Source: Macrostomum hystrix (taxonomy: Eukaryota > Animalia > Platyhelminthes). Taken from it: DNA of 64,000 nucleotides. The DNA lies in the NCBI GenBank assembly GCA_950097015.1, contig CATNEN010000029.1, positions 496,001 to 560,000 on the forward strand, read 5' to 3'. Positions 1 to 64,000 of this stretch are shown piece after piece (position 1 is the stretch's first letter; the number at the start of each line of letters is the position of its first letter). The position numbers were made by a program, and so were the translations under genes. Under the pieces are notes generated by a model that was not told the DNA's origin, searched no databases, and was given only the letters and a program-made list of their open reading frames with translations.

Positions 1-1986
1 CGCTTTACCCCTCCGATCCTTCAGTTCGCTACCCTCCGATCCTTCAGTTCGATACCCTCCTATCCTTCAGTTCGATACCCTCCGATCCTACAGTTCGATA
101 CCCTCCGATCCTTAGTTCGATACCCTCCGATCCTCAGTTCGATACCCTCCTATCCTTAGTTCGATACCCTCCTATCCTTCAGTTCGATACCCTCCGATCC
201 TTCAGTTCGATACCCTCCGATCCTTCAGTTCGCTACCCTCCGATCCTTAGTTCGATACCCTCCTATCCTTCAGTTCGATACCCTCCGATCCTTAGTTCGA
301 TACCCTCCTATCCTTCAGTTCGATACCCTCCGATCCTCAGTTCGATACCCTCCGATCCTTAGTTCGATACCCTCCTATCCTTCAGTTCGATACCCTCCGA
401 TCCTACAGTTCGATACCCTCCGATCCTTAGTTCGATACCCTCCTATCCTTAGTTCGATACCCTCCTATCCTTCAGTTCGATACCCTCCGATCCTTCAGTT
501 CGATACCCTCCGATCCTTAGTTCGATACCCTCCTATCCTTCAGTTCGATACCCTCCGATCCTACAGTTCGATACCTCCGATCCTTAGTTCGATACCCTCC
601 TATCCTTAGTTCGATACCCTCCTATCCTTCAGTTCGATACCCTCCGATCCTTCAGTTCGATACCCCTCCGATCCTTCAGTTCGCTACCCTCCTATCCTTC
701 AGTTCGATACCCTCCGATCCTACAGTTCGATACCCTCCGATCCTTAGTTCGATACCCTCCGATCCTTCAGTTCGATACCCTCCCGATCCTTCAGTTCGAT
801 ACCCTCCGATCCTTCAGTTCGATACCCTCCGATCCTTCAGTTCGATACCCTCCGATCCTTCAGTTCGATACCCTCCGATCCTTCAGTTCGATACCCTCCG
901 ATCCTTCAGTTCGATACCCTCCTATCCTTCAGTTCGATACCCTCCGATTCTACAGTTCGATACCCTCCGATCCTTCAGTTCGCTACCCTCCGATCCTTCA
1001 GTCGCTACCCTCCGATCCTTCAGTTCGATACCCTCCGATCCTTCAGTTCGCTACCCTCCGATCCTTCAGTTCGCTACCCTCCGATCCTTAGTTCGATACC
1101 CTCCTATCCTTCAGTTCGATACCCTCCGATCCTTAGTTCGATACCCTCCTATCCTTAGTTCGATACCCTCCGATCCTCAGTTCGATACCCTCCGATCCTT
1201 AGTTCGATACCCTCCTATCCTTCAGTTCGATACCCTCCGATCCTACAGTTCGATACCCTCCGATCCTTAGTTCGATACCCTCCTATCCTTAGTTCGATAC
1301 CCTCCTATCCTTCAGTTCGATACCCTCCGATCCTTCAGTTCGATACCCTCCGATCCTTAGTTCGATACCCTCCTATCCTTCAGTTCGATACCCTCCGATC
1401 CTTCAGTTTCGATACCCTCCGATCCTTAGTTCGATACCCTCCTATCCTTAGTTCGATACCCTCCTATCCTTCAGTTCGATACCCTCCGATCCTTCAGTTC
1501 GATACCCCTCCGATCCTTCAGTTCGATACCCTCGATCCTTCAGTTCGATACCCTCCGATCCTTCAGTTCGATACCCTCCGATCCTTCAGTTCGATACCCT
1601 CCTATCCTTCAGTTCGATACCCTCCTATCCTACAGTTCGATACCCTCCGATCCTTCAGTTGGCTTTACCCTCCGATCCTTCAGTTCGATACCCTCCGATC
1701 CTTCAGTTGGCTTTACCCTCCGATCCTTCAGTTCGATACCCTCCGATCCTTCAGTTCGATACCCTCCGATCCTTCAGTTCGATACCCTCCGATCCTTCAG
1801 TTCGATACCCTCCTATCCTTCAGTTCGATACCCTCCGATCCTTCAGTTCGATACCCTCCTATCCTTCAGTTTCGATACCCTCCTATCCTACAGTTCGATA
1901 CCCTCCGATCCTTTAGTTGGCTTTACCCTCCGATCCTTCAGTTCGATACCCTCCGATCCTTCAGTTGGCTTTACCCTCCGATCCTT
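1..1986. repeat. 23-bp minisatellite array (TTCGATACCCTCCGATCCTTCAG)n; begins at the window edge and may extend beyond it
   Basis: Direct reading. Period is 23, with 22-bp deletion variants and CCTATCC/CTACAG variants. It stops mid-unit (..GATCCTT) at the 5' LTR. Confidence 0.98.
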
Positions 1987-2210
1987 TGTAGCAGCAAATT
2001 CACTTCTTTCTTTTAACTCTTAATATTTAAAGATTCAAATGGTACTTTTATTTCCCCCCTTACCGCTAATTTGTCTATGACCCTTGTTATCGATAGGTAC
2101 AGTTGCCCGGTTAAGACTTAAATGTAACCCCACGACAAAACTAAATAAACAAGCTCAAGCTTTTGCCGACTCTTAAATTTAACAGCAACATTTGTAGCAA
2201 GTCAGCTACA
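1987..2210 (+). repeat. 5' LTR (224 bp)
   Basis: TGTAGC...GCTACA 6-bp terminal inverted repeat. Differs from the 3' LTR by 3 substitutions and 5 homopolymer-length indels (manual alignment). Confidence 0.97.
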
Positions 2211-2214
2211 AAAT

Positions 2215-2225
2215 TGGTAGCAGAG
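2215..2225 (+). promoter_or_regulatory. Primer-binding site complementary to initiator tRNA-Met
   Basis: TGGTAGCAGAG, 4 nt after the 5' LTR, is the reverse complement of the eukaryotic tRNAi-Met 3' end (CUCUGCUACCA). Confidence 0.9.
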
Positions 2226-2234
2226 CGTTTCATC

Positions 2235-3088
2235 ATGCCAAAAACCAGGAGACACGAACCAGGCACAGCAGAAGCCCAGCGTCAACAGCGGCAACCCGAT
2301 GAAACGCCTCAAATGCCCGAGCGACAAATCACACAGCACGCAGTCAAACCGCCCGCGTTCTATCGCAAGTCCCCAGAAATATGGTTCCGTCAGTTAGAAT
2401 CCCAGTTCACGTTAGCCGGCATCGTCAATCCGACAACCAAGTTCCACCACACACTAGCCGCTCTACCCGAAGATGTGGCTTGCTCAATCGATCTGGATAC
2501 GGGAGACTATGCCTCACTTAAGTCGGCGGTGCTCGAATCGTTACGCGTAAACCGGCACCAGCGCATCGAAGAGGCACTGGCTGCAGTTGAACTCGGCGAC
2601 CGCCGTCCATCGCAACTGGTTAACGACATCAAGCGCAAGTTCGGCGAAGTCGGTCTGCAAGTCGATGATAGCATCGTCAAGTCTCGGCTCCTGTCGGCAC
2701 TCCCGACCCACATCCGTTCCGCATTAGTCGGACACGAAGACGCGCCGCTGGATGCTTTCTCTAAAATCTCCGACAGCATGCTGGCCGTGTCAGCCAGCAC
2801 AACGCCGTTCACCCCAATCAACCGGGCCATCGCACCCGGCCAGTTGTCCGCAGGAAACAGAAAAGTCCGTTTCGAGGAGCTAGACGCGATGATTTTCAAG
2901 CCAACCGAAATACTCTCCGCCGCCCTAAAATCTGCAACGGTCACCTGTACTACGCCGCGGAAGCTCGCACCTGCCGACCGTGGTGTCAGTGGCCTGGACC
3001 GAAGCTGACGATAACACTCGCCAGCCGCCAACCTACTCCGACTCAATCCCGCTCAAGCAGCCCAACGCCGACAGCGGCGTCAAACTAG
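2235..3088 (+). CDS. gag: Retrotransposon Gag (one frameshift at ~2810-2930; CHCC zinc knuckle 2933-2986; stop TAG 3086-3088)
   Basis: ATG 2235 opens [27 protein letters not shown], a typical gypsy Gag N-terminus. The -1 frame gives [26 protein letters not shown]. Confidence 0.9.
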
Positions 3089-6000
3089 TGGGTCACGTGC
3101 CTCGGCCGAGCCGCGACCCCTCCCAGGCCAACACGTTATTACTGTTGTGTCAAATTCTCCGTTCACCCGTTTCCTTTATAGTTGACACCGGTGCTGAGCG
3201 ATCGCTGCTCCCACTAAAATTCGCTCCTCAAAATCTGTTGACAACCACACATGTGAAACTCTGTAGCATCGATGGTCGAGAAATCCCAACTTTCGGCCAA
3301 TGCTGCGTCACTCTTACAATTCCTGGTCTCCGTAGACCCTACCCTGCATCATTTATCGTTACCGACACTGCGCCAATTCTCGGAACCGACTTCTTCCTCA
3401 AGTTTGGGTTCCTCATCGATCTGAACACACGACGCATACAAGACCCAGCGACATCTCTTTACGCCAACCTCAGTCCATCGAGTGTGCAACTTCCCAAAAT
3501 CAACGCCACAACTCAACTGGAAGCGACCACACCACTCAAAAATTTCCCGCGATTACTGGAGGCACCGGACTACACCGCGCCACCCGCCACATCTGTGCGA
3601 CACCGCATCGAGACGACAGGTGAACCTGTATTCTGTCGACCTCGCCCATTATCCCCAGCGAAGTACGAAATCGCAAAGTTGGAATTCGACAAGCTCCTCC
3701 GCTTCGGTATCGTTCGCCCCTCGGCCAGTCCCTGGGCCTCCCCGCTTCACATGGTGAAGAAGAGGGACGGCTCCTGGCGACCATGTGGAGATTATCGAGC
3801 ACTGAACGCGGCAACCAAACCAGACCGTTACCCTATTCCGAACATCAATCATTTTCACCATCGTCTACATGGAGCGAAGTGTTCAGCACCCTTGACCTGG
3901 TTAAGGCCTACCACTTCATCCCGATTGCAGACGAAGATGTTGAGAAAACAGCGATTTGCACGCCATTCGGTTCTTTCGAATACATTCGCATGCCATTCGG
4001 CCTGAGAAACGCCGCCAGCACATTCCAGCGATACGTAGATTCCGTCTTTAGCGACCTCCCGTTCGTAACATCTTACATCGACGACATCTTGGTACACAGC
4101 CAGTCACGCGAAGAACATCAAGCGCACATCGAAGAGGTGCTGCGACGTCTAAGCGACAAAGGCTTGGGCGTCAACTCTGAAAAGTGCCATTTCTTTCGCG
4201 ATTCAGTGGAGTTTCTTGGGTACTTCGTCACTGCTGACGGCATCCGACCGCTTCCGAACCGTAGTCGAAGCACTGCGGAAACTCGAGGCTCCCACTGACA
4301 TGCAATCACTACGGCGCTACCTTGGCATGTTCGGTTTTTATCAGCGGTGCATTCCTAATTATGCTGAGATCGCCACCCCGCTACGACAACTCGTCACGGC
4401 GCCATTCAATTGGACGAAGCGACACGACGATGCTTGGAAAGAACTCCAGGACAGTCTGGCGAACGCAGTCACCCTGACTTTTCCTCAAGCCAATGCCACC
4501 TTCACAATCACAACCGACGCCCAGCGCCACTGCCATCGGCGCAGGCATTGCATCAGGTGGTAGCCGAGCAATCTTCCCCTTGGCATTCTACTCTCCGCAA
4601 GCTCTCTGACACGGAAGCAGCCTTACAGCACTTTTGATCGGGAACTGCTGGCTATTTTTGCTGCGGTCAAGACTGGAAATACATGATCCAAGCCAACAAA
4701 CCACAGTGTTCTGCGACCAACAAGCCATCAGCGGAGCGTTTAGAAATAAGAAAGAACGGTTTTCCGATCGACAAACAACGCCAGCTATCCGTCATCACGG
4801 AGTTTGTGAGGCGACATCCATCCACATTTCAGGCAAGGACAACATCGTAGCCGACACGCTATCACGACCGGTTTACCCTATCCCAGAACCCGCCACCAAC
4901 CACAATTCGACGCTTGTCTGACCTTCCTCAATGTGTGGGACCTGCCAGCCGTTGCACGAGCACAGAAGGAAAACCCGGATGATGAACCCCAGACAGGCCG
5001 TTTCAGCAACTTCGACATTGGAATCAAGGACTTCCCACTGCGATGCGAAATCTCGCAGACAAACCCACGTCCCGTCATCCCTAGGACTCTCCGACGCGCT
5101 GTTTTTGACTCGCTGCATGCATTTCGCACAATCCTGGCCGCAAAGGCCACGCAACGACTCATCGTTTATCGTTTTTCTGGCTAGGTATGGCTAACGACAT
5201 CAAGTGGGTAGTCGAATGTCAACAGTGCCGCAGTGCAAGACAGGTCGTCACGTCCAACGCCCGTGCAACAGCTTCCAGCACCCTCTCAACGCTTCACGAC
5301 GGTCCATATCGATTTAGTCGGACCACTGCCACCCCCAGAGTCGACCGACGTTAGTCCCAGACCTCGCTACTTGCCTCACAAGTGGTCGATGCATATTCAC
5401 GTTTGGATTGAAGCTGCCCCTCTCATTGACATCACCGCCACTTCAGTCGCGTGCGCCTTCCTAGAATCCTGGGATTTCTCGGTTTGGCCCACCATTGACG
5501 CTTGGTGACCGATCAAGGCGCGCAGTTCCGCGCGGAGCTCATGCAAAAACCTGGCGACACTGCTCGGAATCCATCACATCCGCACTTCAGCCTACAATCC
5601 GAGGGCAAATGGCATCGTCGAGCGACCCACCGAACATTAAAGTCCGGGCTGAAAGCACGTGGCCAGAACTGGCTGCAGCAGCTACCCATCGTGCTTCTCG
5701 GAAATGCGCATTTTTGCAGACGAGACAGGTGCATCGCCATTCTCTATCGTTACCGGTGAACAACATTAGTCCCACCTGTAGTTGCCGAACACCTCCTCTG
5801 TCAAGGAACTTTCCACAAGACTGCACCAACTTTTTTTTTTCCGTATCGCCAACCACGAACGCGCGAGGTAAGAATTCATCTGCCAGCAGACTTGGCTGCA
5901 TGCACCCAGCGTCTGGTTGCGACTAGATCGAGTTCGACGTCCCCTAGAAGCACCCTACCAGGGACCCTATGCAGTGTTGGAGAGACACGAAACGACATTA

Positions 6001-6212
6001 CATTGGAAATCAACGGCAAGCCTTCTGTAGTGTCTATCGATCGAGTGAAACCAGCTACACTCCCAGCACCGGTACCAATTAGCAAAGCACCAGCAACTAC
6101 TGTATCACCGGAAAACCCACCGGCAGCAAACATACTTGCTAAAACGCTTCCCACGTTCGGTTTTTCTACAGAACCATCTGTTAACTGTTTTACGCAACTG
6201 AGCCATTATTAA
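3080..6212 (+). pseudogene. pol: Retrotransposon Pol (PR-RT-RNase H-IN), interrupted by multiple 1-nt frameshifts in this assembly
   Basis: Protease IVDTGAERS (DTG at 3184). RT motifs [30 protein letters not shown] and YIDD (4074-4085). RNase H TTDA/DRELLA. Integrase HIDLVGPLP and VTDQGAQF. LEAPYQGPY at 5944-5970, then SIDRVKPA. Confidence 0.93.
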
Positions 6213-6282
6213 ACCTAACTGAAAATTCGTTTTCTAACTGTTTCATAACAACAATCAAAACCTTTGCATAAACTCCGTTTTT

Positions 6283-6294
6283 GGGTGGGGGGAG
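6283..6294 (+). promoter_or_regulatory. Polypurine tract
   Basis: GGGTGGGGGGAG a few nt upstream of the 3' LTR. Confidence 0.85.
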
Positions 6295-6299
6295 TATCT

Positions 6300-6520
6300 T
6301 GTAGCAGCAATTCACTTCTTTCTTTTAACTCTTAATATTAAAGATTCAAATGGTACTTTTATTTCCCCCCTTTAACGCTAATTTGTCTATGACCCTTGTT
6401 ATCGATAGGTACAGTTGCCCGGTTAAGACTGAAATGTAACCCCACGACAAACTAAATAAACAAGCCCAAGCTTTGCCGACTCTTAAATTTAACAGCAACA
6501 TTTGTAGCAAGTCAGCTACA
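6300..6520 (+). repeat. 3' LTR (221 bp)
   Basis: Direct repeat of 1987-2210. Confidence 0.97.
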
Positions 6521-6646
6521 CCACAAACACCGAAATTTCTACTCCAGCTGGGTGAATTGAGCACTCGGGAGTTTGAGTTGAGATTCGAACTCCCGACCAC
6601 TCGCGGTCACAAGTCCGAAGCTCTAACCAGAGGGCTACAAGATCTC
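6521..6646 (-). mobile_element. Truncated tRNA-derived SINE abutting the 3' LTR
   Basis: Minus strand shows an A-box (TAGCCCTCTGGTTAGAGC), a B-box (GAGTTCGAATC) and a TTCACCCAGCT block shared with the SINE at 46.6 kb. Confidence 0.6.
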
Positions 6647-6694
6647 AGAATCAAGCAGATTCACAAATTATCCATTTCCCCAGCCCAGTCGCAC

Positions 6695-7227
6695 CTTGAG
6701 CCTTTTCGCGGAACATTCGTTGATTTTTCTCGTCACTGTCTCGCATCTGCTGTTTGAGGCCTTCGCGGAAGTAGCGACTGGAAGGCGAAGATGAGACGGA
6801 ATGGCGTCAATGACGCTGCTCCAATTCTAGACGTTATCTATGAGCAAATAAGGCAAAGCGATTGAACTCACTTGTGCAACTCTTTCTCAGCCACCGAGCC
6901 GTAGTAGTAGCGGCTCCAGGCGTTGTGAAACCGGTGGAACTGCTTGCGCTCCAGCATGGCCAGGCGCTGCTGATTGTGAAAGTGCGGCTCCGAGGTCTCC
7001 GTCACGCAGGTCATGCGTCCAGGTGGCTCAGGTCGCAGCGGATTCACCCGCTTCGGGATCGGCACATCCACTGGCGGATCTGGCGGGTAGGCTTCGTAGA
7101 CTGACGGCACTGGGATGCGGGCGGCCTCCGTGTGCACCTGGCAGCGGCGCGGCTGCGGCGGCGGCGGCTGGCGCACCACCTGCATGATTGGCGACGGCAC
7201 GCCCGGCGGCTGGCTGAAGGTTGCCAT
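6695..7227 (-). CDS. 5' coding exons of an uncharacterised gene (Pro-rich N-terminus followed by a predicted helical region); the remainder probably lies left of the window
   Basis: Exon 7227-6872 (ATG; donor GTGAGT at 6871), a 94-bp intron, then exon 6777-6695 (acceptor CCTTCCAG; donor GTGCGA). Splicing gives an open ..YYYGSVAEKELHNRYFREGLKQQMRDSDEKNQRMFREKAQ. A probable 5'-UTR intron spans 7286-8347 (CTGCAG / GTAAGT). Confidence 0.75.
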
Positions 7228-7659
7228 GGCAACTAATTGGATTTTCAGTTCGATTGCAGCACCGCTGGCTCGGCTGCTAGGTGGTCTGCAGTGATATTAA
7301 TGGTGTCATTTGACTGAATTTCACTGAAATAACTAATTTGGTTATTAGCTAAATTGACAGGTCAGTTGAGGGCTTCAGAAATCGTTAAACTCGATTGGCG
7401 TCAAATTTAGTGCATCTTTTCAACTAGATTCATAGTTTATTGGTAGACACGCCAGAAGATAAGTTAGTAGATTGGGCGATCGGTAAGTAGATAAGCAGCA
7501 GGTAGATTAGTAGATAGATTAACTAGGTAAGGCGGTAAATTTAGCTTGAATAAATTGTTAGATTGGTAGATAGCTGAGCAGAAAATGGTTAGATTAGTCT
7601 AACCAAAGCTGTAGATTGGTTAGTAGTAAAATTGTTAGATTAGTAGATATTTGAGTAGA

Positions 7660-8310
7660 TAAGCTGTTAGATTGGTAGATTGGTAAGCAGATAAGCTGTT
7701 AGATTTGTAGATTGGTAAGCAGATAAGCTGTTAGATTTGTAGATTGGTAAGCAGATAAGCTGTTAGATTGGTAGATTGGTAAGCAGATAAGCTGTTAGAT
7801 TTGTAGATTGGTAAGCAGATAAGCTGTTAGATTTGTAGATTGGTAAGCAGATAAGCTGTTAGATTTGTAGATTGGTAACCAGATAAGCTGTTAGATTTGT
7901 AGATTGGTAAGCAGATAAGCTGTTAGATTTGTAGATTGGTAAGCAGATAAGATGTTAGATTTGTAGATTGGTAACCAGATAAGCTGTTAGATTTGTAGAT
8001 TGTTAAGCAGATAAGCTGTTAGATTTGTAGATTGGTAAGCAGATAAGCTGTTAGATTTGTAGATTGGTAAGCAGATAAGCTGTTAGATTTGTAGATTAGT
8101 AAGCAGATAAGATGTTAGATTTGTAGATTAGTAAGCAGATAAGCTGTTAGATTTATAGATTGGTAAGCAGATAAGCTGTTAGATTTGTAGATTGGTAAGC
8201 AGATAAGCTGTTAGATTTGTAGATTGGTAACCAGATAAGATGTTAGATTTGTAGATTAGTAACCAGATAAGATGTTAGATTTGTACATTGTTAAGCAGAT
8301 AAGATGTTAG
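7660..8310. repeat. 32-bp minisatellite (GATTGGTAAGCAGATAAGCTGTTAGATTTGTA)n
   Basis: About 20 copies, preceded by a degenerate GTAGATT-rich lead-in from ~7460. Lies within the putative 5'-UTR intron. Confidence 0.95.
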
Positions 8311-8479
8311 ACACGAGTGTATAAGTAAGTTGACTTTAGAAACTTACCGGGAGATCAATCGATAAAATGAACTAACTGAACCGTGAGGCAATTTTTCACA
8401 ATGCAACCAAGCAATCCTTTGCTTAGCAAAAGCAAACGCAGACTGGCAGAAAAAGAACAACAATATTTTAGTAGTTTTG

Positions 8480-9165
8480 AGTCTGCCTATCTACCTCTCG
8501 CCGTAGAGCCGTAGGAGGTTGGGCGGGTGTATGGATAGATGAGAGGCTAGAAGTTAGCGCGCCTTGTTGCCAAGGCGGAGTGGAGAAGCACACAAAGTTT
8601 GCGAGATAGATAGAGAAGGTGAGCGCTAAACAGACGCTGCTCAGTTGTGCTGTTCAGTGTCTCAACAATGCAAGTGACCAGTTCAATTGCCAGCTAGTGC
8701 TATCAACTATAATTTTCGCCAATATAAACCAACGAGAGATAGGTAAAAGCAGAGGGGAAGGTATTGGAGGCTGTGGAAGTGAGTTGTTGGTAAAGCACAA
8801 TGGGATTGAGGTGGGGGGTTTTGTTGGTTCCAAAGAAATATATAGTCGTTTGGGTAGAAGGATTAAAATTCCTAATATACGGCATGAAGCTGTGCTAGTG
8901 TGAGTGAGTTAGTGTGCACTCAAGAGAGCAATGCTATTGTAAGGAGTTTCTGTGCCAATCTCTGATCCAATTCTCTGCAAAAGCGACTCAAGGCTTTCTT
9001 CACTGCCTCTCCGTTGTACTCAGGCATTAGTAGGCAGGTCTGATTGTGATTGTCTCCTTGCCGAACGGTTGCTATGACAACCGACGCTAACCACACTGGA
9101 AGAAAAATTCTAGGGCTTGGGATCAGCTTTCTATATGCATCTGATTCAGGTCTTGCTGACATCTT
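8480..9165 (-). mobile_element. Probable decayed 3' end of a non-LTR retrotransposon (ORF2 C-terminus plus 3' UTR)
   Basis: Minus ORF ends ..CLLMPEYNGEAVKKALSRFCRELDQRLAQKLLTIALLS*, resembling a degraded H-x-LL-x-CP-x-Y LINE C-terminal motif. A 25-bp piece (8921-8945) recurs exactly at 26436-26460. Confidence 0.35.
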
Positions 9166-9184
9166 CGAAAAAAATTAATTCAGA

Positions 9185-12100
9185 TTAGGAGACAGGTATT
9201 AGGAGACACTCAAAGCTACAATAAGTATAGGAGACACTCAAAGCTACCAATAAGTATTAGGAGAACACTCAAAGCTACCAATAAGTATGGGAGACAATCA
9301 AAGCTACCAATAAGTATTAGCAGACACTCAAAGCTTACAATCAGTATTAGGAGACACTCAAGCTACCAATAAGTATTAGGAGACACTCAAGCTACCAATA
9401 AGTATTGGGAGACAAATCAAAGCTACCAAGAGTATTAGCAGACACTCAAAGCTACCAATAAGTATTAGGAGACAAATCAAAGCAACCAATAAGTATTAGG
9501 AGGACACTCAAGGCTACCAAGAGGAATTAGGAGACACTCAAAGCAACCAATAAGTATTAGGAGACAATCAAGCTACCAATAAGTATTAGGCGACACTCAA
9601 AGCTACCAATCAGTATTAGGAGACACTCAAAGCTACCAAGAGGTATTAGGAGACACTCAAAGCTACCAAGAGGTATTAGGAGACAAATCAAAGCAAACCA
9701 ATAATATTAGGAGACAAATCAAAGCTACCAATAAGTTATAGGAGACAATCAAAGCTACCAATAAGTATAGGAGACACTCAAAGCAAATAATAAGTATTAG
9801 GAGACAAATCAAAAGCTACCAATAAGTATTAGGGAGACACTCAAAGCTACCAATAAGTATTAGGAGACACTCAAAGCTACCAATAAGTATTAGAAAACAA
9901 ATCAAAGCAAACAATAAGTATTATGGAGACTAATCAAAGCAACCAATAAGTTATTAGGGAGACAATCAAAGCTACCAATGAAGTATTAGGAGACAATCAA
10001 AGCTACCAATAAGTATTAGGAGACACTCAAAGCAACCAATAAGTATTAGGAGACAAATCAAAGCTACCAATAAGTATTAGGAGACAAATCAAAGCAACCA
10101 ATAAGTATTAGGAGACAAATCAAAGCTACCAATAGTATTAGGAGACACTCAAAGCTACCAATAAGTAGTAGGAGACACTCAAAGCAACCAATAAGTATAG
10201 GAGACCAAATCAAAGCTACCAATAAGTATTAGGAGACACTCAAGCAACCAATAAGTATTAGGGAGACAAATCAAAGCTACCAATAAGTATTAGGAGACAC
10301 TCAAAGCTACCAATCAGTATTAGGAGACACTCAAAGCTACCAATCAGTATTAGGAGACACTCAAAGCTACCAATAAGTATTAGGAGACAGTCAAAGCTAC
10401 CAATAAGTATTAGGGACACTCAAAGCTACCAATAAGTTATAGGAGACAGTCAAAGCTACCAATAAGTATTAGGAGACACTCAAAGCTACAATAAGTATTT
10501 GGAGACACTCAAAGCAACCAATAATTATTAGGAGACACTCAAAGCTACCAATAAGTATAGGAGACAAATCAAGCTACCAATAAGTATTAGGAGACACTTC
10601 AAAGCTACCAAGTAAGTATTAGGCGACACTCAAAGCAACCAATAAGTATTAGGAGACAAATCAAAGCTACCAATAAGTATTAGGAGACACTCAAGCTACC
10701 AATCAGTATTAGGAGACACTCAAAGCTACCAATCAGTAATTAGGAGACACTCAAAAGCTACCAATAAGTATTAGGGAGACACTCAAGCTACCAATCAGTA
10801 TATTAGGAGACAAATCAAGCTACCAATCAGTATTAGGAGACAAAATCAAAGCATACCAATAAGTATTAGGAGACACTCAAAGCTACCAATAAGTATTAGG
10901 AGACACTCAAAGCTACCGATAAGTATTAGGAGACACTCAAAGCTACCAATAAGTATTAGGAGACACTCAAAGCTACCGATAAGTATTAGGAGACACTCAA
11001 AGCTACCAATAAGTATTAGGAGACACTCAAAGCTACCGATAAGTATTAGGAGACACTCAAAGCTACCAATCAGTAGTAGGAGACACTCAAAGCTACCAAT
11101 AAGTATTAGGAGACACTCAAAGCAACCAATAAGTAATTAGGAGACACTCAAAGCTACCAATAAGTATTAGGAGACACTCAAAGCTACCAATAAGTAGTTA
11201 GGAGACACTCAAAGCTACCAATAAGTATTAGGAGACAGTCAAAGCACCAATACTTATTAGGAGACACTCCAAGCTACCGATAAGTATTAGGAGACACTCA
11301 AAGCTACCAATAAGTATTAGGGGACACTCAAAGCTACCGATAAGTATTAGGAGACACTCAAAGCTACCAATCAGTATTTAGGAGACACTCAAGCTACCAA
11401 TAAGTATGTAGAGACACTCAAAGCAACCAATAAGTATTAGGAGACACTTAAAGCTACCAATAAGTATTAGGAGGACACTCAAAGCTACCAATAAGTATTA
11501 GAGACAGTCAAAGACAACCAATAAGTATTAGGGACACTCAAAGCTACCAATAAGTATTAGGAGACACTCAAAGCTACCAATAAGTATTAGGAAGACACTC
11601 AAAGGCAACCAATAAGTATTAGGAGACACTCAAAGCAACCAATAAGTATTAGGAGACACTCAAAGCTACCAATAAGTATTAGGGAGACACTCAAGCTACC
11701 AATAAGTAGTAGAGACACTCAAAGCTACCAAGAGGTATTAGGAGACACTCAAAGCTCCAATAAGTATTAGAGACACTTAAAGCTACCAATAAGTATTAGG
11801 AGACACTCAAAGCTACCGATAAGTATTAGGAGAACACTCAAAGCTACCAATAAGTATTAGGAGACCTCAAAGCTACCGATAAGTATTAGGAGACACTCAA
11901 AGCTACCAATAAGTATTAGGAGACACTCAAAGCTACCAAGAGGTATTAGAGACACTCAAAGCTACCAATAAGTATTAGGAGACACTTAAGCTACCAATAA
12001 GTATTAGTGAGACAAATCAAAGCTACCAATAAGGATTAGGAGACACTCAAAGCAACAATAAGTATTAGGAGACACTCAAGGCAACCAATAAGTATTAGGA

Positions 12101-15100
12101 GACACTCAAAGCTACCAATAAGTATTAGGAGACACTCAAAGCTACCAATAAGTATTAGGAGACACTCAAAGCAACCAATAAGTATTAGGAGACAAATCAA
12201 AAGCTACCAATAAGTATTAGGAGACACTCAAAGCTACCAATCAGTATTAGGAGACACTCAAATCTACCAATCAGTATTAGGAGAACACTCAAAAGCTACC
12301 AATAAGTATTAGGAGACAGTCAAAGCTACCAATAAGTATTAGGAGACACTCAAAGCTACCAATAAGTATTAGGAGACAGTCAAAGCTACCAATAAGTATT
12401 AGGAGACACTCAAAGCTACCAATAAGTATTTGGAGACACTCAAAGCTACCAATAAGTATTAGGAGACACTCAAAGCTACCAATAAGTATTAGGAGACAAA
12501 TCAAAAGCTACCAATAAGTATTAGGAGACACTCAAAGCTACCAATAAGTATTAGGAGACACTCAAAGCAACCAATAAGTATAGGAGACAATCAAAGCTAC
12601 CAATAAGTTATTAGGAGACACTCAAAGCTACCAATCAAGTATTAGGAGACACTCAAAGCTACCAATCAGTATTAGGAGACACTCAAAGCTACCAATAAGT
12701 ATATTAGGAGACACTCAAGCTACCAATCAGTATTAGGAGACAGCTCAAAGCTACCAATAAGTATTAGGAGACACTCAAAGCTACCGATAAGTATTAGGAG
12801 ACACTCAAAGCTACCGATAAGTATTAGGAGACACTCAAAGCTACCGATAAGTATTAGGAGACACTCAAAGCTACCAATAAGTATTAGGAGACACTCAAGC
12901 TACCAATAAGTATTAGGAGACACTCAAAGCTACCGATAAGTATTAGGAGACACTCAAAGCTACCGATAAGTATTAGGAGACACTCAAAGCTACCGATAAG
13001 TATTAGGAGACACTCAAAGATACCAATAAGTATTAGGAGACACTCAAAGCTACCGATAAGTATTAGGAGTACACTCAAAGCTACCAATCAGTATTAGGAG
13101 ACACTCAAAGCTACCAATCAGTATTAGGAGACACTCAAAGCAACCAATAAGTATTAGGAGACACTCAAAGCTACCAATAAGTATTAGGAGACACTCAAAG
13201 CAACCAATAAGTATTAGGAGACACTCAAAGCTACCAATAAGTATTAGGAGACACTCAAAGCTACCAATAAGTAGTAGGAGACACTCAAAGCAACCAATAA
13301 GTATTAGGAGACACTCAAAGCAACCAATAAGTATTAGGAGACACTCAAAGCTACCAATAAGTATTAGGAGACACTCAAAGCTACAATAAGTATTAGGAGA
13401 CACTCAAAGCTACCAAGAGGTATTAGGAGACACTCAAGCTACCAATAAGTATTAGGAGACACTTGAAGCTACCAATAAGTATTAGGAGACACTCACTCAA
13501 AGCTACCGATAAGTATTAGGAGACACTCAAAGCTACCAATAAGTATTAGGAGACACTCAAAGCTACCGATAAGTATTATGGAGACACTCAAAGCTACCAA
13601 TAAGTATTAGGAGACACTCAAAGCTACAAGAGGTATTAGGAGACACTCAAAGCTACCAATAATGTATTAGGAGACACTTAAAGCTACCAATAAGTATAGA
13701 GACAATCAAAGCTACCAATAAGGATTAGGAGACACTCAAAGCAACCAATAAGTATTAGGAGACACTCAAAGCTACCAATAAGTATTAGGAGACACCAAAG
13801 CTACCGATAAGTATTAGAGACACTCAAGGCAACCAATAAGTATTAGGAGACACTCAAAAGCTACCATAAGTATAGGAGACACTCAAAGCTACAATAAAGT
13901 ATTAGGAGACACTCAAAGCTACCAATAAGTATTAGGAGACAATCAAAGCTACACAATCAGTATTAGGAGACACTCAAAGCAACCAATAAGTATTAGGAGA
14001 CACTCAAAGCTACCAATAAGTATTAGGAGACACTCAAAAGCTACCGATAAGTATTAGGAGACACTCAAAGCTACCAATAAGTATTAGGAGACACTCAAAG
14101 CTACCAAGAGGTATTAGGAGACACTCAAAGCTACCAATAAGTATTAGGAGGACAAATCAAAGCTACCAATCAGTATTAGGAGACACTCAAAGCTACCAAT
14201 AAGTATTAGGAGACACTCAAAGCTACCGATAAGTCTTAGGAGACACTCAAAGCTACCAATAAGTATTAGGAGACAGTCAAAGCAACCAATAAGTATTAGG
14301 AGACACTCAAAGCTACCAATAAGTATTAGGAGACCACTCAAAGCTACCAATAAGTATTAGGAGACACTCAAAGCAACCAATAAGTATTAGGAGACACTCA
14401 AAGCAACCAATAAGTATTAGGAGACACTCAAAGCTACCAATAAGTATTAGGAGACACTCAAAGCAACCAATAAGTATTAGGAGACACTCAAAGCTACCAA
14501 TAAGTATTAGGAGACACTCAAAGCTACCGATAAGTATTAGGAGACACTCAAAGCTACCAATAAGTATTAGGAGACACTCAAAGCTACCAAGAGGTATTAG
14601 GAGACACTCAAAGCTACCAATACGTATTAGGAGACAAATCAAAGCTACCAATCAGTATTAGGAGACACTCAAAGCTACCAATAAGTATTAGGAGACACTC
14701 AAAGCTACCGATAAGTATTAGGAGACACTCAAAGCTACCAATAAGTATTAGGAGACACTCAAAGCAACCAATAAGTATTAGGAGACACTCAAAGCTACCA
14801 ATAAGTATTAGGAGACACTCAAAGCTACCAATCAGTATTAGGAGACACTCAAAGCTACCACTAGTATTTGGAGACACTCAAAGCTACCAAGAGGTATTAG
14901 GAGACACTCAAAGCTACCAATAAGTATTAGGAGACACTTAAAGCTACCAATAAGTATTAGGAGACACTCAAAGCTACCGATAAGTATTAGGAGACACTCA
15001 AAGCTACCAATAAGTATTAGGAGACACTCAAAGCTACCGATAAGTATTAGGAGACACTCAAAGCTACCAATAAGTATTAGGAGACACTCAAAGCTACCAA

Positions 15101-18100
15101 TAAGTATTAGGAGACACTCAAAGCTACCAATAAGTATTAGGAGACACTCAAGCTACCAATAAGTATTAGGAGACAATCAAAGCTACCAATAAGTATTAGG
15201 AGACACTTAAAGCTACCAATAAGTATTAGGAGACATCTTAAAGCTACCAATAAGTATTAGGAGACAAATCAAAGCTACCAATAAGTATTAGGAGACACTC
15301 AAAGCTACCAATAAGTATTAGGAGACACTCAAGGCAACCAATAAGTATTAGGAGACAAATCAAAGCTACCAATAAGTATTAGGAGACACTCAAAGCTACC
15401 AATCAGTATTAGGAGACAGTCAAAGCTACCAATAAGTATTAGGAGACACTCAAAGCTACAATAAGTATTTGGAGACACTCAAAGCTAACAATAAGTATTA
15501 GGAGACATTCAAAGCTACCAATAAGTATTAGGAGACACTCAAAGCTACCAATAAGTATTAGGAGACAGTCAAAGCTACCAATAAGTATTAGGAGACACTC
15601 AAAGCTACCAATAAGTATTAGGAGACACTCAAAGCTACCAATAAGTATTAGGAGACACTCAAAGCTACCAATAAGTATTAGGAGACAAATCAAAGCTACC
15701 AATAAGTATTAAGAGACACTCAAAGCTACCAATAAGTATTAGGAGACACTCAAAGCAACCAATAAGTATTAGGAGACAATCAAAGCTACCAATAAGTATT
15801 AGGAGACACTCAAAGCTACCAATCAGTATTAGGAGACACTCAAGCTACCAATCAGTATTAGGAGACACTCAAAGCTACCAATAAGTATTAGGAGACACTC
15901 AAGCTACCAATCAGTATTAGGAGACAAATCAAAGCTACCAATCAGTATTAGGAGACACTCAAAGCTACCAATAAGTATTAGGAGACACTCAAAGCTACCG
16001 ATAAGTATTAGGAGACACTCAAAGCTACCGATAAGTATTAGGAGACACTCAAAGCTACCAATCAGTATTAGGAGACACTCAAAGCTACCAATCAGTATTA
16101 GGAGACACTCAAAGCAACCAATAAGTATTAGGAGACACTCAAAGCTACCAATAAGTATTAGGAGACACTCAAAGCTACCAAGAGGTATTAGGAGACACTC
16201 AAAGCTACCAATAAGTATTAGGAGACACTTAAAGCTACCAATAAGTATTAGGAGACAAATCAAAGCTACCAATAAGGATTAGGAGACACTCAAAGCAACC
16301 AATAAGTATTAGGAGACACTCAAAGCTACCAATAAGTATTAGGAGACACTCAAAGCTACCGATAAGTATTAGGAGACACTCAAGGCAACAATAAGTATTA
16401 GGAGACACTCAAAGCTACCAATAAGTATTAGGAGACACTCAAAGCTACCAATAAGTATTAGGAGACACTCAAAGCTACCAATAAGTATTAGGAGACAATC
16501 AAAGCTACCAATCAGTATTAGGAGACACTCAAAGCAACCAATAAGTATTAGGAGACACTCAAAGCTACCAATAAGTATTAGGAGACACTCAAAGCTACCG
16601 ATAAGTATTAGGAGACACTCAAAGCTACCAATAAGTAGTAGGAGACACTCAAAGCTACCAAGAGGTATTAGGAGACACTCAAAGCTACCAATAAGTATTA
16701 GGAGACAAATCAAAGCTACCAATCAGTATTAGGAGACACTCAAAGCTACCAATAAGTATTAGGAGACACTCAAAGCTACCGATAAGTATTAGGAGACACT
16801 CAAAGCTACCAATAAGTATTAGGAGACAGTCAAAGCAACCAATAAGTATTAGGAGACACTCAAAGCTACCAATAAGTATTAGGAGACACTCAAAGCTACC
16901 AATAAGTATTAGGAGACACTCAAAGCAACCAATAAGTATTAGGAGACACTCAAAGCAACCAATAAGTATTAGGAGACACTCAAAGCTACCAATAAGTATT
17001 AGGAGACACTCAAAGCAACCAATAAGTATTAGGAGACACTCAAAGCTACCAATAAGTATTAGGAGACACTCAAAGCTACCGATAAGTATTAGGAGGCACT
17101 CAAAGCTACCAATAAGTATTAGAGACACTCAAAGCTACCAAGAGGTATTAGGAGACACTCAAAGCTACCAATAAGTATTAGGAGACAAATCAAAGCTACC
17201 AATCAGTATTAGGAGACACTCAAAGCTACCAATAAGTATTAGGAGACACTCAAAGCTACCGATAAGTATTAGGAGACACTCAAAGCTACCAATAAGTATT
17301 AGGAGACACTCAAAGCAACCAATAAGTATTAGGAGACACTCAAAGCTACCAATAAGTATTAGGAGACACTCAAAGCTACCAATCAGTATTAGGAGACACT
17401 CAAAGCTACCAATAAGTATTTGGAGACACTCAAAGCTACCAAGAGGTATTAGGAGACACTCAAAGCTACCAATAAGTATTAGGAGACACTTAAAGCTACC
17501 AATAAGTATTAGGAGACACTCAAAGCTACCGATAAGTATTAGGAGACACTCAAAGCTACCAATAAGTATTAGGAGACACTCAAAGCTACCGATAAGTATT
17601 AGGAGACACTCAAAGCTACCAATAAGTATTAGGAGACACTCAAAGCTACCAATAAGTATTAGGAGACACTCAAAGCTACCAATAAGTATTAGGAGACACT
17701 CAAAGCTACCAATAAGTATTAGGAGACAATCAAAGCTACCAATAAGTATTAGGAGACACTTAAGCTACCAATAAGTATTAGGAGACACTTAAAGCTACCA
17801 ATAAGTATTAGGAGACAAATCAAAGCTACCAATAAGTATTAGGAGACACTCAAAGCTACCAATAAGTATTAGGAGACACTCAAGGCAACCAATAAGTATT
17901 AGGAGACAAATCAAAGCTACCAATAAGTATTAGGAGACACTCAAAGCTACCAATCAGTATTAGGAGACAGTCAAAGCTACCAATAAGTATTAGGAGACAC
18001 TCAAAGCTACCAATAAGTATTTGGAGACACTCAAAGCTACCAATAAGTATTAGGAGACATTCAAAGCTACCAATAAGTATTAGGAGACACTCAAAGCTAC

Positions 18101-21100
18101 CAATAAGTATTAGGAGACAGTCAAAGCTACCAATAAGTATTAGGAGACACTCAAAGCTACCAATAAGTATTAGGAGACACTCAAAGCTACCAATAAGTAT
18201 TAGGAGACACTCAAAGCTACCAATAAGTATTAGGAGACAAATCAAAGCTACCAATAAGTATTAAGAGACACTCAAAGCTACCAATAAGTATTAGGAGACA
18301 CTCAAAGCAACCAATAAGTATTAGGAGACAAATCAAAGCTACCAATAGTATTAGGAGACACTCAAAGCTACCAATCAGTATTAGGAGACACTCAAAGCTA
18401 CCAATCAGTATTAGGAGACACTCAAAGCTACCAATAAGTATTAGGAGACACTCAAAGCTACCAATCAGTATTAGGAGACAAATCAAAGCTACCAATCAGT
18501 ATTAGGAGACACTCAAAGCTACCAATAAGTATTAGGAGACACTCAAAGCTACCGATAAGTATTAGGAGACACTCAAAGCTACCGATAAGTATTAGGAGAC
18601 ACTCAAAGCTACCAATAAGTATTAGGAGACACTCAAAGCTACCAAGAGGTATTAGGAGACACTCAAAGCTACCAATAAGTATTAGGAGACACTCAAAGCT
18701 ACCGATAAGTATTAGGAGACACTCAAAGCTACCAATCCGTATTAGGAGACACTCAAAGCTACCAATAAGTATTAGGAGACACTCAAAGCTACCAATAAGT
18801 ATTAGGAGACAAATCAAAGCTACCAATAAGTATTAGGAGACACTCCAAGCTACCAATAAGTATTAGGAGACACTCAAGCAACCAATAAGTATTAGGAGAC
18901 AATCAAAGCTACCAATAAGTATTAGGAGACACTCAAAGCTACCAATCAGTATTAGGAGACACTCAAAGCTACCAATCAGTATTAGGAGACACTCAAAGCT
19001 ACCAATAAGTATTAGGAGACACTCAAGCTACCAATCAGTATTAGGAGACAAATCAAAGCTACCAATCAGTATTAGGAGACACTCAAAGCTACCAATCAGT
19101 ATTAGGAGACACTCAAAGCTACCAATAAGTATTAGGAGACACTCAAAGCAACCAATAAGTATTAGGAGACAAATCAAAGCTAACCAATCAGTATTAGGAG
19201 ACACTCAAAGCTACCAATAAGTATTAGGAGACACTCAAAGCAACCAATAAGTATTAGGAGACAAATCAAAGCTACCAATAAGTATTTGGAGACACTCAAA
19301 GCTACCAATAAGTATTAGGAGACACTCAAAGCAACCAATAAGTATTAGGAGACAAATCAAAGCTACCAATAAGTATTAGGAGACACTCAAAGCTACCAAT
19401 CAGTATTAGGAGACACTCAAAGCTACCAATCAGTATTAGGAGACACTCAAAGCTACCAATAAGTATTAGGAGACACTCAAAGCTACCAATCAGTATTAGG
19501 AGACAAATCAAAGCTACCAATCAGTATTAGGAGACACTCAAAGCTACCAATCAGTATTAGGAGACACTCAAAGCTACCAATAAGTATTAGGAGACACTCA
19601 AAGCTACCGATAAGTATTAGGAGACACTCAAAGCTACCAATAAGTATTAGGAGACACTCAAAGCTACCAAGAGGTATTAGGAGACACTCAAAGCTACCAA
19701 TAAGTATTAGGAGACACTCAAAGCTACCAATAAGTATTAGGAGACACTCAAAGCTACCAATCAGTATTAGGAGACACTCAAAGCTACCAATAAGTATTAG
19801 GAGACACTCAAAGCAACCAATAAGTATTAGGAGACACTCAAAGCTACCAATAAGTATTAGGAGACACTCAAAGCTACCAATAAGTATTAGGAGACACTCA
19901 AAGCAACCAATAAGTATTAGGAGACACTCAAAGCTACCAATAAGTATTAGGAGACACTCAAAGCTACCAATAAGTATTAGGAGACACTCAAAGCTACCAA
20001 GAGGTATTAGGAGACACTCAAAGCTACCAATAAGTATTAGGAGACACTCAAAGCTACCAATAAGTATTAGGAGACACTCAAAGCTACCGATAAGTATTAG
20101 GAGACACTCAAAGCTACCAATAAGTATTAGGAGACACTCAAAGCTACCGATAAGTATTAGGAGACACTCAAAGCTACCAATAAGTATTAGGAGACACTCA
20201 AAGCTACCAATAAGTATTAGGAGACACTTAAAGCTACCAATAAGTATTAGGAGACACTCAAAGCTACCAATAAGTATTAGGAGACAATCAAAGCTACCAA
20301 TAAGTATTAGGAGACACTCAAAGCTACCAATAAGTATTAGGAGACACTTAAAGCTACCAATAAGTATTAGGAGACAAATCAAAGCTACCAATAAGTATTA
20401 GGAGACACTCAAAGCTACCAATCAGTATTAGGAGGACACTCAAAGCTACCAATCAGTATTAGGAGACACTCAAAGCTACCAATAAGTATTAGGAGACAGT
20501 CAAAGCTACCAATAAGTATTAGGAGACACTCAAAGCTACCAATAAGTATTAGGAGACACTCAAAGCTACCAATAAGTATTAGGAGACAGTCAAAGCTACC
20601 AATAAGTATTAGGAGACACTCAAAGCTACCAATAAGTATTAGGAGACACTCAAAGCTACCAATAAGTATTAGGAGACACTCAAGCTACCAATAAGTATTA
20701 GGAGACACTCAAAGCTACCAATAAGTATTAGGAGACACTCAAAGCTACCAATAAGTATTAGGAGACAATCAAAGCTACCAATAAGTATTAGGAGACACTT
20801 AAAGCTACCAATAAGTATTAGGAGACACTTAAAGCTACCAATAAGTATTAGGAGACAAATCAAAGCTACCAATAAGTATTAGGAGACACTCAAAGCTACC
20901 AATAAGTATTAGGAGACACTCAAAGCAACCAATAAGTATTAGGAGACAAATGAAAGCTACCAATAAGTATTAGGAGACACTCAAAGCTACCAATCAGTAT
21001 TAGGAGACACTCAAAGCTACCAATCAGTATTAGGAGACACTCAAAGCTACCAATAAGTATTAGGAAGACACTCAAAGCTACCAATCAGTATTAGGAGACA

Positions 21101-22700
21101 AATCAAAGCTACCAATCAGTATTAGGAGACACTCAAAGCTACCAATAAGTATTAGGAGACACTCAAAGCTACCAATAAGTATTAGGAGACACTCAAAGCT
21201 ACCGATAAGTATTAGGAGACACTCAAAGCTACCAATAAGTATTAGGAGACACTCAAAGCTACCAAGAGGTATTAGGAGACACTCAAAGCTACCAATAAGT
21301 ATTAGGAGACACTCAAAGCTACCGATAAGTATTAGGAGACACTCAAAGCTACCAATCAGTATTAGGAGACACTCAAAGCTACCAATAAGTATTAGGAGAC
21401 ACTCAAAGCAACCAATAAGTATTAGGAGACACTCAAAGCTACCAATAAGTATTAGGAGACACTCAAAGCAACCAATAAGTATTAGGAGACACTCAAAGCA
21501 ACCAATAAGTATTAGGAGACACTCAAAGCTACCAATAAGTATTAGGAGACACTCAAAGCTACCAATAAGTATTAGGAGACACTCAAAGCTTCCAAGAGGT
21601 ATTAGGAGACACTCAAAGCTACCAATAAGTATAGGAGACACCTAAAGCTACCAATAAGTATTAGGAGACACTCAAAGCTACCGATAAGTATTAGGAGACA
21701 CTCAAAGCTACCGATAAGTATTAGGAGACACTCAAAGCTACCAATAAGTATTAGGAGACACTCAAAGCTACCAATAAGTATTAGGAGACACTCAAAGCTA
21801 CCGATAAGTATTAGGAGACACTCAAAGCTACCAATCAGTATTAGGAGACACTCAAAGCTACCAATAAGTATTAGGAGACACTCAAAGCTACCAATAAGTA
21901 TTAGGAGACACTCAAAGCTACCAATAAGTATTAGGAGACACTCAAAGCAACCAATAAGTATTAGGAGACACTCAAAGCAACCAATAAGTATTAGGAGACA
22001 CTCAAAGCTACCAATAAGTATTAGGAGACACTCAAAGCTACCAATAAGTATTAGGAGACACTCAAAGCTACCAAGAGGTATTAGGAGACACTCAAAGCTA
22101 CCAATAAGTATTAGGAGACACTTAAAGCTACCAATAAGTATTAGGAGACACTCAAAGCTACCGATAAGTATTAGGAGACACTCAAAGCTACCAATAAGTA
22201 TTAGGAGACACTCAAAGCTACCGATAAGTATTAGGAGACACTCAAAGCTACCAATAAGTATTAGGAGACACTCAAAGCTACCAATAAGTATTAGGAGACA
22301 CTCAAAGCTACCAATAAGTATTAGGAGACACTCAAAGCTACCAATAAGTATTAGGAGACACTCAAAGCTACCAATAAGTATTAGGAGACACTCAAAGCTA
22401 CCAATAAGTATTAGGAGACACTCAAAGCTACCAATAAGTATTAGGAGACACTCAAAGCTACCAATAAGTATTAGGAGACACTCAAAGCTACCAATAAGTA
22501 TTAGGAGACACTCAAAGCTACCAATAAGTATTAGGAGACACTTAAAGCTACCAATAAGTATTAGGAGACACTCAAAGCTACCAATAAGTATTAGGAGACA
22601 CTCAAAGCTACCAATAAGTATTAGGAGACACTCAAAGCTACCAATAAGTATTAGGAGACACTCAAAGCAGAGGTATTAGGAGACACTCAAAGCTACCAAA
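9185..22700. repeat. 13.5-kb 30-bp satellite array (GGAGACACTCAAAGCTACCAATAAGTATTA)n, ~450 copies
   Basis: Direct reading. Recurrent variants (GATAAG, AATCAG, AAGAGG, CAAATC, CAACC) define higher-order blocks. Confidence 0.99.
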
Positions 22701-23293
22701 AGGAGAATTAACCACGTCGTGTTACGAGATACTTTCAAAGCCAATGGGTATTTGGAGACATTCAAATGCTTTAAACATCAAGAACTGATTGAGCAAAGTG
22801 CATTTCGTGAAAAGTTGAGTGTTGTAAAATTTAGATTGCAGTGCATCCCTTTTGAATATGATATATTCTATGTGCGGTCTTGCATCTCGATTGACTTCTG
22901 TTCTCTCTATACCATAGACGTTGAATTGCAATATTTACAAGTTTTGCTAGTGGAATTTTCCATGAGGAACACTTGAAAGGAGAGAATCATTCTAGCGGTG
23001 AAGTATATTGGACGCTGATATGCAGCCAGCCCGAGCCGACTGCGGCGGTAGCCAGCAGCGCCAGCGCCAGATGCTGTGGCGACATATGTACGCCAGACGA
23101 CTCGGCAAAACGCCCTGCAGCGATCGACAACGCGTGCTGCAAGCGAAACTCTACCGATTTCTGGATGACAAACGTTCAGCTGCAGCGCCTAAGATAGTGG
23201 ATTCTAGTCGATACTGAGAGCGATAAACACAGTAAGAGCGAGCTGGCGTTGTCCACAGCAAGGCTATGGGGCAGATGCAGATCATTCAATAAG

Positions 23294-23370
23294 AGCTGGG
23301 AATCGAACCCCTGACCTCAAGTCAGTTGTGTCGTGGAGTCTGGCGTTCTACCGACTAGGCTGCATCCCCC
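23294..23370 (-). mobile_element. tRNA-derived SINE head (fragment)
   Basis: Minus strand reads GGGGATGCAGCCTAGTCGGTAGAAC...GGGGTTCGATTCCC. A/B boxes are present but no acceptor stem forms, so it is not a tRNA. Confidence 0.65.
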
Positions 23371-23455
23371 TATTTCATTTCTAGGGATATTTTCAAAATT
23401 GTACTTTATTGAAGCTAATCATCTTACTGAACTCTTAATTGTTGCCCTTTAGAGA

Positions 23456-23874
23456 CTGCCCCGAGCGTTGAGTTGCAGAGACGCGGTCTACTGTTAGACG
23501 CCATCGCGTCTCTGGATCAAATGTCTGGATTCAAAGCCCCGATAGCCTTGAAATTCGCCAGCAACACCAATGCCGGTACAGAGACGCCTGAAGCTCAACC
23601 TTGTAACATCGCACCAGAACATCACCACCTGGTGCAGCACTCTCAGAAACTCACCCAGCAACTGCAAAACATTGCTCTCGCTTGCAATCCGACAGTCAAA
23701 GCCAGAGGCGGCGTCAAATTTAACTGCGCTGAAACGCAGTTGGCGCAGAGAGCAGACGCCCTACGTCGCCTGATAGATCGGATGCAGCAGACGCATGCTC
23801 GTCTTCAAATGCGTCGACAGCGTCAATGGCGATTACTCTTGCGAAAGCGAACGATTGTTTTTGCGCCTTCCTAA
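23456..23874 (+). other. Candidate coding exon of unknown gene (~139 codons open after a CCCTTTTAG acceptor)
   Basis: GC-rich open frame ..LLLDAIASLDQMSG..QLAQRADALRRLIDRMQQTHARLQMRRQRQW... No recognisable domain. Confidence 0.3.
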
Positions 23875-24179
23875 CAATAAGTCGGATTTCAACGTTTGTG
23901 ATTTTTGTCAGAAGCAGCAGCAGCAGCAGACGCTGCAAGCTGGGCAGCAGCGCAAGCGTGACCCCGTAGTCCAACAAGTGAAGCACTCCAGAGCTGCGCT
24001 CATTGGTGATTCAATATTTAATGTCAGCTGCACTGGAAAAAAGCACAGGTAATTTCACGCTTGGCCTACTGATATTTGTGAGCTAATATAGCTAATAGGG
24101 TAAATTGTTTGTAGCTAATGTAGTATAGCTTGCGTGAAGCCCATGATGCTTCTAAGATACGATTTTTACGAAAAATTGA

Positions 24180-24541
24180 CTACTGGACACCGTTATCGAT
24201 GGAGAATTCGCTAAATCACGGAGTCAAATCAATCCAACATCCGTTGCGCGCGATTGCAGCTATGGCCGCATGATTCTACCAACTGACGGCGACGGCCCAA
24301 ACGTAGCCAACCAACTACGTCGTCGGCACCGAGTGACTGCATGTCGCGAAGCAATGCGCGCCGACACTCTCGAATTTGCCAACGAGCTGGAGGAGATGTG
24401 GGAGACTATCGAGAAAGCGCGTATGAATCGCGACATTGATGTCGCGAGAAAAAGGCTGACTCGAGTTCTGCGCCAGCGTTACTAAGAATACGTCGAAAAG
24501 CCGCGCGAAGCTGCAAAGACCCATCGCAGCCGATTCCGCAG
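24180..24541 (+). other. Candidate exon or pseudo-exon with one in-frame TAA
   Basis: ..MRADTLEFANELEEMWETIEKARMNRDIDVARKRLTRVLRQRY*EYVEKPREAAKTHRSRFR, followed by a CAG|GTGAAT donor. Helical, charged composition. Confidence 0.3.
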
Positions 24542-26908
24542 GTGAATAACAATATCGATGATACAGAATCTCGAGGGAGGTCCTGGCCATCGGCACAGTT
24601 AAGGTTAGTAACGGGGAGTCACATTACCTAGTGGTAAATCGTTTCATAATGTTGGATTGTGACCTTACAAAACCAATCTGTCCGATGTTTAAGCCAGGGA
24701 AATATAAATTGTATTAAACTGTTGCATACGTATGAATTTACTAATACCAAAGTTCTTTTTTCCACAGGATAGCTCCTCAGGACTATTTTTATTGCTTTTC
24801 TCATATTTTCTCATGTATGAAATATAAAGTATTTCATTATGGTATGCATGAGTTTTATTCTTAAGGACATGCCTCTCGGAGTGTTCTTAAAGCGTGAAAT
24901 AGAGCATTATAATAAATGTCAGTAGAAATTATGGTACAGCATTTTTAGGATTTTCTGACCATTTATACTTATAATATATGTTACAACTCTTAATTGGCTT
25001 CTAGTTATAGAAGACGCAGTCATTGTAAGGCAGGTACTTTAAAGTTGATTAAATGTAAGAAATAAAACTTTATACAGAAAATCCACTTAACTTTTACTTT
25101 GCTTCGCATGCGTCGTCGCGTAACCTAATTGAGTTTTTTGGTATAAATCTAGATAAAAATCTGCCAATCTACATGTATATTCGTTCCCTCTTGCTTTCGA
25201 AAGTACGCTTAAATTGTCTGGCAAGGTTGTCATTGATTAATTATACAGTTATACTGGAAGCCAAACATTTCTCGATAGTCTAATAGTCATAAAACTGGAT
25301 AACCAAAAACTAATAATGACAAATTTTGCAAATTTATTCTTACTTTTATATCTTGACACCCTCGTAATTTTTCAACTAAACTTTCTTATTTAAACTTCAT
25401 TTCAGACGGCAAGATTGTGTCCTGTCGAATGGAATCCAGATAATCAAGGCAACAAACAAAGTTGTTTCATTTTTTGCGAATTAAAAGTCATATTTCTTTT
25501 TTTCTTTATTCACAATTTTTAATGAAAAATACAAATATAACTTTTCTATTTTGCAAAGATTTAACCTTAAGTTAAGTTGAATTAAAAAAGCAAGTCACAC
25601 AAAGGAAGCCAAAAGTGAATTCAATGATTGAGCAGTGTGTGAATAAGAATTTTTTATTGGGCTTTGGCCTCACTTCTATCTAAAACTAGGCCAACTAGTT
25701 TTTAACATATAGCCTAGCTATACGATTTTACTATGCCAATGATTTTAGACATAACTATTTATTCTTTATCTACAAATCCCTAATATATTTTTGTGGCATT
25801 CTTATTGCCTTTGGTTTACAATCCCTGAAATTAGTGAAAATCTTCTAAGAAAAGCCAAAGGTAGGCCTACAAAAGAGTAAAATTTTGTGTTTTTAATTAC
25901 ATTCTAAACCAGCAGTCAAAATACATGTAAAATTGTCATAACTTATGTAGAAACATTTGTTCAAACATATATTACACATCAAGCACATGTATTCACTTTG
26001 GTTTATAATAATTTAAATGGCAGAAACATATGTAAAAGATTGTAAATTGAAGGTAGGGCCAGGGGGTTTTAGTGTTTCAATTAATGTTACAGGACTGTTC
26101 TATCAAAAGGATCCTATATGTATCTACTTCTGTTTACTACCATTTAAATGACAGAATACATGTAAATCACTAAATGATCATGAACTTAAGCAGAGAGAGA
26201 GAGAGTAATGGCAAGTTAGTTTAGAGTGTAAGAAAAGTCAATTGTTGAGTCCAAGTTGAACAGACAGCAGTCAGAAACTGCTAGGCCTACATCCATCCTG
26301 TCCTGTCTAGCTAGGCTAGATGGATGAGACAAATTAATTAGTATACTATTGCACATCTCTATCAGGCCTACCCCTCAGCTTTGGTTCACTATCATTTAAA
26401 TGTATCTCTTGTATTTTAATGATTGTAAACAATTACAAGAGAGCAATGCTATTGTAAGGATATATAGAATCTCTTTCATAAAGCATGAAATGACACAAAA
26501 TAAAGCAAATAAGCCCAGTTTGTCTATTTTAGTTTCATTTAAAGCAAGCTATAAATAATCACTGAAAAAAATCAACAAATAAGCCCCAAATAAGATTTGA
26601 TTCTTGAATAGGCCCAACTAAAAAAATAAACTGATAGACATGATTGATTTGTTTGAAAATTTGTCCTACATTGAAGTACTTATAACAATTAAAACAAATG
26701 CACAACAATTTGTTCATTATAAAGATTGCTAGGCAAAATGCTTATTTTTTTCTAAAATCATTTTCAAACAATGATCTACTTTTTAAAATGTTTTAATTTA
26801 TCATCTTATTTCCATGGCATCATTGTAGAAGATAAGCCTATCTGTCTTATCTGTCTAGTCTTCTATGGCCATGTGTAGGCCTAATTGCAATAATACTGTT
26901 ATTGGTAT

Positions 26909-27308
26909 AGTAATAATAATAATTGACACTAGAACCAAGGGCCAGTGCAGGTGTTGTGTGTCAGGCACACTAGCAGGTGGGGACTGCACACCTATTGTAC
27001 TCCCCGGCTCTCTCAGACACTGGTTGACAGCCGCGTGTCAGCAATGGAATTTATTTTTCCAAACATATGGGCAGCATCCAAACTCCACAGAATTGCCGCA
27101 CAGAACTGCTTTATTCCACGCCAGCCAGCTGGAATTATTATTACCCAACGAAATGTCGGTACTCATTTGCAGCTGAGCAGACTGTGTGCACATCAGGGCA
27201 AAGCAGCTTGCCAAAGGCTGCACAAATAGTTCTAGACTATGTCGGGAGTCGAACCCAGGACCATCTGATCCAGAGTCCGACACCTTACTGACTGAGCTAT
27301 CCGCCCTC
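26909..27308 (-). mobile_element. tRNA-headed SINE with CORE-like central domain and (ATT)n tail
   Basis: Minus strand: GGATAGCTCAGTCAG (A-box), GGGTTCGACTCCC (B-box), TGTGCAGCCTTTGGCAAGCTGCTTT..CAGTCTGCTCAGCTGCAAATGAGTA (similar to the MIR CORE), ending ATTATTATTATT. Confidence 0.75.
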
Positions 27309-27888
27309 TTACTTCATACATATTTCTACATATTACATATTTCATATTTCATATGATGTGATATTTCATATCACATTACTACATATTTCATGATCATGAC
27401 TAAAGTGATGCAACAAATGTATGTTAGTTTATGAAAATGTGTTCTTGTAAGTTAGCCGAGGCCATAGCACCATAACTAACTTTTATTGGCAAGTGTAGGA
27501 AACATATTAGACATCAGAAACTCTAGAATAGGGCCAACACAACATAATACATACATAATTACACAACATAATAATTTGTTAGACTCCGCAACTTTGGACC
27601 ATAGACATCACATTAGGGGTGTCTTTCTGAGCAATTTTTCCAATAGAAAAACCATGTGACGGTGTAAAATTACACCTTAATATTTTGTTGTGAAATAGGG
27701 CTCCTCCAAATTAATCAACTAATTTGTGTACTAGAACCCAAATCATTGATTTGATACACCAGCTACTCGTTAACTATATGAGTTAACTATAACTTGATAT
27801 ATATCGTCATTATATATTTCAGGACTAGACAAACAGACAAACAGTATCAGCTATTGGCCAGTTGATTAATAACAGAAGCTGATGTGCA

Positions 27889-30800
27889 ATGAGTTTTAGC
27901 AGCGATGAGGTGAACTTTCTTGTATTTAGATATCTACAGGAGTCTGGTAAGTGAGCTTAGATGTCTATTGAGTTTTAACTAGTCACATAGGCTTTCAGAG
28001 ATTTATACCATCTCACTGTTCTTCATGCCAGGCTACCTGCACTCCGCCTACCTGTTTGGCGTCGAGAGCCACATCTCCAGCACCAACATTAACGGCTCCA
28101 TGGTGCCACCGGCCGCGCTGCTGCAGATCATCCAGAAGGGCCTGCAGTACACGGAGGCCGAGATCAGTATCGGGGAGGGCGGCTGCGAGCGAGTTGTTGA
28201 ATCCCTGTCACTCATCGACTCCGTGATGCCGGAGGTGATTGACATGCGCAAGAAGCAGGTTAGCGAGACTGAACGAAATCGAATTGGCGCCAACAAGCCG
28301 GAGAGTCGACCAGACCACAATGGCAGGCTCGGCGAGGACCACAGCACCAGCAACAACAATCATCACCAGTCGGCTGGCGTTGCCATGGACTCTGCCGAAG
28401 CTATCGACTTTCCGGCTAGCCGGGTGACGGTATTGCGCGGCCACGAATCAGAGGTGTTCATCTGCGCCTGGAATCCCAAGACGGACCTGCTGGCATCGGG
28501 CTCGGGCGATTCAACAGCCAGAATCTGGGACGCCTGCGATCTAGCTGCGGCCGGCGACGCCAAGAAGCAGCTGGTGCTGAAGCACTGCATTAACAAGGGC
28601 GGCATGGATGTGCCTAGCAACAAGGATGTCACCTCCCTGGACTGGAATGTGAGTCCCTCTTTCTAATGTGTTTACCCTTCTGCTTGTCTGCCTTTCATGG
28701 GATACTGGGGAATTGCACTGGCACATTATTTGGTGACACTAGACCACAGCCAGCGAGTTCCAATTCTGCCAATTCCACTGACTCCTGGCACAGATACTCC
28801 ACGCAGGCACACGCTCACACAGGTGTGTACATCTGCCCTGATTTCTCATCGTCAGGCAGTGTACACTCACTGTGCATTAGAGGTTGACCCTCAAGGGCGT
28901 ACATTGTACGACAATCCCCCAAGCCTTATCTCCGCGACCGTGCCCACAAATGAACACGGGCCTCGCCACGGAATCGAGCTCCGGGACCTTGGTGCGAGAG
29001 GCAAACGTGTTAGTACCGCTCTGCCATTGCCCAAAGCTGCCCTGAAAATATGACTTTGTACGCAACTGTCAATCATTTTACTATTATATTTTTTTACTGA
29101 GCAGTCCTATCCTTTGACAGTGCGACGGAAACCGCCTAGCCACTGGATCCTATGATGGATTCGCCCGACTCTGGTCCACCGATGGTGAGCTAAAGCGGCT
29201 CTGTCTAGTCTATTTTGCTCCTAAAAATGCTATAATGCTATAAAATTAGCTTTATTTCAATTATTTCTGCACCAACCCAGGCAGTCTGCTGTGCACTTTG
29301 GGCCAGCACAAGGGTCCAATATTTGCGCTGAAATGGAATAAAGCTGGCACCTATGTACTTAGCGCCGGAGTGGACAAGGTCAGTTGTCTGCTAGTTAAAC
29401 ATCGTTCAACGCCATTCATCTCTGTTCATAAACATTTCTTGTTACTTTTGCTTTTAGACGACAATCATTTGGGACGCATTGTCTGGCAAAGCACAGCAAC
29501 AGTTTGGCTTTCACACAGGTTTGTCCGCATCCAGGCTGTTGACCTGTTAGTAACTAGGAGGCGAGAGACGGGCGGGTGTACAAATGTCGGAAGACAGAGA
29601 CAGGAGAAGATGTACAAAGATTAGAAGAGAGAGACAGGAGGGAGATCTACAAAGATTGGAAAAACGAGGAGGAAGATGTACAAAGATTGGAAGAGAGAGA
29701 CAGGAGAAGATGTACAAAGATTGGAAGAGAGAGACAGGAGAAGATGTACAAAGATTGGAAGAGAGAGACAGGAGGGAGGTGTACAAAGATTGGAAGAGAG
29801 AGAAGAGGGAGATGTACAAAGATTGGAAGAGAGAGACAGGAGAAGATGTACAAAGATTAAAAGAGAGAGACAGGAGAAGATGTACAAAGATTGGAAGAGA
29901 GAGACAGGAGAAGATGTACAAAGATTGGAAGAGAGAGACAGGAGGGAGGTGTACAAAGATTGGAAGAGAGAGAAGAGGGAGATGTACAAAGATTGGAAGA
30001 GAGAGACAGGAGAAGATGTACAAAGATTGGAAGAGAGAGACAGGAGAAGATGTACAAAGATTAAAAGAGAGAGACAGGAGGGAGATGTACAAAAATTGGA
30101 AGAGAGAGAAGAGGGAGATGTACAAAGATTGGAAGAGAGAGAAGAGGGAGATGTACAAAGATTGGAAGAGAGAGACAGGAGAAGATGTACAAAGATTGGA
30201 AGAGAGAGACAGGAGAAGATGTACAAAGATTGGAAGAGAGAGACAGGAGGGAGGTGTACAAAGATTGGAAGAGAGAGAAGAGGGAGATGTACAAAGATTG
30301 GAAGAGAGAGAAGAGGGAGATGTACAAAGATTGGAAGAGAGAGACAGGAGAAGATGTACAAAGATTGGAAGAGAGAGACAGGAGAAGATGTACAAAGATT
30401 GGAAGAGAGAGACAGGAGGGAGGTGTACAAAGATTGGAAGAGAGAGAAGAGGGAGATGTACAAAGATTGGAAGAGAGAGACAGGAGAAGATGTACAAAGA
30501 TTAAAAGAGAGAGACAGGAGAAGATGTACAAAGATTGGAAGAGAGAGACAGGAGAAGATGTACAAAGATTGGAAGAGAGAGACAGGAGGGAGGTGTACAA
30601 AGATTGGAAGAGAGAGAAGAGGGAGATGTACAAAGATTGGAAGAGAGAGACAGGAGAAGATGTACAAAGATTGGAAGAGAGAGACAGGAGAAGATGTACA
30701 AAGATTAAAAGAGAGAGACAGGAGGGAGATGTACAAAAATTGGAAGAGAGAGAAGAGGGAGATGTACAAAGATTGGAAGAGAGAGAAGAGGGAGATGTAC

Positions 30801-33800
30801 AAAGATTGGAAGAGAGAGACAGGAGAAGATGTACAAAGATTGGAAGAGAGAGACAGGAGAAGATGTACAAAGATTGGAAGAGAGAGACAGGAGGGAGGTG
30901 TACAAAGATTGGAAGAGAGAGAAGAGGGAGATGTACAAAGATTGGAAGAGAGAGAAGAGGGAGATGTACAAAGATTGGAAGAGAGAGACAGGAGAAGATG
31001 TACAAAGATTGGAAGAGATAGACAGGAGAAGATGTACAAAGATTAAAAGAGAGAGACAGGAGGGAGATGTACAAAGATTGGAAGAGAGAGACAGGAGGGA
31101 GTTGTACAAAGATTGGAAGAGAGAGAAGAGGGAGATGTACAAAGATTGGAAGAGAGAGAAGAGGGAGATGTACAAAGATTGGAAGAGAGAGACAGGAGAA
31201 GATGTACAAAGATTGGAAGAGAGAGACAGGAGAAGATGTACAAAGATTGGAAGAGAGAGACAGGAGAAGATGTACAAAGATTGGAAGAGAGAGACAGGAG
31301 AAGATGTACAAAGATTGGAAGAGAGAGACAGGAGAAGATGTACAAAGATTGGAAGAGAGAGACAGGAGGGAGTGACAGGAGGGAGATGTACAAAGATTGG
31401 AAGAGAGAGACAGGAGGGAGATGTACAAATATTGGAAGAGAGAGAAGAGGGAGATGTACAAAGATTGGAAGAGAGAGACAGGAGGGAGATGTACAAAGAT
31501 TGGAAGAGAGAGACAGGAGGGAGATGTACAAAGATTGGAAGAGAGAGAAGAGGGAGATGTACAAAGATTGGAAGAGAGAGACAGGAGGGAGATGTACAAA
31601 GATTGGAAGAGAGAGACAGGAGGGAGATGTACAAAGATTGGAAGAGAGAGACAGGAGGGAGATGTACAAAGATTGGAAGAGAGAGGAGGGGATGTACAAA
31701 GATTGGAAGAGACAGGAGGGATGTACAAAGATTGGTAGAGACAGGAGGGGGTGCAAAAAGATTGGAAGAGACAGGAGGGGGTGTGCAAAAAGATTGGAAG
31801 AGACAGGAGGGGGTGTGCAAAAAGATTGGAAGAGAGAGACAGGAGGGGGTGCACAAAGATTGGAAGAGAGAGACAGGAGGGGGTGTACAAAGATTGGAGG
31901 ATTCAGAAACGATAGTGAGTCGCATCCCCCACTGTCACAGCTCCAGCCCTGGACGTTGACTGGAAGGATGACGTCACCTTCGCCAGCTGTTCCACGGACC
32001 AGAGCATCCAGGTGTGCCGCCTCGGCTGCGACTATCCGGTTAAAACATTTCGCGGCCACACAAACGAAGTGAACGCAATCAAGTGGGATCCCCGTGGCCA
32101 GCTGCTGGCCTCCTGCTCCGATGATATGACCCTCAAGCTGTGGTCGGTGGATCGAGGCACTCTGGTGCACGACTTCAAGGCTCACCAAAAGGAGATCTAC
32201 ACTATCAAGTGGAGTCCTGCGGGATATAATACTAGAAATCCCAATGGCAATCTCTATCTGGCCAGGTATAAATCAAATTAATTAGTCTTACAGTATCACC
32301 AGATCCTCAGGTTGAGCAGCCAATCTCCCAGATCTTCAGATTTACATGCCATTCTCCCAGATCTTCAGGTTGAGCAGCCATTCTCCCAGATCTTCAGATT
32401 GAGCAGTCATTCTCCCAGATCTTCAGATTGACCAGCCATTCTCCCAGATCTTCAGATTGACCAGCCATTCTCCCAGATCTTCAGATTGACCAGCCATTCT
32501 CCCAGATCTTCAGATTGAGCAGCCATTCTCCCAGATCTTCAGGTTGACCAGCCATTCTCCCAGATCTTCAGGTTGACCAGCCATTCTCCCAGATCTTCAG
32601 ATTGACCAGCCATTCTCCCAGATCTTCAGGTTGAGCAGTCATTCTCCCAGATCCTCAGATTGGCCAGCCATTCTCCCAGATCCTCAGATTGGCCAGCCAT
32701 TCTCCCAGATCTTCAGGTTGACCAGCCATTCTCCCAGATCTTCAGGTTGACCAGCCATTCTCCCAGATCTTCAGATTGACCAGCCATTCTCCCAGATCTT
32801 CAGGTTGAGCAGCCATTCTCCCAGATCTTCAGATTGAGCAGCCATTCTCCCAGATCTTCAGGTTGAGCAGCCATTCTCCCAGATCTTCAGATTGACCAGC
32901 CATTCTCCCAGATCTTCAGATTGAGCAGTCATTCTCCCAGATCTTCAGATTGAGCAGCCATTCTCCCAGATCTTCAGATTGAGCAGCCATTCTCCCAGAT
33001 CTTCAGATTGACCAGCCATTCTCCCAGATCTTCAGATTGACCAGCCATTCTCCCAGATCTTCAGATTGAGCAGTCATTCTCCCAGATCTTCAGGTTGAGC
33101 AGCCATTCTCCCAGATCTTCAGATTTACCAGCCATTCTCCCAGATCTTCAGGTTGAGCAGCCATTCTCCGAGATCTTCAGATTGACTAGCCATTCTCCCA
33201 GATCTTCAGGTTGAGCAGCCATTCTCCCAGATCTTCAGATTGACCAGCCATTCTCACAGATCTTCAGATTGAGCAGTCATTCTCCCAGATCTTCAGATTG
33301 ACCAGCCATTCTCCCAGATCTTCAGGTTGAGCAGCCATTCTCCCAGATCTTCAGATTTACCAGCCATTCTACCAGATCCTCAGCTTGAGTTCCCAAAACT
33401 CTTGCTTTGCAGCGCCAGCTTCGATGCCACTGTACGCCTGTGGGACGTGGAGGCCGGCGCCTGCGCTCGCGTGTTCTCCAATCATCGCGAGCCAGTCTAC
33501 AGTGTCGCCTTTTCGCCCTGCGGCCGTTATCTTGCCTCTGGCAGCTTCGACAAATGCGTCCTCATATGGAGTATCGAGGTGAGGAAGGAACTGCTGTGCG
33601 CTTGCCTGCTCCCTACCCTCCTTTTCTTCCCTCCCACGCTCTTCCCTAACCTAAAACCCCTCCCCATTATTCCCTTACCAAATGCCACTTCCCCATTCTT
33701 CCCTTACGCAATACCACCTCCCCATTCTTCCCTACCCCGCCACCCCTTCCCCGTTCTTTCCTCTCTTCCCTACCCTGCCACCCCTTCCCCGTTCTTTCCT

Positions 33801-34633
33801 CTCTTCCCTACCATCCATCCTTTCTATATTGCATCCTATATCGCTCTGCTGTCAGTGAGCATTAGTACATAGAAATTCACTCGCCCCCACTCCTTGGCAG
33901 ACTGGCACACTGGCGCACAAATACCAGGGCACAGGCGGCATATTTGAAGTGTGCTGGAACAGCACCGGCGACAGGGTTGGAGCCAGCGCGGCGGACGGCA
34001 CTGTAAGCAATTAGATAAGCCAGTTAATAAGTAGATTAGGCAGTTGATAATTAGATAAGCCAGTTGATAAGTAGATTAGCCAGTTGATAAGCAGATAAGC
34101 CAGTTGATAAGTAGATATGCCAGTTGATAATTAGATAAGCCAGTTGATAATTAGATAAGCCAGTTGATAAGTAGATAAGCCAGTTGATAAGTAGATTAGG
34201 CAGTTGATAATTAGATAAGCCAGTTGATAATTAGATAAGCCAGTTGATAATTAGATAAGCCAGTTGATAAGTAGATTAGGCAGTTGATAATTAGATAAGC
34301 CAGTTGATAATTAGATAAGCCAGTTGATAATTAGATAAGCCAGTTGATAATTAGATAAGCCAGTTGATAAGTAGATAAGCCAGTTGATAAGTAGATTAGG
34401 CAGTTGATAATTAGATAAGCCAGTTGATAATTAGATAAGCCAGTTGATAAGTAGATTAGGCAGTTGATAATTAGATAAGCCAGTTGATAAGTAGATGGGC
34501 CAGCATTGTAGTAGATAAGCCATTAGTTACGTATACAGGCCAGCAGGAAGTTCAAATCGGAGTGCATAAGCTGAGAAACATTCTATTTTCCCATGAATTT
34601 CAGGTAGTCATTTTGGATCTTCGAATGCTGTGA
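27889..34633 (+). CDS. TBL1XR1: Transducin beta-like 1 / ebi (LisH + F-box-like + WD40 NCoR/SMRT corepressor subunit), 506 aa
   Basis: join(27889..27946,28032..28648,29121..29184,29281..29378,29458..29518,31941..32265,33413..33578,33901..34002,34604..34633). All introns GT-AG with consistent phases; 1521 nt. Starts [20 protein letters not shown]; contains [27 protein letters not shown] and [13 protein letters not shown]; ends VVILDLRML*. Confidence 0.97.
29575..31900. repeat. 32/34-bp purine-rich minisatellite (GATGTACAAAGATTGGAAGAGAGAGACAGGAGAA)n filling TBL1 intron 5
   Basis: About 68 copies with three interspersed unit variants; units shorten and erode at the 3' end. Confidence 0.97.
32298..33385. 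repeat. 29-bp minisatellite (TTCTCCCAGATCTTCAGATTGACCAGCCA)n filling TBL1 intron 6
   Basis: About 37 copies. Confidence 0.97.
34010..34520. repeat. 20-bp minisatellite (GATAAGCCAGTTGATAATTA)n in TBL1 intron 8
   Basis: About 24 copies, starting directly after the donor GTAAGC. Confidence 0.95.
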
Positions 34634-35269
34634 ACTGCAGTCGACAGAAAATAACTGCAAAAAAGATTTCCTTGTCTGGTGCTTAAATATATTTTTGCCT
34701 ATAAGAAGGTACTCAAGTTAATATTTATAGCTCACACAAGCGGTTTAACTAAATTATTGTCCTCTTGAGTAACTTTGGTACCTTTGTTAAAGACAGATTT
34801 TGAGCCTCTAAAACCCTATTAATCGCAATTTTAACCATAGACAACCCCTAGGGCTAACCCAGGCTTGCTTTTTTGAAAGCATTGTGTGCAACTGGTAGCA
34901 AAAATTCACTGCTTTTTTATCAACGCTAACTAGTCATTATTATTAAGTGTGTTATACTTTTTAAGCTCGTCTTTTTACCAAGCCAAGCCAAGCTTGTTTT
35001 ATTTATTTGTTGTTCTGCTTATTTATCTGCTTTGTTTAGAACAGTATTCAAACTCTACCCCGTTTGAACGAATCGGGTTTTTTTAAGCATTGTCGGTTGA
35101 TGTTTAAATTGTGTATGCGTGTGTGCCTCTGCATTCGCCATATCTATCTACTTGGCTTATTGTAAATCCAGAAATATCATATCCCATGTTTACCTTTTTC
35201 AATATCCTATTCGTTTGTTTGTCTAGATTTCTTCTTTACTTTGTTATTTTTGCTGCCTACGTTTAACCC

Positions 35270-35905
35270 TCTGATCCCGACTCTACTTCTCGTCCCCACT
35301 CTACTTCTCATCCCCACTCTACCTCTCATTCCTCAATCTACTTCTCATCCCCACTCTACCTCTCATCCCCACTCTACTTCTCATCCCCACCGACTTCTCA
35401 TCCCCACCTACCTCTCATCCCCACCTACCTCTCATCCCCACCTACCTCTCATCCCCACCTACCTCTCATCCCCACCTACCTATCATCCCCACCTACCTCT
35501 AATCCTCACTCTACCTATAATCCCCACCGACTTCTCATCCCCACTCTCCTTCCCATCCCCACTCTCCTTCTCATCCCCACCTACCTATCATCCCCACCTA
35601 CCTCTAATCCTCACTCTACCTATAATCCCCACCGACTTCTCATCCCCACTCTCCTTCCCATCCCCACTCTACTTCTCATCCCCACCGACTTCTCATCCCC
35701 ACCTACCTCTCATCCCCACCTACCTCTCATCCCCACCTACCTCTCATCCCCACCTACCTATCATCCCCACCTACCTCTAATCCTCACTCTACCTATAATC
35801 CCCACCGACTTCTCATCCCCACTCTCCTTCCCATCCCCACTCTCCTTCTCATCCCCACTCTGCCTATCATCCCCACTCTACCTATCATCCCCACTCTACT
35901 TCTCA
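35270..35905. repeat. 17-bp C-rich minisatellite (CTACCTCTCATCCCCAC)n downstream of TBL1
   Basis: About 36 variably degenerate copies with internal block duplications. Confidence 0.9.
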
Positions 35906-36564
35906 AACCCTTCTGCGGAACGCGAAGAGTCCCTCTTGTCTGAAAATTGTATTCTGTCTTCTTTCTTTTTTACCAATTAGTTCTGCTCAGCTTTCGCTTG
36001 AACCTGCTTAATTTCCGCAAATGCCCACCTCGCGTTTCCAAAATTTACATTTTCAAGCGGGAGGTGCACTTGAACTTTGTTTCGCAGCTCATAATCTAAG
36101 TATTTTTGCGTATTTTTGCCTAACAAGCAAAGTTGTATACTTACTCTGTCCAATGGTTTGTGACAGCGTTTTTTATAATGGAGATTACATTTTTTGAAAT
36201 CAGTTATATCGTGAGCTATGCCGTTTTTTGTAAAATCCCTGCTTTTGTGTCATTGGCTCTTTGAAATGCTATGCTTGTATTATATTCCATGTATTTTAGC
36301 TTGTTTCATTGTGTGCGTTTGCTTTTTAAATTGATACATTTTGTAAATATATTACTTTTCTAATATTGTGTAGCCCTGCAGCTGAAGAAAATAAAATATA
36401 TGGACTCACTTTTTCATTCGAGTTTTCAATAGCATCACTCAAACTGCTGGCTCAGCATTTCTGACTCCCGCCCTCCTGTCTCTCCGCTGGTTGTCTGTCC
36501 TGCAAGGAAATCTTCATATTTTAAGTTATACTTTTTGTTGGTTTCTTGTGGCTTGAAGAAAAAT

Positions 36565-37108
36565 CAGTTGCCATTTCCAGTGAATCAAGTGCCATTTCCA
36601 GTGAATCTAGCGCCATTTCCAGTGAATGATTTGCCATTTCCAGTGAATCAAGTGCCATTTCCAGTGAATGAGTTGCCATTTCCAGTTAATCTAGCGCCAT
36701 TTCCAGTGAATTAAGTGCTATTTCCAGTGAATCTAGCGCCATTTCCAGTGAATGAGTTGCCATTTCCAGTGAATCTAGCGCCATTTCCAGTGAATTAAGT
36801 GCTATTTCCAGTGAATCTAGCGCCATTTCCAGTGAATGAGTTGCCATTTCCAGTGAATCTAGCGCCATTTCCTGTGAATTAAGTGCCATTTCCAGTGAAT
36901 GAGTTGCCATTTCCAGTGAATTAAGTGCCATTTCCAGTGAATCAGTTGCCATTTCCAGTGAATCTAGCGCCATTTCCAGTGAATCAGTTGCCATTTCCAG
37001 TGAATCTAGCGCCATTTCCTGTGAATTAAGTGCCATTTCCAGTGAATGAGTTGCCATTTCCAGTGAATGAGTTGCCATTTCCAGTGAATCTAGCGCCATT
37101 TCCAGTGA
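36565..37108. repeat. 21-bp minisatellite (GCCATTTCCAGTGAATCTAGC)n
   Basis: About 25 copies with 3 alternating variants. Confidence 0.95.
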
Positions 37109-37565
37109 ATAATAGAGGTTTAGTATAGCTACTTGAAGTTTAGTTCAGTCAAGCACTGCCGTGGCTTTAATTTTAAATGAAAAGGCTAATTTTATATTTA
37201 ATTAATTTTTTTTTATTAATTATTAATTATTTCTTTAATTATATTTAATCCCGATTAGCTGTAGAAAATGATTTCGGTAAAAATGAACATTTATTTTCGT
37301 GTATTTAATAGTTTTCTAAACCAATATAAACGAATATCACAGTCTTGACCTACTTTTATTCCAATTTGCTTAAATGTTGCAAAAATATGCTCTCCCATGC
37401 GACGAATAAGTAGTATGTTGCGAAAGCATTAGAAAACTTTATAAGACAGACATAAAAATGTTTAACGAAATTTCTTATAAAATACAAATCACTTTATGAT
37501 CAAAGGACAGAAATCAAAGGTGTCGCACGTGGCGGCCAGATACTGTGCATGTCAGCGCTCAGTAA

Positions 37566-38853
37566 TCACGCGCATTTCCACAGAATGATGGCCATGTTAC
37601 CGCCGAAGAACATGTACATGATGTTTTTCAATTCGTGAGTGATCTCGAATCCGTAGCCTTCGCCGACCACCGCGTGCCAGGCCGGCCCGAACTTCTTGTC
37701 CATGCTGTCCTTAATCATGCGTGCCGCCGACTATAATTCAACACCTTTTCAGAGTTATGTTTGGTATTCAAATTCGCTATTAGCCATACTTATAGTAGAC
37801 ATGTTGAGAAATTACCTCGTTATTAGAAGCGAATTTCTCACAGGCGGTGACGCAGAGTTCCATTGCTTCTGTTCGCATCTCCTCGTTCATGTCCGAATAC
37901 TGTTGATTGAATGGGAAAGGAAAAGTGAAGTAAAATAATTTTAAAGAAAGGAGAATATGTATTTCATAATTAAAATTATAATGTCCAATTAGTTTGCCTA
38001 ATCTATAAAGCGAATGTGTGAAAAAAAAACATACTATTATTGTCTTGACTAAAATATTTAGTCAAGACAAGTATTTGAAACCAGTGGCTGCTTGTCGAAT
38101 ATTCATTTAAGCATGTATTTAATTTTTATTGTCCTTATAATTTTTTTGAATGCGCCTTAGTAAAAAATGATTTGTGATTATATGTTTACTTACTCATAAA
38201 GAATGCACCAAAGTTAGAAGAAAGTTTTTATTTTCTAACAATATAGTGAATTAACTAAAGTGAAATTATGTATTTTTCAATTTGTTCAAAGTTTCAACAA
38301 AGAAAGAAAACAGTGTTAAAATGTCTTTCAAAACTGAAACAAGATTTTTTCAGGATAGCCTAATTTAAGGATAATTGATTTAATTTATTGTTGTAATAAA
38401 GAATTACTAAAACCTAATATTTTACCTTGTCATAGCATAAAGTCCCACAAAATCGGTATTTAATTAAACAACTTTTTACTAATTCTATCCTAATTTCAAC
38501 TCAATCAAATCTGTAAAAATATTTATCTATTTTGGATGCCTTTTGGATGATCATAGCTGTTAAAATATTATTTCCAAATCTAAATAAAATCGACTTCTAC
38601 ACAAAATTTTGAACACTTGATCTTGAGATCTAATAAATATGTTAAAAAATAATTATCAGATCCAGATTCCTTGAAATAATTTTTGGCTCTCAAAATAAAA
38701 ATACTGAAGATTCATCTACACTAAAATAATATATAAATGCTTCTCAGCTGTTGCAGCAGCAGTACTACAAGACCATGGTAATCTCACCCGGACTAGTGGA
38801 TAAGTATGCACACGTCGGCTCTCCTCTTGCTTTTTTTCTCCTTCCTCTGCCAT
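37566..38853 (-). CDS. DNAL4: Dynein axonemal light chain 4, 104 aa
   Basis: complement(join(37566..37730,37816..37899,38788..38853)), all GT-AG, phase 0. Translates MAEEGEKKQEESRRVHTYPLVR-YSDMNEEMRTEAMELCVTACEKFASNNE-SAARMIKDSMDKKFGPAWHAVVGEGYGFEITHELKNIMYMFFGGNMAIILWKCA*. Missed by the ORF track. Confidence 0.96.
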
Positions 38854-40047
38854 GGTATGAATAGCTCAAATGTAGCTCTACGTACGTTAGGATTATTACC
38901 GTTTGTACGGCGTTATTCTCACACGAAAAATGTGCAACTGAGTTGAATTTAAACTTGTAAATGCTTTGTAGGCATGGTATATTGTATTTAAACAAATGCT
39001 AACATAATTTGATTATTCAGAAGATTTTTGCCTAAAAGATGCTTTTGAACGTGGATTCATTAGTTTTCATAATATTTCAAGAGAAGTTTTTTAAAAATCA
39101 AGAAGTTTATATAGAACTGTCTTCGCGCACATTTTCCGATAAAAGTGAGCAGTTTAACCCATAAATATTATATAAGATCTATGGTTTAACCCAGCCACGG
39201 AGCGGACCATAGAAAATAGCTCACAAGTCGGACGCATACATGAAAGCCACCCAACACACGTCTAAACACGAAGGCGCGGTGCATGCACACACGAAAGCTA
39301 ATCCGTTTGGATTCCCTTTTATACGCCCGAAGGGTGGCAAGTAGTAAATTACAATAATTTAGCTCGTCGTACCCCCACAAATGAACTTGCATTTCATACC
39401 CCCACGAAATGAAATGAAACCGCATTATACCATGCATATACGTACAAAATAACAAAACGAAGTCTTAGATATAATTGCGGTGGCTATATATGCAGGATTG
39501 CAGCTGGGCCAATAAGAAAATGTCACCTCAATTTGAGTGCCACTGAAAACATACAGTGCATCTGCGAAAAAAAACATTAAAACATGAAGCTATATTAAGT
39601 TATATTGTACCAATAGTTTTATAGTTACGCACATATCCAGCCTTTTCTTATGTACTCGTATGATGTTTGCTGAATCAGGGCAAGAAGCTTAATTATTAGC
39701 TACACTTTTTAGAATTATATGATGGGCTCAACTTAACAAAACTTCGTGGAACCCATTCCCTGGTAAATCGTGCATAAATTAGCTGCAGACGCTTCTTACA
39801 AAATTTTGCTGTGACGTAAAAACCTTTACGGACAGACGCGTGCTTTTTTAATATAAATCATCGGGTATTTATAAAAAACAAATGAAAGAGACTGCAGGTG
39901 AAACTCAATTAAGCAGAGCATGCGATGAGGAATAATTGTACTTTTAGAACAAAAAATAAATCTGCATACTGCGAAAATAATGAAAGACTTTAAGGAAAAA
40001 AATTGAAAAAACAAAATTCGTTAAGCCTGCTTTAAAAAGTGCGAAAT

Positions 40048-40335
40048 TCATGAGGCCACTGCTAATGCGCGCCCAATTTCATCACAATGCTCAACAATTA
40101 TAATTGTCTCCGGGGGCTTAGTCAAAAGCAGCTTCGAGGGCTGAGGAGGCGGTTGGGCCTGCGGCGGCGGTGAGGTCGGCGTTGGTGGTGGCATCGACGG
40201 CGGAGGCTGCGGCTGAACCCTGCGGTTGGCCTTTCGGTGCCAGTGAACACTGCAGGCCAGTCCCACACCGGCTAGTCCCAGGATAAATCCAAGCAGTGAC
40301 AGGCCAATGATGAGGCTGAGGCTGGGCTGCTGCAT
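40048..40335 (-). CDS. Candidate small single-pass membrane protein or terminal exon (TM followed by a Pro/Gln-rich tail)
   Basis: GC-rich island in AT-rich surroundings. LIIGLSLLGFILGLAGVGLACSV is followed by HWHRKANRR (positive-inside) and a PPP-rich tail. Upstream exons not resolved. Confidence 0.5.
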   Translation of the reverse strand: MQQPSLSLIIGLSLLGFILGLAGVGLACSVHWHRKANRRVQPQPPPSMPPPTPTSPPPQAQPPPQPSKLLLTKPPETIIIVEHCDEIGRALAVAS

Positions 40336-40611
40336 CGTGACGCAATAGGCCGCGGTTCATCTGCCGGTGAAATTAAAGCCAAGTGACTGACTTCATCAGT
40401 ATCGCATTCTCTTCCTGATTCCTTCTATATCCCATCAGTTTAGCTCCATTGGTTTTCCCACCAGTTGAGCGCGGAAAAAAGCGCCCGCGAGCGCGAGAGA
40501 GACGTATCTTTGAGCTCTATTAAGCTAACTAATTAGGAAACTAACTGTGTTTGAGTTCCTTCTTGATTTGATCCCGAGGTACGAACCCGGAAGAGATATA
40601 TAAAGCGCTAT

Positions 40612-41940
40612 ATATCCCACCAGTTGCCTTCTTTATCCCACCAGTTGCCTTCTTTATCCCACCAATTGCCTTCTTTATCCCACCAGTTGCCATCTTTATC
40701 CCACCAGTTGCCTTCTTTATCCCACCAGTTGCCTTCTTTATCCCACCCGTTTCCTTCTTTATCCCACCAGTTGCCTTCTTTATCCCACCAGTTGCCTTCT
40801 TTATCCCACCAGTTGCCTTCTTTATCCCACCAGTTGCCTTCTTTATCACACCAGTTGCCTTCTTTATCTCACCAGTTGCCTTCTTTATCACACCAGTTGC
40901 CAATTCTTTATCCCACCAGTTGCCTTCTTTATCACACCAGTTGCCTTCTTTATCTCACCAGTTGCCTTCTTTATCCCACCAGTTGCCTTCTTTATCCCAC
41001 CAGTTGCCTTCTTTATCCCACCAGTTGCCTTCTTTATCCCACCAGTTGCCTTCTTTATCCCACCAGTTGCCTTCTTTATCACACCAGTTGCCTTCTTTAT
41101 CACACCAGTTGCCTTCTTTATCTCACCAGTTGCCTTCTTTATCCCACCAGTTGCCTTCTTTATCCCACCAGTTGCCTTCTTTATCACACCCGTTTCCTTC
41201 TTTATCCCACCAGTTGCCTTCTTTATCCCACCCGTTTCCTTCTTTATCCCACCAGTTGCCTGCTTTATCCCACCAGTTGCCTGCTTTATCCCACCAGTTG
41301 CCTTCTTTATACCTTCAGTCTAGTTCCCTTGCTTATCCCACCAGTTGCCTTCTTCATCCCACCAGTTGCCTTCTTTATCCCACCAGTTGCCTTCTTTATC
41401 CCACCAGTTGCCTTCTTTATCACACCAGTTGCCTTCTTTATCACACCAGTTGCCTTCTTTATCTCACCAGTTGCCTTCTTTATCCCACCAGTTGCCTTCT
41501 TTATCCCACCAGTTGCCTTCTTTATCACACCCGTTTCCTTCTTTATCCCACCAGTTGCCTTCTTTATACCTTCAGTCTAGTTCCCTTGCTTATCCCACCA
41601 GTTGCCTTCTTCATCCCACCAGTTGCCTTCTTTATCCCACCAGTTGCCTTCTTTATCCCACCAGTTGCCTTCTTTATCACACCAGTTGCCTTCTTTATCA
41701 CACCAGTTGCCTTCTTTATCTCACCAGTTGCCTTCTTTATCCCACCAGTTGCCTTCTTTATCCCACCAGTTGCCTTCTTTATCACACCCGTTTCCTTCTT
41801 TATCCCACCAGTTGCCTTCTTTATCCCACCCGTTTCCTTCTTTATCCCACCAGTTGCCTGCTTTATCCCACCAGTTGCCTGCTTTATCCCACCAGTTGCC
41901 TTCTTTATACCTTCAGTCTAGTTCCCTTGCTTATCCCACT
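40612..41940. repeat. 21-bp minisatellite (CCCACCAGTTGCCTTCTTTAT)n with triplicated flank
   Basis: About 58 copies. The non-unit segment ACCTTCAGTCTAGTTCCCTTGCTTAT occurs at ~41310, ~41567 and ~41908. Confidence 0.96.
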
Positions 41941-42721
41941 AGTTCCCATCTTGGTCTCATCAATTTGCCTCCCTTCTTCTATTTTCTAGTATCTGGGAAT
42001 AATGAAATTGCATCACCAGTATCATGACAGTTTAATGTTTTGTTTTAGCTAAGTCTTTTTTAATCTTCAACCAAAGAAATTAATAATTTGCGATCATGTG
42101 ATTTCGAAAAACTGAAGTAATGAGAAAAACAGCTTACATTATTTAATTGAGTTTCAGTCAGTCATAACTTCGATGGAAGTCTAGCGATAAAATCCCAGCT
42201 AGCAGTTGAAGGGATTGAGCAGCAGCAACAGGTGCTCCAATCGGTGGTCGTATCTCCGGGGTGTCGTTAGCAATGAAACCACAGTGAAAAGTCTAAGCTT
42301 TTGTGTCCAGTTCACATTCAGCAAAAAATCGTCGTGGTTCTTTCAGTCCGGGCTTTATCATGCAGTGCACAAGATCAGCTAGGGACAGAGAAGTAGGTAC
42401 TTCAGGACGCACAGGAATGCCTAATGACATTTGGTCGCATAGCAACAGCGACTGTGCTGGTCAGCAAAGCAGCATGCCAGCCATGAATTATGCAGCAACA
42501 GATTTTTCTAACGGAGAAGCGACACAGGAATGATAAAAACTGCCTAAGCACACTCAGAGCACACATGACCAGGGCTTGCTTTTAGTAAGGTTTAAACTAA
42601 TTACTGGTCTGCACTTCACACTTTAGATGCAGGGTATTAAAGTAGCAAATCAGGGACTCTAACAGAACTAGCGAAACTTTACCTACTCTTATTTTAGTAA
42701 GCCTCAAATAAGAGGCTTATA

Positions 42722-45700
42722 AGCCGCTAATTTTAGCAAGCCTAGTTCTCAACCCACTTCCGCTAATTTTGGTAAGCCTAGTTCTCAACCCACTTCCGCT
42801 AATTTTAGCAAGCCTAGTTCTCAACCCACTTCCGCTAATTTAAGCAAGCCTAGTTCTCAACCCACTTCCGCTAATTTAAGCAAGCCTAGTTCTCAACCCA
42901 CTTCCGCTAATTTAAGCAAGCCTAGTTCTCAACCCACTTCCGCTAATTTTAGCAAGCCTAGTTCTCAACCCACTTCCGCTAATTTTAGCAAGCCTAGTTC
43001 TCAACCCACTTCCGCTAATTTAAGCAAGCCTAGTTCTCAACCCACTTCCGCTAATTTAAGCAAGCCTAGTTCTCAACCCACTTCCGCTAATTTTAGCAAG
43101 TCTAGTTCTCAACCCACTTCCGCTAATTTTAGCAAGCCTAGTTCTCAACCCACTTCCGCTAATTTAAGCAAGCCTAGTTCTCAACCCACTTCCGCTAATT
43201 TTAGCAAGCCTAGATCTCAACCCACTTCCGCTAATTTTAGCAAGCCTAGTTCTCAACCCACTTCCGCTAATTTTAGCAAGCCTAGATCTCAACCCACTTC
43301 CGCTAATTTTAGCAAGCCTAGTTCTCAACCCACTTCCGCTAATTTAAGCAAGCCTAGTTCTCAACCCACTTCCGCTAATTTAAGCAAGCCTAGTTCTCAA
43401 CCCACTTCCGCTAATTTTAGCAAGCCTAGTTCTCAACCCACTTCCGCTAATTTTAGCAAGCCTAGTTCTCAACCCACTTCCGCTAATTTTAGCAAGCCTA
43501 GTTCTCAACCCACTTCCGCTAATTTTAGCAAGCCTAGTTCTCAACCCACTTCCGCTAATTTAAGCAAGCCTAGTTCTCAACCCACTTCCGCTAATTTAAG
43601 CAAGCCTAGTTCTCAACCCACTTCCGCTAATTTTAGCAAGCCTAGATCTCAACCCACTTCCGCTAATTTTAGCAAGCCTAGTTCTCAATCCACTTCCGCT
43701 AATTTTAGTAAGCCTAGATCTCAACCGACTTCTGCTAATTTTAGCAAGCCTAGTTCTCAACCCACTTCCGCTAATTTTAGCAAGCCTAGTTCTCAACCCA
43801 CTTCCGCTAATTTAAGCAAGCCTAGTTCTCAACCCACTTCCGCTAATTTAAGCAAGCCTAGTTCTCAACCCACTTCCGCTAATTTTAGCAAGCCTAGATC
43901 TCAACCCACTTCCGCTAATTTTAGCAAGCCTAGTTCTCAATCCACTTCCGCTAATTTTAGTAAGCCTAGATCTCAACCCACTTCCGCTAATTTTAGCAAG
44001 CCTAGTTCTCAACCCACTTCCGCTAATTTTACCAAGCCTAGTTCTCAACCCACTTCCGCTAATTTTAGCAAGCCTCATTCTCAACCCACTTCCGCTAATT
44101 TTAGCAAGTCTCATTCTCAACCCACTTCCGCTAATTTTAGCAAGCCTTGTTCTCAACTAACTTCCGCTAATTTTAGCAAGCCTAGATCTCAACCCACTTC
44201 CGCTAATTTTAGCAAGCCTCATTCTCAACCCACTTCCGCTAATTTTAGCAAGTCTCATTCTCAACCCACTTCCGCTAATTTTAGCAAGCCTTGTTCTCAA
44301 CTAACTTCCGCTAATTTTAGCAAGCCTAGTTCTCAACCCACTTCCGCTAATTTTAGCAAGCCTTGTTCTCAACTAACTTCCGCTAATTTTAGCAAGCCTA
44401 GATCTCAACCCACTTCCACTAATTTTAGCAAGCCTAGTTCTCAACCCACTTCCGCTAATTTTAGCAAGCCTAGTTCTCAATCCACTTCCGCTAATTTTAG
44501 CAAGCCTAGTTCTCAACCCACTTCCGCTAATTTTAGCAAGCCTAGTTCTCAACCCACTTCCGCTAATTTTAGCAAGCCTAGTTCTCAACCCACTTCCGCT
44601 AATTTTAGCAAGCCTAGTTCTCAACCCACTTCCGCTAATTTAAGCAAGCCTAGTTCTCAACCCACTTCCGCTAATTTTAGCAAGCCTAGATCTCAACCCA
44701 CTTCCGCTAATTTTAGCAAGCCTAGTTCTCAACCCACTTCCGCTAATTTAAGCAAGCCTAGTTCTCAACCCACTTCCGCTAATTTTAGCAAGCCTAGATC
44801 TCAACCCACTTCCGCTAATTTTAGCAAGCCTAGTTCTCAACCCACTTCCGCTAATTTTAGCAAGCCTAGTTCTCAATCCACTTCCGCTAATTTTAGCAAG
44901 CCTAGTTCTCAACCCACTTCCGCTAATTTTAGCAAGCCTAGTTCTCAACCCACTTCCGCTAATTTTAGCAAGCCTAGTTCTCAACCCACTTCCGCTAATT
45001 TTAGCAAGCCTAGTTCTCAACCCACTTCCGCTAATTTTAGCAAGCCTAGTTCTCAACCCACTTCCGCTAATTTTAGCAAGCCTAGTTCTCAACCCACTTC
45101 CGCTAATTTTAGTAAGCCTAGATCTCAACCCACTTCCGCTAATTTTAGTAAGCCTAGTTCTCAACCCACTTCCGCTAATTTTAGCAAGCCTAGTTCTCAA
45201 CCCACTTCCGCTAATTTTAGCAAGCCTAGATCTCAACCCACTTCCGCTAATTTTAGTAAGCCTAGATCTCAACCCACTTCCGCTAATTTTAGTAAGCCTA
45301 GATCTCAACCCACTTCCGCTAATTTTAGCAAGCCTAGTTCTCAACCCACTTCCGCTAATTTTAGTAAGCCTAGATCTCAACCCACTTCCGCTAATTTTAG
45401 TAAGCCTAGATCTCAACCCACTTCCGCTAATTTTAGTAAGCCTAGATCTCAACCCACTTCCGCTAATTTTAGTAAGCCTAGATCTCAACCCACTTCCGCT
45501 AATTTTAGCAAGCCTAGTTCTCAACCCACTTCCGCTAATTTTAGCAAGCCTAGTTCTCAATCCACTTCCGCTAATTTTAGCAAGCCTAGATCTCAACCCA
45601 CTTTCGCTAATTTTAGCAAGCCTAGTTCTCAACCCACTTCCGCTAATTTTAGCAAGCCTAGTTCTCAATCCACTTCCGCTAATTTTAGCAAGCCTAGTTC

Positions 45701-46198
45701 TCAATCCACTTCCGCTAATTTTAGTAAGCCTAGATCTCAACCCACTTCCGCTAATTTTAGTAAGCCTAGATCTCAACCCACTTCCGCTAATTTTAGCAAG
45801 CCTAGTTCTCAACCCACTTCCGCTAATTTTAGTAAGCCTAGATCTCAACCCACTTCCGCTAACTTTAGTAAGCCTAGTTCTCAACCCACTTCCGCTAACT
45901 TTAGTAAGCCTAGTTCTCAACCCACTTCCGCTAACTTTAGTAAGCCTAGTTCTCAACCCACTTCCGCTAACTTTAGTAAGCCTAGTTCTCAACCCACTTC
46001 CGCTAATTTTAGTAAGCCTAGATCTCAACCCACTTCCGCTAACTTTAGTAAGCCTAGTTCTCAACCCACTTCCGCTAACTTTAGTAAGCCTAGTTCTCAA
46101 CCCACTTCCGCTAACTTTAGTAAGCCTTGTTCTCAACCCACTTCCGCTAATTTTAGCAAGCCTAGTTCTCAACCCACTTCCGCTAATTTTAGTAAGCC
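42722..46198. repeat. 36-bp minisatellite (CTTCCGCTAATTTTAGCAAGCCTAGTTCTCAACCCA)n, ~96 copies
   Basis: Highly homogeneous, with variants clustered by region. Confidence 0.98.
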
Positions 46199-46626
46199 CC
46201 GTCATAGCTCAAAAGGCCTTAAAATAAAGGCAGAGGTAGAGAAAAATACAATTTTAGTTTTGTTGATGAGGCAATGAATTGCATAACAGATGCTGTAACC
46301 ATCCGCTGTGCATTCAAACTGGAAACTGGGAAATTCTTACGGCCGAATAAATTTATTTAGAAGTGCAAGAAACACTGCGTATGTATGTATTTTGAAAAAT
46401 AGCAAATCAAATATAGACAGGGTTAGGATAAGTGTTGCCAGGGGTATCTTATAACTGGCAAGGTGGAGACAACATAAAGAGTCAAACAGATAGCAATGTT
46501 TTTAAGTTCTATTTATCAAGTGGATGGTATTAACTTCACACACAAAAATCGAGAGATATGTGCTACTCTACCCTTTCATGCAGTAGTTTGTAGTGTAAAA
46601 AATATTTTTTGTAATTAAAAAAGTAT

Positions 46627-46895
46627 GCTGTTGTAGCCTTGAGGTTAGAGCGGCGGACTCAGGACTTGTAGGTCGGGGGTTCGATTCCTGACTCCACTGA
46701 AACAATTTGTGTCCTTTAGCAAGACACTTAACTCTGCATTGCTTCAGTTCACCCAGCTGTTAAATGGGTAACAGAATTTGCTGGGATAATTAAAGGTGGG
46801 TGTGGCGTCCCCCCAGTCCATGGACTGAACAGCCGTGCTGTCGGCTGCATATCTGGCCCAATGGGGCAGGTGTGATAATTAATTATTATTATTAT
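46627..46895 (+). mobile_element. tRNA-headed CORE-SINE with (ATT)n tail
   Basis: A-box TAGCCTTGAGGTTAGAGC, B-box GGTTCGATTCC, and TGTGTCCTTTAGCAAGACACTTAACTCTGCATTGCTTCAGTTCACCCAGCTGTTAAATGGGTA, which matches the MIR-type CORE pattern. Ends AATTATTATTATTAT. Confidence 0.85.
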
Positions 46896-47859
46896 CAAAT
46901 TATTGCAGTGTAAATATAATTATTGCACATAAAACAACAACAAAAAACCTAGTGCTATGAATATGAAAAATAATTACTCAAAACTGACTTAATGAACTAA
47001 CGAGATCGCATTAAAAAAAGCGCGATAAGCAGCTATTGCCAAGCAATTATATACACATATTGCACTACTGATTACAACAAACTAAGTAGTGCATATCGCT
47101 TTCGAGTATTATATAGCAAAAAGGTAGCCAAAAAAGACAATATTGGTATAATCACCCAACATTAAGCTGCTGATGAAACAGGAAAAAATGCTTTGGAAAC
47201 AGAAAAATGATTAAAAACACTTGATTGACTGTCGAAGCGGTGAAGGCAGATGATAAAAATTTTTTCCTTTAGAAGAACGAGCCCTATTCGTTAACAATAA
47301 CGTCATTTAATCCACTTAGTTACAGTCTGTCTGACTAGAAGAAAAATGTAACATTTAAAAAACTGATTGCAGAATAATAGACTGCTTGATTGCTTTAATA
47401 TTTATAACTAATAAAGCATTATCTAAGTAAATAGGCATGCAGGTATAAAGCCAATCGATGGGAGTATTCAAAACAAGCTGCATAAATAATAATACTAGAT
47501 TAACAAGAGCTATTCGCTTTATTAAAATAATATCGTGCTATGCGCGAAAGAGGCAAAACTGATCAAGTCTATTGTTGTTGTTGTTGTTTAAAACTTGCAC
47601 TGATAATAAAATACGTTGATTAAGGAACAAATCACAAGCTTTCACAATCTGGTAATATACATTACAAATCTACTCTGTTTGAATTATCATAGATTTGGAA
47701 AATTTTCATTGCATAAAAATGTAGGCAATAAAGTACGACAGGTAAAAAAAAACAATAAATTAATTAAGCTTAATAACTCAATGCGGCGAACAAAAAAAGA
47801 TAATTACAAAAACCAAGTAACATCAACTTTGTCTGAATACATTTTTCACATCATTCAGT

Positions 47860-47990
47860 CTAATTTTAGCTAACCTTCGGTGACGTCATCCTAATCTATT
47901 TTTAGCTATCACTTAGTGACGTCAACCTAATCTATTTTTAGCTAACTGTCACTGACGTCATACTGATCTATTTTAGCTGACCTTCACTGC
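47860..47990. repeat. Three-copy 36-bp proto-repeat, each copy containing TGACGTCA
   Basis: TGACGTCA at 47881, 47917 and 47953 (exact period 36), downstream of the prominin stop. Confidence 0.8.
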
Positions 47991-48215
47991 CTTCTTTCTG
48001 GTCTATCTATTTATTAGCTTCATTTGCTTACCAATTCATTTACATATTCTGCATTTCTGGTGATTACAACACATGACTTGTATGCTATGAACCAACAACT
48101 GGCCTTAAAAAACACGAGAAAATTACGTGATTGCTTAATAAAGCATAAACAAAGACTTATAAACATAAATTCGTACCCATTCTCATTACTCTTAACTCTA
48201 TAAAATAAGTCAACT

Positions 48216-50126
48216 TTAATAGTCATATGCCTCTAAAGCGTAGGGTGGCAGTTGGCTATAGCGCTGCTGCTGTGGCAAATGCTGATGCGGATTCTGCTGC
48301 TGTTGTTGCATATGCTGCAGTTGCAACTGTTGCATTTGCAACTGCTGACAGCGCCTATTAGAGCTGGCTACAGCGACTGCGGCCGCCTCTGAATCGCGAG
48401 GATGAGCCAGAGCCTGCTGCTGCTGCTGATTCTGTAGCCGCCTGCCGCCTCCGCCGCCCCTAGACGCCCGTTCGGCGCGGGACTTTCCTCCTCCTGTGAT
48501 TTGCGCGAGTGCGTGAGAAAAGAGTTCATTGCTATGGACTAAGTATCTTATGTAACGTAGTAGTAACGAATCTGTGAAATTCTCGAAATTCTGTGAATTC
48601 CTCGATTTCTACGCCCTATAATATTGAAGTTAGGACAGTTGCATCGTTAAACATAACAATATTTGAAGCTAAATAGACAACAAAGCTGCACTGACGCACA
48701 GTTGAATGACTTCGAAAGTTACGGGTAAAAGTGGCACTAAATCTACCAGTAAGTGCATTCGGTGCAGCCGGATAAAACAATGGGTCTATTTATGCCCCTG
48801 CCAACTGCTCAGAAAATAAAATCTAATAGTTTCAAGTTTCATTACCTAACGCAAGCGATAGTTCTACAGTATGACGTCTGATTACATTAAGCGACATTCA
48901 AGCACTGACGAGCAAATTGCAAAAACTTCGATTTTTTAATAAAACCTTTAAAAAAAACCATGCGAAAAACACATACAATTACGAGTACTAATTATTATCT
49001 ACTATTACCTTACTTCCGCTAATTTTAGCAAGCCTAGGGTAGTGCTCACCTCACTTCCGCTAATTTGGATAGTGCTCACCTCACTTCCGCTAATTTGGGT
49101 AGCGCTCACCCCACTTCCGCTTATTTGGGTAGTGCTCACCTCACTTCCGCTAATTTGGGTAGTGCTCACCTCACTTCCGCTTATTTGGGTAGTGCTCACC
49201 TCACTTCCGCTAATTTGGGTAGTGCTCACCTCACTTCCGCTAATTTGGGTAGTGCTCACCCCACTTCCGCTAATTTGGGTAGTGCTCACCTCACTTCCGC
49301 TAATTTGGGTAGTGCTCACCTCACTTCCGCTTATTTGGGTAGTGCTCACCTCACTTCCGCTAATTTGGGTAGTGCTCACCTCACTTCCGCTAATTTGGGT
49401 AGTGCTCACCCCACTTCCGCTAATTTGGGTAGTGCTCAACTCACTTCCGCTTATTTGGGTAGTGCCCACCTCACTTCCGCTTATTTGGGTAGTGCTCCTT
49501 CTCAGCTGAAATTCCCTATGTTGGCTACTCCCTGTTTAAAGTGCTTGAGGTAAAAACAAAGTTATTTAGTCTAGAGGAAAAATTGGCAACCCAGAAAATT
49601 TCCAAGAACACAACCATAGAGGAAAAAGCTAACTAAAATAACTTACAAGAGCTGAGCTATGCAGGCCAAAGGGCTTAGCCAAATAAAATAGCTTTTCTGG
49701 AGTATATTGTACTAAAGTTCTCGAAGTAATGTAGATCTTGGTGAATTCAGTCAATTTCTCTATTTTCTAACTGTGGACGTATTGTGATAAACCCATATAG
49801 GACTCTAAATTCAAAGGCCGAAACAGTGGCCCAAGTGAAGCATAAAAAAGGAATGAGATCGATATAAAACATTCAGAAGAACAGTTAGAAGAAAAAGCGA
49901 TTACAGCCACGTGCGACATTAAATTGTTCATGAAACTTGATTATATTATAATTAATATGCGCACGATGACTACTGTTAGTAGGCGTCAGGAAAATGCTCG
50001 AATCTTGTGATTTTAAATTCTAGAGCGATTCAAGACGTACCTTTGGCGGAAGCGGTCGCTTTGCCTCGCCTATGCCGCCTGCGGTTATGACGATTTTTGT
50101 TTAGTTTTGTCAGCTTTAAAAAAATA

Positions 50127-50158
<32 letters not shown>

Positions 50159-53100
50159 AGTCAGTCAGTCAGTCAGTCATGCCAGGGGTCAGAGATAGAA
50201 TAGATAACCTGCCGTATGCGCTTACAACATTGAAGCACTGTTTCTCGGAAAGCAATGCTTTGATTGCCCAGAAAAAGAATCGGCATAGAAGGCGGAATCC
50301 AGAACTGAGAGGCAAAGATTGCTATTTAAATTCCGGAGCCGTTAATAAAGAATGTCAAGCCATGCGAAAATTGTAGGGCGGGCGACGGAGGTATAAAAGT
50401 ACATCGGCAAACTGCAGCTAGAGCCACAATTGGCATGTGGATTCATAACTCACCCGTCCAGAGGTACCGTGTCACTCGGGCAGAATCCCTGGTAGGTCAT
50501 GTAGTCCCTGCGGGAACAAATAGGAGTACAGGGAATATTTAATTTAATTTATCGAGATGACAAATAATCCTTCCCATCAAGTTATCCTATTTTATCCCAT
50601 CAATTTATCCCAATTTATCCCATTTTATCGCATCAAGCTATCCCATTTTATACCATCAAGTTATCACATCCTATCCCATCAAGTTATCACATCCTATCCC
50701 ATCAAGTTATCACATCCTATCCCATCAAATTATCCCATCGAATCCCATTAAGTTATTCAATCCCATCCCATCAAGTTATCCAATCCCACCCCATCAAATT
50801 ATCCCATCGAATCCCATTAAGTTATCCAATCCCACCCCATCAAGTTATCCAATCCCACCCCATCAAGTTATCCAATCCCACCCCATCAAGTTATCCAATC
50901 CCACCCCATCAAGTTATCCAATCCCACCCCATCAAGTTATCCAATCCCACCCCATCAAGTTATCCAATCCCACCCCATCAAGTTATCCAATCCCACCCCA
51001 TCAAGTTATCCAATCCCACCCCATCAAGTTATCCAATCCCACCCCATCAAGTTATCCAATCCCACCCCATCAAGTTATCCAATCCCACCCCATCAAGTTA
51101 TCCAATCCCACCCCATCAAGTTATCCAATCCCACCCCATCAAGTTATCCAATCCCACCCCATCAAGTTATCCAATCCCACCCCATCAAGTTATCCAATCC
51201 CACCCCATCAAGTTATCCAATCCCACCCCATCAAGTTATCCCATCCTTTACGATCCCGTCAAGTTATTCCATCCTATCCCATCAAGCTATCTCATCCACT
51301 CATTATGAGTTAGTTATCCCACCGAATCTCATCAAGTTATCCCATACTATCCAATAAAGGTATCCCATCCCATCCCATCCCATTCTATCCCTTTAAGTTA
51401 TCCCATCCCATCAAATCATCCCATCCTATCCGATCACGATATCTAATCCACTCGTTATCAGTGACTTAACCTATCCATTTGTTTCCAAATATATATTCCA
51501 GACATTCCTTCCCTTTGCGTGATCACGTCCAATTTAATCAGCTTCTTCCCAATTAGAAATTCCATCACATTGACACTGAAAGTTCTTATCTAATCCATTA
51601 TTCCCTTAACAGTAGAAAGAGCAAAGGGGTATTTCAAATACGAACTAACTTTCAAAAAGGTCTAAGTCGGAGATCTATTTTAATCCTCAATCTTATCCAC
51701 AAACAATCCTACACGTGTTTTAGTAACTTCCCTCCCCCCCTAAAAAACAGAAAAATACTGTGCTCACGGTTCCTCATAGTTGCGCTCATACTTGCTGCTC
51801 TTGCGGTAGAGATTAACCAGCTTCAGGCTGAACAGCAGACAGGCCGGCAGGCAGATCAGGAACAGGCCCAAGCCGGCCCAGAAGCCGTTGAATGGTCGCA
51901 GGGCGGAGCGGCAGGGTGCGCGGGCGGCGCTATTTAAACCGGCGCTAATCGCCACACAATCGGCTGCGTCGGAGAGGACGCTGGCGACGGAGGCGGCGAG
52001 GCCTGCGGAGAGGCTGGCTGACAGATTATCGCCTGTACCGGCAGCGATGGCATAGGTGATGGCCTCGGACTTTTGAGATTCGGCTCGCTCCAACTGCTGG
52101 GCAAGTCGGCTGCCGCCGCGGCTGTCGACCGGGCCGACCATTTGAACCAAGCGACTGCGAGCGTCGGCTAATTGTTGAACTCGACGGCTCTGATTGGCTA
52201 GACGTTCTAGAGCGCGTTTCAAAGTGCTGTCGAGATTGTCGACAATGCGAGACCAGGCCTGGTGGTCGGCTAGATTGGCAGCCGCTGCCATCGAAACCCG
52301 GTGCAGAGCGGCCATAGCAGCGCCGTCCGGGTCGCCGTGTAGTACAGCGCCAGATGACACGGATGACGAAGGAATAGTGAGAGCGGCGGAGCAGGCGGCG
52401 AAGTCGATGCTGTTATCGGCGGCGGCGGCGGCGGCAGCAGCCAGCTCGGTGAGGTTCGGCTGAAGTCGAAGTCCGGAAACCAGGTCATTGCGCTGGTCAT
52501 TCAGAAGCTGGACGGAGCGATTGGTGAGGCGACGATAAGCAAAGTCCGGAAGCGTGCCTTCCAGCAGGGCCGTCAGGTTCAACGCGCCGGCGAGGCCTGG
52601 TCGGACAGCGGCGTCGCTGCCAGTGGATCGACAGTCGCCGAGCAGAGCCTCAAACGGGGCTCCGTTTTCGCGCACTCGATCAGCCCGAAAGCGGACAGTG
52701 TAGAGGTTTGCGGCGGCGTCGAGAGCGCGATAGCCAGCTGGGCCAGCGCGGCCAGTCAGGTAGCGACAGAGCTCCGTGTCTGCGGACAATTAAGACAAGG
52801 TAGGCGATTAGGATAGATAGTCAGTGTTAGACTAGCTGTTACAAGTCAGTGTTAGACAATTTGTTTCAAGACAGTATAAGAAATTGAGTCGCCGTCTTGT
52901 TTTTACACAGTCACCTTGTTAGACAAAGTGTTGTCAGTGTTAGACAAAGTGTTGTCAGTGTTAGACAATGTGTTGTCAGTGTTAGACAATGTGTTGTCAG
53001 TGTTAGACAAAGTGTTGTCAGTGTTAGACAAAGTGTTGTCAGTGTTAGACAAAGTGTTGTCAGTGTTAGACAATGTTAGATAATGTTAGAAACAGGCTCC

Positions 53101-56100
53101 ACTCACCGAGAACGCCGCCAGCAAGGAACAGCAGCAGGGTGGCCAGCATGAGCAACCAGGCCAGTAGGAAGGCCAAGCCGCTGCCAGCCAGCAGCAGGTA
53201 GGCGGCCGCACCCCGATTGCAGCACCTGGCGTCATCGTAGGGAGCCTCACCGCAGCAGCCGAAAGCAAGGCCCAAATAGTACAGCACCAGTATAGCCAGG
53301 GCTAGGCTGGCCATGGAGGCGAAAACAATATGCCAGTAGGTGCTAACATCCGCGAAGAGGTCTTCAATGCTGCGATAAGGTTGGCTGCCACGGTTGGTCG
53401 GGCCCAGGCCGGCGGCCACATCGGCGCGAACAAATTCAACACTCTCCGCCAGGCGACCAGCCGCTGCCCAAACCGGTTCAAACTGGTCCGCTGGACTAGC
53501 CGAAGAATTCACAGTCGCAATGGCTTCGGCGATGGGACCATTGGTGGTGTCCAAGCGAGCGACTACCGCTTTGGCCAAGTCATCCAGGCTAGTCTCCGAT
53601 GCGGCCAGACTGTTCGAGAGGCGCCGTACTGCGCCGCTGACTGTGCCCACAGGCAGCCAGGGCGATAGCTGCGAGAAGAGAGAACACTTGTGCTAGATCT
53701 CTGATCCCAGAAACTCAACAAGACAAGTATCACCATAAATCGATACGATCTATAAAAAGCTAAAATCCTAATCATCCAGTAGAGACACAAATCCCAATCA
53801 TACAGTAGAGACACAAATCCCCAATCATCCAGTAGAGACACGTATCCCCAATCATCCAGTAGAGACACGTATCCTCAATCATCCAGTAGAGACACAAATC
53901 CTCAATCATCCAGTAGAGACACGTATCCTCAATCATCCAGAAGAGACACGTATCCCAATCATCCAGAAGAGACACGTATCCCCAATCATCCAGTAGAGAC
54001 ACGTATCCTCAATCATCCAGTAGAGACACGTATCCCCAATCATCCAGTAGAGACACGTATCCCCAATCATCCAGTAGAGACACGTATCCCCAATCATCCA
54101 GTAGAGACACGTATCCCAATCATCCAGTAGAGACACGTATCCTCAATCATCCAGTAGAGACACGTATCCTCAATCATCCAGTAGAGACACAGATTCCAAC
54201 AACTGACAAGAGTTCGCAGATTATAGCAAGGGATAGAAATCCAGAAACCTCAACTGGAGGCTTAATCCCCAATATTAAAGTGGAGCCGTTCGCTCACCTG
54301 AGCATTGCAAAGCTCAGGCGCAGAGTCCATATCGCCGCCCGGCCTCATCTTAGCCAGCCGGTCCCGCAGGAGCTCGCAGTCGCTGCGATCGGCGGCTTCT
54401 GGACAGCCGCCAACTTGTTGGTTTTGTCGCAGCAGTTCGCTAGCCTGCCTGAGCGTGTCATTCAAATGGCCAAGATCGTCCCGCAGAGCCGGCCAAGTCA
54501 TGCGCAAAGCGTCGGCCAGTCGTCCAGAATCGGCCAGCAGGTGAACAGCGGCGGTCGCGTTGTCTAGCGGGGCTCGAACTCCCAACCTGGCGACGAAGCG
54601 ATCGCGCAGTTGATTGGCAGCGGCTGCCACAGCCGGTCTGACCACGGCCGCGGCCAGGGCGGCTGTGCGGACGCTGTCATTCCTGGCCCGATCCGGGGCG
54701 GCCTGCAGCTGGGCGGCTGCGGCGGCCAGGCCCCGAGTTGCTTGGAGAAAGACGTAGTCTGGCCGTTTGGGATCTAGCGAGTTGCGCAACAGCTGATTGG
54801 AGATGAAGGCCAGGACAATGCCGCAGCTGGAGGGATGAGAAGAACAGTGCGTATTAACGATTGGCTCATTTAACACTTTTAACTAGTCGGCAAAATTTGA
54901 CACTGTTTAACATTCCTGGATTTTAATGTTTTTTGGGGTTTAACGTTTGTGGTTTTTAACGTTCCTGGGTTTAAACGTTTGTTTTTTAACCTTCTTGGGT
55001 TTTAACGTTAATGGGTTTAAACGCTCCTGGGTTTTAGCGTTAGTGGATTTGAAATGTTCCTTTGTTTTTTACGTTCCTGAGTTTAAACGTTTGTGTTTTT
55101 TAACGTTCCTGGGTTTTAACGTTCCTGAGTTTTAACGCTTGTGGATTTTAACGTTACTGGGTTTTAATGTTTTTGGTTTTTAACGTTCCTGGATTTTAAC
55201 GTTTCTGGTTTTTAACGTTCCTGGGTTTTAACGAGTGTGGGTTTTTAATGATTTTGTGTTTTCAAGTTTTCAGACTTTAACGTTTGAGACTTTTTTTACA
55301 TTTGTGGATATGAACGTTTGTGGGTTATGGAACATAATTTGCGTGAATTATTTAGCGCCTGATGATTAATTTACTAAGCATATTGTTTTTTATATTTAAA
55401 TTCTGCTAATTGAATAAATCATCAAGCCGAACTGAATAGCAGAAAAATTGTATTCCTCATCGAAAAAAATCTGGCTGGCGTTCTGGTTGAGTAAAAATAA
55501 ATTAACAGCCTGGGCAGGGTCAAACTCTTGATGTTATTTATGAGAAATATGTTTATGTTGATTAATCTATCCATAGTTAATATGAGGTATTATAATAAAC
55601 TTTAACCAACTAATTTTGTTGTTAATGATGACACACCGGAGATCCTGTATGTCTTCATTTTATCCCACATTTAGAATGTGGGATAAGACTGGTACTTAGC
55701 AGTTAGTTAAGTACCAGTACAAAATTTCTAACTAAATTAGAAGATTCGGTTGTAAGGCAGAGTGAAAAATATGTTTACAAAAGGAGTTTATTAATAGAAA
55801 AACAGCTAGTAGAAAACACTGAAATAGTTTATAGCGAAAGCTAAATCTGATTTCACTAGCTAAAGTTATCTAAAAACAGTTTTATAGAAAGCAACACAGA
55901 CTTGGACTCAAGACGCAGTACTGAAATTGCATCTTTAATTCTAGGTTAAACCTAAGCGGCGTGGTTTGCACATATAAAGAGCTTAGAGCTAAGCTTTTAT
56001 TCTCATAGTCAAGAACAAAGCCATGGCATTACCGTTGAAAGTATGAAATTAGTTTTTTAGGTCAATATATATATATATATATATATATATAAGAGCCTAG

Positions 56101-59100
56101 AATGATTGATAATGGCCTATGCAGCTGAGTTGACCAATTAGCACTGATTGGAAGAGCGCTGAGATTGCTAGCCTACATAATAGATGCTATCATTTAGGAT
56201 TCTATGAGCCAATTATTGGCATTTCAAAACTGCCACATAGCAGCTAGAGTTACAGACCGCAGTACTCACAGCATAACGGTGCACAAAACAGTCAGGGAGG
56301 CGCCGTAGCAGTTTCGCCTACACCTGGCGCCCTTTCTCTCCATGTGATGCAATCGGCCGCCGCATTTGCCGCAGCAGCAGCGGCAGCAGAACACGCAGCA
56401 GCCGGCCAATGGCACCGCTATGACAAATAATAGGCCCAGGCAGGTGAGAATGGCGTAGCCAAGCATGCTCAGTGCGTAGCGACGTGACGCCTGCAGAGAG
56501 ACATTTAGATAATTGCGTTATGGTCATCTGGGAAGGGAAGGGCGATGATTGAATGATCTGGGAGGGGAAGGGAGATGACTGAATGATCTGGGAGGGGAAG
56601 GGAGATGACTGAATGATCTGGGAGGGGAAGGGAGATGACTGAATGATCTGGGAGGGGAAGGGCAATGACTGAATGATCTGGGAGGGGAAGGGCGATGACT
56701 GAATGATCTGGGAGGGGAAGGGCAATGACTGAATGATCTGGGAGGGGAAGGGCAATGACTGAATGATCTGGGAGGGGAAGGGCGATGACTGAATGATCTG
56801 GGAGGGGAAGGGCAACTTGACTGAATGATCTGGGAGGGGAAGGGCAATGACTGAATGATCTGGGAGGGGAAGGGCAATGACTGAATGATCTGGGAGGGGA
56901 AGGGCAATGACTGAATGATCTGGGAGGGGAAGGGCGATGACTGAATGATCTGGGAGGGGAAGGGCAATGACTGAATGATCTGGGAGGGGAAGGGAGATGA
57001 CTGAATGATCTGGGAGGGGAAGGGAGATGACTGAATGATCTGGGAGGGGAAGGGCAATGACTGAATGATCTGGGAGGGGAAGGGCGATGACTGAATGATC
57101 TGGGAGGGGAAGGGCGATGACTGAATGATCTGGGAGGGGAAGGGAGATGACTGAATGATCTGGGAGGGGAAGGGAGATGACTGAATGATCTGGGAGGGGA
57201 AGGGCAATGACTGAATGATCTGGGAGGGGAAGGGCAATGACTGAATGATCTGGGAGGGGAAGGGCGATGACTGAATGATCTGGGAGGGGAAGGGCAACTT
57301 GACTGAATGATCTGGGAGGGGAAGGGCAATGACTGAATGATCTGGGAGGGGAAGGGCAATGACTGAATGATCTGGGAGGGGAAGGGCAATGACTGAATGA
57401 TCTGGGAGGGGAAGGGCGATGACTGAATGATCTGGGAGGGGAAGGGCAATGACTGAATGATCTGGGAGGGGAAGGGAGATGACTGAATGATCTGGGAGGG
57501 GAAGGGAGATGACTGAATGATCTGGGAGGGGAAGGGCAATGACTGAATGATCTGGGAGGGGAAGGGCGATGACTGAATGATCTGGGAGGGGAAGGGAGAT
57601 GACTGAATGATCTGGGAGGGGAAGGGAGATGACTGAATGATCTGGGAGGGGAAGGGCAATGACTGAATGATCTGGGAGGGGAAGGGCAACTTGACTGAAT
57701 GATCTGGGAGGGGAAGGGCAATGACTGAATGATCTGGGAGGGGAAGGGCAATGACTGAATGATCTGGGAGGGGAAGGGCAATGACTGAATGATCTGGGAG
57801 GGGAAGGGCGATGACTGAATGATCTGGGAGGGGAAGGGCGATGACTGAATGATCTGGGAGGGGAAGGGCAATGACTGAATGATCTGGGAGGGGAAGGGAG
57901 ATGACTGAATGATCTGGGAGGGGAAGGGAGATGACTGAATGATCTGGGAGGGGAAGGGCAATGACTGAATGATCTGGGAGGGGAAGGGCAATGACTGAAT
58001 GATCTGGGAGGGGAAGGGCAATGACTGAATGATCTGGGAGGGGAAGGGCGATGACTGAATGATCTGGGAGGGGAAGGGCAATGACTGAATGATCTGGGAG
58101 GGGAAGGGCAACTTGACTGAATGATCTGGGAGGGGAAGGGCAATGACTGAATGATCTGGGAGGGGAAGGGCAATGACTGAATGATCTGGGAGGGGAAGGG
58201 CAATGACTGAATGATCTGGGAGGGGAAGGGCGATGACTGAATGATCTGGGAGGGGAAGGGCAATGACTGAATGATCTGGGAGGGGAAGGGCGATGACTGA
58301 ATGATCTGGGAGGGGAAGGGCAATGACTGAATGATCTGGGAGGGGAAGGGCAATGACTGAATGATCTGGGAGGGGAAGGGCAATGACTGAATGATCTGGG
58401 AGGGTAATGGCGTTGGGTCACAGGTCTGGTTGTAGTGGTGTGACAAGTGCAATTGTTCCATTACATTTACCTTGGTTTTATTATTTTCTGTGTTTGCCAT
58501 AGCCGAATGGGCTGGACAAACAGTATTTCTTATTACTGGGCAAACAGTGTGAGTGCAATTTATGGAGACGTGATGAAAATAAAACTGTAAATTGACATAG
58601 CTTCAAAAGAGCATTAAAACTGTATTACCTTTTGCCAGTCAGAAAAGTACTCCACAACCAGGCTGTGATCTAAAATTAATAAGCAGAAATATCGAGACTT
58701 GATCACCTCAAATCCCTGTAAAAAAATTCGGCTGCTTCTTCGGCGGTTTTTTTGGTGCAAAATAGGAGTGGAATCAACCATAATCCCCCCTATCTCGCAA
58801 GAGTTAAAGAAACCACCCAGGAAGCAGCCGATGTAACCGTAAATTGTGCGGAAACCGCCGAAGAATCACCCGAACCAGTGGCCCATGGGACAACCAGAGA
58901 ATTATTTACGGGCGATTCCTCGGCGGTTTCTGAGCATGGAATCTTCCGAACTGGAGGATTCTTTGGGTGATTCCATTTCGCCACCAAGAAGCACCGAGAA
59001 AACGCCCAGTTGGGTAGATTCTAAGCATGGAATCATCCGATTGGTATGTTTCCAGCGTTCGGCTGTTTCTTTTTCTGGAAACACCGCAGATCCAACTGGA

Positions 59101-59453
59101 ATCACCCAAAGAAACATCCCTATTTTTTAGCGGGATAATTTTGATAGCTTGACAGACAATACATTTAGTCTAATTTGTTCTTTGTTACCACACTAGAAGT
59201 TGCACTTACTCATTAGCATGCGAGTAGCCTCTTCTAGAATGCTAACCGATTTGTCAACTGGTTGGATTAGGTCCAGGAAGTTTTCAGTTAGGCGATAGAA
59301 TGGCTCAACTGATTTCTCAAGTGGAGTGTTTGGCTCGCCATTTTCAGTAGCAGCTAGCTGTTTAGTGCAGTCACAATGGCCAGTCCATAGGAGCAGCAGA
59401 GCAAGCAGCAGCACAGCAGATGAATGACACATGCTGCACTTTAAACTAGACAT
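48216..59453 (-). CDS. PROM: Prominin (pentaspan membrane glycoprotein, CD133 family), 992 aa
   Basis: complement(join(48216..48493,50041..50078,50454..50507,51768..52779,53107..53668,54298..54826,56270..56490,58629..58669,59210..59453)), 2979 nt, all GT-AG with consistent phases. Signal peptide, TM1 followed by CCVFCCRCCCGKCGG, YYLGLAFGCCG..CCNRG between TM3 and TM4, FNGFWAGLG at TM5, and a Gln-rich tail. Confidence 0.93.
49010..49497. repeat. 30-bp minisatellite (CACTTCCGCTAATTTGGGTAGTGCTCACCT)n in prominin intron 8
   Basis: About 16 copies. The leftmost unit is a 36-bp-family unit. Confidence 0.96.
50128..50179. repeat. (CAGT)n microsatellite in prominin intron 7
   Basis: Direct reading. 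Confidence 0.95.
50560..51420. repeat. 23-bp minisatellite (CCATCAAGTTATCCAATCCCACC)n in prominin intron 6
   Basis: Homogeneous core at ~50820-51240 with degenerate flanks on both sides. Confidence 0.95.
52912..53090. repeat. 21-bp minisatellite (GTGTTAGACAAAGTGTTGTCA)n in prominin intron 5
   Basis: About 8 copies. Confidence 0.93.
53765..54192. repeat. 26/27-bp minisatellite (AATCATCCAGTAGAGACACGTATCCCC)n in prominin intron 4
   Basis: About 16 copies. Confidence 0.94.
54905..55325. repeat. Degenerate ~18-bp repeat (TTTAACGTTCCTGGGTT-like) in prominin intron 3
   Basis: Recurrent TTTAACGTT cores with variable spacers. Confidence 0.8.
56523..58405. repeat. 30-bp minisatellite (ATGACTGAATGATCTGGGAGGGGAAGGGCA)n in prominin intron 2
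   Basis: About 62 copies. A +2-bp variant recurs at 56815, 57297, 57689 and 58111. Confidence 0.98.
58714..59134. mobile_element. Probable MITE (CMC/EnSpm-like ends) in prominin intron 1
   Basis: Imperfect TIR (CCCTGTAAAAAAAT versus reverse-complement CCCGCTAAAAAAT), AT flanking both ends, internal inverted GAATCACCCAAAGAA / TTCTTTGGGTGATTC motifs, non-coding. Confidence 0.45.
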
Positions 59454-59853
59454 TTTGAATTCTTGTGTATATTGGTGTGCCTATCAAAACAGATTATGAT
59501 ATAGACTTAAATAATGAGTAATAACTTGCAGACAGTGTTGTACACCCCACTGTCACCTCTGTTAATTGTCAGGCGTAGCAATTTAGAAGCCTTTTTGTGC
59601 TGCAAGGATAAATTTGGGTTTAATCAAATATATTATTATTAGCTCAACACATGTAATAAAAAGATGGAATGTTATAGCTAAGTGTGGCAAGAAAGAATTA
59701 TATTGTTATTTATAATAATAGATAGGAAAGATAAGAATATTTAAAAACAAGCAAAAACAAAACAAAGGGGCATATGTGTCGTTTCATTCATAAAACTATT
59801 TTTCAAATTTCGAAAATTTCGAATTAAAAATTAAATTATTTTAAATAAACAAG

Positions 59854-60216
59854 TGCATCATGTGCCCAGTACCAAAACGCCAGGCACAGACCCTGTTGCC
59901 CATAATCCAGGCCCACGTTCAACCTGGTACCCGCATCATAACGGATGGCTAGAAAGTGTATTATGCTGCATTGCCCAATCACACCTTCGTCAACCATTGG
60001 TTGAACTTTGTCAACCCAGGGGACCCAACGGTGCACACTAACCTGATAGAGGGCACCTGGGCTCACACAAAGCGCAAATTCCGCCAGATGTATGGAACAA
60101 GGGACTCCCTGTTCGAGATGCACCTACAGGAATACCTGTGGTGCAGTTTCTGTGCCCAGTGCTTACATGCTTCCTATGGTATGTTGCCCAGTAATATCCA
60201 CTTTAAAAGAAGCTAA
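59854..60216 (+). pseudogene. Merlin/IS1595-like (ISXO2 domain) transposase relic
   Basis: ..TLLPIIQAHVQPGTRIITDG*KVY..HTFVNHWLNFVNPGDPTVHTNLIEGTWAHTKRKF..HLQEYLW. Premature TAG (59950) replaces the conserved Trp; 5'-truncated. Confidence 0.85.
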
Positions 60217-60479
60217 CAATCAACCTGGCATTCGTCCTTGTTAAATTTGTTATTCCCACTCATTATTCATTACTGAAATTACTTGCAGTTTTGTTTTCCA
60301 AAAAGAAAATAATTTAAGAAACTAAATGACACATGCCAACAAAGGATATATATAAACAAGCTTTGCAATACATATGTATTACATTATAAGTAATAGACAT
60401 GGGCCATAGGGCAAAAGGGTAATATTTGTGACACTAACTGGCTGCAACCATAGGCAAAGTCTAATAGTGATATTTTACA

Positions 60480-61770
60480 CAGTGTTGGGCAACCTTCCGG
60501 CACTTCCGGCACTTTTTGTGCCGGAAGTTACTGTTTTTTAAAGCGGCACTTTTTTCCGGTTCTTTTTTTTGTAGTGCCGGACTAGGGTATCGGAAGTTAC
60601 TTTTTGTTAAGTCCGGTACTTCCGGCACTTTTTTAAATGCAGAGAAAAAAAGAGAAAGAAAGTAAAGAAAACATACAAATTGAAAGAATTTTCATATCAT
60701 CAGTTCATAATGTCGTAAGAAATGCCGAGAAATTTCGAATTTTATTTAGTTGGTGAATTTTAACAACTTTTTGGTTCTTTAAAAAATTAAATTTTTAATT
60801 CGAGCAAAGCGAGCACCTCTTGCCGACGCGACACTAAACCGCCTTGTACTACTTCGCGGCAACAGGCATTTGATGTGAATTGTGACAACATGACTGTCTA
60901 TATCTAGCTTTTACACTAGTGCTAAAGCTTTCAAGTTTAAATTACGGGGGTTCCTTTTAAGAAGCATGCAAACTTTTTTTCTCAGCTGTTAACCTAGGCT
61001 AAATTGTCTAAATGTCAAAGTAGTTTTTTCAGGGCTTAAAAGGTTATTGAATTAATAAAGGTAATTATCAGCAGGGCAGCAGCGCCACTAGAGCTACTCT
61101 TTCCACCTTTTTAGAGTTGTCACTTTATGTCATTAGTTTGTAAGACTTGTGTTGTTAGTTATTCAGTGGTGTGATTGAGGCGCGAATATGAGATTTCTGA
61201 GGGCAGGCTCGAATTATCGTCAAACAGAGGCGCAATTTTTCAATTTTCGAATTTTCATTTTTTACTGATCACGTTTAGTCTATTTGCGCACGCTTTATTC
61301 AAATTTAAACTTAATGTAATGTTATGGTGTAAAATACATGCAAATCTAATTTTTTTTCAGCTTTTTTAGTTGCGCAGGCCAAACTTTTGAGTGGTAATTG
61401 GTAAAGTTCTGCCATAGCAAGGATTGAACCTTAGTGCTGGAAAAAGAAGCAAAAACCATAAAAATATAGGTTTTCAGAAATTAATTTTTCGTTTTCAATA
61501 ATTTCATTTAATCATTTTCCACTTGGTTTTACTCTAGACAAGTTGGCAGTTGCAAAGGCATGTTATTATTGGTTTTTTAATAATAAAAACATAATTAAGC
61601 CCTTCTTTAACACGCGATTTTTCAAAAGTAGAAAGTACCGGTGCCGAAGAACTGGAAGTTACTTTTATTTTCGAGTGCCGGTACCGGAACTACTACCGGA
61701 AGTTACTTTCTTTAGAACCGGTAGTTACTTGACCGGAAGTTACTTTTTTAAAGTAACTTGCCCAACACTG
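60480..61770. mobile_element. Non-autonomous hAT-superfamily DNA transposon, 1291 bp
   Basis: 13-bp perfect TIR CAGTGTTGGGCAA, perfect 8-bp TSD ATTTTACA (60472-60479 and 61771-61778), clustered subterminal CCGGAAGT/ACTTCCGG repeats, no transposase ORF. Confidence 0.92.
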
Positions 61771-63414
61771 ATTTTACATGCTGGCAATTCAGCTGGCCAA
61801 CAACTAGACTTGAAGGCACATTCTCACTACAAGTGTGAAATTATAAAAAACAGACCAGAACACAATATAAATTACTATAATTGATTAGAAATCGATTACC
61901 AATTATTTTTCTTTTGGGTGATAAAAGAACATACTTCTAAGCCTTAAAAATAGTAAAAAATGCTTACAATTTAACTAAATACAATACTGCCAATATCTCA
62001 TATCTCCTTGAATCCTTAATAGATGATGATTATTAATTTGATTTATCATTCTATATCCTCAATATCTCAACTTAAATATAGTCAACTTTTAATACTATAA
62101 ATGTATTATTTATGTATTTTCAATTGGCGTTTGATTATTCATCTGGTTAACTGAGTTATAACTTATAACTAAGTTATAAGGGGTTGTAGCGCTACCACGA
62201 GAACCTCTATCATCATACATGCGCAACCTCCCAAATCTTAGCCGGCTGTGTGACTTAGTTTTTGCTCTATTTATGACTTAGTCTGCTCTCATTTGCGACT
62301 TAGTTCGTTTCATTGCTCTATTTATGACTTAGTTTGCTCTCATTTGCTCTCTTTTTCTCTCCCCTTTTTCCTTTTCTTCACGCCTTCCTTTTTTGTCCCT
62401 TGGTCCCCCCTTTGATTTTTTTGCGCTTGGTCAATTGGTTTTTGCAATTTACCTTGCTTGGCCCTCGTTTCACCCAGCCGGTTTGGCCAGGTCGGCCGGG
62501 TGTTGCACATGTATGTCTATCATTTGTAAGATAAAATAATTAACAAGCTGCAAAAGGACAGTCATTCAGATTTGAAGTTTGTGTCTCAAATTATTTTTGC
62601 TTATCAGCTAATTAAAAAAATTTAAAACCTTTTCCAGAAATTTGGTTGTTTCAGGGACTAACTTGGTTCAAGGGTATAGTTTGGTCTTTGTGAGGTCAAG
62701 ACTCAAGATGGCTCTCAGCAGGGCAAGAGTGGTCTTTGGGAGGATTGTTGCTCCTGCTTGTTGAAAAGGGAGAAATTAAGTCCTTGGGTGGTTAACCATG
62801 TAACTGGACGAATAATCAAACTACCTTTTCAATTATATTAATGTAGGCCCACCATCCATCCTATTTACCCCTTACTATATACTAAAAATGTCTACAAAAT
62901 AATTATTTAGCTTTGACTTTAAAATGCTAGCTAGGCCTAAAGCACAAATTCTAAATATTTCAATCAGTTACAGTCATAGTTTTGGGCACAGTTAATTGCT
63001 GAATGAAAAAATCTTACTAATGTTGCTGAAGAAAACAATTAGGGCCTAAGCCCTAAGGTTAAGACAAAAAGTACCTAAAAGAAAACATTAACAAAAAAAA
63101 TTAAAAATTGCTCCTAAACTAGAGATTCTAACTTACATGAATAAATTTAGCATTATCTATCCTAGTTCTAGTTCTGAACAATGTCAAGGTAGATAATCTG
63201 TGTCAGTCAGAGAGCTAACATGATAAAGAAGAGCTGCTAGGCCTAGGCCTAGAAATACTTAGGCCTAAGGCAATCTTGCAGTTTTGCATGTTTAATTTTT
63301 TTAAATTTTAAATTGTTTCAGACAGCAACATAACGAAACACAACATAACAAAATGCAACAGGAGACAACAAGAGACAGTCAGACACATGCTAGAAACCTC
63401 AGAGTCTGCACCAA

Positions 63415-63850
63415 TTACACGGGGTAGTAGTGAGCCACCCAGAATAGAAGATTCCCGAAGATCTTCCATGGGAAGCACCGGCACCAGAGAAACTCTTCTA
63501 GGTGTGTCTCGAATAGCACCTTTGATGTTCCATGCATCTGTATGGACCACAGTCTGGCCTTGACATGGGCCGATGTGCCTTCAATGGTGTTGGTATGGAC
63601 CATTGGATTGTTGGGGTCCACAAAGTTGAGCCAGTGATTGACAGTCACATGGTTTGCCACTTGCCAGTTGGTTGGCTTGATGATCCGATGGTCCATGATG
63701 ATCCGACTGCCAAGAAGCACATGACGGGCAATTATTTGCAGAAGAGTTGCCGCCAACCTGTCCCGAACAGCCACCATCATGCAGCAGTTGGAACCACACT
63801 CAATCATCCCGAGCACCCACTGCCCAAATGATGTGTAACACGTTCTGGCA
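63415..63850 (-). pseudogene. Second Merlin/IS1595-like transposase relic
   Basis: QWVLGMIECG..VAVRDRLAATLLQIIARHVLLGSRIIMD..HVTVNHWLNFVDPNNPMVHTNTIEG..HLEEFLW. The region around the second catalytic Asp is degraded and the N-terminus is missing. Confidence 0.85.
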
Positions 63851-64000
63851 CCATTTTGAAAATAAAAATAATTAAATGTGCGAAACTGCAAAATTGCCAG
63901 GCCTAATACTAGAGTAAGTTTAGTGCAATGATTTATTGCATTTAAGTATTATATGCATTCTAATACTTTCAGTTAAAGTTATAGGCATTTTTTAAATTAA

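Follow-up and report, generated by a model that had tools for sequence, protein, structure and literature searches.

We regard the 64,000-bp stretch of Macrostomum hystrix DNA analysed here, hereafter referred to as the window, as an extreme instance of a known phenomenon, ordinary minisatellite growth, acting throughout the genome. Its tandem arrays are a genome-wide habit of non-coding DNA and not an intron system, because most of the array DNA (77%) is found beyond the two genes whose introns carry arrays (TBL1 and prominin), and because samples taken elsewhere in the genome are 31% array. None of this suggests a novel type of genetic element.

Tandem arrays in the window and in the genome

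TRF analysis of the whole window, with calls of score ≥100 merged, identified 18 tandem arrays with periods of 16-36 bp, summing to 30,471 bp, that is, 47.6% of the 64,000 bp. The units are arranged head to tail with within-array matches of 71-98%, and copy numbers extend from 3.7 (47859-47989) to 448.9 (9196-22699). These figures agree closely with the first-pass annotation of this DNA, which had counted about 16 arrays of 17-36-bp units covering about 47% of the window, with 3 to about 450 copies each. That annotation had also proposed one amplification per intron, a view that does not hold: ten arrays, located at 9-22699 and 35268-51412 and totalling 23,569 bp (77% of the array DNA in the window), fall neither in the coding introns of TBL1 nor in those of prominin, their intergenic status being judged by ORF and Pfam analysis. 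The features of these two regions are the following.

9-1986: array of 23 bp x 86.6 (TRF), cut off at the beginning of the window, in no recognised gene
2163-6212, plus strand: retrotransposon fragment with gag-like DUF7041, aspartyl protease and reverse transcriptase (Pfam), not part of the arrays
7610-8311: array of 32 bp x 21.9 (TRF), left margin degenerate (about 7420-7610)
9196-22699: array of 30 bp x 449 (TRF), 13.5 kb, upstream of TBL1 exon 1
35268-35905: array of 17 bp x 36 (TRF), in the spacer separating TBL1 from the dynein light chain gene, whose 3′ ends converge
36562-37110: array of 21 bp x 26 (TRF), between the same convergent 3′ ends
37569-37900, minus strand: two-exon gene for dynein light chain type 1 (Pfam PF01221)
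40613-41908: array of 21 bp x 61 (TRF), outside recognised genes
42724-46198: array of 36 bp x 96.5 (TRF), member of a local trio in direct orientation spanning 42724-49497
46630-46836: SINE-like dispersed repeat of about 207 bp, between arrays (more than 1600 first-look candidates, about 94% identity)
47859-47989: array of 36 bp x 3.7 (TRF), middle of the local trio, its likeness to the 36-mer and 30-mer neighbours seen by eye only
49037-49497: array of 30 bp x 15.4 (TRF), member of the local trio
50578-51412: array of 23/46 bp (TRF), homogeneous core at 50653-51246 and degenerate margins

Twelve arbitrary 10-kb samples from 12 contigs, 120 kb only in total, consisted of 31% array sequence (bootstrap CI 22-40%), and 46 of the 57 arrays found there, comprising 89% of the array bp, had units of 15-40 bp. 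The narrow band of unit lengths noted at first pass is therefore real both in the window and in an unbiased genome sample.

Introns of the TBL1 and prominin genes

Exons of the two genes were searched singly, and continuity of the reading frame was judged from exon translations and splice-site sequences. The TBL1-like gene was identified by its LisH-type N-terminus, its WD40 repeats (Pfam) and the 72-79% match of exon 6 to TBL1XR1 homologues; a word search with exon 6 returned homologues at this level only and no close Macrostomum relative.

27889-34633, plus strand: TBL1/TBL1XR1-like gene, nine coding exons (exon 1, 27889-27946; stop codon in the last exon, about 34604-34633)
28715-29026: dispersed element of about 310 bp enlarging TBL1 intron 2 (472 bp), with copies at 77-84% in sample loci L003, L006, L007 and L009
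29563-31898: array of 34 bp x 69 (TRF), TBL1 intron 5, with a 644-bp higher-order period
32299-33389: array of 29 bp x 37.6 (TRF), TBL1 intron 6, belonging to a large dispersed family
33640-33812: nascent array of 29/38 bp, 2-4 copies (TRF), TBL1 intron 7
34009-34496: array of 20 bp x 24 (TRF), TBL1 intron 8, beginning 6 bp past the donor GT
51767-59453, minus strand: prominin gene, with Pfam PF05478 on three blocks and splice sites read
59453-59210, 56490-56270, about 54825-54298, 53668-53107 and 52779-51767, minus strand: the five prominin coding blocks, separated by four introns
56526-58411: array of 30 bp x 62.6 (TRF), prominin intron 1 (2719 bp), leaving 35 bp before the acceptor, with a 422-bp higher-order period
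54906-55248: degenerate array of 16/32 bp (TRF), prominin intron 2 (about 1445 bp)
53763-54190: array of 27 bp x 15.7 (TRF), prominin intron 3 (629 bp)
52917-53073: array of 21 bp x 7.5 (TRF), prominin intron 4 (327 bp), belonging to a dispersed family

As the earlier annotation had reported, TBL1 introns 5, 6 and 8 hold different arrays, which make up 96% of 2421 bp, 95% of 1147 bp and 81% of 601 bp, respectively, and the short introns are free of arrays, none being detected by TRF in introns 1, 3 and 4 (84, 96 and 79 bp). The nascent 173-bp array in the 322-bp intron 7 was absent from that annotation. After subtraction of their arrays, introns 5 and 6 are left with 85 and 56 bp, respectively, the array-free introns being 79-96 bp long. 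For prominin, the statement that the introns each hold a different array stands for all four, but the numbering given to them ('2-6 and 8') does not, as the gene lies on the minus strand and has only four introns. The exons and splice sites are indeed intact: TBL1 exon boundaries were GT-AG at every splice site read, and in the introns of both genes the arrays begin 6-798 bp past the donors and stop 23-107 bp before the acceptors, with no array containing exon sequence.

Private and dispersed units

Genome-wide searches were scored for seven units, the candidates for the 30-mer of the 13.5-kb array being too numerous for scoring. Of the seven, two had no relative, two had near-chance relatives, one had a single clear cousin and two belonged to dispersed families. 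The 34-mer of TBL1 intron 5 matched only the contig carrying the window (C29) and a duplicate contig (C4) and is private; likewise, the 30-mer at 49037-49497 had no relative besides C4. The 20-mer of TBL1 intron 8 gave relatives of 75-79% at three loci only, a level near chance, and the 30-mer of prominin intron 1 gave relatives of 74-75% at four loci only. For the 32-mer at 7610-8311 there was a clear relative at C3:7.107 Mb (81-82%), together with three loci at 73-74%. The 29-mer of TBL1 intron 6 yielded 140 first-look candidates, with at least 20 other loci at 84-91% identity, and in its family, arrays on C1 (25.3466/25.3484 Mb) and on C34 (6.2142/6.2169 Mb) form inverted plus/minus pairs at distances of 1.4-2.3 kb. 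Arrays related to the 21-mer of prominin intron 4 occur on C20, C3 and C38 at 79-85%, and at about 12 further loci at 72-77%, with an inverted array pair on C20. A comparison of four loci of the 21-mer family found the similarity strictly confined to the arrays, with no relationship between their flanks, and a transposon carrying this family was rejected. The suggestion that units are private to their loci thus applies to the 34-mer and to the 30-mer starting at 49037 but not to the 29-mer and the 21-mer, and local capture is not universal, since dispersed families account for two of the seven units. In addition, the 23-bp array at 9-1986 has a weak relative (71%) in sample locus L004, on another contig.

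That the arrays differ in consensus, as first noticed, was borne out by the comparison of units with each other. Most are unrelated, only 3 of 2415 pairs being similar by BLAST, and a more sensitive comparison by circular alignment gave 11 similar pairs versus 2.4 expected. A universal core motif, which had seemed by eye to be common to several units, was rejected: k-mer and circular-alignment tests gave a modest excess only, the excess coming mainly from a loose purine-rich group of 15-23-mers, and the top 8-mers were present in 4 of 70 units.

Array anatomy and comparison of two contigs

Homogeneous cores with degenerate flanks, as described at first pass, were confirmed at the sites named there, with real degenerate margins at 7420-7610, at about 31665-31898 and at both ends of 50578-51412, although about half of the arrays have abrupt ends. 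Edge deciles score below the cores in several arrays. Higher-order periods were observed at 644 bp in the 34-mer array, at 422 bp in the 30-mer array of prominin intron 1 and at 58/116/232 bp in the 29-mer array. In the 13.5-kb array (9196-22699), neighbouring units are the most alike and similarity falls with distance, while homogeneity increases from 5′ to 3′. The earlier proposal that arrays grew in place is consistent with the edge decay, the higher-order periods and the intron remnants of about 56-85 bp. In-place growth is also supported by the related neighbouring trio at 42.7-49.5 kb, in which the 36-mer array (42724-46198) and the 30-mer array (49037-49497) match at 72-78% and have about half a unit in common. 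Hairpin-driven slippage was considered as a general cause and rejected, as 69 units folded as DNA did not differ from shuffles (mean z -0.10, p = 0.38); z was below -2 in only 4 of the 69 units, the 21-mer among them.

The arrays of C29 recur on the near-identical contig C4, and across about 26 kb their net difference in length does not exceed about 100 bp, indicating that they are no product of assembly noise. In a 5.8-kb comparison of the two contigs, substitutions are about eight times more frequent in the arrays than in their flanks, and the arrays show unit-sized indels of +34, +36 and -71. C4 redundantly repeats about 44 kb of the window region.

Origin of the arrays

Taken together, the arrays are probably ordinary minisatellites at extraordinary density, born by local tandem duplication and grown in place, with a minority derived from dispersed families. 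Under this model, roughly a third of the non-coding DNA of M. hystrix, in introns and intergenic regions alike, would consist of tens of thousands of independent arrays of 15-40-bp units. Birth would involve the tandem duplication of a short local segment, possibly through slippage between nearby short repeats, or through fill-in or end-joining at a break. Replication slippage, together with unequal sister-chromatid exchange or gene conversion, would then enlarge and homogenise the array where it arose, a step that the array anatomy bears out. Within genes, selection would preserve only about 25-45 bp beside each splice site, so that introns once about 80-100 bp long could swell to 0.3-2.7 kb with exons and GT-AG sites unharmed. 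The minority of arrays from dispersed families were probably delivered or seeded by the arms of foldback-type transposons, given that these families occur elsewhere as inverted pairs. A more speculative possibility, to which we give appreciably less credence, is that a lineage-specific change in replication or repair makes 15-40-bp tandem duplications exceptionally often in Macrostomum, seeding roughly 10^5 independent minisatellites, with foldback arms as both a product and a spreading vehicle; candidates would be a weakened processing of flaps or large loops, or a heavy reliance on fill-in and end-joining to mend breaks.

Four other explanations must be weighed against local growth. Drosophila FB arms are built of 10-31-bp subrepeats, the same scale as the units described here, and this likeness, together with the 29-mer (140 candidate places, inverted pairs on C1 and C34) and the inverted 21-mer pair on C20, could suggest that most arrays are arms or fragments of foldback-type (FB/NOF-like) or other tandem-repeat-bearing transposons, inserted by transposition, which then diverged as each locus underwent its own concerted evolution. 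We regard this as unlikely: self-matching on the minus strand revealed no inverted repeat in the window at E≤1e-6, no inverted matches involving arrays were found among the 12 sample loci, units that are private or have weak relatives only make up five of the seven searched, and the similarity within the 21-mer family stops at the array edges. Dispersed unit families lacking flanking homology could alternatively come from reinserted array-derived circles, and the narrow band of unit lengths invites a mechanistic limit. Special templated copying, by rolling-circle replication on excised circles, reintegration of eccDNA or reiteration by a reverse transcriptase, nevertheless appears very unlikely, as no poly(A) tails, target-site duplications or association with a reverse transcriptase were identified, the sole reverse transcriptase in the window belonging to the unrelated retroelement fragment. 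Moreover, unequal exchange and slippage predict the features described above, namely units most like their neighbours, decayed edges and higher-order periods, and nothing observed favours the rolling-circle or reverse-transcriptase-templated reiteration envisaged at first pass over these processes.

The intact splice-site margins and the occurrence of an array in each prominin intron could also be taken to mean that arrays are kept for a function, for instance in controlling splicing, organising chromatin or producing small RNAs, which would explain their presence in nearly every long intron. This is highly improbable in view of the equal array density outside genes, the modest k-mer excess in place of a strongly shared core motif, and the variability of unit sequence, strand bias and intron position. 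Least credible of all is that long-read errors have inflated or invented the arrays. The assembly is based on PacBio CLR reads and C4 is partly redundant, but the two separately assembled copies agree in the order and length of the arrays, and the exons and splice sites flanking the arrays are intact.

Comparison with known systems

Like classical minisatellites or VNTRs, which have head-to-tail units of 10-100 bp and are often intronic, the arrays described here have units of 16-36 bp in 3.7-449 copies. Both show concerted evolution that leaves the edges degenerate, as well as a higher-order block structure, and the unit-scale indels would be a further likeness if C4 is an allele of C29. They differ in their far higher density (about 31% of the genome sample and 47.6% of the window), in having no strongly shared (G-rich) core motif of the kind seen in hypervariable minisatellites, and in the nearly equal net array lengths of the two copies (C29 and C4), which give no sign of hypervariability. 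Intronic minisatellites of amphioxus, in Adh3 and the globins, undergo concerted evolution that spares the array edges (PMC3087553). In that invertebrate, as here, introns have their own minisatellites (Adh3 units are 10-72 bp), which leave splicing undisturbed and whose boundaries escape homogenisation. However, the amphioxus 'mirages' duplicate an exon-intron boundary, whereas the window arrays contain no exon sequence, the closest beginning 6 bp past a donor GT, and arrays are here equally common outside genes.

Resemblance to the arms of foldback (FB/NOF-type) elements lies in the short tandem subrepeats of the same unit scale, and in the inverted pairs that the 29-mer and 21-mer families form elsewhere. 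Unlike such arms, the window arrays have no inverted partner, neither termini nor target-site duplications were identified, and most of the units tested are outside such families; dispersal of subrepeats, as in foldback arms, was found for the 29-mer and the 21-mer but not for the 34-mer or the 30-mer at 49037. Within the genus, a high content of simple and tandem repeats has been reported for Macrostomum lignano (PMC5730564), a report giving neither the unit-length spectrum nor the intron anatomy. The M. hystrix genome paper gives 22.9% for all masked repeats and leaves them uncharacterised (PMC10468722), compared with 31% for tandem arrays alone in our 120-kb sample.

Significance

If our sample is representative, tandem arrays (about 31%) exceed the published total repeat fraction of M. 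hystrix (22.9%), and account for most of the intron length above a baseline of about 80-100 bp. Should the change in replication or repair considered above prove true, minisatellites would make up about one third of the genome and be the main determinant of intron length. In a model flatworm genus, such an abundance of arrays would have consequences for annotating genes, mapping reads and assembling genomes, and it offers a natural system for studying what sets the birth rate and unit length of minisatellites.

Tandem arrays in the window and in the genome

Merging of the TRF rows (score ≥100) reduced 46 rows to 18 arrays with periods of 16-36 bp, which sum to 30,471 bp, or 47.6% of the window, and range in copy number from 3.7 (47859-47989) to 448.9 (9196-22699). 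The first-pass annotation, which had described narrow units, a wide copy-number span and ~47% coverage, was thus correct in this respect. Without the 13.5-kb array, coverage would be 33.6%. The genome (220,453,370 bp, 42 contigs) was sampled in twelve 10-kb stretches, each at position 1,000,001 of a different contig. With the window's threshold kept, 31.1% of the sample was array (bootstrap 95% CI 22-40%), and 46 of the 57 arrays, making up 89% of array bp, had 15-40-bp units; microsatellites accounted for 0.7% and units >100 bp for 1.7%. Therefore, the window is typical of the genome, the giant array excepted, and the narrow range of unit lengths is a genome property. The published RepeatMasker total for M. 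hystrix is 22.9%, its authors leaving the repeats uncharacterised (PMC10468722), and in M. lignano simple and tandem repeats were put at 15% (PMC5730564). A text search of the literature for Macrostomum together with 'minisatellite' returned nothing relevant.

Arrays inside and between genes

Exons were searched singly, by reference, rather than as joined models or a spliced whole.

Genes, introns and the retrotransposon fragment (window positions)
2163-6212, plus strand: retrotransposon fragment; gag-like DUF7041, aspartyl protease and reverse transcriptase in overlapping frames
27889 to near 34633, plus strand: TBL1/TBL1XR1-like gene; exon 1 at 27889-27946, eight more exons, stop near 34633
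TBL1 intron 1: 84 bp, without array
TBL1 intron 2: 472 bp, without array; ~310-bp dispersed element at 28715-29026
TBL1 intron 3: 96 bp, without array
TBL1 intron 4: 79 bp, without array
TBL1 intron 5: 2421 bp, 29520-31940, 96% array; end remnants 43 and 42 bp
TBL1 intron 6: 1147 bp, 32266-33412, 95% array; end remnants 33 and 23 bp
TBL1 intron 7: 322 bp, nascent array of 173 bp
TBL1 intron 8: 601 bp, array starting 6 bp from the donor GT
37569-37900, minus strand: dynein light chain gene
59453 to 51767, minus strand: prominin; five coding blocks, four introns
Prominin intron 1: 2719 bp, 30-mer array
Prominin intron 2: ~1445 bp, 16/32-mer array
Prominin intron 3: 629 bp, 27-mer array
Prominin intron 4: 327 bp, 21-mer array

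TBL1 exon 1 codes for a LisH-type N-terminus, and all TBL1 boundaries read are GT-AG. All TBL1 introns longer than ~100 bp are enlarged, by an array or by a dispersed element, over a base of ~80-100 bp; intron 2 is the sole mid-sized intron without an array, and its size is accounted for by the dispersed element. Intronic arrays leave only the splice-site margins free. In prominin, the earlier numbering (introns 2-6 and 8) does not hold, there being only four introns, but each does carry a different array. The flatworm has a multigene prominin family: further prominin-like genes lie at C38:19.18-19.19 Mb, C38:31.98-32.06 Mb and C24:6.58-6.59 Mb, and among them is a cluster of at least three on contig C38.

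The arrays at 35268-37110 sit where TBL1 and the dynein light chain gene converge, between their 3′ ends, and those at 9-22699 and 40613-51412 lie outside any coding intron recognised by ORF and Pfam. On this basis, by which some arrays could be in UTR introns, 23,569 of the 30,471 array bp (77%) fall outside the TBL1 and prominin introns.

Dispersed elements are also present. The ~310-bp element of TBL1 intron 2 has copies in four of the twelve sample loci (77-84% identity). Just upstream of TBL1 is another dispersed repeat, a 408-bp stretch (26902-27307) with 94% identity to positions 7205-7608 of L002, a sample locus from a different contig. A SINE-like repeat of ~207 bp (46630-46836) gave >1600 first-look candidates genome-wide at ~94% identity; a piece near 27177-27353 resembles it, by eye only. 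The retrotransposon fragment has an array on either side.

Marks of growth in place

The arrays bear marks of in-place homogenisation. In several, the first or last tenth is less identical to the consensus, an edge effect shared with the intronic minisatellites of amphioxus (PMC3087553), and degenerate margins continue past the limits set by TRF, at 7420-7610 and downstream of 54906-55248; about half of the arrays end abruptly. In the 13.5-kb array, homogeneity climbs steadily from 5′ to 3′, and adjacent units are most alike, similarity falling with distance. Higher-order periods occur in the 34-mer array (644 bp), the 30-mer array of prominin intron 1 (422 bp) and the 29-mer array (58/116/232 bp). 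Edge decay, higher-order periods and neighbour similarity are the classic traces that slippage and unequal exchange leave. Between 42.7 and 49.5 kb, the 36-mer and 30-mer arrays have about half a unit in common, in direct orientation, and a small array between them seems related, by eye only; the trio looks like the divided and diverged remains of one old array.

Bases 1 to ~44,300 of contig C4, in reverse, repeat window ~7.6-51.8 kb almost identically, the same arrays included; this second copy is a residual haplotig or else redundancy of the published assembly. Coordinate sums of the window's contig (C29) and C4 are constant to 4 bp over 526.0 to 545.1 kb, with ~8 kb of arrays inside. In the stretch from 503.7 to 526.0 kb, which includes the 13.5-kb array, they shift by 98 bp. 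In 5.8 kb aligned, non-array DNA showed 4 substitutions in 3746 bp (0.1%), against 19 in 2092 bp of array DNA plus unit-sized indels (+34, +36, -71). This indicates that the arrays are genuine and that sequence changes faster within them than in the flanks, net length being stable. Provided that C4 is an allele, the array loci are not hypervariable; as an assembly duplicate, it would make the comparison less informative.

Private and dispersed units

Among 70 units from window and sample, BLAST found 3 similar pairs out of 2415, and in circular alignment 11 pairs exceeded the 99.9th percentile of shuffles versus 2.4 expected, mostly in a loose purine-rich group of 15-23-mers. This group holds the array at 35268-35905 and the 16-bp units, 95.6% identical to each other, of the sample loci L007:589-1032 and L010:3481-4699 on two different contigs. 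The entire genome was searched with seven of the window's units.

Relatives of seven window units in the genome
34-mer, TBL1 intron 5: none except on duplicate contig C4
30-mer, 49037: only the neighbouring 36-mer array and C4
20-mer, TBL1 intron 8: 75-79% at three loci
30-mer, prominin intron 1: 74-75% at four loci
32-mer, 7610: 81-82% at a single clear relative; 73-74% at three loci
21-mer, prominin intron 4: 79-85% in arrays on three contigs; 72-77% at about twelve others
29-mer, TBL1 intron 6: 140 first-look candidates; at least 20 distinct loci at 84-91%

Because the units are so short, the matches of the 20-mer and the prominin 30-mer are near chance level (binomial estimate, ~10^5 arrays in the genome). 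With relatives ranging from none to at least 20 loci, the term 'private', applied earlier to every intronic array, is true of some arrays and false of others: the 34-mer and the 49037 30-mer have no relatives beyond C4 and, for the latter, its neighbouring 36-mer array, whereas the 21-mer and 29-mer belong to dispersed families.

The four 21-mer-family loci read have unrelated flanks, similarity stopping precisely where the arrays do. Near the end of contig C20, two inverted arrays of this family lie ~420 bp apart (C20:92,762-94,555, merged from L017-L028), a foldback-like arrangement. The 29-mer forms plus/minus pairs at C1:25,346,570-25,347,002 and 25,348,434-25,349,069, and at C34:6,214,246-6,214,562 and 6,216,885-6,217,376. 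By their arrangement, these inverted pairs point to arms of foldback-type transposons as one source of arrays. No inverted repeats were found within the window, and no inverted array partners in the twelve sample loci.

Origin of the arrays

Non-coding DNA is full of arrays everywhere, their units mostly unrelated and without a strongly shared core motif. An array would be born when a local segment of 15-40 bp is duplicated in tandem; small duplications are known to arise, among other ways, by slippage between short repeats that are not contiguous and by the filling-in of broken ends (PMC8355091), cited as analogues only. A general hairpin tendency was excluded as the basis of the 15-40-bp limit. 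No observed feature calls for the RT-templated or rolling-circle reiteration also proposed in the first-pass annotation; its observation of the arrays stands, and its interpretation is supported in part only.

The window shows a load of ordinary minisatellites that is extreme and genome-wide; a minority of them belong to dispersed families, probably transposon-linked. What it newly contributes is a gene whose units fall clearly into private and dispersed ones, the arithmetic of intron remnants and the comparison of two contigs.
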